Source: Nemertoderma westbladi (lineage: Eukaryota > Animalia > Xenacoelomorpha). From it: a stretch of 61,028 nucleotides of DNA. Positions 1-61,028 of this stretch are shown one piece after another (positions within the stretch are counted from its first letter, which is position 1; the number at the start of each line of letters is the position of its first letter). The stretch covers positions 1 through 61,028 of the forward strand of contig JAUCBJ010006294.1 in assembly GCA_032718475.1 (NCBI GenBank). Direction: 5' to 3'. The notes below the pieces were generated by a model, which was not told where the DNA came from, searched no databases, and saw only the letters and a list, made by a program, of their open reading frames with translations. The translations under genes were made by a program, and so were the position numbers.

Positions 1-162
1 CATACGAATACGGAAAAGGCACAACGAAGACGCTTCTTCAGAACCACCTCGCTGAATTTCGTTGGAAGTCCACAAAGAATCGTCACTTTATAGTATTTGT
101 ACTGGTACTAGTGTGTTTTGTGCACAAATGTTATTTTGTGTTTTTTTTTATTTTATTAGTAA

Positions 163-581
163 GGCCCCCCTCACACGGAGCAACTTGTTTCTGCAACTTG
201 TTGCTGGACCCCCTCACACACAGAAACAAGTTGCTGCAACTTGTTTCTGCAACTTGTTTCAGCAACTAGTTACTGGACCCCCTCACACACAGAAACTTGT
301 TGCTCACGAAAATAACAAATTATCTCAAAACAAATAGCTAACATGTCCAGTCATATATATATAATATCAAATCGCTGCATTTATCGAATATTAGCTATAA
401 TATAACTTCCAGCAACTTGTTGCTGGACCCCCTCACACACAGAAATAAGTTGCGGAAACAAGTTGCAGAAACTTGTGTCTGGAGTCCTCACACACGGAAA
501 CAAGTTGCAACAACACGTTTCTGTGTGTGAGGGAGTCCAGCAACAAGTTTCAGAAACAAGGTGCTCCGTGTGAGGGGCGCC
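163..581. mobile_element. MITE-like element with ~80-bp imperfect terminal inverted repeats and internal sub-repeats
   Basis: Left end ggcccccctcacacggagcaacttgtttctgcaacttgttgctggacc matches the reverse complement of the right end (...ggagtccagcaacaagtttcagaaacaaggtgctccgtgtgaggggcgcc). No clean TSD, so the superfamily is not assigned. Confidence 0.7.
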
Positions 582-1509
582 AAGTGTTAAAAACAATTAC
601 TAACAACTATACATTTTTATTGCAGCTAGTGATTTTTATTAAATATATGATACAAAGACAACATAGAATAAAAAATTAACCTAATTTACAAATTACCTAG
701 TTTTTTGTTTTTTTGTTCTAGGACAAATAATATTTGTTCCAGAACAAAATTTTATATTAAATGAATAGATAATATGCTCTAAAACATTTTTTTTAAATGG
801 AAACAAAAACTAGCTAGTTTAAAAAATTTATACAAAGATAATATAGGTACAATAAAAAATGAAAAATATAAACAAATTAGCTTGTTTTTTCCTATTTTTT
901 TGTTCTAGAACAAATATTTTTTGTTCTAGAACATTTATTCAAAAAATGAACTAATTTAATTCAAAGTAATTGTCATGTGTAATGCATTGTTTAATTATCT
1001 ATAAACATTAATAGCTACCAATTTTTACGTTAGCTAGCGATTTTGCAAGTTGGCTATTATTTTTGAAACAGTAATTTTTTCAATTACCCTTATACTTTTC
1101 CTTTTATATTCCCACTACAACTACAACTTTATTTTATAAATTTATTCCAAAAACTGTATTATTGTTGCTGTGGTTACAGTTAAAATAAATATTACCCTTA
1201 CCCACCCCCCCCCCCCCCCCCCACATTTTTTTTTTATTTCAATCATATGCTACGAAATTTGGTATGATTTTTTTACTTTTTGCTTTTTTTTTTACTGATG
1301 GCAGAGCCGGATTTCACTATTTACGTATTTCTATACAACAAGCCTTTAAAAAACGCATTTTTAGCAATGTTTAACAATATCTGCTGGCTTTATATTTTGT
1401 GTTTTGAATGTAATCCGTAATCCAGATATCAAATTAGAATGGTTTGGTTTTGGCAATAATTTGGAATATAGGTGCCTAAGAAGCTATTCTACATGACAGG
1501 TCAGAAAAA

Positions 1510-1765
1510 TTGGCCTATGTGAAGAAAACCAGGATTTCACTTTTCGGTCGACTTTTTAATGGAATTTTATATATGAAGATTTTTTATTTTTTTTAATTTA
1601 TCTTTATTAAGTGTTTTATAGCGCTTATTTATGTCTTATAACCTGTACATATACTATTTCGTTTATTGTTTTGGTTAGATTCAGCCCTTCTGTAACCTGT
1701 GTTTTTGGTGAAAACCTGGTATTCTTCACATGGTGGTAAACTGCAAAGTGAAATATAACGGCAGT
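1510..1765. repeat. Dispersed repeat; inverted copy at ~12120-12398
   Basis: catgtgaagaatacca...ggttacagaagggctgaatctaaccaaaacaataaac...aaatcctggtattcttcacat at 12150-12390 is the reverse complement of 1515-1735. Confidence 0.75.
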
Positions 1766-2170
1766 GACTGTCTGGTATTCTTCACTACTTTTTTTTCGCT
1801 AATTAATATTAGTTAATACTAGTTAAAAATAAAAAATCACTTGGTTGCGCTTAAAACCCTAAGGCTTTTACAGTTTTGAATCTAATCACATGAAAGTTTT
1901 TTATGATAGATCAAAGATGGAAAAAATTTTGTGAAAGTATTTCTGCACCGCTAGGTTTGTTATAAATAGTATTAAATTTTATTAACAAAAAATTTCGAAA
2001 AGTTGTCTGATACTTTTATGCAGGGTGGAAATTTTCAGACTAATTGCTCAAAAATTGTAGAATTAGTAGGGTTTTGAAGTTGACAATTTCATAAAAAAAA
2101 TATTTGGAAATAATTGACCTTTCATTATACATAATAATAGTAATTTCAATAGGATTCCCTAAATGGAAAT

Positions 2171-3652
2171 GGGAACAGTTCCGTATGCAGTCGCATTTTT
2201 ATAACATAAATCATTGTTACCATGGCAATATTGTAGAGTTCTAGAACGAAATATAATTACTATACACTGACTATAGAACATAAATAAAATAAAAAATATA
2301 ATGTTCTGGAACATATAGCTAGTCATTTTTCAAATTTTAATTGGCTAGTAATTTTAAAATAAAACTACATTTTGGATAGTTCTTTTTACAGAACACAAGC
2401 GAACACACAAGAACACACTCCAAAAACTGCCGAACACAATCGAACACAGTCGAAAATAGAAAGAGCACAAAAAAATAACACCGGGTACCAACTTTTAGAT
2501 AAAATTAGCCACGCGTTGCTTTTCTATAAGAAAATTCCCGAAATTATTGAATAAAATTGTCGCGAAATTAAATATTCCTTTCTTATCAGGTAGGCCTATT
2601 ATTTGTTGTGTACTGCTGTACTGTATAACAAACTATGTAGGGAAACCTACCGGGAACCGTACCTGTCACATATATAGTAATAGCGGGTTAGCGACAGTAA
2701 TAGACCTGTTTGCCTGCGTACTGGAATAGCTTGGTCTGGGACTGATTGCTGAGGGTATGAATTAGGATGTTAGGCCCATTACCGTACGTACTGTACATGA
2801 ACGGTAACACGTCGGTACAACATAGGTACCGGTACCTACCTGCCTACTGCTGCACTGGAATATAAAGAGCTGGGTCCCGGTTAGGTACCTACCCTGGCAG
2901 GTACCGGTAGGGATCTCTGTCCCGGTGCTAACCACACTTAACTTAGGCCTATACTACTATGTTAAATTATTAGTTGTCGGCTTAGGCTAGGCCTGATCTG
3001 ATAAGAAATGAATATTTAATTTCGCGACAATTTTATTCAATAATTTCGGGAATTTTCTTATAGAAAAGCAACGCGTGGCTAATTTTATCTAAAAGTTGGT
3101 ACCCGGTGTTATTTTTTGTGCTCTTTCTATTTTCGACTGTGTTCGATTGTGTTCGGCAGTTTTTGGAGTGTGTTCGGGTGTGTTCTACTGTGTTCGCTTG
3201 TGTTCTGTAAAAAGATATATCCCTACATTTTTATAACATAAATCATTGTTACCATGCAAAAAATGGAAACTGCAATAATATCATCAATATTTTTGTTCAT
3301 TACGGTATATGCATCAGTTTAAACCTGATATATCAATGTTTTCACATTTTTTATAATTACAAAAAATACTAGCTAGTAAAAAAAACACTAGCTACCATAA
3401 AAAACATATCTACTAATGTTCTAGAAAACAAAAAATTTCAGTATTTTTAGAAAATAAAAAAAAAATGATTATATATAATAAATCATGTTTTCTTGAAAAA
3501 TTACTAGCTAGTCGATTAGCTAATATTCTAGAACATAATATTTTTTTGAAAATGTTGCAATGAAGTCAGTGGTGATATTACTATGCAAAAAGTACATAAT
3601 TTCATTTATTAATATCAAAATATCAAATGCGACTGCATACGGAATTCTAGCC
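2171..3652. mobile_element. Non-autonomous TIR DNA transposon (element B) with 8-bp TSD
   Basis: ~28-bp imperfect TIRs sharing ttccgtatgcagtcgcattt. TSD atggaaat at 2163-2170 and 3653-3660. The empty site cctaaatggaaattgttataac is present in the paralogous copy at ~31361. Confidence 0.85.
2374..3222. mobile_element. Mutator-like/foldback non-autonomous transposon (element C) with ~220-bp TIRs and 9-bp TSD
   Basis: 2374-2597 is a near-perfect inverted repeat of ~2988-3222. TSD ctacatttt at 2365-2373 and 3223-3231. Long TIRs with a 9-bp TSD are typical of MULEs. Confidence 0.85.
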
Positions 3653-4120
3653 ATGGAAATTGCTATAACTTGAAAACTAAAAGAGCTATTAAATAGCGGT
3701 TTTCAGATTCGGAAACACCATTTAATCTTGCATTATAATAGATTATAAAAATAATTTTGACATATTTTGGACAAAAATAGAGTACCCCGCACCCCCCCCC
3801 CCCCCCCCCCCCCCTTTAAATGGAAAAATAAAATTGAAAAATTCGGATTTCATTTCATCCCACCAAATTTCACAACATTCGATGGAAATTTTAAAAAATA
3901 TTTGGGTGTGGGAGCAGTGAGTTGTTTTCAAATTGTTATACTTTATATGCTATATAAGGAAATTATATAATTATGATAAGTTACTTTATTTTTAACCCAA
4001 AGCACTTTTGATTTGATTTGGCCTATATTGGTAGCTCTAACCTATTTTAGTAACTATAACTTAATTTGTTATAAATGTGCCGTTGAAACGGTTACAGCAG
4101 TCTAGCCCTAGTGATCTGAT

Positions 4121-4297
4121 ATGCCCCGTATTCCTCGAGCAATACGATTACATTACTTCCTCTCGGCGTTCGAACAATGGGATTGGCGATGCATGCTTCT
4201 GCTCGATCCGTGCTGTATGACAGTGGATCTATACGGCGTCGCCGCTGCCTTTATCTACCTGGAACGGGCTGGTATAGATAGACCGGGAATATTTCAG
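4121..4297 (+). CDS. SPDY: Speedy/RINGO (Spy1) family CDK activator, coding exon 1
   Basis: ATG preceded by an in-frame TGA. LLLDPCCMTVDLYGVAAAFIYLERAG resembles the Speedy box start (FLxxDxCxxxxDKYLLAMxFxYFxRA). Ends CAG|GT, phase 0. Confidence 0.8.
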
Positions 4298-4873
4298 GTA
4301 CCGAACAAACAATTATACCTTCTACTGTACTATATACTTTTAAGCTTCTATAAACCATGTAATAAAACTTTTCAAAAATCCATTGAATGATTCAATAATT
4401 GAAATTTTTTATGAATAATGATAAGCAGTAAGTACATAGTAGTAAGTAATTTCCATCTTTTTTTATCACGATAATTAATATCTCCGATGTTAATTAGTTT
4501 GGTAACAGATTTTACATAAGAAGATTAAGTTATTATCAAAATTTTTATTTAAAATTTTCCAGAATTACATCGAAATTATAACTTGTTATGTTTATTATAA
4601 TATCGACAAATTATTATTATAACAACTCAAAAAAAAGACATTTTGGCGCTCTTTTCGGTTGGCGCAAAGTTGTATATTTTATTTTATTTTATTACAATAT
4701 TGGGAAGGGGAAGGGGGTGTCATGTCATCTGAATAGGAAGGACTCGAAATTACGGTTGATGTGGTAAGGATTAGATTATCTCACTGATACCCACTATAAG
4801 CCTATACAATTATATAACATGTGATTTGTTGATATTTGAATTTTTACGTAACATATAAGTGATTATTTTTTAG

Positions 4874-5029
4874 ATTGCCGTTGCTTTGTATTTGTTCCAC
4901 GATGTGGAAGATGATTCAATAATTACTCCGTGGAATTTATTGCCAATATATTTATTTCGCAAAATGTCCGTGCAATGCAACAAACGGGCCAGGAAAGTCT
5001 TCATGGGTAATCGATTTGAGTTATTCAAG
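4874..5029 (+). CDS. SPDY: Speedy/RINGO family, exon 2
   Basis: ttttag| ... AAG|GTGATT, 156 nt, phase 0-0. IAVALYLFHDVEDD resembles Speedy FxALYLANxxEED. Confidence 0.85.
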
Positions 5030-5281
5030 GTGATTCATAAATAAATAAAAACAAAAATAATAAATAATCAAACTACAGTCTTACAGGGGGCCTGACGTCG
5101 CCAATTCTCAGCTATTTCTAAACGAAATTCAGATTTGCATAAGGCCGGGCATCTTTTCGTCCGAAAAAAGTGCAAAGAGCGCAAAAAGTTGGTTTTTTTT
5201 AGCCTCTGTCCAAGAGCGAAGCGACTTGTTACTTCATATATTGTATATGTATATTTGAGAAATCTGTTGACTTTATTGCAG

Positions 5282-5407
5282 ATGATGGAGTGGCGAGGCC
5301 AAGTCTCCGAGGAAGAATTTAAGATAGTGTTTGCAATGGCTAAAGGGCATTGGTTGATGGCACGTCAACGACAGGATAACCATGGAATGGCTGTCAGTTA
5401 CGATAAC
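5282..5407 (+). CDS. SPDY: Speedy/RINGO family, exon 3
   Basis: ttgcag| ... AAC|GTAGG, 126 nt. MMEWRGQVSEEEFKIVFAMAKGHWLMARQRQDNHGMA resembles Speedy xYRAxVSRxxCEEVMAIxPxHxxWxRxRxxHHxGA. Confidence 0.85.
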
Positions 5408-5838
5408 GTAGGCCATATTATGTTATATTATGTTCTTAAACTATTCCGCCTTGATGTCATACGAACATCACTGTACTAAATAGACACAGACATAACGAAC
5501 GTAGAGGGGAGGGGGGGGGGGGGGGGGGGGGGGGCTGTTAAAGTTAATCTCCCTCCGAAAAGTGGAAAGATAGGTGAACAAACTAAAACACTTTTCGTTA
5601 AGAGACATTGTCACTGTAATAAATTGTTATAGCACACGCATAGACGAAGGGACACCCGTCTATCTATAAGTAGTCCATTGCTTTACGTCCTGTTAATTGT
5701 GATTCAAACTTATCAGTTACCACTCCAAACATTCCCTAACAATGCTTGCATGATCTCAAATATTAACATTTCCTCTCTAAACGTTTCTATTAATTTCATT
5801 TATTGGTACGTTATGTCGACCTAATTCTTGTATTTTAG

Positions 5839-6014
5839 CACGACAAATGCAGCATTTGTGGGTACAAGATAGCACTAAGTATAGCATCACCCAAGTACTG
5901 GGACAACAACTACTACCCTGCGAACCGAGAAAGGTCAGAGAGAAAGGCTAGGAGTAGGCCTAAACTTAAGAGGAACCTAGGGACAGCGTCTGGTGTAGAG
6001 AGGTCTAGATCAAG
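5839..6014 (+). CDS. SPDY: Speedy/RINGO family, exon 4 (its last 38 nt are the first unit of the 71-bp array)
   Basis: ttttag|CAC, open frame HDKCSICGYK...GTASGVERSRS, including the CxxC that follows the Speedy box. Ends AAG|GTGAGA, phase 2. Confidence 0.8.
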
Positions 6015-7762
6015 GTGAGAAAGTTTCATAGCGTTAATATACCAGTACTAGGGACAGCGTCTGGTGTAGAGAGGTCTAGATCAAGGTGAGAAAGTTTCAT
6101 AGCGTTAATATACCAGTACTAGGGACAGCGTCTGGTGTAGAGAGGTCTAGATCAAGGTGAGAAAGTTTCATAGCGTTAATATACCAGTACTAGGGACAGC
6201 GTCTGGTGTAGAGAGATCTAGATCAAGGTGAGAAAGTTTCATAGCGTTAATATACCAGTACTAGGGACAGCGTCTGGTGTAGAGAGGTCTAGATCAAGGT
6301 GAGAAAGTTTCATAGCGTTAATATACCAGTACTAGGGACAGCGTCTGGTGTAGAGAGGTCTAGATCAAGGTGAGAAAGTTTCATAGCGTTAATATACCAG
6401 TACTAGGGACAGCGTCTGGTGTAGAGAGGTCTAGATCAAGGTGAGAAAGTTTCATAGCGTTAATATACCAGTACTAGGGACAGCGTCTGGTGTAGAGAGG
6501 TCTAGATCACAAGGTGAGAAAGTTTCATAGTGTTAATATACCAGTACTATGGACAGCGTCTGGTGTAGAGAGGTCTAGATCAAGGTGAGAAAGTTTCATA
6601 GCGTTAATATACCAGTACTAGGGACAGCGTCTGGTGTAGAGAGGTCTAGATCAAGGTGAGAAAGTTTCTTAGCGTTAATATACCAGTACTAGGGACAGCG
6701 TCTGGTGTAGAGAGGTCTAGATCAAGGTGAGAAAGTTTCATAGCGTTAATATACCAGTACTATGGACAGCGTCTGGTGTAGAGAGGTCTAGATCAAGGTG
6801 AGAACATTTCATAGCGTTAATATACCAGTACTAGGGACAGCGTCTGGTGTAGAGAGGTCTAGATCAAGGTGAGAAAGTTTCCTAGCGTTAATATACCAGT
6901 ACTAGGGACATCGTCTGGTTTAGAGAGGTCTAGATCACAAGGTGAGAAAGTTTCATAGCGTTAATATACCAGTACTAGGGACAGCGTCTGGTGTAGAGAG
7001 GTCTAGATCAAGGTGAGAAAGTTTCATAGCGTTAATATACCAGTACTAGGGACAGCGTCTGGTGTAGAGAGGTCTAGATCAAGGTGAGAAAGTTTCATAG
7101 CGTTAATATACCAGTACTAGGGACAGCGTCTGGTGTAGAGAGGTCTAGATCAAGGTGAGAAAGTTTCATAGCGTTAATATACCAGTACTAGGGACAGCGT
7201 CTGGTGTAGAGAGGTCTAGATCAAGGTGAGAAAGTTTCCTAGCGTTAATATACCAGTACTAGGGACATCGTCTGGTTTAGAGAGGTCTAGATCACAAGGT
7301 GAGAAAGTTTCATAGCGTTAATATACCAGTACTAGGGACAGCGTCTGGTGTAGAGAGGTCTAGATCAAGGTGAGAAAGTTTCATAGCGTTAATATACCAG
7401 TACTAGGGACAGCGTCTGGTGTAGAGAGGTCTAGATCAAGGTGAGAAAGTTTCATAGCGTTAATATACCAGTACTAGGGACAGCGTCTGGTGTAGAGAGG
7501 TCTAGATCAAGGTGAGAAAGTTTCATAGCGTTAATATACCAGTACTAGGGACAGCGTCTGGTGTAGAGAGGTCTAGATCAACGTGAGAAAGTTTCATAGC
7601 GTTAATATACCAGTACTAGGGACAGCGTCTGGTGTAGAGAGGTCTAGATCAAGGTGAGAAAGTTTCATAGCGTTAATATACCAGTACTAGGGACAGCGTC
7701 TGGTGTTGAGAGGTCTAGATCACAAGGTGAGAAAGTTTCATAGCGTTAATATACCAGTACTA
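5977..7762 (+). repeat. Tandem array, 71-bp unit x ~25, spanning the exon 4/intron junction
   Basis: Unit ctagggacagcgtctggtgtagagaggtctagatcaag|gtgagaaagtttcatagcgttaatataccagta; period measured 5981->6052. Confidence 0.97.
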
Positions 7763-8079
7763 TTATTATACTATTCATGTAATAAACTGTATATTGCTGT
7801 TACATAGGCCTAAAAAATATGCCGCACTGGGGTGCGGACCATAACAATATATTGCCGGTGTTCTCGGAAGGGAGTTGATGAAAGTCAAACCATGGTGTTG
7901 GACTTGCCCCGAGAGCTGATTCTTCAAAAAAACACCACCCAACCCCCACTATGGATTTTATTAGTATTGTAAGGTCCGGCCAGTAGAGACTAGTGGAATT
8001 CCCGGACACAATTTACCTCACAAGCGTCAGTTGTCTCATGACCGAGTGCCTGTCATACCCCTAATTGAGAGAGACCTAG

Positions 8080-9130
8080 CAGACAAGTTTCACTTTAGCG
8101 CCGTAGGCGTTCAAGAGCACAGAATGCTGACTGGGTAGATTGATGAGGTTCTGATTAATTGATAAGTATATGGGAGGTGGTTGGCTACAGATGTCAACAG
8201 ATGACATTGGTAATGGAGGAATTGATGAAACCATTGATGAAACTAACTGCACATGCAGGATGCAGCATTTCACAAAATAGACTAAATCACCAACCGCATC
8301 ATCCGTTGCCACTTGCCATGTTCTGGAAGACTGGCTAAGAAGTTTTCTATAGCGGTTCTGATTATGTGCTATTCACCAAGAGTTTTACTCCAGTAGAGGA
8401 GGTAGATATTTCTACCAGTCTACAAGCAGCTGCTGATGGAGTTGATCAGCATGCATTATTAACTTTCCTGGGTGACTTTAATGCAAATCTGCATCAGTCA
8501 ACCACATCGCCCTGGGTTTATCTATACCAATAGTGGTAACCGAAATTCCTTCCATCTTTAGGATTAAATATCTAGAAATGGTTTGTTTTCGGCTGTAACC
8601 CAGTTCAAGAAGCAAACAGGAAAGCCACGCGGACTTACACTGTACCAAATGGCCATAAGTCCCAGATAGTCTATATGCTATTTACACTTCATCCATTCTC
8701 CAGAGAACATTGTCTTATTAAGGCCAAGGTAATACATAGATAGGCTCGGAGCAAGCAGCACTAAGAAATCTGCCCCGCCAGGGCATGATTGGCCCTCTCT
8801 GTGCAACAGACCAGTGTAGATCCAGTTTCACACTACAGCTGAGAAACATGTATGAAAGGCTCTCATTCTGAGGTTTCAGATCACTGCTACGGATTGCTCT
8901 ACTGCTTTCACAGAAGCAGTTAAGTAAGTTAGCAGATGCCTTCCAAACAGAAGCTCATGTCCCCCTGGGCTGACCACAGAATTCTGAAGTGTTGAAAGGA
9001 CCTCTCTAAGGCGCAGTATGAGTCCTGCCAGCTCGGGCACACTAGATCTGCCAAGGATGCCGTTAAGGCTGCATCTACGTTCGTTAACAAGCACTACTCT
9101 GATAATCTGAAGGAGCTTATCAATAAGCAC
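8080..9130 (+). mobile_element. Degenerate non-LTR retrotransposon (LINE) remnant, AP-endonuclease region
   Basis: FLGDFNA at 8465-8485 and PNGHKSQI at 8645-8668 match LINE endonuclease motifs. Frames are broken and boundaries are approximate. Confidence 0.55.
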
Positions 9131-9194
9131 TACATTATTATAATAATCCTTTACAATTAATATATCTCTAACATTTATTTACTGTTTTCTTTAG

Positions 9195-9228
9195 CAACAA
9201 AAGACAGACTTCAACTCAGTCATATGGG
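9195..9228 (+). CDS. SPDY: Probable Speedy exon 5 (34 nt)
   Basis: ttttctttag| ... GGG|GTGAGT. Phase-2 start is compatible with exon 4 and the frame is open (SNKRQTSTQSYG). Further exons may lie at ~10232-10545 but are unresolved. Confidence 0.55.
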
Positions 9229-12200
9229 GTGAGTAGGCATATAAAGAAATAATACAGTTGGAGATCAAGTCACTACGTAGGTTTATTTTTACGACTAAAT
9301 GCCTCCCGGAAAGATCCCATTACAATAATGATGTAACTTTGATCAAGGGTTGTCTCGATATTTTGTAATATTGGCTCTTGAGTGATTAGGCTTAATTTTC
9401 GTAATTTTGTATAATTGGCAAGTATATTTGTTGTTTACAGTGGAGACACATTATTATAATGATTGCAAGTGCTCAATATTGGCCCTTAAACTAAATTATG
9501 AGATTCCACTGTAAAGAAGTTCAATAATTTCCACCAAATTCCACTTATTTGTTTTGATTTAACAATTGTTTATGATATGATACAGTATAAGATATATGAT
9601 ATAATGGGTACCTACATTTTTGGGAACAAGGGTTCTTGAGCTCGAAAAATCAGATAGGTGAGGTTACATGCCCCCGTTTAGTAAAGAAGTTGTGCAAATA
9701 AGCCAAAATGGTATTTAAATAGTTAAATAATTATACATATTTCCGTTGTTCTGGAAACCAATTGGTAACTATGTAAAACATTATAGTTCAGTCAATCGAT
9801 AGTCATTGGACTAAAGATTGTCTCTACCAAATTTTGGTAGAGACTATGTAGGACCTAAAATCCATGTTGCTAATGTTAGCAACAGGAAATTGCAAGTTAT
9901 CCGCATAATGCATATCATATTTTATAGATTTTTCGGGGTATTGGCAAGATAATGCAGAACAAATAAAATATGGTTCGTATGAATTGCGAATTAGTTTTGG
10001 GTTAGGCCTACTCACTCTTTTTTATTACATTGACTATAAAAAAGTACTTATTAGAGCAATGCATTTTTGCAATTTTGGTGAGTATGAAGGCAAAATGGTT
10101 TCAATGCAAGATGCTTTCAATGTAAAATACTATTATCGCAAAATGCCCACCCACATGAATTTCGAAATGGCACGCCTTCTTTTTAATATTTAAATTCTTT
10201 AAATTTGTCTAAGTTTTAATGTTTTGTCCAGACAGTTTCAAGCTGGGCTTCCGAAACAATCACGTCCCGTTCACTGAAAATTGTGATGGGCGGTTTAATT
10301 CCTTGTTGCATATATTGTGTCCTTGTCAGCTGCTAGTTTATGTTCAATTAAATGCCATTATTATATAAATTATACTGTAGGTTGTGCAGTCTGTGAACCG
10401 GCGAAGGCGAAATAAAGGCAAGTCACGCAAGGGCGTAAAGCGCAATAAACAAGATTCGGGAAAGTCTAGGGGACGTACAAGGAAAGGCTACAGCTGCAGT
10501 GGAACAAGTTCGATAGCTGAAACACCAGATAGTTTCACTTAAGAAAATTAAAGTAATGATCACCATTACACTAAGTAGAGGCCTAATGTAAACCATAGCG
10601 TCTACGTGACTACTTTATTGATCTTGTGAATTCGCATATCTTAGTGAAGTGATGTACGCCCTTTACATCGTCTGTGGAATAATATAATAAGAATGGTAGA
10701 ATCTAATACATTCATATACATAGATACTGAGAGCTGCTAGTTAACATACACTGAATATACCAATGTTATACAGTAACTCATTCAAGAAATACGCTTAGGC
10801 AGTGAAAGAGGTCCCAGAGGTAGCGTATTGAAAAAAATGAAAAATAGTAAAACTTTTTATTACGGAACTAGGGAATATATTAATAGTAACCTGTACACAG
10901 TAACGCAGTGTAAGCCTAAATATTTGCTAAATTTAAAATTGCTAGTGCTAGGATACCACATCTTACTTAACTGATCATAAATATTAAGTGGTGCATTCCA
11001 CAATATTAGCCTTATTCTGACAAAAATTTTTGTTTCAAACCTCACCCACTAATACGTTTTTCAAAAACAGCTGTGATGAGTATAGAATACGGCCATGATA
11101 GTGGAAAACCACACGTATCCATTTGTTACAAGATAATCAATAAGCAACAATGTACCATACTGTTACAATGTTTTTGATGGGCTACAGGCGGGACGGGACA
11201 AGTTTCACTGGGTAAATTAAAGCTAAATGTGGGACAAGTCCAGCCCTAGTAGGGGCTCACTACCTGTTAATTCATGATAAAAACATGTTGCCATGGTGTC
11301 GACACATTTCAGTGTAGCCTAGACTGTAGATACCAATTTAATTCAGTCTCATAGAAAAATCTTTGTTTCCACAATTAGTTTTTGAGTTAGTTAGTTTTAT
11401 GAGTTACTGAAAGTTAACATTATTAGGAACCGCCTACAGGTTACTGTATGTTACTTTCCTGTAAGTTTTGCTTAATTCTAGAAATAAAACCGTGTTGACA
11501 GTGAATGGAGCGACTGAGCGATCGAAATTAAAACGGCTCAAATTATTTTCCTAATTGTTTGACCATAGATACGTAGCCCAAATGTAAGGTCACCCGCGCT
11601 TTTCAGACCCAAGGGGCGAGTGGTCCACGAATGGGACGCTCTGATTGACCGTAACTGAAACTCGATAAATCCCATAGAATGACCCCATCTATGGGTCACG
11701 ATCCATAGTTAGGGCAGGGGTCTATAGGTATGGGAGTTCCCATATCGGCCAAAACCATGGAACATACTGTACTGTAATAAATCTCGACTAGACTTTAAAC
11801 GAAACTTATCCAGAGCATGCGAAGTAATGAGTTTAGTTGTGTGTTAGTTACAGTCTTGTGTGTTAGATCAGTCTTGTGAGTTACGGAAAATTGCATTATT
11901 GTGTGTTAGTTGCAGTCTTAAGATTTACTGAAAGTTACAGTCTGGTATGTTAGTCATAGTGTGTTGTGAGTTAGTTATCCAGCATTGCCTTGATTATTTT
12001 TTAAAAACTCTAGAAATCCGCAACGGCTTTTGATAATTAAACGGTATTTTTATATAGAATTTTCTATCATCTGAAAGGCCTTAGGACCATTTCTAAGGCC
12101 CATGTGATGAATACAAGACTTTTTGCCGTTATATTTCACTTTTCAGTTACCCCATGTGAAGAATACCAGATTTTTTTTTTTTACAAAAAATCAGGTTACA

Positions 12201-14629
12201 GAAGGGCTGAATCTAACCAAAACAATAAACAAATTAGTATATGTACAGGTTATAAGACAGAAACAAGCGCGATAAAACACTTAATAAAGATAAATTAAAA
12301 AAAAATAAAAAATATTATATATATAAATATAAATATATAAAATTCCAATAAAAAGTGGACCGAAAATTGAAATCCTGGTATTCTTCACATGGGCAATTTC
12401 GAATGTTGATTGGAACAAAACTAATGAACAGTCAGGCTATAACTTCGCAATTAAATTTTGTAACAGCCCGGGCTAAATCAGTTCTCGCCTAATTCCACGA
12501 ATTTGTATCCCGGTAAGAACACATTGGATTAACGGATATTTACTTTTTTTAAAGGATTTTTTTTATTAGATTTAATTTATTTGGTGTTAATTGAATACTT
12601 GACAAGATGTCTCGTATGACAATCAATAGCAACTATCCACTGAATTAGTTTCTCTCGTCAGAGCGCCTTGTGTAGTTGAGAAATATAAGGGATCTATGGT
12701 TGAAATTGCAACAATTATATTGCGTTTCTTAGTGTATAACACTAAAGACATTGCAAATAGATCTTGTGGGAATATTGGATGATAAATAACTGAGGCTACT
12801 TTATACTTGTCAATGTTGATCACATTGTCTCGTTTTTTTGTAGTGCTTCTGCTTCCAAATGAATTTTTAGTTATAATATCGATGTAGACAATATTTTAAC
12901 TGACTCATACTTTCCAAGATTTCCTCTATAATTTGAAATTTACCATGTCAGATTTGATGCAGAAAAAGCGGCAAAGTTATCCACTTTGAAACATTTCCAA
13001 ACCATTGATAGCAATAATAATATTAAAGATAAAACTTATTGTTACCGAGCTTATTATAATGTATTTAGAATAATGCAACACAATAATAATAACATGATAG
13101 TCCACTGTCGGACACGACAATTTATTATAGCACAATAAAGTAGGGCTACATACATACATACCGGTACCAGAACAGGTCAAATACAAGCAAAAGAAAAAGA
13201 GTTGTAAAAAAGAGCACAACTATATCGTACAACAATTAAAACGTGTGCGGCATAACGTCACAAAAACAACACATTGTGGGGGGAACAACACAATTAGTGC
13301 GAGACTAGATAATAATGTAGTCTCGAGTACAATCACAATATAATATCTACAATTAATTATCTTAATTAATAAATTAATTGGCACCACAAATAGCTATCCA
13401 TCCATATACTTGAAAAAGCGATACATTATTTAATTAAATTACATATAAAAAATTATTCAGGTCTACCCTCATAAAAATATTATGGTTTTCACCATTATGG
13501 TTAAATAAACACAAAGCATAACCAATCATGCTACTAAGTGCAGGCGATATAAATACTGTGAGATAACGCTGTGTGTGATTAGCGATTATCTTTATTCATG
13601 CGCTCCCTGTCTGGTCACATTCAACAAGATTTCGAAATTAATCGTAACCACACCGACAAAATTGTGGCACACCTATTCTGGGTATATTAGGAGACTCAGT
13701 TGCTATAGGAACCATCAATCAATCTAACAATGGCTGTTATTATATCCACATTTCAAGCGGCCTCTCTAAATAGAATTTCGGCAATTAAATACTAACTTCA
13801 TTTTATATCGGAAGACCTTTGTAATTATTAATAAGACGTATTTTTACAGCCACCCTAATTGATATAAAAATAAGCTTATATATAGTTAACAGGAATTGTG
13901 CAGTGCATTTAAAATACTTTGTTATACCAAAACTAACTCGGAAAACTAAAAACTAAACCAAAACCAGAGAAATAATAAAACCAATGTGGTGGAGATGGAG
14001 AAATATAATAAATCAACGTAAAGTTTGTTCAACTATCAACGGAATCAAATCCTGAGTTTTAAATGATAAAAGGTTTAAACAAGATTTACAGTGTCCATGG
14101 GAATAGAAAGGCATTAATATTAACAACACTGTGCGTTTGGTGCAACAAATAAAAGCGACAACCCCAACCAATTCTAATAGATTATAAGAAAACTGAACTG
14201 CACCATATCTCGCGACGAAAACATTGCGTCCTAAAGGCTACAGGCACATAAATAAAACGCAGGGCGCATACCGACCCCTGGCTATTAGTAATACCCAAGG
14301 TGTACATTCTTCCTCCGCAGGTATAAATAACACCCAGGGTGCTATATTATAGTATAATCTGTTGTAGCACCAGAACATTACAATAAGGTACGGTGTGATT
14401 GTTCTGCGCAGTAAACCACCAGTATTTGGTTACCCTAGAAACGAGTCTGTGTGTATGAACTTCCCGCTTCGTCGGGCTGCAAATTCTAAATAAAAGTTAC
14501 ATTTTGATTATTTAAAGGGAAATAAAACCAATCCAACAAAACACAATAGACAGTTTGTTAACTTAAGGGTAATTGTAATTCGCGGGTCTTAAAGTGATCA
14601 TAAGTTAAATGCGACTATTGGTTAAATAA

Positions 14630-17600
14630 CCTAGATATGCAACAATCAGCTGGCCCTGGTAGCAGTCAGCTGATTAGTAACTACTAAGAACCCAGATATG
14701 CAACCAATAATCAGCTGGTAGCAGTCAGCTGATTAGTAACTACTAAGAACCCAGATATGCAACCGATAAATCAGCTGGTAGCAGTCAGCTGATTAGTACT
14801 AAGAACCCAGATATGCAACCGATAATCAGCTGGTAGCAGTCAGCTGATTAGTAACTACTACGAACCCAGATTTGCAACCAATAAATAGCTGGTAGCAGTC
14901 AGCTGATTAGTCACTACTAACAACCCAGATATGCAACCAATAATCTGCTGGTAGCAGTCAGCTGATTAGTAACTACTAAGAACCCAGATATGCAACCGAT
15001 AATCAGCTGGTAGCAGTCAGCTGATTAGTAACTACTAAGAACCCAGATATGCAACCAATAAATAGCTGGTAGCAGTCAGCTGATTAGGCACTACTAACAA
15101 CCCAGATATGCAACCAATATTCTGCTGGTAGCAGTCAGCTGATTAGTAACTACTAAGAACCCAGATATGCAACCGATAATCAGCTGGTAGCAGTCAGCTG
15201 ATTAGTAACTACTAAGAACCCAGATATGCAACCGATATTCAGCTGGTAACAGTCAGCTGATTAGTAACTACTACGAACCCAGATATGCAACCGATATTCA
15301 GCTGGTAGCAGTCAGCTGATTAGTAACTACTACGAACCCAGATATGCAACCAATAAATAGCTGGTAGCAGTCAGCTGATTAGTAACTACTAAGAACCCAG
15401 ATATGCAACCGATAATCAGCTGGTAGCAGTCAGCTGATTAGTAACTACTAAGAACTCAGATATGCAACCAATAATCAGCAGTCTGCTGATTAGTAACTAC
15501 TAAGAACCCAGATATGCAACCGATATTCAGCTGGTAGCAGTCAGCTGATTAGTAACTACTAAGAACCCAGATATGCAACCAATAATCAGCAGTCAGCTGA
15601 TTAGTAACTACTAAGAACCCAGATATGCAACCGATATTCAGCTGGTAGCAGTCAGCTGATTAGTAACTACTACGAACCCAGATATGCAACCAATAATCAG
15701 CTGGTAGCAGTCAGCTGATTAGTAACTACTAAGAACCCAGATATGCAACCGATATTCAGCTGGTAGCAGTCAGCTGATTAGTAACTACTACGAACCCAGA
15801 TATGCAACCAATAATCAGCTGGTAGCAGTCAGCTGATTAGTACTAAGAACCCAGATATGCAACCAATAATCAGCTGGTAGCAGTCAGCTGATTAGTACTA
15901 AGAACCCAGATATGCAACCGATATTCAGCTGGTAGCAGTCAGCTGATTAGTAACTACTACGAACCCAGATATGCAACCAATAATCAGCTGGTAGCAGTCA
16001 GCTGATTAGTACTAAGAACCCAGATATGCAACCAATAATCAGCTGGTAGCAGTCAGCTGATTAGTACTAAGAACCCAGATATGCAACCGATAATCAGCTG
16101 GTAGCAGTCAGCTGATTAGTAACTACTACGAACCCAGATATGCAACCAATAATCAGCTGGTAGCAGTCAGCTGATTAGTACTAAGAACCCAGATATGCAA
16201 CCGATAATCAGCTGGTAGCAGTCAGCTGATTAGTAACTACTAAGAACCCAGATATGCAACCGATAATCAGCTGGTAGCAGTCAGCTGATTAGTAACTACT
16301 AAGAACCCAGATATGCAACCAATAATCAGCTGGTAGCAGTCAGCTGATTAGTAACTACTAAGAACCCAGATTTGCAACCGATAAATCAGCTGGTAGCAGT
16401 CAGCTGATTAGTAACTACTAAGAACCCAGATATGCAACCGATATTCAGCTGGTAGCAGTCAGCTGATTAGTAACTACTACGAACCCAGATATGCAACCAA
16501 TAATCAGCTGGTAGCAGTCAGCTGATTAGTAACTACTAAGAACCCAGATATGCAACCGATAAATCAGCTGGTAGCAGTCAGCTGATTAGTAACTACTACG
16601 AACCCAGAAATGTAACCAATAATCAGCTGGTAGCAGTCAGCTGATTAGTACTAAGAACCCAGATATGCAACCGAAAATCAGCTGGTAGCAGTCAGCTGAT
16701 TAGTAACTACTAAGAACCCAGATATGCAACCAATAATCAGCTGGTAGCAGTCAGCTGCTTAGTACTAAGAACCCAGATATGCAACCGATAATCAGCTGGT
16801 AGCAGTCAGCTGATTAGTAACTACTAAGAACCCAGATATGCAACCAATAATCAGCTGGTAGCAGTCAGCTGATTAGTAACTACTAAGAACCCAGATATGC
16901 AACCGATAAATCAGCTGGTAGCAGTCGGCTGATTAGTAACTACTAAGAACCCAGATATGCAAATAATCAGCTGGTAGTGGTCAGCTGATTAGTAACTACT
17001 AAGAACCCAGATATGCAACCAATAATCAGCAGTCAGCTGATTAGTAACTACTAGGAACCCAGATATGCAACCGATAATCAGCTGGTAGCAGTCAGCTGAT
17101 TAGTAACTACTAAGAACCCAGATATGCAACCAATAATCAGCAGTCAGCTGATTAGTAACTACTAGGAACCCAGATATGCAACCGATAATCAGCTGGTAGC
17201 AGTCAGCTGATTAGTAACTACTAAGAACCCAGATATGCAACCGATAAATCAGCTGGTAGCAGTCAGCTGATTAGTAACTACTAAGAACCCAGATATGCAA
17301 CCGATAATCAGCTGGTAGCAGTCAGCTGATTAGTAACTACTAAGAACCCAGATATGCAACCGATAATCAGCTGGTAGCAGTCAGCTGATTAGTAACTACT
17401 AAGAACCCAGATATGCAACCAATAATCAGCAGTCAGCTGATTAGTAACTACTAGGAACCCAGATATGCAACCGATAATCAGCTGGTAGCAGTCAGCTGAT
17501 TAGTAACTACTAAGAACCCAGATATGCAAATAATCAGCTGGTAGTGGTCAGCTGATTAGTAACTACTAAGAACCCAGATATGCAACCAATAATCAGCAGT

Positions 17601-20600
17601 CAGCTGATTAGTAACTACTAGGAACCCAGATATGCAACCGATAATCAGCTGGTAGCAGTCAGCTGATTAGTAACTACTAAGAACCCAGATATGCAAATAA
17701 TCAGCTGGTAGTGGTCAGCTGATTAGTAACTACTAAGAACCCAGATATGCAACCGATAATCAGCAGTCAGCTGATTAGTAACTACTAAGAACCCAGATAT
17801 GCAACCAATAATCAGCTGGTAGCAGTCAGCTGATTAGTAACTACTAAGAACCCAGATATGCAACCGATAAATCAGCTGGTAGCAGTCAGCTGATTAGTAA
17901 CTACTAAGAACCCAGATATGCAACCGATAATCAGCTGGTAGCAGCCAGCTGATGAGTAACTACTAAGAACCCAGATATGCAACCGATAAATCAGCTGGTA
18001 GCAGTCAGCTGATTAGTAACTACTAAGAACCCAGATATGCAACCGATAATCAGCTGGTAGCAGTCAGCTGATTAGTAACTACTAAGAACTCAGATATGCA
18101 ACCAATAATCAGCAGTCAGCTGATTAGTAACTACTAAGAACCCAGATATGCAACCAATAATCAGCTGGTAGCAGTCAGCTGATTAGTAACTACTAAGAAC
18201 CCAGATATGCAACCGATAAATCAGCTGGTAGCAGTCAGCTGATTAGTAACTACTAAGAACCCAGATATGCAACCGATAATCAGCTGGTAGCAGTCAGCTG
18301 ATGAGTAACTACTACGAACCCAGATATGCAACCAATAATCAGCTGGTAGCAGTCAGCTGATTAGTAACTACTAAGAACCCAGATATGCAACCAATAATCA
18401 GCTGGTAGCAGTCAGCTGATTAGTAACTACTAAGAACCCAGATATGCAACCGATAAATCAGCTGGTAGCAGTCAGCTGATTAGTAACTACTACGAACCCA
18501 GATATGCAACCAATAATCAGCTGGTAGCAGTCAGCTGATTAGTACTAAGAACCCAGATATGCAACCGAAAATCAGCTGGTAGCAGTCAGCTGATTAGTAA
18601 CTACTAAGAACCCAGATATGCAACCAATAATCAGCTGGTAGCAGTCAGCTGCTTAGTACTAAGAACCCAGATATGCAACCGATAATCAGCTGGTAGCAGT
18701 CAGCTGATTAGTAACTACTAAGAACCCAGATATGCAACCAATAATCAGCTGGTAGCAGTCAGCTGATTAGTAACTACTAAGAACCCAGATATGCAACCGA
18801 TAAATCAGCTGGTAGCAGTCAGCTGATTAGTAACTACTAAGAACCCAGATATGCAACCGATAATCAGTTGGTAGCAGTCAGCTGATTAGTAACTACTAAG
18901 AACCCAGATATGCAACCAATAATCAGCTGGTAGCAGTCAGCTGATTAGTAACTACTAAGAACCCAGATATGCAACCGATAAATCAGCTGGTAGCAGTCAG
19001 CTGATTAGTAACTACTAAGAACCCAGATATGCAAATAATCAGCTGGTAGTGGTCAGCTGATTAGTAACTACTAAGAACCCAGATATGCAACCAATAATCA
19101 GCAGTCAGCTGATTAGTAACTACTAGGAACCCAGATATGCAACCGATAATCAGCTGGTAGCAGTCAGCTGATTAGTAACTACTAAGAACCCAGATATGCA
19201 ACCAATAATCAGCAGTCAGCTGATTAGTAACTACTAGGAACCCAGATATGCAACCGATAATCAGCTGGTAGCAGTCAGCTGATTAGTAACTACTAAGAAC
19301 CCAGATATGCAACCGATAAATCAGCTGGTAGCAGTCAGCTGATTAGTAACTACTAAGAACCCAGATATGCAACCAATAATCAGCTGGTAGCAGTCAGCTG
19401 ATTAGTAACTACTAAGAACCCAGATATGCAACCGATAATCAGCTGGTAGCAGTCAGCTGATTAGTAACTACTAAGAACTCAGATATGCAACCAATAATCA
19501 GCAGTCAGCTGATTAGTAACTACTAAGAACCCAGATATGCAACCAATAATCAGCTGGTAGCAGTCAGCTGATTAGTAACTACTAAGAACCCAGATATGCA
19601 AGCAATAATCAGCAGTCAGCTGATTAGTAACTACTAGGAACCCAGATATGCAACCAATAATCAGCTGGTAGCAGTCAGCTGATTAGTAACTACTAAGAAC
19701 CCAGATATGCAAATAATCAGCTGGTAGTGGTCAGCTGATTAGTAACTACTAAGAACCCAGATATGCAACCAATAATCAGCAGTCAGCTGATTAGTAACTA
19801 CTAGGAACCCAGATATGCAACCGATAATCAGCTGGTAGCAGTCAGCTGATTAGTAACTACTAAGAACCCAGATATGCAAATAATCAGCTGGTAGTGGTCA
19901 GCTGATTAGTAACTACTAAGAACCCAGATATGCAACCGATAATCAGCAGTCAGCTGATTAGTAACTACTAAGAACCCAGATATGCAACCAATAATCAGCT
20001 GGTAGCAGTCAGCTGATTAGTAACTACTAAGAACCCAGATATGCAACCGATAAATCAGCTGGTAGCAGTCAGCTGATTAGTAACTACTAAGAACCCAGAT
20101 ATGCAACCGATAATCAGCTGGTAGCAGTCAGCTGATGAGTAACTACTAAGAACCCAGATATGCAACCGATAAATCAGCTGGTAGCAGTCAGCTGATTAGT
20201 AACTACTAAGAACCCAGATATGCAACCGATAATCAGCTGGTAGCAGTCAGCTGATTAGTAACTACTAAGAACTCAGATATGCAACCAATAATCAGCAGTC
20301 AGCTGATTAGTAACTACTAAGAACCCAGATATGCAACCAATAATCAGCTGGTAGCAGTCAGCTGATTAGTAACTACTAAGAACCCAGATATGCAACCGAT
20401 AAATCAGCTGGTAGCAGTCAGCTGATTAGTAACTACTAAGAACCCAGATATGCAACCGATAATCAGCTGGTAGCAGTCAGCTGATGAGTAACTACTACGA
20501 ACCCAGATATGCAACCAATAATCAGCTGGTAGCAGTCAGCTAATTAGTAACTACTAAGAACCCAGATATGCAACCAATAATCAGCTGGTAGCAGTCAGCT

Positions 20601-23600
20601 GATTAGTAACTACTAAGAACCCAGATATGCAACCGATAAATCAGCTGGTAGCAGTCAGCTGATTAGTAACTACTACGAACCCAGATATGCAACCAATAAT
20701 CAGCTGGTAGCAGTCAGCTGATTAGTACTAAGAACCCAGATAAGCAACCGAAAATCAGCTGGTAGCAGTCAGCTGATTAGTAACTACTAAGAACCCAGAT
20801 ATGCAACCAATAATCAGCTGGTAGCAGTCAGCTGCTTAGTACTAAGAACCCAGATATGCAACCGATAATCAGCTGGTAGCAGTCAGCTGATTAGTAACTA
20901 CTAAGAACCCAGATATGCAACCAATAATCAGCTGGTAGCAGTCAGCTGATTAGTAACTACTAAGAACCCAGATATGCAACCGATAAATCAGCTGGTAGCA
21001 GTCAGCTGATTAGTAACTACTAAGAACCCAGATATGCAACCGATAATCAGCTGGTAGCAGTCAGCTGATTAGTAACTACTAAGAACCCAGATATGCAACC
21101 AATAATCAGCTGGTAGCAGTCAGCTGATTAGTAACTACTAAGAACCCAGATATGCAACCGATAAATCAGCTGGTAGCAGTCAGCTGGTTAGTAACTACTA
21201 AGAACCCAGATATGCAAATAATCAGCTGGTAGTGGTCAGCTGATTAGTAACTACTAAGAACCCAGATATGCAACCAATAATCAGCAGTCAGCTGATTAGT
21301 AACTACTAGGAACCCAGATATGCAACTGATAATCAGCTGGTAGCAGTCAGCTGATTAGTAACTACTAAGAACCCAGATATGCAACCAATAATCAGCAGTC
21401 AGCTGATTAGTAACTACTAGGAACCCAGATATGCAACCGATAATCAGCTGGTAGCAGTCAGCTGATTAGTAACTACTAAGAACCCAGATATGCAACCGAT
21501 AAATCAGCTGGTAGCAGTCAGCTGATTAGTAACTACTAAGAACCCAGATATGCAACCGATAATCAGCTGGTAGCAGTCAGCTGATCAGTAACTACTAAGA
21601 ACCCAGATATGCAACCGATAATCAGCTGGTAGCAGTCAGCTGATTAGTAACTACTAAGAACCCAGATATGCAACCAATAATCAGCAGTCAGCTGATTAGT
21701 AACTACTAGGAACCCAGATATGCAACCGATAATCAGCTGGTAGCAGTCAGCTGATTAGTAACTACTAAGAACCCAGATATGCAAATAATCAGCTGGTAGT
21801 GGTCAGCTGATTAGTAACTACTAAGAACCCAGATATGCAACCAATAATCAGCAGTCAGCTGATTAGTAACTACTAGGAACCCAGATATGCAACCGATAAT
21901 CAGCTGGTAGCAGTCAGCTGATTAGTAACTACTAAGAACCCAGATATGCAAATAATCAGCTGGTAGTGGTCAGCTGATTAGCAACTACTAAGAACCCAGA
22001 TATGCAACCGATAATCAGCAGTCAGCTGATTAGTAACTACTAAGAACCCAGATATGCAACCAATAATCAGCTGGTAGCAGTCAGCTGATTAGTAACTACT
22101 AAGAACCCAGATATGCAACCAATAAATCAGCTGGTAGCAGTCAGCTGATTAGTAACTACTAAGAACCCAGATATGCAACCGATAATCTGCTGGTAGCAGT
22201 CAGCTGATGAGTAACTACTAAGAACCCAGATATGCAACCGATAAATCAGCTGGTAGCAGTCAGCTGATTAGTAACTACTAAGAACCCAGATATGCAACCG
22301 ATAATCAGCTGGTAGCAGTCAGCTGATTAGTAACTACTAAGAACTCAGATATGCAACCAATAATCAGCAGTCAGCTGATTAGTAACTACTAAGAACCCAG
22401 ATATGCAACCAATAATCAGCTGGTAGCAGTCAGCTGATTAGTAACTACTAAGAACCCAGATATGCAACCGATAAATCAGCTGGTAGCAGTCAGCTGATTA
22501 GTAACTACTAAGAACCCAGATATGCAACCGATAATCAGCTGGTAGCAGTCAGCTGATGAGTAACTACTAAGAACCCAGATATGCAACAATCAGCTGGTCC
22601 TGGTAGCAGTCAGCTGATTAGTAACTACTAGGAACCCAGATATGCAACCGATAATCATCTGGTAGCAGTCAGCTGATTAGTAACTACTAAGAACTAGGGA
22701 TGCGACAGAGCTAAAATTTCATCCGGAGCCGGAGCCCGGAGGTTGCTCCGGATTACAATATGAGCTCCGGCCAGAGACGGAGCCGGAGCCGGAGTTTGGT
22801 GATTGATAATTCCAGTGTATTATTATATTAGACATAAACAGATATGTGTCCATGAGACATGGGGGGGGGGGGGGGATTTGATGCAATTTCTTACGCGGCG
22901 AATTAATATCTCGCCTCAATGTTAAATTATCAATTAAGGGAAATGAGCAATTTACAGTCGCATACTATTATAATCAAAACAATAAACTAACTATATTCAA
23001 TATAACAGGTTACAGTTTTTTTGTAGTAATCAGCAGTTATTTGCGTCGATTTTCCCCTGGAGAGGGAAGGGATGAATTTATATTGCGTCCAAAGACTCCC
23101 TGCTGTAAAATGGTACATCAACCAATGGGTATCGTGACGAAGCCAAAAAACTATATTGGGGGGGGGGGGGGGGGGGGGGGGTGATACTCTACCGACATCA
23201 AAACAACGCAGGACATTATTATGACCATCGCTAATTATGTCTATAATTTATGTCAGGTAATACGTCATAGGTCCTATAGTCGTTAGGTCCCGTGACATAA
23301 TGTCCTGCGACAATAGATCCTTAGTTACAACAGCTATGATTACTAGTATAAAATTAATCTGTAACATGTGCTATCGAGTCTCGTTAGAATAATACCGGTC
23401 CGTCACTATATAACCTGCACCCTTCTCGACTGAAAAAACGACATGAACAGTACCAACCTGTTGTGGATGGGGGGTGGGGGTCAGTGGAATTGGGGTTCTA
23501 GACTGACGAACGAAACGAGAGTACATGTACAGTATTTAATATTTTTAATTAGGGAAGAATATTAATTGAATTAACTGAATCATTTCAATGTTTTTGTCTA

Positions 23601-24496
23601 AATATTTAAACAATTTCTCAAGGGTGGGTGGGGGTTTATCAGGAAACTTAAAAAAACAAGCTGTAAATTACTTAATGAGTTATTATGTTAATTACTATGA
23701 TATTTACATTATTCATACATCAGAAAAACTTATTATTTTAATTCAAATTTCAACAACATGAGCTCCGGATTGGCTCCGGGTTAATTTGCCCGGAGCCGGA
23801 ACCAGAGCCGGAACTAGAAAATTGGCCCGGAGCTCCGGATTTCCGGAGCCGGAGCCGGAGCTCTGTCGCATCCCTACTAAGAACCCAGATATGCAAATAA
23901 TCAGCTGGTAGTGGTCAGCTGATTAGTAACTACTAAGAACCCAGATATGCAACCAATAATCAGCAGTCAGCTGATTATTAACTACTAGGAACCCAGATAT
24001 GCAACCGATAATCAGCTGGTAGCAGTCAGCTGATTAGTAACTACTAAGAACCCAGATATGCAAATAATCAGCTGGTAGTGGTCAGCTGATTAGTAACTAC
24101 TAAGAACCCAGATATGCAACCGATAATCAGCAGTCAGCTGATTAGTAACTACTAAGAACCCAGATATGCAACCAATAATCAGCTGGTAGCAGTCAGCTGA
24201 TTAGTAACTACTAAGAACCCAGATATGCAACCGATAAATCAGCTGGTAGCAGTCAGCTGATTAGTAACTACTAAGAACCCAGATATGCAACCGATAATCA
24301 GCTGGTAGCAGTCAGCTGATGAGTAACTACTAAGAACCCAGATATGCAACCGATAAATCAGCTGGTAGCAGTCAGCTGATTAGTAACTACTAAGAACCCA
24401 GATATGCAACCGATAATCAGCTGGTAGCAGTCAGCTGATTAGTAACTACTAAGAACTCAGATATGCAACCAATAATCAGCAGTCAGCTGATTAGTA
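14630..24496. repeat. Tandem array, ~59-bp unit x ~150, with ~2.1-kb higher-order structure, interrupted by a MITE
   Basis: Unit aagaacccagatatgcaaccgataatcagctggtagcagtcagctgattagtaactact, with shorter and 60-bp variants recurring in blocks. Confidence 0.97.
22695..23876. mobile_element. hAT-type non-autonomous transposon inserted in the 59-bp array
   Basis: Perfect 18-bp TIR tagggatgcgacagagct. 8-bp TSD ctaagaac at 22687-22694 and 23877-23884. Subterminal ccggag repeats at both ends. Confidence 0.92.
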
Positions 24497-24741
24497 GCGA
24501 CCTTTACAAGTGAAAAGGTATTAAGAGAAAAACAAATAAGAGAGAGAGCGAATGATGCTCACTATATTTACACCTGTATGATGTCTGAATAAATTAGACC
24601 TACAATTATTATTAATACTAAACAATTGTTTTACACACTACACTTGGATCATATGTGCCATATATGTGGATCATATGCCATGACCCTGTGACCAATAATC
24701 TCATCTGCATTCCAACCTTGGGTGTTTCACCCTTGGGCGCT

Positions 24742-24849
24742 TCACTCTCCCTCGGGCATTTCTCCATCCTCCAAGTTTCGGTCGAGTCTTCGAAGTTCGA
24801 GATATTCTGCGCGACATTTACGCTTCCATTTATAATAAAATTCAATAAC
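24742..24849 (-). CDS. TRERF1: TRERF1/ZNF541/MIDEAS-family protein, last coding exon (SANT C-terminus, stop)
   Basis: tttag|GTT; VIEFYYKWKRKCRAEYLELRRLDRNLEDGEMPEGE*, where xxFYYxWK ends the SANT domain. Confidence 0.85.
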   Translation of the reverse strand, partial: VIEFYYKWKRKCRAEYLELRRLDRNLEDGEMPEGE

Positions 24850-25071
24850 CTAAACAAATTTATAAATAATAATGAACCAACTTTTCTTCGATTTCATACG
24901 TAGTACACGTCATATCTCCTGGAATATACCCTAATGAGATAATTTACCTCCCGCTTTCTCACTTGGTGAGTCAGAATTTGTATTCATGCTCTCAAACTTA
25001 AGTGTTAAAAATGATATGTCGTCGATAAATTCCAGTCGTACTAGCTGTGCCTCATACCATGCCAACCATTG

Positions 25072-25300
25072 GCTGTTACCATAGCAACCTGTGACTGTTA
25101 CCACACCAACCTGCCCCTGTTACCATATAAACATATGCCTGTTGTTGTTACCAAAGCAACATATGCCTGTTACCATAGCAACATATTCCTGTTACCATAG
25201 CAACATTTGCCTGCTGTTACCATAGCAACCTATGCATGTTACCATAGAAACATATGCATGTTACCATAGCAACCTGAACCTGTTATTATACAAACCTGTG
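25072..25300. repeat. Degenerate ~22-bp tandem array (9-10 units) with core GTTACCATAGCAAC
   Basis: Nine tgttacc-xxx-aac units between 25074 and 25273, five of them exact gttaccatagcaac. Abuts the donor at 25295. Confidence 0.85.
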
Positions 25301-25609
25301 CCTGGGTCTTTGTCTCCACTTCCTTCTGTATAGTACCGAAGTCCTTGCCGTACCGACGGAACGAGGTTATGAATTGCCGACGTTCCCCTTGTGTCCAGGG
25401 CTGGTTGTCAAGGTAACGGTAACAACGAAACGAATCGGTCGATGGCAGTGACGATAAGTCGTGTAGATGGATGTCCCACAAAAAGGATAGAGCCGGTAGG
25501 ACGTTACCTTTATATCTTTGAAGAGCGTGCAGAGAGAGTTCTAGATTACGGAAATGATTTTCCTTACCCTCTGGTAGTTGGCGGAAAGCGAGTTCGAAGT
25601 ATTTCGACA
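25296..25609 (-). CDS. TRERF1: TRERF1-like exon: ELM2 C-terminal half + SANT
   Basis: ttttag|TG (phase 1) ... CAG|GTTTG. LELSLHAL...AL..L and WTQGERRQFITSFRRYGKDFGTIQKEVETKTQAQ are ELM2-SANT signatures. Confidence 0.92.
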
Positions 25610-25684
25610 CTAAAATATAATAGGAATATAAAGTATAACAAGAATCATAAAAACAAAGTTAATCTAGTATTCCTCAAAAGTACC

Positions 25685-28600
25685 GGTAGTTCTACTTACA
25701 ACGTGGGTTAGGGGTCGGTCTACTACCGGTCGGGTAGTTCTACTTACAACGTGGGTTAGGGGTCGGTCTACTACCGGTCGGGTAGTTCTACTTATAACGT
25801 GGGTTAGGGGTCGGTCTACTACCGGTCGGGTAGTTCTACTGACAACGTGGGTTAGGGGTCGGTCTACTACCGGTCGGGTAGTTCTACTTACAACGTGGGT
25901 TAGAGGTCGGTCTACTACCGGTCGGGGTAGTTCTACTGACAACGTGGGTTAGGGGTCGGTCTACTACCGGTCGGGTAGTTCTACTTACAACGTGGGTTAG
26001 GGGTCGGTCTACTACCGGTCGGGTAGTTCTACTTACAACGTGGGTTAGGGGTCGGTCTACTACCGGTCGGGGTAGTTCTACTTACAACGTGGGTTAGGGG
26101 TCGGTCTACTACCGGTCGGGGTAGTTCTACTGACAACGTGGGTTAGAGGTCGGTCTACTACCGGTCGGGTAGTTCTACTTACAACGTGGGTTAGGGGTCG
26201 GTCTACTACCGGTCGGGTAGTTCTACTTACAACGTGGGTTGGGGTCGGTCTACTACCGGTCGGGTAGTTCTACTTACAACGTGGGTTAGGGGTCGGTCTA
26301 CTACCGGTCGGGTAGTTCTACTTACAACGTGGGTTGGGGTCGGTCTACTACCGGTCGGGTAGTTCTACTTACAACGTGGGTTAGGGGTCGGTCTACTACC
26401 GGTCGGGTAGTTCTACTTACAACGTGGGTTAGGGGTCGGTCTACTACCGGTCGGGTAGTTCTACTTACAACGTGGGTTAGGGGTCGGTCTACTACCGGTC
26501 GGGTAGTTCTACTTACAACGTGGGTTAGGGGTCGGTCTACTACCGGTCGGGTAGTTCTACTTACAACGTGGGTTAGGGGTCGGTCTACTACCGGTCGGGT
26601 AGTTCTACTTACAACGTGGGTTAGGGGTCGGTCTACTACCGGTCGGGTAGTTCTACTTACAACGTGGGTTAGGGGTCGGTCTACTACCGGTCGGGTAGTT
26701 CTACTTACAACGTGGGTTAGGGGTCGGTCTACTACCGGTCGGGTAGTTCTACTTACAACGTGGGTTAGGGGTCGGTCTACTACCGGTCGGGTAGTTCTAC
26801 TTACAACGTGGGTTAGGGGTCGGTCTACTACCGGTCGGGTAGTTCTACTTACAACGTGGGTTAGGGGTCGGTCTACTACCGGTCGGGTAGTTCTACTTAC
26901 AACGTGGGTTAGGGGTCGGTCTACTGCCGGTCGGGTAGTTCTACTTACAACGTGGGTTAGGGGTCGGTCTACTACCGGTCGGGTAGTTCTACTTACAACG
27001 TGGGTTAGGGGTCGGTCTACTACCGGTCGGGTAGTTCTACTTACAACGTGGGTTAGGGGTCGGTCTACTACCGGTCGGGGTAGTTCTACTTACAACGTGG
27101 GTTAGGGGTCGGTCTACTACAGGTCGGGTAGTTCTACTTACAACGTGGGTTAGGGGTCGGTCTACTACCGGTCGGGTAGTTCTACTTACAACGTGGGTTA
27201 GGGGTCGGTCTACTACCGGTCGGGGTAGTTCTACTTACAACGTGGGTTAGGGGTCGGTCTACTACCGGTCGGGGTAGTTCTACTGACAACGTGGGTTAGA
27301 GGTCGGTCTACTACCGGTCGGGTAGTTCTACTTACAACGTGGGTTAGGGGTCGGTCTACTACCGGTCGGGGTAGTTCTACTGACAACGTGGGTTAGGGGT
27401 CGGTCTACTACCGGTCGGGTAGTTCTACTTACAACGTGGGTTGGGGTCGGTCTACTACCGGTCGGGTAGTTCTACTTACAACGTGGGTTAGGGGTCGGTC
27501 TACTACCGGTCGGGTAGTTCTACTGACAACGTGGGTTAGAGGTCGGTCTACTACCGGTCGGGTAGTTCTACTTACAACGTGGGTTAGGGGTCGGTCTACT
27601 ACCGGTCGGGGTAGTTCTACTGACAACGTGGGTTAGGGGTCGGTCTACTACCGGTCGGGTAGTTCTACTTACAACGTGGGTTGGGGTCGGTCTACTACCG
27701 GTCGGGTAGTTCTACTTACAACGTGGGTTAGGGGTCGGTCTACTACCGGTCGGGTAGTTCTACTGACAACGTGGGTTAGGGGTCGGTCTACTACCGGTCG
27801 GGTAGTTCTACTTACAACGTGGGTTGGGGTCGGTCTACTACCGGTCGGGTAGTTCTACTTACAACGTGGGTTAGGGGTCGGTCTACTACCGGTCGGGTAG
27901 TTCTACTTACAACGTGGGTTAGGGGTCGGTCTACTACCGGTCGGGTAGTTCTACTTACAACGTGGGTTAGGGGTCGGTCTACTACCGGTCGGGGTAGTTC
28001 TACTGACAACGTGGGTTAGAGGTCGGTCTACTACCGGTCGGGTAGTTCTACTTACAACGTGGGTTAGGGGTCGGTCTACTACCGGTCGGGGTAGTTCTAC
28101 TGACAACGTGGGTTAGGGGTCGGTCTACTACCGGTCGGGTAGTTCTACTTACAACGTGGGTTGGGGTCGGTCTACTACCGGTCGGGTAGTTCTACTTACA
28201 ACGTGGGTTAGGGGTCGGTCTACTACCGGTCGGGTAGTTCTACTTACAACGTGGGTTAGGGGTCGGTCTACTACCGGTCGGGGTAGTTCTACTTACAACG
28301 TGGGTTAGGGGTCGGTCTACTACAGGTCGGGGTAGTTCTACTTACAACGTGGGTTAGGGGTCGGTCTACTACCGGTCGGGTAGTTCTACTTACAACGTGG
28401 GTTAGGGGTCGGTCTACTACCGGTCGGGGTAGTTCTACTTACAACGTGGGTTAGGGGTCGGTCTACTACAGGTCGGGGTAGTTCTACTTACAACGTGGGT
28501 TAGGGGTCGGTCTACTACCGGTCGGGTAGTTCTACTTACAACGTGGGTTAGGGGTCGGTCTACTACCGGTCGGGTAGGACGACTTACAACGTGGGTTAGG

Positions 28601-30225
28601 GGTCGGTCTACTACCGGTCGGGGTAGTTCTACTGACAACGTGGGTTAGAGGTCGGTCTACTACCGGTCGGGTAGGACGACTTACAACGTGGGTTAGGGGT
28701 CGGTCTACTACCGGTCGGGTAGGACGACTTACAACGTGGGTTAGGGGTCGGTCTACTACCGGTCGGGTAGGACGACTTACAACGTGGGTTAGGGGTCGGT
28801 CTACTACCGGTCGGGTAGTTCTACTTACAACGTGGGTTAGGGGTCGGTCTACTACCGGTCGGGTAGGACGACTTACAACGTGGGTTAGGGGTCGGTCTAC
28901 TACCGGTCGGGTAGTTCTACTTACAACGTGGGTTAGGGGTCGGTCTACTACCGGTCGGGTAGTTCTACTTACAACGTGGGTTAGGGGTCGGTCTACTACC
29001 GGTCGGGTAGTTCTACTTACAACGTGGGTTAGGGGTCGGTCTACTACCGGTCGGGTAGGACGACTTACAACGTGGGTTAGGGGTCGGTCTACTACCGGTC
29101 GGGGTAGTTCTACTGACAACGTGGGTTAGAGGTCGGTCTACTACCGGTCGGGTAGGACGACTTACAACGTGGGTTAGGGGTCGGTCTACTACCGGTCGGG
29201 TAGGACGACTTACAACGTGGGTTAGGGGTCGGTCTACTACCGGTCGGGTAGGACGACTTACAACGTGGGTTAGGGGTCGGTCTACTACCGGTCGGGTAGT
29301 TCTACTTACAACGTGGGTTAGGGGTCGGTCTACTACCGGTCGGGTAGGACGACTTACAACGTGGGTTAGGGGTCGGTCTACTACCGGTCGGGTAGTTCTA
29401 CTTACAACGTGGGTTAGGGGTCGGTCTACTACCGGTCGGGTAGTTCTACTTACAACGTGGGTTAGGGGTCGGTCTACTACCGGTCGGGTAGTTCTACTTA
29501 CAACGTGGGTTGGGGTCGGTCTACTACCGGTCGGGGTAGTTCTACTTACAACGTGGGTTAGGGGTCGGTCTACTACCGGTCGGGTAGTTCTACTGACAAC
29601 GTGGGTTAGGGGTCGGTCTACTACCGGTCGGGTAGTTCTACTTACAACGTGGGTTAGGGGTCGGTCTACTACCGGTCGGGTAGGACGACTTACAACGTGG
29701 GTTAGGGGTCGGTCTACTACCGGTCGGGTAGTTCTACTGACAACGTGGGTTAGGGGTCGGTCTACTACAGGTCGGGGTAGTTCTACTTACAACGTGGGTT
29801 AGGGGTCGGTCTACTACCGGTCGGGTAGGACGACTTACAACGTGGGTTAGGGGTCGGTCTACTACCGGTCGGGGTAGTTCTACTGACAACGTGGGTTAGA
29901 GGTCGGTCTACTACCGGTCGGGTAGGACGACTTACAACGTGGGTTAGGGGTCGGTCTACTACCGGTCGGGTAGGACGACTTACAACGTGGGTTAGGGGTC
30001 GGTCTACTACCGGTCGGGTAGGACGACTTACAACGTGGGTTAGGGGTCGGTCTACTACCGGTCGGGTAGTTCTACTTACAACGTGGGTTAGGGGTCGGTC
30101 TACTACCGGTCGGGTAGGACGACTTACAACGTGGGTTAGGGGTCGGTCTACTACCGGTCGGGTAGTTCTACTTACAACGTGGGTTAGGGGTCGGTCTACT
30201 ACCGGTCGGGTAGGACGACTTACAA
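25685..30225 (-). repeat. Tandem array, 48-bp unit x ~94, starting at the splice donor and filling the intron
   Basis: Minus-strand unit GTAAGT(CGTC/AGAA)CTACCCGACCGGTAGTAGACCGACCCCTAACCCACGTT. The first GTAAGT is the donor at 30223. Confidence 0.97.
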
Positions 30226-30481
30226 TTATCCTCTGGATTTAATACACCGGGGTTCCACATCAAAGTTTCGTATTCCGTAGATTCGGAGGCCCCATGGTTA
30301 CCATCTTCAGACAGCTCCCCTGGTTCCGAGGATTCCATCGGATCTTCCGATTCCAACACAGACCGCCCAGCACTGTCGACCCGGGATAGACACCTATCCG
30401 ACACTTCAGCCTGGAATGTCGGTCCCACGTTAATTTTGGGTTGAATTATTTCTTCGTCGGAAATACTTCCAGTGGAAGAAC
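30224..30481 (-). CDS. TRERF1: TRERF1-like exon: ELM2 N-terminal half
   Basis: tttctaag|GT ... AAT T|GTAAGT, phase 1-1. QPKINVGPTFQAEV and ETLMWNP are ELM2 motifs. Confidence 0.92.
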
Positions 30482-30937
30482 CTTAGAAACAAAAGTATAA
30501 CCACATCTTTAGAGATAAAATAAAATACTAGTGTGTTCACCATTCAGATAACAATAGGAATTATTAAAAGTATGTTGAAAAATTATGTAACAAATGAGGA
30601 TGCCCTCCAGAAAATTGTTTTCAAACATCCTTAACTTGTAAGCTTGGTTGTTTTTAAAGTTGTACGGCAACTTGATTTATCAGATAGGGAGAGGAGGCTT
30701 ACGATTTAATAAAAATTAGTTACTCTCCAAGGGAAATTCGACGCAAATAACGGCTGATTTCTCTAAAAATATGACAGTAACCTACAGGCCCTACTATTGA
30801 CTTAGTATATTGTTTTGGTTACAATAACGTGCCCCTGTAACATGGTCCTTTCCTTTAATTCATAAATTAGGGTTGCCTTGAGACGAGATATTAATTCGCC
30901 GAGATGGTATTCCCCCTGTCTATTCTACAGGAAGATG

Positions 30938-31435
30938 TTATTCTACATGACAGGTCAGAAAAATATTATTTTTTGCTATTTAATATTAGTTCATACTAGT
31001 TAACAATACAAAAACCTTGGTTGCGCATAAAACCCTAAAGCTTTTTTTTACAGTTTTGAATCTAATCACATGAAAGTTTTTATATATGATAGATCAAAGA
31101 TGGGGAAACATAAATACACAAATTCATGCTAAATTTTTAGGTTTGTTATAAATAGTATTAAATTTTATTAATACAAAATTTCATAATGTTATCTGATATT
31201 TTTTGCAGGGTGGCTATGTAGACACCCACATAAATTGTCAGACTAATTGTTCAAAAATTGTAGAAGTAGTAGGGTTTTGAAGTTGACAATTTCATAAAAA
31301 AAATATTTGGAGATAATCGACCTTTCATTATACATAGTAATAGTAATTTCAATAGGATTCCCTAAATGGAAATTGTTATAACTTGAAAACTAAAAGAGCT
31401 ATTAAATAGCGGTTTTTAGATTTGGAAACACCATT
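30938..31435. repeat. Dispersed repeat A, uninterrupted copy (intronic)
   Basis: Colinear with 1485-1510, 1797-2170 and 3653-3722. Confidence 0.8.
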
Positions 31436-31441
31436 AATTAA

Positions 31442-31558
31442 TCGTGCACCACCACCACCACCATCGTGCACCTGCGTGCACCACTGTCTGCACCAGTGTC
31501 TGTACCACTGTCTGCACCAGGTGTCTGCACCACTGTCTGCTCTGCACCACTGTCTGCT
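31442..31558. repeat. Low-complexity short tandem repeat (caccactgtctg-like)
   Basis: Several ~12-bp units plus an (acc)n run. Confidence 0.75.
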
Positions 31559-31750
31559 TAACGTCTACACCCAATGGAGGGAGATATTAGGATTAGCTTA
31601 AAGACAGCTCTTCGATATAAATGCAAAGCCGCAATGACACCTATAATAGCTGGAAGACAAAAAGGACAAAAAACAAATACCGACAGAAATAAAGTAAAGG
31701 CAACTAACTGTTTATTACATTACAAAATACATGGGGATACTAACGTTTAC

Positions 31751-31964
31751 TACCAAAACGGAAACGACCGGGACTTGCTGCAGCCCGCGGGGTCCCTGGA
31801 TCGGTTGATTGGCGGAAATGGTGGAGGTATAGGCCGGGTCCGTTCCGGGCGGGGCTCAGCATTGGTGGGGGCGTATAGGGGGGACTGGAGCCGGGGAACC
31901 GGGGCGAACGAAGGTGCGAGATATACCGAGGGAGGCAGGCTGAGTACGGCGTCGATGTATTCAC
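31751..31964 (-). CDS. TRERF1: TRERF1-like exon with conserved YxSHLRSP...PYTPPPMLSP.R.G.GL motif
   Basis: ctgtag|GTG, phase 0. RYISHLRSPRFPGSSPPYTPPPMLSPARNGPGLY. Two possible phase-1 donors (exon end 31754 or 31751). Confidence 0.9.
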
Positions 31965-32020
31965 CTACAGGACAAATGTTATTGAGATAAATATGGAAGA
32001 AATATATCCAAAATATTTAC

Positions 32021-35000
32021 CTTCGTTGGGTATATTTAGTGGCTCCGGTATGTGGCGTTCTCTAAACTTACTTCGTTGGGTATATTTAGTGGCTCCGGTA
32101 TGTGGCGTTCTCTAAACTTACTTCGTTGGGTATATTTAGTGGCTCCGGTATGTGGCGTTCTCTAAACTTACTTCGTTGGGTATATTTAGTGGCTCCGGTA
32201 TGTGGCGTTCTCTAAACTTACTTCGTTGGGTATATTTAGTGGCTCCGGTATGTGGCGTTCTCTAAACTTACTTCGTTGGGTATATTTAGTGGCTCCGGTA
32301 TGTGGCGTTCTCTAAACTTACTTCGTTGGGTATATTTAGTGGCTCCGGTATGTGGCGTTCTCTAAACTTACTTCGTTGGGTATATTTAGTGGCTCCGGTA
32401 TGTGGCGTTCTCTAAACTTACTTCGTTGGGTATATTTAGTGGCTCCGGTATGTGGCGTTCTCTAAACTTACTTCGTTGGGTATATTTCGTGGCTCCGGTA
32501 TGTGGCGTTCTCTACACTTACTTCGTTGGGTATATTTAGTGGCTCCGGTATGTGGCGTTCTCTAAACTTACTTCGTTGGGTATATTTAGTGGCTCCGGTA
32601 TGTGGCGTTCTCTAAACTTTCTTCGTTGGGGTTATTTAGTGGCTCCGGTATGTGGCGTTCTCTAAACTTACTTCGTTGGGTATATTTAGTGGCTCCGGTA
32701 TGTGGCGTTCTCTAAACTTACTTCGTTGGGTATATTTAGTGGCTCCGGTATGTGGCGTTCTCTAAACTTACTTCGTTGGGTATATTTAGTGGCTCCGGTA
32801 TGTGGCGTTCTCTAAACTTACTTCGTTGGGTATATTTAGTGGCTCCGGTATGTGGCGTTCTCTAAACTTACTTCGTTGGGTATATTTAGTGGCTCCGGTA
32901 TGTGGCGCTCTCTCAACTTACTTCATTGGGTATATTTAGTGGCTCCGGTATGTGGCGTTCTCTAAACTTACTTCGTTGGGTATATTTAGTGGCTCCGGTA
33001 TGTGGCGTTCGCTAAACTTACTTCGTTGGGTATATTTAGTGGCTCCGGTATGTGGCGTTCTCTAAACTTACTTCTTGGGTATATTTAGTGGCTCGGTATG
33101 TGGCGTTCTCTAAACTTACTTCGTTGGGTATATTTAGTGGCTCCGGTATGTGGCGTTCTCTAAACTTACTTCGTTGGGTATATTTAGTGGCTCCGGTATG
33201 TGGCGTTCTCTAAACTTACTTCGTTGGGTATATTTAGTGGCTCCGGTATGTGGCGTTCTCTAAACTTACTTCATTGGGTATATTTAGTGGCTCGGTATGT
33301 GGCGTTCTCTAAACTTACTTCGTTGGGTATATTTAGTGGCTCAGGTATGTGGCGTTCTCTAAACATACTTCGTTGGGGTTATTTAGTGGCTCCGGTATGT
33401 GGCATTCTCTAAACTTACTTCGTTAGGTATATTTAGTGGCTCCGGTATGTGGCGTTCTCTAAACTTACTTTGTTGGGTATATTTAGTGGCTCGGTATGTG
33501 GCGTTCTCTAAACTTACTTCGTTGGGTATATTTAGTGGCTCAGGTATGTGGCGTTCTCTAAACTTACTTCGTTGGGGTTATTTAGTGGCTCCGGTATGTG
33601 GCGTTCTCTAAACTTACTTCGTTGGGTATATTTAGTGGCTCCGGTATGTGGCATTCTCTAAACTTACTTCGTTAGGTATATTTAGTGGCTCCGGTATGTG
33701 GCGTTCTCTAAACTTACTTCGTTGGGTATATTTAGTGGCTCAGGTATGTGGCGTTCTCTAAACTTACTTCGTTGGGGTTATTTAGTGGCTCCGGTATGTG
33801 GCATTCTCTAAACTTACTTCGTTAGGTATATTTAGTGGCTCCGGTATGTGGCGTTCTCTAAACTTACTTCGTTGGGGTTATTTAGTGGCTCAGGTATGTG
33901 GCGTTCTCTAAACTTACTTCGTTGGGGTTATTTAGTGGCTCCGGTATGTGGCATTCTCTAAACTTACTTCGTTAGGTATATTTAGTGGCTCCGGTATGTG
34001 GCGTTCTCTAAACTTACTTCGTTGGGTATATTTAGTGGCTCCGGTATGTGGCGTTCTCTAAACTTACTTCGTTGGGGTTATTTAGTGGCTCAGGTATGTG
34101 GCGTTCTCTAAACTTACTTCGTTGGGGTTATTTAGTGGCTCCGGTATGTGGCATTCTCTAAACTTACTTCGTTAGGTATATTTAGTGGCTCCGGTATGTG
34201 GCGTTCTCTAAACTTACTTCGTTGGGGTTATTTAGTGGCTCCGGTATGTGGCGTTCTCTAAACTTACTTCGTTGGGGTTATTTAGTGGCTCCGGTATGTG
34301 GCGTTCTCTAAACTTACTTCGTTGGGTATATTTAGTGGCTCCGGTATGTGGCATTCTCTAAACTTACTTCGTTGGGTATATTTAGTGGCTCCGGTATGTG
34401 GCGTTCTCTAAACTTAGTCCTTTAGGTATATTTAGTGGCTCCGGTATGTGGCGCTCTCTAAACTTACTTCGTTGGGTATATTTAGTGGCTCCGGTATGTG
34501 GCGTTCTCTAAACTTACTTCGTTGGGTATATTTAGTGGCTCCGGTATGTGGCGTTCTCTAAACTTACTTCGTTAGGTATATTTAGTGGCTCCGGTATGTG
34601 GCGTTCTCTAAACTTACTTCGTTGGGGTTATTTAGTGGCTCAGGTATGTGGCGTTCTCTAAACTTACTTCGTAGGGTATATTTAGTGGCTCCGGTATGTG
34701 GCGTTCTCTAAACTTTCTTCGTTGGGTATATTTAGTGGCTCCGGTATGTGGCGTTCTCTAAACTTACTTCGTTGGGTATATTTAGTGGCTCCGGTATGTG
34801 GCGTTCTCTAACTTACTTCGTTAGGTATATTTAGTGGCTCCGGTATGTGGCGTTCTCTAAACTTACTTCGTTGGGGTTATTTAGTGGCTCCGGTATGTGG
34901 CATTCTCTAAACTTACTTCGTTAGGTATATTTAGTGGCTCCGGTATGTGGCGTTCTCTAAACTTACTTCGTTGGGGTTATTTAGTGGCTCCGGTATGTGG

Positions 35001-38000
35001 CATTCTCTAAACTTACTTCGTTAGGTATATTTAGTGGCTCCGGTATGTGGCGTTCTCTAAACTTACTTCGTTGGGGTTATTTAGTGGCTCAGGTATGTGG
35101 CGTTCTCTAAACTTACTTCGTTGGGGTTATTTAGTGGCTCCGGTATGTGGCATTCTCTAAACTTACTTCGTTAGGTATATTTAGTGGCTCCGGTATGTGG
35201 CGTTCTCTAAACTTACTTCGTTGGGTATATTTAGTGGCTCCGGTATGTGGCGTTCTCTAAACTTACTTCGTTGGGTATATTTAGTGGCTCCGGTATGTGG
35301 CGTTCTCTAAACTTACTTCGTTGGGGTTATTTAGTGGCTCCGGTATGTGGCGTTCTCTAAACTTACTTCGTTGGGTATATTTAGTGGCTCCGGTATGTGG
35401 CGTTCTCTAAACTTACTTCGTTGGGGTTATTTAGTGGCTCCGGTATGTGGCATTCTCTAAACTTACTTCGTTAGGTATATTTAGTGGCTCCGGTATGTGG
35501 CGTTCTCTAAACTTACTTCGTTGGGGTTATTTAGTGGCTCAGGTATGTGGCGTTCTCTAAACTTACTTCGTTGGGGTTATTTAGTGGCTCCGGTATGTGG
35601 CATTCTCTAAACTTACTTCGTTAGGTATATTTAGTGGCTCCGGTATGTGGCGTTCTCTAAACTTACTTCGTTGGGGTTATTTAGTGGCTCCGGTATGTGG
35701 CGTTCTCTAAACTTACTTCGTTGGGTATATTTCGTGGCTCCGGTATGTGGCGTTCTCTAAACTTACTTCGTTGGGTATATTTAGTGGCTCCGGTATGTGG
35801 CATTCTCTAAACTTACTTCGTTAGGTATATTTAGTGGCTCCGGTATGTGGCGTTCTCTAAACTTACTTCGTTGGGGTTATTTAGTGGCTCCGGTATGTGG
35901 CGTTCTCTAAACTTACTTCGTTGGGGTTATTTAGTGGCTCCGGTATGTGGCGTTCTCTAAACTTACTTCGTTGGGTATATTTAGTGGCTCCGGTATGTGG
36001 CATTCTCTAAACTTACTTCGTTGGGTATATTTAGTGGCTCCGGTATGTGGCGTTCTCTAAACTTAGTCCTTTAGGTATATTTAGTGGCTCCGGTATGTGG
36101 CGCTCTCTAAACTTACTTCGTTGGGTATATTTAGTGGCTCCGGTATGTGGCGTTCTCTAACTTACTTCGTTGGGTATATTTAGTGGCTCCGGTATGTGGC
36201 GTTCTCTAAACTTACTTCGTTGGGTATATTTAGTGGCTCCGGTATGTGGCTTTCTCTAAACTTACTTCGTTGGGTATATTTAGTGGCTCCGGTATGTGGC
36301 GCTCTCTCAACTTACTTCATTGGGTATATTTAGTGGCTCCGGTATGTGGCGTTCTCTAAACTTACTTCGTTGGGTATATTTAGTGGCTCCGGTATGTGGC
36401 GTTCTCTAAACTTACTTCGTTGGGTATATTTAGTGGCTCCGGTATGTGGCTTTCTCTAAACTTACTTCGTTGGGTATATTTAGTGGCTCCGGTATGTGGC
36501 GCTCTCTCAACTTACTTCGTTGGGTATATTTAGTGGCTCCGGTATGTGGCTTTCTCTAAACTTACTTCGTTGGGTATATTTAGTGGCTCCGGTATGTGGC
36601 GTTCTCTAAACTTACTTCGTTGGGTATATTTAGTGGCTCCGGTATGTGGCGTTCTCTAAACTTACTTCGTTGGGTATATTTAGTGGCTCCGGTATGTGGC
36701 GTTCTCTAAACTTAGTCCTTTAGGTATATTTAGTGGCTCCGGTATGTGGCGCTCTCTAAACTTACTTCGTTGGGTATATTTAGTGGCTCCGGTATGTGGC
36801 GTTCTCTAAACTTACTTCGTTGGGTATATTTAGTGGCTCCGGTATGTGGCGTTCTCTAAACTTACTTCGTTGGGTATATTTAGTGGCCCCGGTATGTGGC
36901 GTTCTCTAAACTTACTTCGTTGGGTATATTTAGTGGCTCGGTATGTGGCGTTCTCTAAACTTACTTCGTTGGGTATATTTAGTGGCTCCGGTATGTGGCG
37001 TTCTCTAAACTTACTTCATTGGGTATATTTAGTGGCTCCGGTATGTGGCGCTCTCTAAACTTACTTCGTTGGGTATATTTAGTGGCTCCGGTATGTGGCG
37101 TTCTCTAAACTTACTTCGTTGGGTATATTTAGTGGCTCCGGTATGTGGCGTTCTCTAAACTTACTTCGTTGGGTATATTTAGTGGCTCCGGTATGTGGCG
37201 TTCTCTAAACTTACTTCGTTGGGTATATTTAGTGGCTCCGGTATGTGGCGTTCTCTAAACTTACTTCGTTGGGTATATTTAGTGGCTCCGGTATGTGGCG
37301 TTCTCTAAACTTACTTCGTTGGGTATATTTAGTGGCTCCGGTATGTGGCGTTCTCTAATCTTACTTCGTTGGGTATATTTAGTGGCTCCGGTATGTGGCG
37401 CTCTCTCAACTTACTTCATTGGGTATATTTAGTGGCTCCGGTATGTGGCGTTCTCTAAACTTACTTCGTTGGGTATATTTAGTGGCTCCGGTATGTGGCG
37501 TTCTCTAAACTTACTTCGTTGGGTATATTTAGTGGCTCCGGTATGTGGCGTTCTCTAAACTTACTTCGTTGGGTATATTTAGTGGCTCCGGTATGTGGCG
37601 TTCTCTAATCTTACTTCGTTGGGTATATTTAGTGGCTCCGGTATGAGGCGTTCTCTAAACTTACTTCGTTAGGTATATTTAGTGGCTCCGGTATGTGGCG
37701 TTCTCTAACTTACTTCGTTGGGTATATTTAGTGGCTCCGGTATGTGGCGTTCTCTAAACTTACTTCGTTGGGTATATTTAGTGGCTCCGGTATGTGGCGC
37801 TCTCTCAACTTACTTCATTGGGTATATTTAGTGGCTCCGGTATGTGGCGTTCTCTAAACTTACTTCGTTGGGTATATTTAGTGGCTCCGGTATGTGGCTT
37901 TCTCTAAACTTACTTCGTTGGGTATATTTAGTGGCTCCGGTATGTGGCGCTCTCTCAACTTACTTCATTGGGTATATTTAGTGGCTCCGGTATGTGGCGT

Positions 38001-41000
38001 TCTCTAAACTTACTTCGTTGGGTATATTTAGTGGCTCCGGTATGTGGCGTTCTCTAAACTTACTTCGTTGGGTATATTTAGTGGCTCCGGTATGTGGCGT
38101 TCTCTAAACTTACTTCGTTGGGTATATTTAGTGGCTCCGGTATGTGGCGTTCTCTAAACTTACTTCGTTGGGTATATTTAGTGGCTCCGGTATGTGGCGT
38201 TCTCTAAACTTACTTCGTTGGGTATATTTAGTGGCTCCGGTATGTGGCTTTCTCTAAACTTACTTCGTTGGGTATATTTAGTGGCTCCGGTATGTGGCGT
38301 TCTCTAAACTTACTTCGTTGGGTATATTTAGTGGCTCCGGTATGTAGCGTTCTCTAAACTTACTTCGTTGGGTATATTTAGTGGCTCCGGTATGTGGCGT
38401 TCTCTAAACTTACTTCGTTGGGTATATTTAGTGGCTCCGGTATGTGGCGTTCTCTAATCTTACTTCGTTGGGTATATTTAGTGGCTCCGGTATGTGGCGT
38501 TCTCTAACTTACTTCGTTGGGTATATTTAGTGGCTCCGGTATGTGGCGTTCTCTAAACTTACTTCGTTGGGTATATTTAGTGGCTCCGGTATGTGGCGTT
38601 CTCTAAACTTACTTCGTTGGGTATATTTAGTGGCTCCGGTATGTGGCGTTCTCTAACTTACTTCGTTGGGTATATTTAGTGGCTCCGGTATGTGGCGTTC
38701 TCTAAACTTACTTCGTTGGGTATATTTAGTGGCTCCGGTATGTGGCGTTCTCTAAACTTACTTCGTTGGGTATATTTAGTGGCTCCGGTATGTGGCGTTC
38801 TCTAAACTTACTTCGTTGGGTATATTTAGTGGCTCCGGTATGTGGCGTTCTCTAACTTACTTCGTTGGGTATATTTAGAAGCTCCGGTATGTGGCGTTCT
38901 CTAAACTTACTTCGTTGGGTATATTTAGTGGCTCCGGTATGTGGCGTTCTCTAACTTACTTCGTTGGGTATATTTAGTGGCTCCGGTATGTGGCGTTCTC
39001 TAAACTTACTTCGTTGGGTATATTTAGTGGCTCCGGTATGTGGCGTTCTCTAACTTACTTCGTTGGGTATATTTAGTGGCTCCGGTATGTGGCGTTCTCT
39101 AAACTTACTTCGTTGGGTATATTTAGTGGCTCCGGTATGTGGCGTTCTCTAAACTTACTTCGTTGGGTATATTTAGTGGCTCCGGTATGTGGCGTTCTCT
39201 AAACTTACTTCGTTGGGTATATTTAGTGGCTCCGGTATGTGGCGTTCTCTAAACTTACTTCGTTGGGTATATTTAGTGGCTCCGGTATGTGGCGTTCTCT
39301 AAACTTACTTCGTTGGGTATATTTAGTGGCTCCGGTATGTGGCGTTCTCTAACTTACTTCGTTGGGTATATTTAGAAGCTCCGGTATGTAGCGTTCTCTA
39401 AACTTACTTCGTTGGGTATATTTAGTGGCTCCGGTATGTGGCGTTCTCTAAACTTACTTCGTTGGGTATATTTAGTGGCTCCGGTATGTGGCGTTCTCTA
39501 ACTTACTTCGTTGGGTATATTTAGAAGCTCCGGTATGTAGCGTTCTCTAAACTTACTTCGTTGGGTATATTTAGTGGCTCCGGTATGTGGCGTTCTCTAA
39601 CTTACTTCGTTGGGTATATTTAGAAGCTCCGGTATGTAGCGTTCTCTAAACTTACTTCGTTGGGTATATTTAGTGGCTCCGGTATGTGGCGTTCTCTAAA
39701 CTTACTTCGTTGGGTATATTTAGTGGCTCCGGTATGTGGCGTTCTCTCAACTTACTTCGTTGGGTATATTTAGTGGCTCCGGTATGTGGCGTTCTCTAAA
39801 CTTACTTCGTTGGGTATATTTAGTGGCTCCGGTATGTGGCGTTCTCTAAACTTACTTCGTTGGGTATATTTAGTGGCTCCGGTATGTGGCGTTCTCTAAC
39901 TTACTTCGTTGGGTATATTTAGTGGCTCCGGTATGTGGCGTTCTCTAAACTTACTTCGTTGGGTATATTTAGTGGCTCCGGTATGTGGCGTTCTCTAAAC
40001 TTACTTCGTTGGGTATATTTAGTGGCTCCGGTATGTGGCGTTCTCTAAACTTACTTCGTTGGGTATATTTAGTGGCTCCGGTATGTGGCGTTCTCTAAAC
40101 TTACTTCGTTGGGTATATTTAGTGGCTCCGGTATGTGGCGTTCTCTAAACTTACTTCGTTGGGTATATTTAGTGGCTCCGGTATGTGGCGTTCTCTAAAC
40201 TTACTTCGTTGGGTATATTTAGTGGCTCCGGTATGTAGCGTTCTCTAAACTTACTTCGTTGGGTATATTTAGTGGCTCCGGTATGTGGCGTTCTCTAAAC
40301 TTACTTCGTTGGGTATATTTAGTGGCTCCGGTATGTGGCGTTCTCTAATCTTACTTCGTTGGGTATATTTAGTGGCTCCGGTATGTGGCGTTCTCTAACT
40401 TACTTCGTTGGGTATATTTAGTGGCTCCGGTATGTGGCGTTCTCTAAACTTACTTCGTTGGGTATATTTAGTGGCTCCGGTATGTGGCGTTCTCTAAACT
40501 TACTTCGTTGGGTATATTTAGTGGCTCCGGTATGTGGCGTTCTCTAACTTACTTCGTTGGGTATATTTAGTGGCTCCGGTATGTGGCGTTCTCTAAACTT
40601 ACTTCGTTGGGTATATTTAGTGGCTCCGGTATGTGGCGTTCTCTAAACTTACTTCGTTGGGTATATTTAGTGGCTCCGGTATGTGGCGTTCTCTAAACTT
40701 ACTTCGTTGGGTATATTTAGTGGCTCCGGTATGTGGCGTTCTCTAACTTACTTCGTTGGGTATATTTAGAGGCTCCGGTATGTGGCGTTCTCTAAACTTA
40801 CTTCGTTGGGTATATTTAGTGGCTCCGGTATGTGGCGTTCTCTAACTTACTTCGTTGGGTATATTTAGTGGCTCCGGTATGTGGCGTTCTCTAAACTTAC
40901 TTCGTTGGGTATATTTAGTGGCTCCGGTATGTGGCGTTCTCTAACTTACTTCGTTGGGTATATTTAGTGGCTCCGGTATGTGGCGTTCTCTAAACTTACT

Positions 41001-44000
41001 TCGTTGGGTATATTTAGTGGCTCCGGTATGTGGCGTTCTCTAAACTTACTTCGTTGGGTATATTTAGTGGCTCCGGTATGTGGCGTTCTCTAAACTTACT
41101 TCGTTGGGTATATTTAGTGGCTCCGGTATGTGGCGTTCTCTAAACTTACTTCGTTGGGTATATTTAGTGGCTCCGGTATGTGGCGTTCTCTAAACTTACT
41201 TCGTTGGGTATATTTAGTGGCTCCGGTATGTGGCGTTCTCTAACTTACTTCGTTGGGTATATTTAGAAGCTCCGGTATGTAGCGTTCTCTAAACTTACTT
41301 CGTTGGGTATATTTAGTGGCTCCGGTATGTGGCGTTCTCTAAACTTACTTCGTTGGGTATATTTAGTGGCTCCGGTATGTGGCGTTCTCTAACTTACTTC
41401 GTTGGGTATATTTAGAAGCTCCGGTATGTAGCGTTCTCTAAACTTACTTCGTTGGGTATATTTAGTGGCTCCGGTATGTGGCGTTCTCTAACTTACTTCG
41501 TTGGGTATATTTAGAAGCTCCGGTATGTAGCGTTCTCTAAACTTACTTCGTTGGGTATATTTAGTGGCTCCGGTATGTGGCGTTCTCTAAACTTACTTCG
41601 TTGGGTATATTTAGTGGCTCCGGTATGTGGCGTTCTCTAAACTTACTTCGTTGGGTATATTTAGTGGCTCCGGTATGTGGCGTTCTCTAAACTTACTTCG
41701 TTGGGTATATTTAGTGGCTCCGGTATGTGGCGTTCTCTAAACTTACTTCGTTGGGTATATTTAGTGGCTCCGGTATGTGGCGTTCTCTAACTTACTTCGT
41801 TGGGTATATTTAGTGGCTCCGGTATGTGGCGTTCTCTAAACTTACTTCGTTGGGTATATTTAGTGGCTCCGGTATGTGGCGTTCTCTAAACTTACTTCGT
41901 TGGGTATATTTAGTGGCTCCGGTATGTGGCGTTCTCTAAACTTACTTCGTTGGGTATATTTAGTGGCTCCGGTATGTGGCGTTCTCTAAACTTACTTCGT
42001 TGGGTATATTTAGTGGCTCCGGTATGTGGCGTTCTCTAAACTTACTTCGTTGGGTATATTTAGTGGCTCCGGTATGTGGCGTTCTCTAAACTTACTTCGT
42101 TGGGTATATTTAGTGGCTCCGGTATGTGGCGTTCTCTAAACTTACTTCGTTAGGTATATTTAGTGGCTCCGGTATGTGGCGTTCTCTAAACTTACTTCGT
42201 TGGGTATATTTAGTGGCTCCGGTATGTGGCGTTCTCTAAACTTACTTCGTTGGGTATATTTAGTGGCTCCGGTATGTGGCGTTCTCTAACTTACTTCGTT
42301 GGGTATATTTAGTGGCTCCGGTATGTGGCGTTCTCTAAACTTAATTCGGTGTGTATATTTAGTGGCTCCGGTATGTGGCGTTCTCTAAACTTACTTCGTT
42401 GGGTATATTTAGTGGCTCCGGTATGTGGCGTTCTCTAAACTTACTTCATTGGGTATATTTAGTGGCTCCGGTATGTGGCGTTCTCTAAACTTACTTCGTT
42501 GGGTATATTTAGTGGCTCCGGTATGTGGCGTTCTCTAAACTTACTTCGTTGGGTATATTTAGTGGCTCCGGTATGTGGCGTTCTCTAAACTTACTTCGTT
42601 AGGTATATTTCGTGGCTCCGGTATGTGGCGCTCTCTAAACTTACTTCGTTGGGTATATTTAGTGGCTCCGGTATGTGGCGTTCTCTAAACTTACTTCGTT
42701 GGGTATATTTAGTGGCTCCGGTATGTGGCGTTCTCTAAACTTACTTCATTGGGTATATTTAGTGGCTCCGGTATGTGGCTTTCTCTAAACTTACTTCATT
42801 GGGTATATTTAGTGGCTCCGGTATGTGGCGTTCTCTAAACTTACTTCGTTGGGTATATTTAGTGGCTCCGGTATGTGGCGTTCTCTAAACTTACTTCGTT
42901 GGGTATATTTAGTGGCTCCGGTATGTGGCGTTCTCTAAACTTACTTCGTTGGGTATATTTAGTGGCTCCGGTATGTGGCGTTCTCTAAACTTACTTCGAT
43001 GGGTATATTTAGTGGCTCCGGTATGTGGCGTACTCTAAACTTACTTCGTTGGGTATATTTAGTGGCCCCGGTATGTGACGTTCTCTAAACTTACTTCGTT
43101 AGGTATATTTCGTGGCTCCGGTATGTGGCGTTCTCTAAACTTACTTCGATGGGTATATTTAGTGGCTCCGGTATGTGGCGTACTCTAAACTTACTTCGTT
43201 GGGTATATCTAGTGGCTCCGGTATGTGGCGTTCTCTAAACTTACTTCGTTGGGTATATTTAGTGGCTCCGGTATGTGGCGTTCTCTAAACTTACTTCGTT
43301 GGGTATATTTAGTGGCTCCGGTATGTGGCGTTCTCTAAACTTACTTCGTTGGGTATATTTAGTGGCTCCGGTATGTGGCGTACTCTAAACTTACTTCGTT
43401 GGGTATATCTAGTGGCTCCGGTATGTGGCGTACTCTAAACTTACTTCGTTGGGTATATCTAGTGGCTCCGGTATGTGGCGTACTCTAAACTTACTTCGTT
43501 GGGTATATCTAGTGGCTCCGGTATGTGGCGTTCTCTAAACTTACTTCGTTGGGTATATTTAGTGGCTCCGGTATGTGGCGTTCTCTAAACTTACTTCGTT
43601 AGGTATATTTCGTGGCTCCGGTATGTGGCGTTCTCTAAACTTACTTCGATGGGTATATTTAGTGGCTCCGGTATGTGGCGTACTCTAAACTTACTTCGTT
43701 GGGTATATCTAGTGGCTCCGGTATGTGGCGTTCTCTAAACTTACTTCGTTGGGTATATTTAGTGGCCCCGGTATGTGACGTTCTCTAAACTTACTTCGTT
43801 AGGTATATTTCGTGGCTCCGGTATGTGGCGTTCTCTAAACTTACTTCGTTGGGTATATTTAGTGGCTCCGGTATGTGGCGTTCTCTAAACTTACTCCGTT
43901 GGTATATTTAGTGGCTCCGGTATGTGGTGTTCTCTAAACTTACTTCGTTGGGTATATTTAGTGGCTCCGGTATGTGGTGTTCTCTAAACTTACTTCGTTG

Positions 44001-44533
44001 GGTATATTTAGTGGCTCGGTATGTGGCGTTCTCTAAACTTACTTCGTTGGGTATATTTAGTGGCTCCGGTATGTGGCGTTCTCTAAACTTACTTCGTTGG
44101 GTATATTTAGTGGCTCCGGTATGTGGCGTTCTCTAAACTTACTTCGTTGGGTATATTTAGTGGCTCCGGTATGTGGTGTTCTCTAAACTTACTTCGTTGG
44201 GTATATTTAGTGGCTCCGGTATGTGGTGTTCTCTAAACTTACTTCGTTGGGTATATTTAGTGGCTCGGTATGTGGCGTTCTCTAAACTTACTTCATTGGG
44301 TATATTTAGTGGCTCCGGTATGTGGCGTTCTCTCAACTTACTTCGTTGGGTATATTTAGTGGCTCCGGTATGTGGCGTTCTCTCAACTTACTTCGTTGGG
44401 TATATTTAGTGGCTCCGGTATGTGGCGTTCTCTAAACTTACTTCGTTGGGTATATTTAGTGGCTCCGGTATGTGGCGTTCTCTAAACTTACTTCGTTGGG
44501 TATATTTAGTGGCTCCGGTATGTGGCGTTCTCT
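32021..44533 (-). repeat. Tandem array, 50-bp unit x ~250 (12.5 kb): 42 nt of exon + GTAAGTTT
   Basis: Minus-strand unit AGAGAACGCCACATACCGGAGCCACTAAATATACCCAACGAA|GTAAGTTT. The first unit is the 3' end of the coding exon. Confidence 0.98.
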
Positions 44534-44698
44534 CCGACCAATCGGTTTCGTTTGAGGATCGAACCGCAGGAAGACGTCGTCCTCGCCGTCTTCGTCTACA
44601 GTCTCAACGTCAACCTCTCCGACCGAGGAGTTCCGACTGCTCCTATTAGGATATCCTGTCCGGATTCCCGTGTCAATGACCAGAGTGGCGGGAGTATC
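44492..44698 (-). CDS. TRERF1: TRERF1-like exon ending in the RHxPEPLxIP motif
   Basis: ttttctccacag|GAT ... GAA|GTAAGT, 207 nt, phase 0-0. RRERHIPEPLNIPNE resembles TRERF1 RHRPEPLFIP. Confidence 0.88.
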
Positions 44699-44987
44699 CT
44701 GTGGAGAAAACGAGAGAAACAGATTAGTGAACACTTGGTTACACCTGAATAGTCTGGATAATAACTCCATCTGCGATCCTGATACACATCGATTGGACGC
44801 ATATTCCATCCGGGCCCTCTATCCTCGTCCAGGATCCGGGCACACTGTCCGGGAACCGTGCCACTGTCCGGGAACTGGGCACGGCACATCGTCCTGACAT
44901 TTACTCCACCCGGGCAGAGCCACGCATTTCCGTATGTTTGTAACACATATATATGTGTGAAATCAGCTTAGATCAACAATAACTTAC

Positions 44988-45377
44988 AGGCAGACAATCG
45001 CCGGAACTTGAGGAGTCGGGAGTGATATCCTTTTCCTGTACCGCGTCGCTAAACTGCACCTTGCGACTGGTAGTAGACGCGCTAGTCTCCCCGTTCAACT
45101 GCAACGGCGGAGGCGGCTGAACGCGACTAGCCAATGAGGAGGGCTTATCGTCTTGCTGTAGCTCCACCTGGTTGAGATCCAACTCTAGCATGGAGTTGGC
45201 CTGAAGTATAGAGTTGTTGGAGCAGCCGTCAGTGAACTTAGGTACCGGGGGGAACCGGAATACAGTACCGGGAGCGGGGGCTGAGGGTTTGGATGACTTG
45301 GCTGGGGGAGTCGTTGGTTGCTTAGAGTTACGGTACCCCGCACCGGTAGGGAACTTAAAGACGTTGGCGTGCTCAAC
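44988..45377 (-). CDS. TRERF1: TRERF1-like exon (low-complexity region)
   Basis: cccgcag|GTT ... CCT|GTAAGT, 390 nt open frame, phase 0-0 (VEHANVFKF...SSSGDCLP). Confidence 0.8.
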
Positions 45378-45503
45378 CTGCGGGTGAAGTTGTGAAAATA
45401 AACAAAGTTGCTAAATATTGAAGTAGACTGTACTATAACTGGTTGATTACCCCTAGAAGTGACGCAAGTGTGTTTATAAAATTTTTTGTTACAAAATATA
45501 AAT

Positions 45504-47517
45504 ACTCATTAATATAGGGTGGACCTATTACTACATGGTGGACTCATTACTGCATGGTGGACCCATTACTGCATGGCGGACATATTACTGCATGGTGGAC
45601 TCATTACTGCATGGCGGACCTATTACTGCAGGGTGGACTCATTACTGAATAGTGGACCCATTACTGAATGGTGGACTCATTACTGAATAGTGGACCCATT
45701 ACTGCATGGTGGACACATTACTGCATGGTGGACTCATTACTGCATGGTGGGCCCATTACTGCATGGTGGAACCATTACTGCATGGTGGACTCATTACTGA
45801 ATAGTGGACCCATTACTGCATGGTTGACCCATTACTGCATGGTGCACCCATTACTGCATGGCGGACCTATTACTACATGGTGGACTCATTACTGAATAGT
45901 GGACCCATTACTGCATGGTGGACACATTACTGCATGATAGACTCATTACTGCATGGTGGGCCCATTACTGCATGGTGGACCCATTACTGCATGGCGGACC
46001 AACTACTGCATGGTGGACTCATTACTGAATAGTGGACCCATTACTGCATGGTGGACACATTACTGCATGATAGACTCATTACTGCATGGTGGGCCCATTA
46101 CTGCATGGTGGACCCATTACTGCATGGCGGACCAACTACTGCATGATGAACTCATTACTGCATGGTGGACTCATTATTGTGGACCCATTACTGCATGGTA
46201 GACACATTACTGCATGATGGATTCATTACTGCATGGTGGGCCCATTACTGCATGGTGGACCCATTACTGCATGGCGGACCTATTACTGCATGGTGGACCC
46301 ATTACTGCATGGTGGACTCGTTACTGAATAGTGGACCCATTACTGCATGGTGGACCCATTATTGCATGGCGGACTCATTACTGAATAGTGGACCCATTAC
46401 TGAATGGTGGACTCATTACTGAATAGTGGACACATTACTGCATGGTGGACCCATTACTGCATGGTGGACCCATTGCTGCATGGTGGACTCATTATTATGG
46501 ACCCATTACTGCATGGTGGACACATTACTGCATGATGGACACATTACTACATGGTGGACTCATTATTGTGGACCCATTACTGCATGGTGGACACATTACT
46601 GCATGATGGACTCATTACTGCATGGTGGGCCCATTACTGCATGGTGGACCCATTACTGCATGGCGGACTCATTACTGCATGGTGGACTCATTACTGCATG
46701 GTGGACCCATTACTGCATGCTGGACTCATTAATATATGGTGGACTCATTACTGCATGGAGGATTCATTACTGCATGGCGGACTCATTACTATATGGTGGA
46801 CCCATTACTGCATGGTGGACCCATTACTGCATGGCGGACCTATTACTGCATGGTGGACTCATTACTGCATGGTGGACTCATTATTGTGGACCCATTACTG
46901 CATGGTGGACACATTACTGCATGATGGACTCATTCCTGAATGGTGGGCCCATTACTGCATGGTGGACTCATTACTGCATGGCGGACCTATTACTGCATGG
47001 TGGACTCATTACTGCATGGTGGATACATTATTGCATGGTGGACTCATCACTATATTGTGGACCCATTACTACATGGCGGACTCACTACTGCATGGCGGAC
47101 TCATTACTGCATGGTGGATACATTACTGCATGGCGGACTCATTACTGCATGGTGGATACATTACTGCATGGTGGACTCATTATTATATGGTGGACCCATT
47201 ACTGCATGGTGGACCCATTACTGCATGGTGGATTCATTACTATAGGGTGGACCCATCACAGCATGGTGGACCCATTGCTGCATGATGGACCCATTACTGC
47301 ATGGTGGACCCATTACTGCATGGTGGACCCGTTATTGCATGAAGGACTCATTACTGCATGGCGGACCCATTACTGCAAGGCGGACTCATTACTATATGGT
47401 GGACTCATTACTGCATGGCGGACCCATTACTGCAAGGCGGACTCATTACTATATGGTGGACTCATTACTATATGGTGGACTCATTACTGCATGGCGGACT
47501 CATTATTGCATGGTGGA
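45504..47517. repeat. Intronic minisatellite, 19-bp unit x ~105, degenerate
   Basis: Unit ggacccattactgcatggt; the 19-aa periodicity of the spurious ORFs agrees. Confidence 0.95.
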
Positions 47518-48075
47518 AAAAGTATCAGGATAGCTCGGCCCCCTTCCCTCTATCCTATGATACGTCATGCAACATGTAATTACTTTATATTAAACATAGA
47601 AATCATGAAATATTTCCGTGAAATATATTATTCTTCTCCATTACGTATACAGCAGTAGAGCTCAGTTTAGGTGATAGGCCAAGGCATGAGCGCCTACTTT
47701 ACTTACCTACCGTTGCCTGTAATCTACAATGGTGTGGTAGAGTCACAATAGAGGTTGACTGGCTGGGAAGTGGGCACCAAACTGAAAGTTTTTAGATAGG
47801 GTAATCCACTTGATATTCTTTGACTAAACAAGTTTGTTGTCACATTTTTCGAACAATCCCCCCCCCCCCCCCCCCCCCCTTATGCCAGAAACTGTCACGA
47901 GAAGTTGCACAAGGACACCCACCCCCTTCCTTGCGTTAATTATTAATTTTAAGAATGGTCCCAAATCTATGAATACGAGTTTTGGTTATTATATAGACAA
48001 AAATCTATAGCAGTTAAATACTGAATAGTTCGTTATCAATATACAGCCAAGATATTTAGATGTAGTAAATCCAAC

Positions 48076-49122
48076 CTTTAAATTAGCCAATAGAGTTGGA
48101 CTTCTGACGTGGTCGGAATGTGAGTAAACTAGGGATCCGTCGTCAAGAATATTCGTCTCATTAAACTCCTCGTAGTCTGATATCGGAGCGGGAATCGTCG
48201 TTCTACCTGTGTGCGAGGCTCGATAGGGCAGCTGATTGGTTGAGGGTTGGGAGGTTCTGTCGCCGAAAGGGAGCTGATTGGTTGAGGGCTGGGAGGTTCT
48301 GACACTGAAAGGTAGCTGATTGGTTGATGGCAGGGAGGTTCTTTCACTGAAAGATAGCTGATTAGTTGATGGCTGTGAGGTTATGTCTCCGAAAGGTAGC
48401 TGATTGGTTGAGGGCTGGGAGGTTCTGACACTGAAAGGTAGATGATTGGTTGAAGGCTGGGAGGTTCTGACACTGAAAGGTAGCTGATTGGTTGATGGAT
48501 GGGATTCTCTGTCACTGAAAGGTAGCTGATTGGTTGATGGCAGGGAGGTTCTGTCACTGAAAGATAGCTGATTAGTTGATGGCTGTGAGGTTATGTCTCC
48601 GAAAGGTAGCTGATTGGTTGAGGGCTGAGAAGTTATGTCACCGAAAGGTAGCTGATTGGTTGAGGGCTGGGAGGATCGGTCACTGAAAGGTAGCTGTTTG
48701 GTTGAAGGCTGGGAGATTCTGTCACTGAAAGGTAGATGATTGGTTGAAGGCTGGGAGGATCTGTCACTGAAAGGTAGCTGATTGGTTGAGGGCTGGTAGA
48801 TTCTGTCGGGGAAGACAGTTAATGTGCCATCGGGGCGAGGACCAGCTGCTGGGCGACTTACATCCCCTGCCCGTTGAATTGAGTCATCCATTAGCAGCGC
48901 GGTGTGGTTGTGGTGAGGCACTCGGGGACCGGTTGGATTGGGGCGGATCTGGGACGACCCGACTTGCAGTTGGTCGGCTACCAAGTGGGTTGTTGTCATT
49001 AACAGCGAGTCTGCTGATGGCGGAAAGGGCCACGGAGTAGGCTGCTTTGATAGGGGGACAGAAGGGGAAACAGGTGTTACTGGGCTGGTCTGAATCACAC
49101 CCAGTTCACAGTGTGACGTCAC
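48076..49122 (-). CDS. TRERF1: TRERF1-like large exon (349 codons) containing a 14-aa tandem repeat
   Basis: ttgcctag|GTG ... AAG|GTTGG, 1047 nt open frame, phase 0-0. Confidence 0.78.
48229..48810 (-). repeat. Coding tandem repeat, 42 bp / 14 aa (SQPSTNQLPFSDRT) x ~13-14
   Basis: Visible in the translation of ORF 47989..49122; the frame is preserved throughout. Confidence 0.9.
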
Positions 49123-51068
49123 CTAGGCAAACAGGAACATAGATAAAAAGACGTACAAACAAACCTGATAGATTCATGTTAGGTGAACGGTTGCGAAGTA
49201 TTTTCGATACATATACATGTATCGAATGTGGTGTTGGAAAAATTATCATAAGGAAAAAATTGTTTTCACTTTCAGGCATTTCGAACTCTAGCGGCTGACT
49301 GGAGAACTGCAAATTTTCCCCACACAAATATTTTTCTTAGTTTGTTTAGTTTTCATTGAAGTTATTAACGTTTTAAAATTATTTTGAACCAAGTAAAATA
49401 CGATTTCTCAAATCCTATGCGCCTTTCGTCTTTCAAACTTAATAAGACGCTCTTTATAAATTCCATGGATATGTAAAATAAATTAATAAATAAAATTAGT
49501 AAAATATAGTACAATTAAATTTTAATTTATTTTAAATACTAAGATATGTTAATGTAAGGAATCGAGATATCTCAGGCTGTGGCTTGAAATAGCGCCACAG
49601 TGTTAATAACGTGGTGGTTCGAGGAACAGGATAAATTATAACTAAATTTTTTAAATCTTTTTTTCATTTTGCGTGATTGATTAATTCCTTTTTGTATACT
49701 AGAACGCCATCAAGATGGCTTTAAACGAACCTGTCTTACACAGACTCCAAGAAACAGATGGGATTGGAAGATGCAAACCAAGAATGACTTGCATCAACCA
49801 AAAAACTGCCTCCCATCTAATGTAATACACAGTCGCTTACTAGACAAACAAATCATAATCACAATTACTACGATGATGTGTGAAATGTTATCCATATCCA
49901 CAACCTGAGAAACGGCCCAAAAGAGCAGTTTATTCTGCGGAGGGGTCTTTTCTGTATTAGATAAATAAAATAAAGAACACTATAATTACAGTATTTATAC
50001 CTGATACATTCTCAGTTAGCCTAATAAAAACATCGGAGCAACCAATATAATGTACATGTACAAGCCTCCTATTAAAGTTTGTGAAATGTTCCCTTAAGTC
50101 TACCCAACAGCCGTTGGTACCCGGCTGGCAGCCACCCTGGTTCAGTTTTATGGTTTTGTTAGTTTAATCGACAGCTGTTGTAAACGTCCCAGATATACAA
50201 AACCTACTAAGCCTTTGCATTACAATTGAGCTTAGCCTAAGTTGATGACAGTATTATAACGATGACAATAGGCCCTATAGATACATACGATATATAAATG
50301 ATGTACTGCTTGACATTACACTAACTGGCTGAATAGAGATAGAACTATAATAATACGTTTGGCATTCTGTCAGATTTCAGTAGTAAGTAACCTCATAATA
50401 ATTGCTAAATATCAATCACCTGAAAAACATTTCAAGCAAGGGAGTTGTGGGTATTTAATTTCGCGTTCAATAATGTTGAAAATATGCAAATATTTCGAAT
50501 ATCGCACTTCGAATCGTTCCCAACTTTTTTATTCAACAACTAGACAACAATTGATAAATACTTGCGTTTACAATTTTACAATGCATGCAAGTGGTTTCAA
50601 GCCATTTGGTGAACATACATAGTGAGTGATATAGTGACATATATAGTGAGTGATATAGGTAAATATATCCATCGTGTTTTTGCCGGCCTCAGCTTTAGAC
50701 AAAAACTACCCAGTCTAAAGACAGGTTCGTTATAATTTTAAAATATTGAAAAAATACATATCCCAGTATTACAAGAAATTTGGATGATAAAAACCAGAAA
50801 TATTTGGAACCAACTCCCAACCAAAGCAGTCGGTTTCGGTAGGTAGATTTGCATAATCCAATAGTCTGACAGTTTATCGTAGACCCTATTACTACAGCAC
50901 AGCTGCAACCGTGCAACGCCGTTGTACTGGTTTTGCCAGCTGCAACGCTGTTGTACTGGTTTTGCAGTAGCGTAATCCAGAATTTTATACAGTCAGACAG
51001 TTTAGTTATACTGTTTGTTTATACTGTTATATATGTATATGCTGCAGACTGGCAAAGATTGAACGAAC

Positions 51069-52847
51069 ATGGCCCAAACTCGTCAAAAGTTTAAACCACC
51101 GCGACGCCCAACCAAGCAGGAAGATATACCAACTACGGGTGTATCTGAGGCCCTCCTCAAACAGGCACGGAAGACCGGCCAACTGAACGTGTCCAATCGG
51201 AGTCTGAGTTCCGTACCGGACAGTGTGTGGGAGATCAACCGAGCGCCGCCGGAGGACGAACGATTGGACACGTTCGGGGGAGGAGAACAGGAGTCATGGT
51301 GGGAACAGGAACCGCTAACCAAGCTCCTTCTATCCTCAAACCAACTCCTCGAACTGTCCCCGCAAGTGGAGCAGCTATCGGAGCTGACGATACTCGACCT
51401 ACAAGATAACAAATTAAACTCGCTCCCGCAATCCATCGGCTCTCTCCTTCAACTAAAAAGTCTCAACGTCAGCCACAATCGCCTACTCGCCTTGCCTGCC
51501 ACTTTTACTAACCTAATCAACCTGAAATCCCTCCAACTCAGCCACAACAAACTACGCCATCTAGGTATCGAAGTAAACAACTTGGTGTGTCTCGAGTTAC
51601 TAGACGTTAGGGATAATGAGTTGGCGAGTCTCCCCCCGTGTCTGGGGTCTATGACATCGCTCACCCAACTAATGGTAACTAACAACCGGCTGCAGGGTCT
51701 CCCCAAAGAGATTTGCGGAGCTGTTAATCTACGGGCGATAGAAGCGAATAGCAACCAGATGGTAGAGCTACCAAGCGAGCTCGGATGTCTAAGGAACCTC
51801 GAGCAACTGTACCTGAGACACAACCGACTCACCGGGATTCCAACTCTCTACAACGCGAGCAAACTAAAGGAACTCCACATGGGAGACAACAGGTTAACCG
51901 AGTTGCTAACCTCCAACATTGATGAGATACAAGGGGTCAGCGTGCTAGACCTAAGAGACAACAAACTAACAGATCTACCGGACACTCTGGCCTCGCTCAA
52001 ACTGTTGGAACGCCTCGACGTATCCAACAATAACATAACCTCTCTGCCTCTGTCTTTAGGATCACTCCCTCAGCTTAAATCCCTAGGGATCGAGGGAAAT
52101 CCCTTACGTTCAATCCGACGGGATATAGTTTCCCGGGGTACACAGGCGCTGCTCGAGTATCTAAGGAGCCGAGTGGTAGAACCAGAGCCGAGCGAGAAGA
52201 GCGAGTACTTCGGGAATAGCCAGGTCGCCGTCAACTACAAGACGCTGGATTACAGCGGTAAGAAGGAGGCCCTGGTGCCCCAGTCTGTCTGGTCCCAAGG
52301 AGTCAGCGCGTCAGTGGAGGTAGTCAACCTTAGCCACAACCAACTGGCTTCTCTACCCCTGGACGAGGCCCTTCCCTTAACCACGAGTCTCAGACAATTG
52401 AACCTCGCCTTTAACAAGCTCGCCCAAACTCCCAACCAACTCAACCTCTTCCTTCGTCTCTCCCATCTCGACCTGCGGAACAACCTACTCTCGGAACTGC
52501 CTCAAAACCTAAGCGACCTCGCCTCTCTCCAGGAGATCGTTATCTCCTGCAATAAATTCAACAACCTACCGGAAGTTCTATACTCAATGACATCATTGGA
52601 AACAATTCTAGCCAATGACAACGCCATCGCCATGATAGACCACAAGTCGTTGGCAAACCTAGAGCATCTGTCTTCCCTTGACCTACAGAACAACAACATA
52701 ACCCTGGTGCCCCCGGAGCTCAGTCTGATGACGTCACTAAGGTCTCTCCAGCTGGCTGGCAACCCTTTTCGTCAGCCAAGGTCCGCCATCCTAGCCAAGG
52801 GTACCACTGCCCTGCTAGACTACCTGAGAGACCGCATACAGACTTAG
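51069..52847 (+). CDS. LRRC40: Leucine-rich repeat protein 40, single coding exon, nested antisense in a TRERF1-like intron
   Basis: 592-aa ORF with many LRRs. N-terminal LLKQARKTGQLNVSNRSLSSVP..VW.IN...WWEQ..LTKL and C-terminal GNPFRQPRSAILAKGTTALLDYLRDRI are characteristic of LRRC40. Confidence 0.93.
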   Translation: MAQTRQKFKPPRRPTKQEDIPTTGVSEALLKQARKTGQLNVSNRSLSSVPDSVWEINRAPPEDERLDTFGGGEQESWWEQEPLTKLLLSSNQLLELSPQVEQLSELTILDLQDNKLNSLPQSIGSLLQLKSLNVSHNRLLALPATFTNLINLKSLQLSHNKLRHLGIEVNNLVCLELLDVRDNELASLPPCLGSMTSLTQLMVTNNRLQGLPKEICGAVNLRAIEANSNQMVELPSELGCLRNLEQLYLRHNRLTGIPTLYNASKLKELHMGDNRLTELLTSNIDEIQGVSVLDLRDNKLTDLPDTLASLKLLERLDVSNNNITSLPLSLGSLPQLKSLGIEGNPLRSIRRDIVSRGTQALLEYLRSRVVEPEPSEKSEYFGNSQVAVNYKTLDYSGKKEALVPQSVWSQGVSASVEVVNLSHNQLASLPLDEALPLTTSLRQLNLAFNKLAQTPNQLNLFLRLSHLDLRNNLLSELPQNLSDLASLQEIVISCNKFNNLPEVLYSMTSLETILANDNAIAMIDHKSLANLEHLSSLDLQNNNITLVPPELSLMTSLRSLQLAGNPFRQPRSAILAKGTTALLDYLRDRIQT

Positions 52848-53761
52848 TCACTCACTCAGCTAGCGACACACCCTCCGCATACTGGATTGGCCGTTTATTT
52901 TCTGGAATGTGTTTATTTGACCGGATACGAACCGTATTCGCGGTGTATTTAGTCGCTTCCTACCGTATTTTGCACAACAATAATTATTGTAGGCCTATTA
53001 ACCCTAAGTAAGTAAAGGAGAGAATTATTCTCTCTTACATTTGTGATTATGTATTTAGTTAGGTTAATCATTGTTGTATATCGAATCGATCATTTAGAAT
53101 TTCATTACTATATAGTCCATTACTTTATCGATATCTAATCATTCAATTAAACTTATTGTTATTGTGCTATAAATGAATCAGTAAATATAATTCATTTTGC
53201 GAGTATTTATAAAGAAGTTTCGTTTTCCTTGAGACTTTGTCTTATAAATGTCTATGTAATACATGTGGACTCCTGGATCAATATGGTTTCTTCATGAAGG
53301 GCGGGGTCTACTACATCTACAACCTAAGCTATCTCACAGAGTCACAGATAATCTCTAGTATATCCTATCGGAACATCGCTGCAGCTGTTAACTGCGTTAA
53401 TTTGTTTTACTTGAATATATCAGGCGGCGACAATGCGGTAGCTGTGAGAACAACATTGTGGCTGGCAATATAACTCCTATTACATTAACGATCAGGCCTA
53501 TATAGAATGCGGCATACATTTGGCATTATTATTCGTTAATATTTTTACCTCTACAAATAAATTTTTAACGCGCAAAAAAATGATTTTTTTACGCGGAAGA
53601 AAATCATTTATTTCACGTAAAAAAATAATATATTATTTGTCAAAAATTTGATTTTTAGAGGTGAAATAATAATTAACCAATAAAAATGCCGAATCAAATA
53701 GAACCCATATCATTCATATTAATGTTTTTTTTTTTAATAAAATGAAGTATTCAACACTAAC

Positions 53762-53928
53762 GTCTACGTATGCCGGCAAGAGAAGGCGTTTTCTAGTCAC
53801 TGAGTTATACTGATCGCTTCGGCGCGTCTGGAAATCATTAGAAGCTCCGATAGTTTGCGGATTCGACATTGGTTCGCTAGTTGGCACCATGTTTTTCTCT
53901 TTTTCCTCTTTAATGGTCGACCGGACGA
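53762..53928 (-). CDS. TRERF1: TRERF1-like exon
   Basis: ttcacag|TC (phase 1) ... GAC|GTTAGT (phase 0). Open frame, and required to reconcile the phases of the flanking exons. Confidence 0.7.
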
Positions 53929-54245
53929 CTGTGAATATATATAAAGGAATTAATAATACACTGAGCGGTGACGTCATACCTCAATTAATAGATAAACAGC
54001 TAAACAACAGGAGAAACTCTGAATTGATAAAATTAAGCTACACATTTTATGTGATTCAGATAAGAGATATGATGTGATATGATGAGTTGGTTATATTGCT
54101 AACCCTAAAACAAAACAGTTTAAGGTATTAAACCTAAGGTCAGTTTTGTACTTTTCTATATAAATTCAGAAATCTGTTATAAATCATGTTAATCAATCCT
54201 TCATCAATCAACCAATGACTGAACGAACTGAAAGATCGAAATAAT

Positions 54246-54513
54246 TAGGGGTGTGTCGGATATCCGGCCGGGCCGGAATTCTGGCCGGATTTTGAGAAAA
54301 ATATCCGGTTCCAGCTCCGGCCGGATTTAATTTTTGGCCCGATTTCCATTTCAACGAATTGTTGACAAAATTTACAATAATGTAAATTTTCGAAAAAAAA
54401 ACATCAAACAAATTTTCTTTTAAATTTCGGATATTAAAGGCCGGATTTTTTTACAAATCCGGCCCCGGTTCCGGTATGGCCGGTTCGAAAATGGTCAATC
54501 GGGCACTCCCCTA
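54246..54513. mobile_element. hAT-type MITE (268 bp)
   Basis: Imperfect TIR taggggtgtgtcggat / atcgggcactccccta. 8-bp TSD gaaataat at 54238-54245 and 54514-54521. Subterminal ccgg repeats. Confidence 0.85.
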
Positions 54514-55168
54514 GAAATAATGTTATTCTATGGGTTATGCATTTACACACATGAAGGGTACCGGTATGCTAAGGTAAGGCTACTGTAACACTAGCACTAT
54601 CAGTAGGTAGTTGTAATAAGCAAAACGAGTTCTTTTACTTATTATTCATAATTTTTAATATATGTTTTTGTTATTGACAAAAATTTTATATTTTTATACA
54701 AATTTGAAGCTGCAGGTAAGATAAATTCAGATATAGCAAATCCCGAAAAAAACCCGATATTTTTCAACCGGGATCGGGATCCGTTGCAATACTAGTACAC
54801 ATACAAATAATTAAATATTATATAATTTACTTCTACAGAAAAAAACCTGGGTGTCTTTGATCTGAAAAGAGTTCAAAAAGACGATTACAGGGGTATATAT
54901 ATAATACTATATAATCGGTATCGTTTTGTGACCGCAGTGACAATTTAAGGACAAAACAATACAATAAAATCTGAAAAAAAACCTTGGTATTCATAACATT
55001 AAATAACATCTGCATTCCAATCAAATAACTAAATGACTTTGACAACGGCAGTAAATTATATTTAACGATAATGTAGTAATAAAGTCATCTTTAACTACGA
55101 ATGTTCCTAAATTCTGGCCCAATGTATTCACTGTAGTTGTACTATGAGTAGTATGAACACAAACTCAC

Positions 55169-55363
55169 CATCTTTCGTACGAACACCCAATGAGTTAGGG
55201 AGGTCGTGTGTGAGGGAGGTAATAGCGGGAGCAACTCCCACGGAGAAGGAGCTGATAGCCGGAGGGGCACCCACTGTGTACTGCAGGGCGTACGGGGGCA
55301 GGGAAGGGGTCACTAATGTCGCACTGGGGGGCCGGGGTCCTGGCCCTTCTGTATGGGGGTACG
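55169..55363 (-). CDS. TRERF1: TRERF1-like exon (Pro-rich)
   Basis: ccgtacag|CG ... GAT G|GTGAGT, phase 1-1, open frame. Confidence 0.75.
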
Positions 55364-55840
55364 CTGTACGGAAGAATTTTATAGAAATAAAAATTAGATG
55401 ACATATTACCTCACAAATAAGAGTTTTCATTCTACATAACGTTGTATGATTTAAAACTAGAACAAGACTTTCATAGAAATTCATTAAAATATAAAACTGA
55501 CAATTTACCGGTAATGTTTAATACTATCAGTTTTACCTTCGCTATTCAATGATATTGTAATTGTAATTAACAATTCTAGCCATTATGACATTGCCGCCAC
55601 ATCCCTTCATGCCAACCCCTAACAATTTTACCGCTATGCAACTATCGCCTCACCAATAATATTGGATGAGAGTTTATGTGCGAATACCTTGAAATCGGAT
55701 ACGTCAATCGTCATAAAGCTAACACCAAGCAAAAACACCAGACACCAAGCAAAAACACCAGACACCAAGCAGTAAAATAACTATTTACTAAAAAAAATGA
55801 TAATTTTAATAATATTTTTATATTATATTGATCTACTTAC

Positions 55841-56021
55841 GAGCCACAGGAGGTAAAATATCGAAGAAGGTTGGTTGGTAAGGCGGTTGTAGACTGGCAA
55901 ATAGGGCGTTGGTGAGGGAACTAGAGGTTGCTTGGTTACTGTCGTGTGCGACCACAGATTCCGGGTGCAGGTCGACTAGCTGCAACGGTCTCAGAATCGT
56001 ATCGCTTGCACGGGGATTCCG
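55841..56021 (-). CDS. TRERF1: TRERF1-like exon
   Basis: ttttccctttag|CGG ... GCT C|GTAAGT, 181 nt, phase 0-1, open frame. Confidence 0.75.
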
Positions 56022-56173
56022 CTAAAGGGAAAAAGTAAATGAGATAATTAAATAAATTAAACAACGAAAATTGAATTCTTAAAAAAATAAAACTTAAATA
56101 TACTTAGCCTCTTAATTTGTTGTATTGGGTGAGAAACGTCAGCCGATTCTGCGCAGGGACAATCATCAGTGAT

Positions 56174-56760
56174 GTGCCGGTACCGAAATTTTCAACCGGT
56201 ATCGGAACTCCAAACTACCGGCTGTGCCGGTATCGGAACTCCAAACAACCGGCTGTGCCGGTATCGGAACTCCAAACAACCGGCTGTGCCGGTATCGGAA
56301 CTCCAAACAACCGGCTGTGCCGGTATCGGAACTCCAAACTACCGGCTGTGCCGGTATCGGAACTCCAAACAACCGGCTGTGCCGGTATCGGAACTCCAAA
56401 CAACCGGCTGTGCCGGTATCGGAACTCCAAACAACCGGCTGTGCCGGTATCGGAACTCCAAACAACCGGCTGTGCCGGTATCGGAACTCCAAACAACCAG
56501 CTGTGCCGGTATCGGAACTCCAAACAACCGGCTGTGCCGGTATCGGAACTCCAAACAACCGGCTGTGCCGGTATCGGAACTCCAAACAACCGGCTGTGCC
56601 GGTATCGGAACTCCAAACAACCGGCTGTGCCGGTATCGGAACTCCAAACAACCGGCTGTGCCGGTATCGGAACTCCAAACTACCGGCCGTGCCGGTATCG
56701 GAACTCCAAACTACCGGCCGTGCCGGTATCGGAACTCCAAACAACCGGTTGTGCCGGTAT
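56174..56760. repeat. Intronic minisatellite, 31-bp unit x ~18
   Basis: Unit ccggtatcggaactccaaacaaccggctgtg; it lacks stops, which explains the stacked spurious ORFs. Confidence 0.95.
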
Positions 56761-56984
56761 TGCTTTCGAATGGTATTCAAACGTTGTGAAATTGAATGAA
56801 TAAGGAAATATTTTTTTAGTTTGATGTGTAAATTGCGAATAAATTTAACGACCAACCATGAATTGACTATCCAACCATGAGCGTACCACATAAACGACGG
56901 GGCTAGCCCTAGGTCACATCTATAAAACTGGCAGCAAAACTTGGGCTATGAGTTGTAGCGCCCATTCCACTAGAACAAAGTCGC

Positions 56985-57210
56985 CTCCGCTTTGCAGGAC
57001 ATTGCTTTCGCCGTGAGGACCAGCCAGTGCATAATCTTGTACTTTGGCAGCCTCATGGAGTGAATAAGCATGGTGGACAGCCCATGACTTTCTTGAGACG
57101 CATCTTAAAGTACACTGGCCTTGAAGATGCGGATGATCTAGCAAATGTCATGGGTGATAGTGAGTTGTGGCGGCGCAATTTTGTCGTCAAGCCGACACAG
57201 CATTCTTAAA
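56985..57210 (+). mobile_element. 3' fragment of a LINE (RTE-like) ORF
   Basis: LVLWQPHGVNKHGGQPMTF...TGLEDADDLANVMGDSELWR resembles the W.P.G....GRP....DTG....L...M.DR..WR tail of RTE-type elements. Confidence 0.55.
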
Positions 57211-57517
57211 AATGTAATGCAGCATGCCGATCCTAGTAGTGTAGCGCCCACCCCTACGCCCTACCTTCGGGTAGCAGCAATCGAAAGAGGAGCCTTCGGG
57301 TGGGTTGCTTTGCATGCTTGCGCGTAGAATTTTGCAGGGACGACACTGATAGTAGGTATTTATTTATAAAAAAAAAATATGACATTGTTTGTGGAAATTA
57401 TATGAATAGATACAGTAGATAACCTCGAAATAGAAAATATTTTCACTTGATTTGAAAAATTCCACTCAGTAAAATGTTGAATGCATAAACAGTTACTGTG
57501 GTCTACATATAGTTTAC

Positions 57518-57616
57518 CTGAATCGAGGTAGAAATCATGTCCCTGATATCTAGTGAGGGTTGGGTTGAACGATCTGGGTGGTTAGTCGTTGCAGGCTCCA
57601 TGGCAGTGGTAAACTC
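57518..57616 (-). CDS. TRERF1: TRERF1-like exon
   Basis: ttttacag|GAG ... CAG|GTAAAC, 99 nt, phase 0-0, open frame. Confidence 0.7.
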
Positions 57617-58111
57617 CTGTAAAATGATTCATAACAATAAATTCCTTAAAGTGAATCAGTCTTTAGTATTTAATTTATTTCTAAAGCTGCAAAAGCAAAA
57701 AACCTGACCGTTAGCCGTTAGGTATAGTATGAAATTAAATAAAAATCAGTGGAGACTATAATAGGATTGAATGCATTATATTGAGAATTGACATCTGATC
57801 GGCATGTTTCACATCCACATAGAGGGGTGTGTCAAGAATCTAAATCTAGTATGACAACTACCACGGTTACAGGCGTTAGGGTGGCGGTAGTCGTACTCTA
57901 CCTGGCTATTATTATAACCAACCATATACCGTTGATAATTCCACACTATCTGCAAGTTTCAGTACAGAGATGGAAAAGCGCACTGTTCGTTCGAAAGTTA
58001 CGTAGTTTGAAGCACCAATCTAGTACACTGGAGATAGATCGGTTTGTCTGCCAAACTGCGCTAGTAGGTCCGGGCCTTGAAGCATTATGTTCCTCGCACA
58101 CTTGCCTTTAA

Positions 58112-59385
58112 GGGGGGGGGGGGGGGGGGGGGGGGGGGGTACACCACCCTATGGACCTTTTTTGCAAATGGCTATAATTTCTGCTTGTGTGTAGTTTTGT
58201 ATATTTTATACCTTTCGGGGGATTAACATATGGCCAAAGATTGGATTCAAAAAAAAAATTTCAAATTTGCGTCGCCCTCTAGCGGCCACCAGCAAAATTG
58301 TTAATTTCATTACAAACACTACTAGTCTCACAATTTTGGGCGAAAATTTTCGAAACTTGGTTTTTCTGAATCAGCATCCTCGGCTCCACAAAACTTATCG
58401 GTTACATTTTTCATTTAGGTCTTAAATATTTTTTAAATATTATTAACTAATATTAATTATTACTTATTAGATATTAACTAATTTCAAGAAATTAATATGC
58501 ACAATTCAAAATTCTAACCGATAACTTTTGATCAAAACCCGAAAAGAAATCAATCAAAAAAAAATTTCGAAAATTGGTTAAGAAATGGCCGAGTAGTAGT
58601 ATTTTGAATGTGAAAAATACAATTCCAAGATAAACGCATTTAAAGTTCAAGAACAATATATTTCAAATGTTCCCGCGCAGCAGGTGAAGGTTTCACGTAG
58701 CACTTAAATTCTTCACAAAGCACGTTAATTAATCGAGCACCTCGGAAAGCTTTTTATTTTGATCAGAATGAGAAGCCTTCACGCGGCACATGAAAAGTTC
58801 ATACAGCACATGAAGACTTCGCGCAGCACGTGAATTATTCTCAGAGCCTGCGGAATTTAAAAAAAAAATAAGTTTATGGTTGTTTCCCAGAATTATTATT
58901 ACTAGCTATTGTTATATTATGATGGTTCACATTTGTTTTTACTAGTAGACAACAAGTCCATTAGACAAACTGTTCAATATGTAATACAAATATCTATTAA
59001 ATATATATTAATTAAAATTTGACGGACATGTTGACAGACAGACAGACATACAAACAGACAGACAGACAGACAAACTGAGAGACAGATTGAGATACAGACA
59101 TAGTGATTAGATAATTCAAAATATGAAAACAGACATCAACATTAAGAAAAATCCTAACAGCAAACATTTAAGATTGCTTATTTTATGCTCTTTTTAATAT
59201 TTCGATGGACAGACAGACAGACATACAGACGGAAAACCAGCCATTACTCGAGAAATAAAAGAGATCTCGCTAAGCCGTTTCCAGATTTGAAATCCGCACT
59301 AAATTCTACTCTAGATGAAATAAAAAAAACAAAAAACGAAAATTTTGACCTGAGGGGACCCCCCCCCCCCCCACCCCCCCCCCCC
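58112..59385. mobile_element. Possible Kolobok-type non-autonomous transposon with poly-G/poly-C termini
   Basis: TTAA immediately precedes a G-run (58112) and immediately follows a C-run (59385). A TTAA TSD with GG...CC ends fits Kolobok, but the TIR beyond the homopolymer is weak. Confidence 0.5.
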
Positions 59386-60193
59386 TTAATGCAATCTTTT
59401 CATTATTGTCTTTGTAGGGGGTAATATTTTGAGTTGTTGGACACACCAACATCATTTGTGTGAACCCGTTACACAGTCTTTACACGGCCAATGAATGGAG
59501 AGCTAGCAGAGCAAGACGTGCATATAACCACATAATGATACAGGGTGACGAACTAAACACATTAGTTAACAGACTGGCGCTAGTTGCTTAAAGATTTTAA
59601 AATAACTACACTAATCCTTAATTTAATGATCTGCAAAAACTTGAAATGCTAATATTTACGCGTGTCGGCCCAATTATTATTAAACGGGAACGTGATTGGA
59701 GCAAGTTTGCGGTGCTGCTTCCCAGTGGTTCGGCCTCGCATCTCTCACAACCGCACATATTGCACGTCTCTCTCTATTATTGTGAACTTCACTCTCCTGT
59801 TAGCTGTGGCCCTACTGGCTGTAGTTTCTTAAGAAAACGTTCACTATTGAGGCTAAATCTTCCGACCATCTGAGAAAGGAATCAATGTATGACTGGGTCT
59901 CCAGTCAATTATAATTCCAGTTGTTGTACATCCTTCCTTACTAATGTGGGTTTTTGGAATTAGCAGAGTTGAATTAAAAAAATCTATAATTAATAAAAAT
60001 GTTAGTAACAGTATGTACCTGCATCATTAAAACAATTTATTAATTTTCAATTTGTATTAAATAATGCTACAATTTTAATTGATCTAAAACTAGAGTCAAT
60101 AACATGCTGGACTGATGGGAGTTTAAACAAATTAAAAACAATGCCACTCCCAACTCACAACCATATTATTAGACACAGTTAACGGCCACGCAC

Positions 60194-60380
60194 CTGATTC
60201 CCTTGTTCGGAGACCCTCTCGCACCCGGAGTATAGACCCACCCGGGACAGCCTGTCGTACCCCCCATGGAGTCGCATGTGACCGTTGAGGGCGGGTAGGC
60301 TGGGGAAGCTCCGATCGCAGACGGGACACCGAGTGATGCCGTCGTCCGGGAAACCGTCCACCGGGTACTTTAGTAAAAGC
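60194..60380 (-). CDS. TRERF1: TRERF1-like exon with C2H2 zinc finger (upstream exons lie outside the window)
   Basis: ttctgcag|G (phase 2) ... CAG|GTGCGT. CPVCDRSFPSLPALNGHMRLHGG matches the TRERF1/ZNF541 finger CxxCxxxFxxLPALNGHMRxHGG. Confidence 0.9.
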
Positions 60381-61028
60381 CTGCAGAACAGAAATGTACT
60401 GTTGTTTAAAGCACTCTCTACCGGTATGAATAACTTAATAACAAAACGAAAATGATTATTCATAAATAATATTGATATAATAATATGTAAATTGCCCCCC
60501 CCCCCCCAAATGGAGATTTGAAAATTTATTTCTCCATTCCCCCCCCCCCCCCCCCCCCTAGCGGTGAATGGTGGAATTCAAAATCATCGACAAAACGTAG
60601 AGGCTAGATTATTTAAAGAAGATTTTTTTTAATTAAATTAATAAATTTTATTTAATTAAAATTGGCAATAACATTTTAATAAGACATATTTTATAAAGAT
60701 GCAAAAATCATCAAACTTTTTGAAATGGCGGAAGAATAGAATTAGCAAGTCTTGACTTCAAGGCAGCATAACAGTCAAACCATCAAAATGTTCATTACGG
60801 GGTTTTTCTGGTCGAAGATTTCATTTCCGACGTAAATGTTAAAATTTGATGGAGTCTAAAGTGTCTGTATGTCGATCTGACAGGCAGGCGGGGCAGTCAG
60901 ACAAAGATAACCGGATAACTAAAAAGGATTTCGCTAGCCGTTTTAAGATATTCAATCTTCAATAAATTGTGTTCCAGATGAAATAATAATAATAATATTT
61001 TATGCTTTTGACCAATGACCCCCCCCCC

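Follow-up and report, generated by a model that had tools for sequence, protein, structure and literature searches.

Donor-spanning tandem arrays in two genes of Nemertoderma westbladi belong to the published class of mirages and donor-spanning minisatellites

The stretch of DNA analysed here (the window, 61,028 nt) carries four tandem arrays that adjoin splice donors, which were detected with TRF and are termed A, B, C and, for the decayed one, D. Array A (5977..7762, + strand; 71 bp × 25.0) lies in gene 1 and makes up 55% of intron 6015-9194. Arrays B (25685..30225; 48 bp × 94.4), C (32021..44533; 50 bp × 250.9) and D (25045..25304; 22 bp × 11.4) lie on the - strand in the neighbouring gene 2, where they account for 98.4% of intron 25610-30223, 99.6% of intron 31965-44491 and 56% of intron 24850-25295, respectively; the arrays do therefore occupy two genes on opposite strands, as a first-pass annotation of this DNA had stated. 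Beside the arrays there remain 1,432 nt (A), 75 nt (B), 56 nt (C) and 195 nt (D) of unique intron, and the acceptors of all four introns sit in unique sequence past each array. Further arrays, with units of 59 bp, 19 bp, 31 bp and, in coding sequence, 42 bp, lie away from donors, and tandem repeats occupy 30,905 nt, or half, of the window. The window also encodes an LRRC40 protein, for which a protein search scored 7,989 candidates and gave 393 matches at E ≤ 1e-50; the matches listed, 120 of the 393, are 43-48% identical, and a quick tree with 33 of those 120 left the window protein as an unplaced long branch.

In each of A-D the terminal unit crosses the exon-intron boundary and is followed head-to-tail by further copies. 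Unit A consists of the last 38 nt of the gene 1 exon and the first 33 nt of the intron, with a 3-nt microhomology common to both ends of the array; unit B of 2 exon nt and 46 intron nt, so that the crossing is marginal; unit C of the last 42 nt of the gene 2 exon 44492-44698 and 8 intron nt; and unit D of approximately 9 exon nt and 13 intron nt. The arrays had been described as beginning exactly at the junction, which holds for B, while A, C and D begin 9-42 nt inside the exon. They extend downstream only, as proposed, since the best upstream match to the four junction 22-mers reaches no more than 14/22. Searching the window with 20-mers from units A, B and C, allowing up to 3 mismatches, gave no matches outside the arrays, indicating that these units are locally derived and ruling out, within the window, an origin from a dispersed repeat. 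Outside its array the core motif of D has six weak matches, where 1.14 would be expected over the entire window, which makes local derivation less certain for D.

Use of the donors was assessed from assembled contigs of run X1, which is recorded as 'DNA?' and was taken as RNA from its spliced joints; it provides one contig per gene. For gene 1 the contig is spliced between 5407 and 5839 (GT..AG), ends the exon 5839..6014 (+ strand) at 6014 and continues with an exon starting at 9195, its loose end coinciding with the predicted start of the next exon (9195..9228, + strand). The contig thus joins 6014 to 9195, and the donor used, 6014/6015, is that of the first copy of array A. The protein of gene 1 has a weak Pfam match to Spy1 (E = 0.088), Atlas matches of 0.79-0.80 that serve as a lead only, and, in a search with one of its exons, two PDB matches that are both at chance level; gene 1 is possibly Speedy/RINGO-like.

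For gene 2 (- strand), the X1 contig carries 44 letters of unit C (42 from the exon and 2 shared) and then leaves unit sequence to enter the exon at 31964, so that the exon 44492..44698 is spliced from donor 44492/44491, in the first copy of array C. The exon that follows (31745..31964) has X1 spliced joints on both sides, and the frame from the first donor of C into it gives a MIDEAS match (E = 1.9e-4). The ELM2 exon (30224..30481; Pfam ELM2, E = 1.8e-5) is matched by the contig over 30224-30478; the match stops at 30224, the donor (30224/30223) in the first copy of array B, and 185 contig letters run beyond it. Bin depths of X1 fit the ends exactly at 6014, at 30224 and at the 44 unit letters. 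The first donor is therefore used at A, B and C in these contigs; since assembled contigs drop rare variants, minor use of later donors may accompany it at all three. The ELM2/SANT exon (25296..25609; MIDEAS, E = 1.6e-6; Pfam Myb) has its donor, 25296/25295, at the opening of array D and an open frame into exon 24745-24849, and from reading frame and homology the first donor is predicted to be used here as well. A search for relatives of this exon in metagenome contigs gave 218 pattern matches, none of which was confirmed. By homology gene 2 is MIDEAS-like, its exons 1-8 being predicted only. The earlier statement that the first copy gives the conserved protein is accordingly well founded for gene 2 and weakly so for gene 1.

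Donor copies are found throughout A, B and C, as had been claimed. GTGAGA is present in 25/25 units of A and is preceded by AAG in 24; in B, GTAAGT occurs 79 times in approximately 95 units, with GTCAGT in 15 and ATAAGT in 1; and in C, GTAAGT is kept in 239/250 units. Array D had been said to share this geometry, and it does have ten downstream copies in 22-nt register that agree with the junction unit at 14-17 of 22 positions, but none of these downstream copies has a GTRAG-type donor. The arrays are 96-97% homogeneous, which accounts for the high donor retention in B and C. Distinct unit variants number 11, 14 and 46 per array and lie in ordered blocks, and blocks of variants reappear at a distance (867 nt of C exactly at a lag of 1891; 555 nt of B at a lag of 481).

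We consider it likely that these are four independent mirage-type arrays, three of them spliced from the first donor, and that they are tolerated, functionless DNA. Each would have been seeded by a short local duplication of 22-71 nt across a donor, and unequal exchange or slippage, including duplication of multi-unit blocks, would then have amplified and homogenised the array. Rolling-circle copying of a single unit, which had been suggested, is not needed, since the ordered variant blocks fit unequal exchange. The cost would be low if the donor farthest upstream is the one that the spliceosome picks and the extra copies leave with the intron, while most other exon-touching duplications would be purged; a selective filter of this kind had been put forward earlier, and it agrees with the X1 contigs and with minigene experiments on human F7 (PMC1557585). 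The persistence of B and C, we further infer, is probably due to their position: an essential exon lies on either side, unique intron amounts to no more than 75 and 56 nt, and removal by a large deletion would be difficult without damage to a splice site. Persistence of this kind would raise the share of arrays at donors even if mutation were unbiased.

The repetition itself might be an artefact of assembly, and indeed no contig spans any array and short-read contigs cannot confirm exact lengths, which come from the assembly and leave the 12.5 kb of C beyond short-read confirmation. The DNA runs X3 and X4 nevertheless contain unit-to-unit contigs at high depth, both borders of array A, the downstream border of C and the upstream border of B. 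At 13 listed sites in 4780-6125 X4 and the window are not the same, indicating that X4 represents another haplotype, in which the same array borders are found; this and the ordered unit variants make an artefact extremely improbable. For array A, unit and flank contigs have depths of approximately 223-230 against 6-13 in X3 and 135-147 against 20-26 in X4; depth here does not equal copy number, and the ratios are a hint of a copy-number difference between the two runs. The arrays might instead have a function, as the first-pass annotation had entertained, by loading U1 snRNP against premature polyadenylation in a long intron, through NMD-coupled regulation or through stepwise splicing. U1 telescripting elements are sites at which U1 binding suppresses intronic polyadenylation, and the retention of GTAAGT in B and C would be in keeping with a functional role; so would the consequences of using later donors, since translation predicts a stop from donor 2 of A and C and from donor 3 of B, and an open, in-frame 16-residue insertion from donor 2 of B. 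However, donor positions vary as much as other unit positions (6/18 against 43/151; Fisher p = 0.78), a donor-weakening variant has spread to 15/94 B units, D has lost its donors, and the length of the introns is owed to the arrays alone. X1 gives no cover over the intron parts of later copies either, though contigs cannot prove absence. A recursive splicing site comprises an acceptor, with its pyrimidine tract and AG, directly followed by GT, and on this anatomy recursive splicing, and with it the stepwise splicing envisaged earlier, is rejected: units B and C have TT and AA before GT, so that they offer no ratchet points, and unit A has AG but after purine-rich sequence. We found no support for a functional role, which we regard as very unlikely.

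A further question is whether mutation favours exon ends. On this reading, breaks or slippage linked to transcription, pausing coupled to splicing or the step in GC content where exons end, for example, would seed duplications at junctions; the arrays would still be functionless, and their position would reflect where they were born and not only where they survive. With the exon model of this analysis, arrays lie on 4/16 donors and 0/18 acceptors in the window, reproducing the earlier figure of four arrays among roughly 16 donors. Four of the seven large non-coding or junction arrays are on donors, against an expectation of 0.16-0.21 (P = 7e-6 to 2e-5), and uniform placement predicts 0.16-0.3 in the window. 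The excess within the window is approximately 20-fold; a GC-matched null lifts the expectation only from 0.16 to 0.21, so that GC richness of exon ends is rejected as its cause. With four of seven arrays on donors, a filter alone does not explain the donor excess. The start of B within 2 nt of its donor also points towards a bias, as does the fact that, of the four introns at the end of gene 2, three have donor arrays, and PMC3087553 regards lancelet mirages as possibly general, describes them at 5' and 3' boundaries and calls their mechanism unclear. Against this, the window was selected for this pattern from a scan of approximately 250,000 windows, in which at least three donor arrays (leaving out D) would be expected once per 400-2,900 such windows, and the pattern with D counted once per 7,700-143,000. 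Three of the cases share one gene and half of the window is repeat, so that the cases may not be independent, and the upstream borders, at 2, 9, 38 and 42 nt into the exon, argue against a fixed cut site. We therefore judge a mutational bias unlikely here. The bolder proposal that exon ends are satellite-seeding hotspots, with donor-born arrays, at donors in strong preference to acceptors, as one main genome-wide engine of intron expansion, swelling short introns of 60-120 nt a hundredfold by reiterating the intron's own donor, seems to us similarly doubtful; were it true, this genome would show in nature and on a large scale how the choice of the first donor holds up when identical competitors number in the hundreds. 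Should the donor excess hold genome-wide, it would point to intron growth by an unquantified route, and would allow junction-biased mutation to be told from the survival of arrays lodged between essential exons. Tolerated arrays that arose by local duplication and are spliced from the first donor remain our preferred reading.

The first-pass annotation did not recognise these arrays as a named repeat class. The class has in fact been published, as 'mirages' (PMC3087553, PMC3902484) and as donor-spanning minisatellites (PMC1557585), and the arrays described here are further members of it. Lancelet mirages are boundary-spanning tandem duplications in Adh3, the globins BflGb6 and BflGb9, troponin C and PGBD5 (PMC3087553, PMC3902484), with units of 10-160 bp, at several loci per genome and with normal splicing kept (PMC3087553); they are unstable in length and evolve in concert, their copies at the boundaries being divergent (PMC3087553, PMC3902484). 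The present arrays resemble them as minisatellite-like arrays over exon-intron boundaries at several loci in one genome, with units in this size range and, for A, B and C in the X1 contigs, normal splicing. They differ in that the mirages lie at both 5' and 3' boundaries, while no acceptor is affected here, in copy number, since BflGb6 has 3-6 units (PMC3087553) against up to 251 (12.5 kb) here, and in a host that is not a lancelet.

According to Borensztajn et al. 2006 (PMC1557585), the 37-bp VNTR in intron 7 of human F7, for which length instability is published as for the mirages, has a first unit of 4 exon and 33 intron nt, followed by identical downstream pseudo-donors, and minigene mutagenesis in mammalian cells showed that splicing takes place from the most upstream donor alone. 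Its first unit lies over the exon-intron border as in the present arrays, B being closest in layout; F7 has 5-9 units against 25-251 here, where use of the first donor is known from assembled contigs of one run. The same source lists human 6-16, CBS intron 13, LMNB2 and PDGF intron 4, in which the donor is reiterated 10-25 times in the intron. The present arrays are like LMNB2 and PDGF, where only the authentic donor is used, whereas two further copies also serve as donors in 6-16 and CBS; the X1 contigs showed no such use here, though it may occur at a low level. The Rogers model, as cited in PMC3087553, derives new introns from an AG/GT proto-splice site duplicated in tandem, and the likeness is that of an intron built from tandem copies with splice signals; the copies there give both donor and acceptor, whereas here the acceptors are unique and lie outside each array, so that these introns have been inflated rather than created and Rogers-type intron creation is rejected on anatomy. 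No genome-wide count of arrays of this kind came up in a literature search that mostly lacked subscription papers. The class is ordinary and the value of this locus is quantitative: approximately 240 identical donors at 50-nt spacing, with the first still used, stretch the first-donor rule of human F7 (5-12 copies) more than tenfold. We conclude that what sets this locus apart from the published systems is scale and density, with two introns that are 98-99.6% array and four of 16 donors hit.

Tandem repeats fill 30,905 of the window's 61,028 nt, about half, and TRF recovered three donor arrays and a decayed fourth at the positions reported by the first-pass annotation. As assembled, array A (5977..7762, + strand, at donor 6014|6015 of gene 1) holds 25 copies of a 71-bp unit of 38 exon and 33 intron nt, array B (25685..30225, - strand, at donor 30224|30223 of gene 2) 94 copies of a 48-bp unit (2 exon, 46 intron nt) and array C (32021..44533, - strand, at donor 44492|44491 of gene 2) 251 copies of a 50-bp unit (42 exon, 8 intron nt). 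Array D (25045..25304, - strand, at donor 25296|25295 of gene 2) has 11 copies of a 22-bp unit of about 9 exon and 13 intron nt. The arrays had been described as beginning exactly at the exon/intron junction, which is true of B only; A, C and D start within the exon. The donor hexamer is retained in 25/25 units of A, 79 of ~95 in B and 239 of 250 in C. Array D had been credited with the same geometry, and its ten downstream copies do keep the 22-nt register, with 14-17 of 22 positions identical to the junction unit, but none of the ten keeps a GTRAG donor. Since its core, which resembles an RFX X-box, also has six weak matches elsewhere in the window, D is the weakest of the four cases. The arrays account for 55% (A), 98.4% (B), 99.6% (C) and 56% (D) of their host introns, beside unique remainders of 1,432, 75, 56 and 195 nt, respectively. 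At 32015-32021 (- strand) the last copy of C passes directly into a donor-like site, diverged and offset by one base, that is probably the original intron start, having escaped homogenisation.

Gene 1 (+ strand; exons 4874-5029, 5282-5407, 5839-6014, 9195-9228 and 10381-10542) is open through to its stop. Its product matches Pfam Spy1 at E = 0.088 and has Atlas matches of 0.79-0.80, the latter a lead only; judged by sequence, it may be Speedy/RINGO-like. Gene 2 lies on the - strand, its 13 modelled exons running from 60380 to 24745; the product has a C2H2 finger, ELM2 and SANT domains and matches MIDEAS by protein sequence comparison. Its last seven exons form a single open frame when the first donors are used. 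Exons 1-8 are prediction only, with a frame break in the model between exons 5 and 6. A candidate 40-nt exon at 56109-56148 (- strand) would restore the frame, but its donor is an unusual GC. Just past array D, a 100-nt open stretch (24942-25042, - strand) has acceptor-like and donor-like ends; its inclusion would shift the SANT-domain frame, which makes it either intron or a poison exon. An intronless LRRC40-like gene of 592 aa (51069-52847, + strand), possibly a retrocopy, is nested in a 6-kb gene 2 intron on the opposite strand. It shares 43-48% identity with the top 120 matches listed, the named ones being from deuterostomes and lophotrochozoans, and in a quick phylogeny it sits on a long branch that stays unplaced. 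The window is animal DNA.

The LRRC40 stretch is present in five sequencing runs, 0/5 of them recorded as RNA. One of the runs searched, X1, is nevertheless RNA-like by behaviour, its contigs joining exons over GT..AG introns and leaving unique intron uncovered. At array A, a 683-nt X1 contig is spliced from 5407 to 5839, ends at 6014 and continues into the exon at 9195. At B, a 1,486-nt contig matches 30224-30478, the match ending at the first donor with 185 contig letters remaining beyond, and at C the 1,486-nt contig holds 44 unit letters (42 exon nt plus 2 shared) before the exon at 31964 and then departs from the unit. Bin depths agree exactly with the contig ends at all three. Use of the first copy's donor, as originally proposed, is thus confirmed at A, B and C in the main X1 contigs, which come from a single run, with one contig for each gene and rare forms dropped. 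Hypothetical use of donor 2 leads to a stop at A and at C. The first unit of B (30176-30223, - strand) is a variant without the consensus unit's in-frame stop, so donor 2 there would add an open 16-residue insertion to the ELM2 region; donor 3 gives a stop. This stop-less type makes up 17 of 94 units, all within the first 35, and its place in the first unit may be chance; no isoform with the 16-residue insertion was seen in the X1 contigs.

The DNA runs X3 and X4 yielded high-depth unit contigs and those array borders that fell in the two stretches tested. X3, free of substitutions at the listed unique sites, is possibly the source. X4 differs from the window at 13 sites in 4780-6125 yet has the units and borders, indicating that a second haplotype also carries the arrays. 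We conclude that the donor arrays are real, RNA-supported and present in two haplotypes.

Other repeats lie away from donors. A 59-bp satellite (14656-24496, about 140 + 9 copies), whose unit contains no donor, starts about 250 nt past the gene 2 stop codon and is interrupted at 22695-23876 by a 1.18-kb hAT-like element whose terminal inverted repeats span 18 bp and whose target duplication is 8 bp long. The gene 2 intronic arrays at 45518-47517 (19 bp, 106 copies) and 56196-56760 (31 bp, 18 copies) make no contact with modelled splice sites. A 42-bp repeat of 13.8 copies (48230-48807, - strand) lies in frame in a large predicted gene 2 exon and encodes 14-residue repeats. Intron sequence at 30661-31598 has very high contig depth in the DNA runs and consists of high-copy dispersed repeats.

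When the neighbouring 400 nt were searched with the 22-mer spanning each junction, counting junctions with at least five copies at 16/22 or better, arrays were found at 4/16 donors and 0/18 acceptors (Fisher p = 0.039; 0.094 without D), the donor total being approximate given the predicted gene 2 exons 1-8, the frame break and the odd GC donor at 56108. One acceptor had a lone 16/22 match. In a placement null that excluded the in-frame coding 42-bp array, each array was reduced to a single unit and given a random position among those that are non-coding or span a donor; 0.16 of seven large arrays would fall on donors by chance (0.21 when GC-matched), giving P = 7e-6 to 2e-5 for at least four. 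Adding four small repeats gave P = 5e-5 to 1.3e-4, and counting only three donor arrays 3.5e-4 to 2.5e-3. Because the window was chosen for this pattern out of a very large scan, and one gene accounts for three of the cases, the excess is striking here but not established for the genome.

The local origin of the arrays is evident within the window. A short duplication across a donor would seed each array and unequal exchange would amplify it; blocks of unit variants reappear 1,891 nt apart in C and 481 nt apart in B, as unequal exchange predicts. Extra copies would be tolerated through first-donor choice, and B and C may persist between essential exons that leave little room for large deletion, so a donor excess could arise without biased mutation. 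The main rival, a mutational process biased towards junctions that seeds the arrays, would also account for the excess, but we consider it unlikely. A functional role for the extra donors, also raised by the first-pass annotation, is less likely still: positions +1 to +6 of the donor vary like the rest of the unit (6/18 against 43/151 variable, p = 0.78), and a weaker-donor variant has spread through B, where 15 of 94 units carry it. No AG precedes the GT in B or C units, and nothing in these data points to selection on the extra donors.

A donor bias across the host genome, which we think doubtful, would if true raise the significance of these arrays; no genome-wide count of donor-spanning arrays was found in the literature searched. 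The human F7 37-bp VNTR opens with a unit that crosses the exon 7 donor; minigenes of up to 12 units are spliced from the most upstream donor, and 6-16, CBS, LMNB2 and PDGF are given as similar cases (PMC1557585). In the present arrays, too, the first unit lies across the donor and, by assembled contigs at A, B and C, the most upstream donor is used. Minisatellite-like boundary duplications in the lancelet have been named 'mirages'; they are described at 5' and 3' boundaries alike, splicing stays normal and their origin is called unclear (PMC3087553, PMC3902484), whereas the arrays in the window occur at donors and not at acceptors. The set is one of mirage-type donor arrays, a known class, here unusually large and dense.

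Follow-up and report, generated by a model that had tools for sequence, protein, structure and literature searches.

The intron between exons E and F of a gene of the TRERF1/MIDEAS family consists almost wholly of a minisatellite whose first unit lies across the exon-intron boundary, and the first of its reiterated donors is the one used in the spliced transcript that we found. In our opinion this array has quite probably grown, by slippage and unequal exchange, out of the exon end and its donor, and is tolerated as the most upstream donor is committed first. This reading builds on the anatomy of the array, its copy number, the in-frame junction with a single unit, the stop ahead of every later donor, block duplications and the neutral spectrum of distinct mutations, all of them observed directly. 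The window below means the whole stretch of DNA that was analysed (61,028 nt); the gene lies on its minus strand.

Anatomy of the array

The minisatellite occupies positions 32021-44533, where TRF reports a period of 50, 250.9 copies and 96% matches. Optimal segmentation divides it into 251 units, namely 221 of 50 nt, 28 of 49 nt, one of 48 nt and a final one of 43 nt. The initial annotation had described about 250 copies of the last 14 codons of an exon together with a donor, and both counts bear this out. Read on the minus strand, the unit of about 50 nt comprises 42 coding nt for RERHIPEPLNIPNE followed by 8 intronic nt, GTAAGTTT. Exon E (44492-44698, 207 nt, phase 0-0) is delimited by the joints and record positions of a contig of data set X3 and by translation. 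Its last 42 nt (44533-44492), which encode RERHIPEPLNIPNE, belong to the first repeat unit; this unit (44533-44484) spans the exon-intron boundary at 44492/44491 and supplies the authentic donor GAA/GTAAGTTT (44484-44491), the one used in the X3 contig. Upstream lies exon D (44988-45377, 390 nt), joined to exon E in X3 at 44697/44987.

The E/F intron (31965-44491) is 12,527 nt long and contains 239 GTAAGT by the segmentation count; the GT is kept in 244 of the 250 full units and lost in six. There are 48 distinct unit types, and 120 of the 251 units are identical to the first unit, i.e. to the coding copy. The array makes up 99.6% of the intron. What is left is a unique tail of 56 nt (GTAAAT...CTGTAG, 31965-32020), whose start is spanned by contigs of data sets X1 and X2 and whose length is that given for non-repeat sequence in the initial annotation. 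Outside the array a single 20-mer match was recorded, at 5816, with up to 4 errors allowed.

Reading through the first donor yields EVSLENATYRSH and then a TAA ahead of donor 2. Because this stop precedes donor 2, every later donor carries a premature TAA, as had been claimed from the sequence beforehand. Transcripts from later donors would be recognizable by GAAGTAAGTTTAGAG and, further on, GAA/GTGAAT.

Copy number

The array is no assembly artefact, because read-word depth in X2, a DNA run, fits the assembled copy number. Four array contigs of X2 with depths of 3080-3423 correspond to 20.8-21.8x per assembled copy, when contig depth is divided by the occurrences of the contig's 31-mers in the window; two contigs from the single-copy flanks have 20.9 and 24.8x. 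A third flanking contig (13.7x) differs by two substitutions and a gap of 19 nt, and we take it to represent a single haplotype. X2 possibly derives from the source individual, and the match of depths checks the assembly, not the population. The agreement also contradicts an array of only a few units, an outcome that the initial annotation had allowed for. In X1 the unit is likewise present in hundreds of copies: the array-to-flank depth ratio is 474 there and 507-601 in X2, figures too rough to show a difference in length, as summed read-word depth gives no exact copy number. X1 departs from the window at several flanking sites. X4 has a single-copy depth too low for use.

That the length of the array was nevertheless produced by assembly is a virtually negligible alternative. 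No contig spans the array and long reads are not among the data, which would leave room for it; against it stand the X2 word depth, equal to the assembled copy number within about 15%, the similar array-to-flank ratio of X1, and the arrangement of the 48 unit types in ordered blocks. We also considered an array-free allele, suggested by X2 sequence that comes loose at 44491 and continues into the 56-nt tail, and rejected it, since this end fits a contig of the 3´ end of the array.

The host gene

Judged by its predicted protein, the host gene is an ELM2-SANT scaffold of the TRERF1/MIDEAS family. Exon F (31745-31964, 220 nt; X3 joint 30478/31742) encodes SHLRSP and YTPPPMLSP and aligns with YQSHLRSP...YTPPPILSP of MIDEAS (PDB 9r4i, E=1.9e-4). 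Exon G (30224-30481), at whose position 30224 the X3 piece ends, holds the start of an ELM2 domain (Pfam PF01448, above cut-off). Exon H (25296-25609) holds the ELM2 end and a SANT domain; PF00249 scores 22.8 bits there (cut-off 24.4), and its PDB matches are two, both MIDEAS (6z2j and 9r4i, E about 1e-6). MIDEAS and a sturgeon TRERF1 are the named best matches of the host protein. The family assignment of the initial annotation is upheld by the Pfam ELM2 domain, the MIDEAS structures and the homologue named TRERF1. An ORF with a C2H2 domain match (60182-60577) lies on the same strand as the gene, without an RNA link to it. Exon E gave no PDB match at E<=10, and word-indexed homologue searches with exons H and F found nothing.

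A HMMER search with exon F alone returned eight matches. Five of them were compared; three with multiple stretches (P0001, P0002 and P0004) were left out. The five include one protein named TRERF1, from sturgeon, and one from an annelid. P[DE]PL stands 13-21 residues ahead of LRSP in four of the five homologues compared (22 residues in the host gene), and the fifth starts downstream of this point. Because P[DE]PL was found before LRSP in these four, the repeated codons include a conserved motif, and the succession P[DE]PL...LRSP...YTPPP announced by the initial annotation was recovered in the same four. According to PMC12647621, the MiDAC scaffolds TRERF1, MIDEAS, ZNF541 and SAEG-1 have in common with the host gene an ELM2-SANT module preceded by LRSP and YTPPP.LSP. 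The corresponding region of MIDEAS is described there as an auto-inhibitory loop over HDAC1 with its covering strand, and the repeated PEPL motif of the host gene sits upstream of the MIDEAS construct solved (PMC12647621).

Splicing of the array intron

The transcript comes from X3, a data set on record as 'DNA?'. We infer its RNA nature from exon-only coverage and from the skipping of GT-AG introns: a contig of 1486 nt (depth 139.8) contains exons only, skips the introns at 44697/44987 and 30478/31742, and depth is zero on unique intron sequence. Record positions 618-825 of the contig correspond to 44697-44490 and position 825 corresponds to 31963 as well; what appears as a loose end at 44490 is in fact where exon F begins. 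Position 44492 (record 823) is followed directly by 31964 (record 824), which means that exactly one unit is retained, the first donor is used and the junction PNE/VNT is in frame. First-donor use was observed in a single spliced transcript, from one RNA-like run. This is the phase-0 junction on which the initial annotation had staked its interpretation in advance.

The second unit (44446-44481) has zero depth in X3, and the depths in the bins of the last unit (97.9 and 32.8) are exactly the share of the one contig. A contig shows the dominant form only and drops rare variants, and leakage to other donors is not measurable from it. X3 departs from the window at two sites, 45342 and 31869. The SNP at 31869 is common to X3 and to an X1 contig reaching 30 nt into the last unit, which suggests, indirectly, that the X3 allele carries the array.

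The initial annotation had the spliceosome forced to choose one of about 250 donors. This was overstated, for in such arrays the published rule is that the first donor is used, as described for F7 (PMC1557585). A normal-sized exon would presumably be formed only from the nearest few donors. RNA structure was tried as a cause of first-donor use and rejected: the predicted accessibility of donors 1 and 2 is equal (0.45).

Further donor repeats and the question of masking

A second donor minisatellite starts at the donor of exon G (25685-30225, minus strand; 95 units of 48 nt by TRF and unit count). Its donors are 79 GTAAGT, 15 GTCAGT and one ATAAGT, and it fills the G/H intron (4,614 nt) but for 75 nt. 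Donor 2 of this array would, by computation, give an in-frame, stop-free insertion of 16 residues. X3 depth in the bin 30180-30243 is 43.7, exactly that of one contig ending at 30224; no X3 records were seen on 30180-30223 beyond the contig that leaves at 30224, the G-H joint itself lying outside the stretch compared. The G/H array is a partial control for masking by nonsense-mediated decay (NMD) in the E/F array.

Such masking is central to an alternative reading, in which later donors are used substantially, their products are destroyed by NMD, and the array acts as a dial of poison donors on the amount of the MiDAC scaffold. All later donors carry the TAA with three exon junctions downstream, and contigs of steady-state RNA cannot reveal what has been degraded. 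There are precedents as well: donor 2 of the ABCA7 repeat is used and stop-carrying isoforms rise with cycloheximide (PMC5954066), and 6-16 and CBS are cited in PMC1557585 as using two extra donors. However, unit 2 is not covered by any X3 contig, X3 gives no sign either of use of the stop-free second donor in the G/H array, and donor-2 use in ABCA7 is reported as about 2% and independent of VNTR length (PMC5954066). We consider a dial of this kind unlikely, and prefer commitment of the first donor with a small leak.

A third repeat, decayed, with about 11 copies of 22 nt (25045-25304, minus strand, TRF), overlaps the predicted donor of exon H. The 22-mer at the H junction agrees at 16-17 of 22 positions with the six best-matching stretches of this repeat, a comparison made without a chance control, and the H/I intron likely has a donor-anchored array too. 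Among the six introns examined, two clear cases (E/F and G/H) and one likely case (H/I) may mean that donor-anchored arrays are more frequent than random placement gives, which would tell against the preferred reading. In the window as a whole eight arrays cover 30,645 of 61,028 nt, most of them away from junctions. No tRNA genes were found in the window.

The 3´ end of the array

The last unit ends in GAAG, followed by GTAAATAT, a detail that the initial annotation had missed. The array is closed by a donor AAG/GTAAAT at 32021/32020 that is one base out of frame, and contigs of both X1 and X2 span the spot without difference. Because of this last donor, complete collapse of the array would likely break the gene: with a single unit left, the computed outcome is a shifted frame or, when the tail stays in the transcript, a stop. 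The frame could, again by computation, be restored through a cryptic CAG that lies 25 nt inside exon F.

The first 8 nt of the tail match 6 of the 8 nt of GTAAGTTT, in a register chosen after looking; matches of 6/8 or better occur at 46 of 6073 positions (0.8%) of the non-array intron sequence of the gene. The tail may be an ancestral intron of 56 nt, the unit then being 42 exon nt plus the first 8 nt of this intron and the last copy carrying one G more. It may also be explained by a deletion that joined unrelated intron sequence, or be a decayed boundary copy. In X6 and X7, from other organisms, no record reached 80% likeness over the compared stretch, which is no proof of absence.

The juxtaposed AG/GT at 32021/32020 gives a zero-length exon and permits a different route of splicing to be imagined. 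In a first step, the first donor would be joined to the AAG at 32022-32021, regenerating GAA/GTAAAT; in a second, the 56-nt tail would be removed, leaving the same mRNA. The reading frame would be kept, and the junction would not differ from the one observed. The tail is by itself a complete GT-AG mini-intron, its donor has the best U1 match counted (9/11 vs 8/11), and the F/G intron also uses an AAG acceptor. A strong polypyrimidine tract is expected before the AG of a recursive (ratchet) splice site. The terminal AAG is preceded by a poor one, 8 of 17 pyrimidines (three of them T), whereas the six acceptors of the gene have 10-15 of 17. Further, the context AACGAAG recurs in most units, and among the X3 contigs there is none in which exon E continues into the tail; one would not expect to meet such an intermediate in a poly(A) library, though. 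Removal in two steps is accordingly a highly improbable alternative to direct joining of the first donor to exon F. The same low standing belongs to the full scenario, in which repeated copying of the adjoining exon end enlarged a whole ancestral 56-nt intron about 220-fold, and the shift by one base created the AG/GT that locks the array in and permits its two-step removal. If it were true, a recursive splice site would have been built by a minisatellite.

Evolution of the array

Runs of 17 and of 12 units are repeated within the array, 38 units apart (units 59/97 and 77/115). Variants recurring in blocks are what unequal exchange is expected to produce. Blocks of shared variants inside the array, together with the terminal donor GTAAAT, give a picture of concerted turnover within and a divergent boundary.

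Distinct mutations in the array look neutral. In the 42 coding-derived nt, 7 of 26 distinct substitutions are synonymous, where 22-27% are expected (p 0.64-1.0). In the unit, 3 of 33 types fall in the GT (p 0.14) and 7 of 33 in the donor 9-mer (p 0.65). None of these values is significant. CpG decay is not significant either (4/6 vs 4/16 sites, p 0.14). When variants are weighted by copies, synonymous ones are over-amplified (39% vs 24% expected of variant copies, P=0.04 in a one-sided, post hoc test that is one of several, treats 25 events with indels left out and the TA>AC pair counted once, and uses copies that are not independent). This unexplained excess runs against the neutral picture and is a lead only.

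It had been proposed that conversion or unequal crossover could exchange sequence between the satellite and the conserved protein motif, with the identity of the coding copy and the array consensus as a sign of it. The identity itself holds, with 120 of 251 units equal to the coding copy, and the consensus is also found in units at either end of the array. A young array copied from the coding copy would, however, look alike, and exchange found no support. The coding copy shows no difference from the window in X3 (42/42 nt) or in X2 (first 30 nt covered); none of the array-specific variants C36T, A6G, C39T, G18T and A24T occurs in it over these lengths. The synonymous share of distinct mutations is as expected under neutrality, and deletions that shift the frame have become widespread within the array (G18 is missing from six units). 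The copy-weighted excess of synonymous variants remains a weak hint in favor of exchange, with the reservations given for that test. In our estimate, exchange between array and coding copy at a rate sufficient to shape the motif is very unlikely.

Comparison with known systems

The kind of repeat is already known, and the E/F array is confirmed as a very large further case. In IVS7 of the human F7 gene, which carries a 37-bp VNTR, the donors are identical but splicing takes only the one furthest upstream, and mutagenesis demonstrated scanning there (Borensztajn et al. 2006, PMC1557585); 6-16, CBS IVS13, LMNB2 and PDGF intron 4 are listed there in the same class. This class and the E/F array are alike in that the first unit lies across the boundary, identical donors follow and the most upstream one is used (PMC1557585). 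They differ in size, since 5-26 units are given for the class and 251 were counted here, and in composition, each F7 unit having 4 exonic bases as opposed to 42. Scanning, demonstrated in F7 (PMC1557585), is presumed for the E/F array.

The VNTR in intron 18 of human ABCA7 reaches 10,678 bp or about 427 units (De Roeck et al. 2018, PMC5954066). As described there, it also begins at the donor of an exon, is comparable in size, reiterates the donor, each unit starting with the donor GT, and leads to a premature stop when donor 2 is used. Its 25-bp unit is intronic, whereas 42 of the 50 nt of our unit are coding, and VNTR length there is what causes the following exon to be skipped in frame (PMC5954066). 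In our gene, by contrast, loss of exon F with its 220 nt would disrupt the frame; exon E (207 nt) is the only one that could be left out without this effect.

In amphioxus, 'mirage' minisatellites were reported in Adh3, the globins BflGb6 and BflGb9, troponin C and PGBD5, with splicing staying normal (PMC3087553, PMC3902484). According to these reports they resemble the E/F array as tandem copies of an exon edge in an invertebrate, with long exonic parts, normal splicing, concerted evolution and an odd boundary unit, and several occur per genome. The BflGb6 mirage has 3-6 units, compared to 251 here (PMC3087553). In contrast to mirages, the E/F intron is 99.6% array, and a second intron of the host gene is filled likewise. 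PMC2812944 and PMC10078293 offer general context. By titles and abstract starts, in a coverage that most subscription papers fall outside, we found no published report of this locus; at the same level, nothing relevant was met on recursive splicing with tandem repeats or on VNTR donors with NMD and long reads.

Conclusions

We suggest the following course of events. A tandem duplication of 42 exon nt and 8 intron nt would have occurred across the junction, possibly starting from an ancestral intron of 56 nt. The array would then have grown by slippage and unequal exchange in DNA rich in minisatellites. Donor choice is presumably first-come, as in F7, and a small leak to donor 2, by analogy with about 2% in ABCA7, would be cleared by nonsense-mediated decay. 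The array itself is probably without function, in a region that is half minisatellite. Taken together, we regard it as a likely harmless, if large, instance of a type of repeat already met in human and lancelet genes.

A new mechanism would be at hand only if the recursive route, or skipping of exon E dependent on array length, is shown. As it stands, the locus is suited to measuring the leak per donor, because one gene combines an NMD-sensitive array (E/F) with a donor 2 that escapes NMD (G/H). Nature has also set up here an extreme trial of how the first donor is selected: in the transcript found, 238 additional GTAAGT donors, most of them in an identical 42-nt upstream context, are bypassed, and so is a donor that matches better and stands just 56 nt before the acceptor. 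The rule known from F7, ABCA7 and mirages is hereby extended to an essential chromatin scaffold gene of another animal, in which two introns are nearly all donor repeats.

Further repeats of the TRERF1-like gene

A second splice-donor minisatellite, consisting of 95 copies of a 48-nt unit (25685-30225, minus strand), starts at the donor of exon G and occupies 98% of the G/H intron. If the second donor of this array were used, the transcript would stay in frame and no stop would be introduced. Another minisatellite of the gene is coding. It lies within the large exon that ends at 48076, comprises 13.8 copies of a 42-nt unit (48230-48807, minus strand) and encodes repeats of approximately 14 residues, for example QLPFSDRTSQPSTN. 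Judged from the record positions, the contig of the RNA-like run X3 stops within it.

Other repeats of the gene lie in introns. The minisatellite of the C/D intron (19 nt x 106; 45518-47517, minus strand) is clear of both splice sites, with 140 nt between its end and the acceptor. The D/E intron carries 2.8 copies of a 19-nt repeat (44827-44882), and one unit is absent at 44843 in one contig of the DNA run X2, which is a small length polymorphism. The F/G intron contains high-copy dispersed repeats (30692-31587), whose summed depth in the DNA runs reaches up to several hundred thousand; similar fragments seem to be present also near 2100-2300 and 3600-3800.

Other elements of the contig

Two minisatellites of high identity, 71 nt x 25 (5977-7762) and 31 nt x 18 (56196-56760), have no recognised exon boundary at any of their ends. 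A 59-nt minisatellite (14656-24496), situated downstream of the predicted stop codon, harbors an inserted element of about 1.2 kb (22694-23874). This element carries terminal inverted repeats (TAGGGATGCGACAGAGCT), is apparently flanked by an 8-bp duplication of its target (CTAAGAAC) and is presumably hAT-like. Finally, an intronless, stop-free frame of 594 codons (51063-52844, plus strand) is nested antisense in one of the upstream introns of the TRERF1-like gene. It matches Pfam LRR_8 with E=3e-45, and its leucine-rich-repeat product appears similar to LRRC40.
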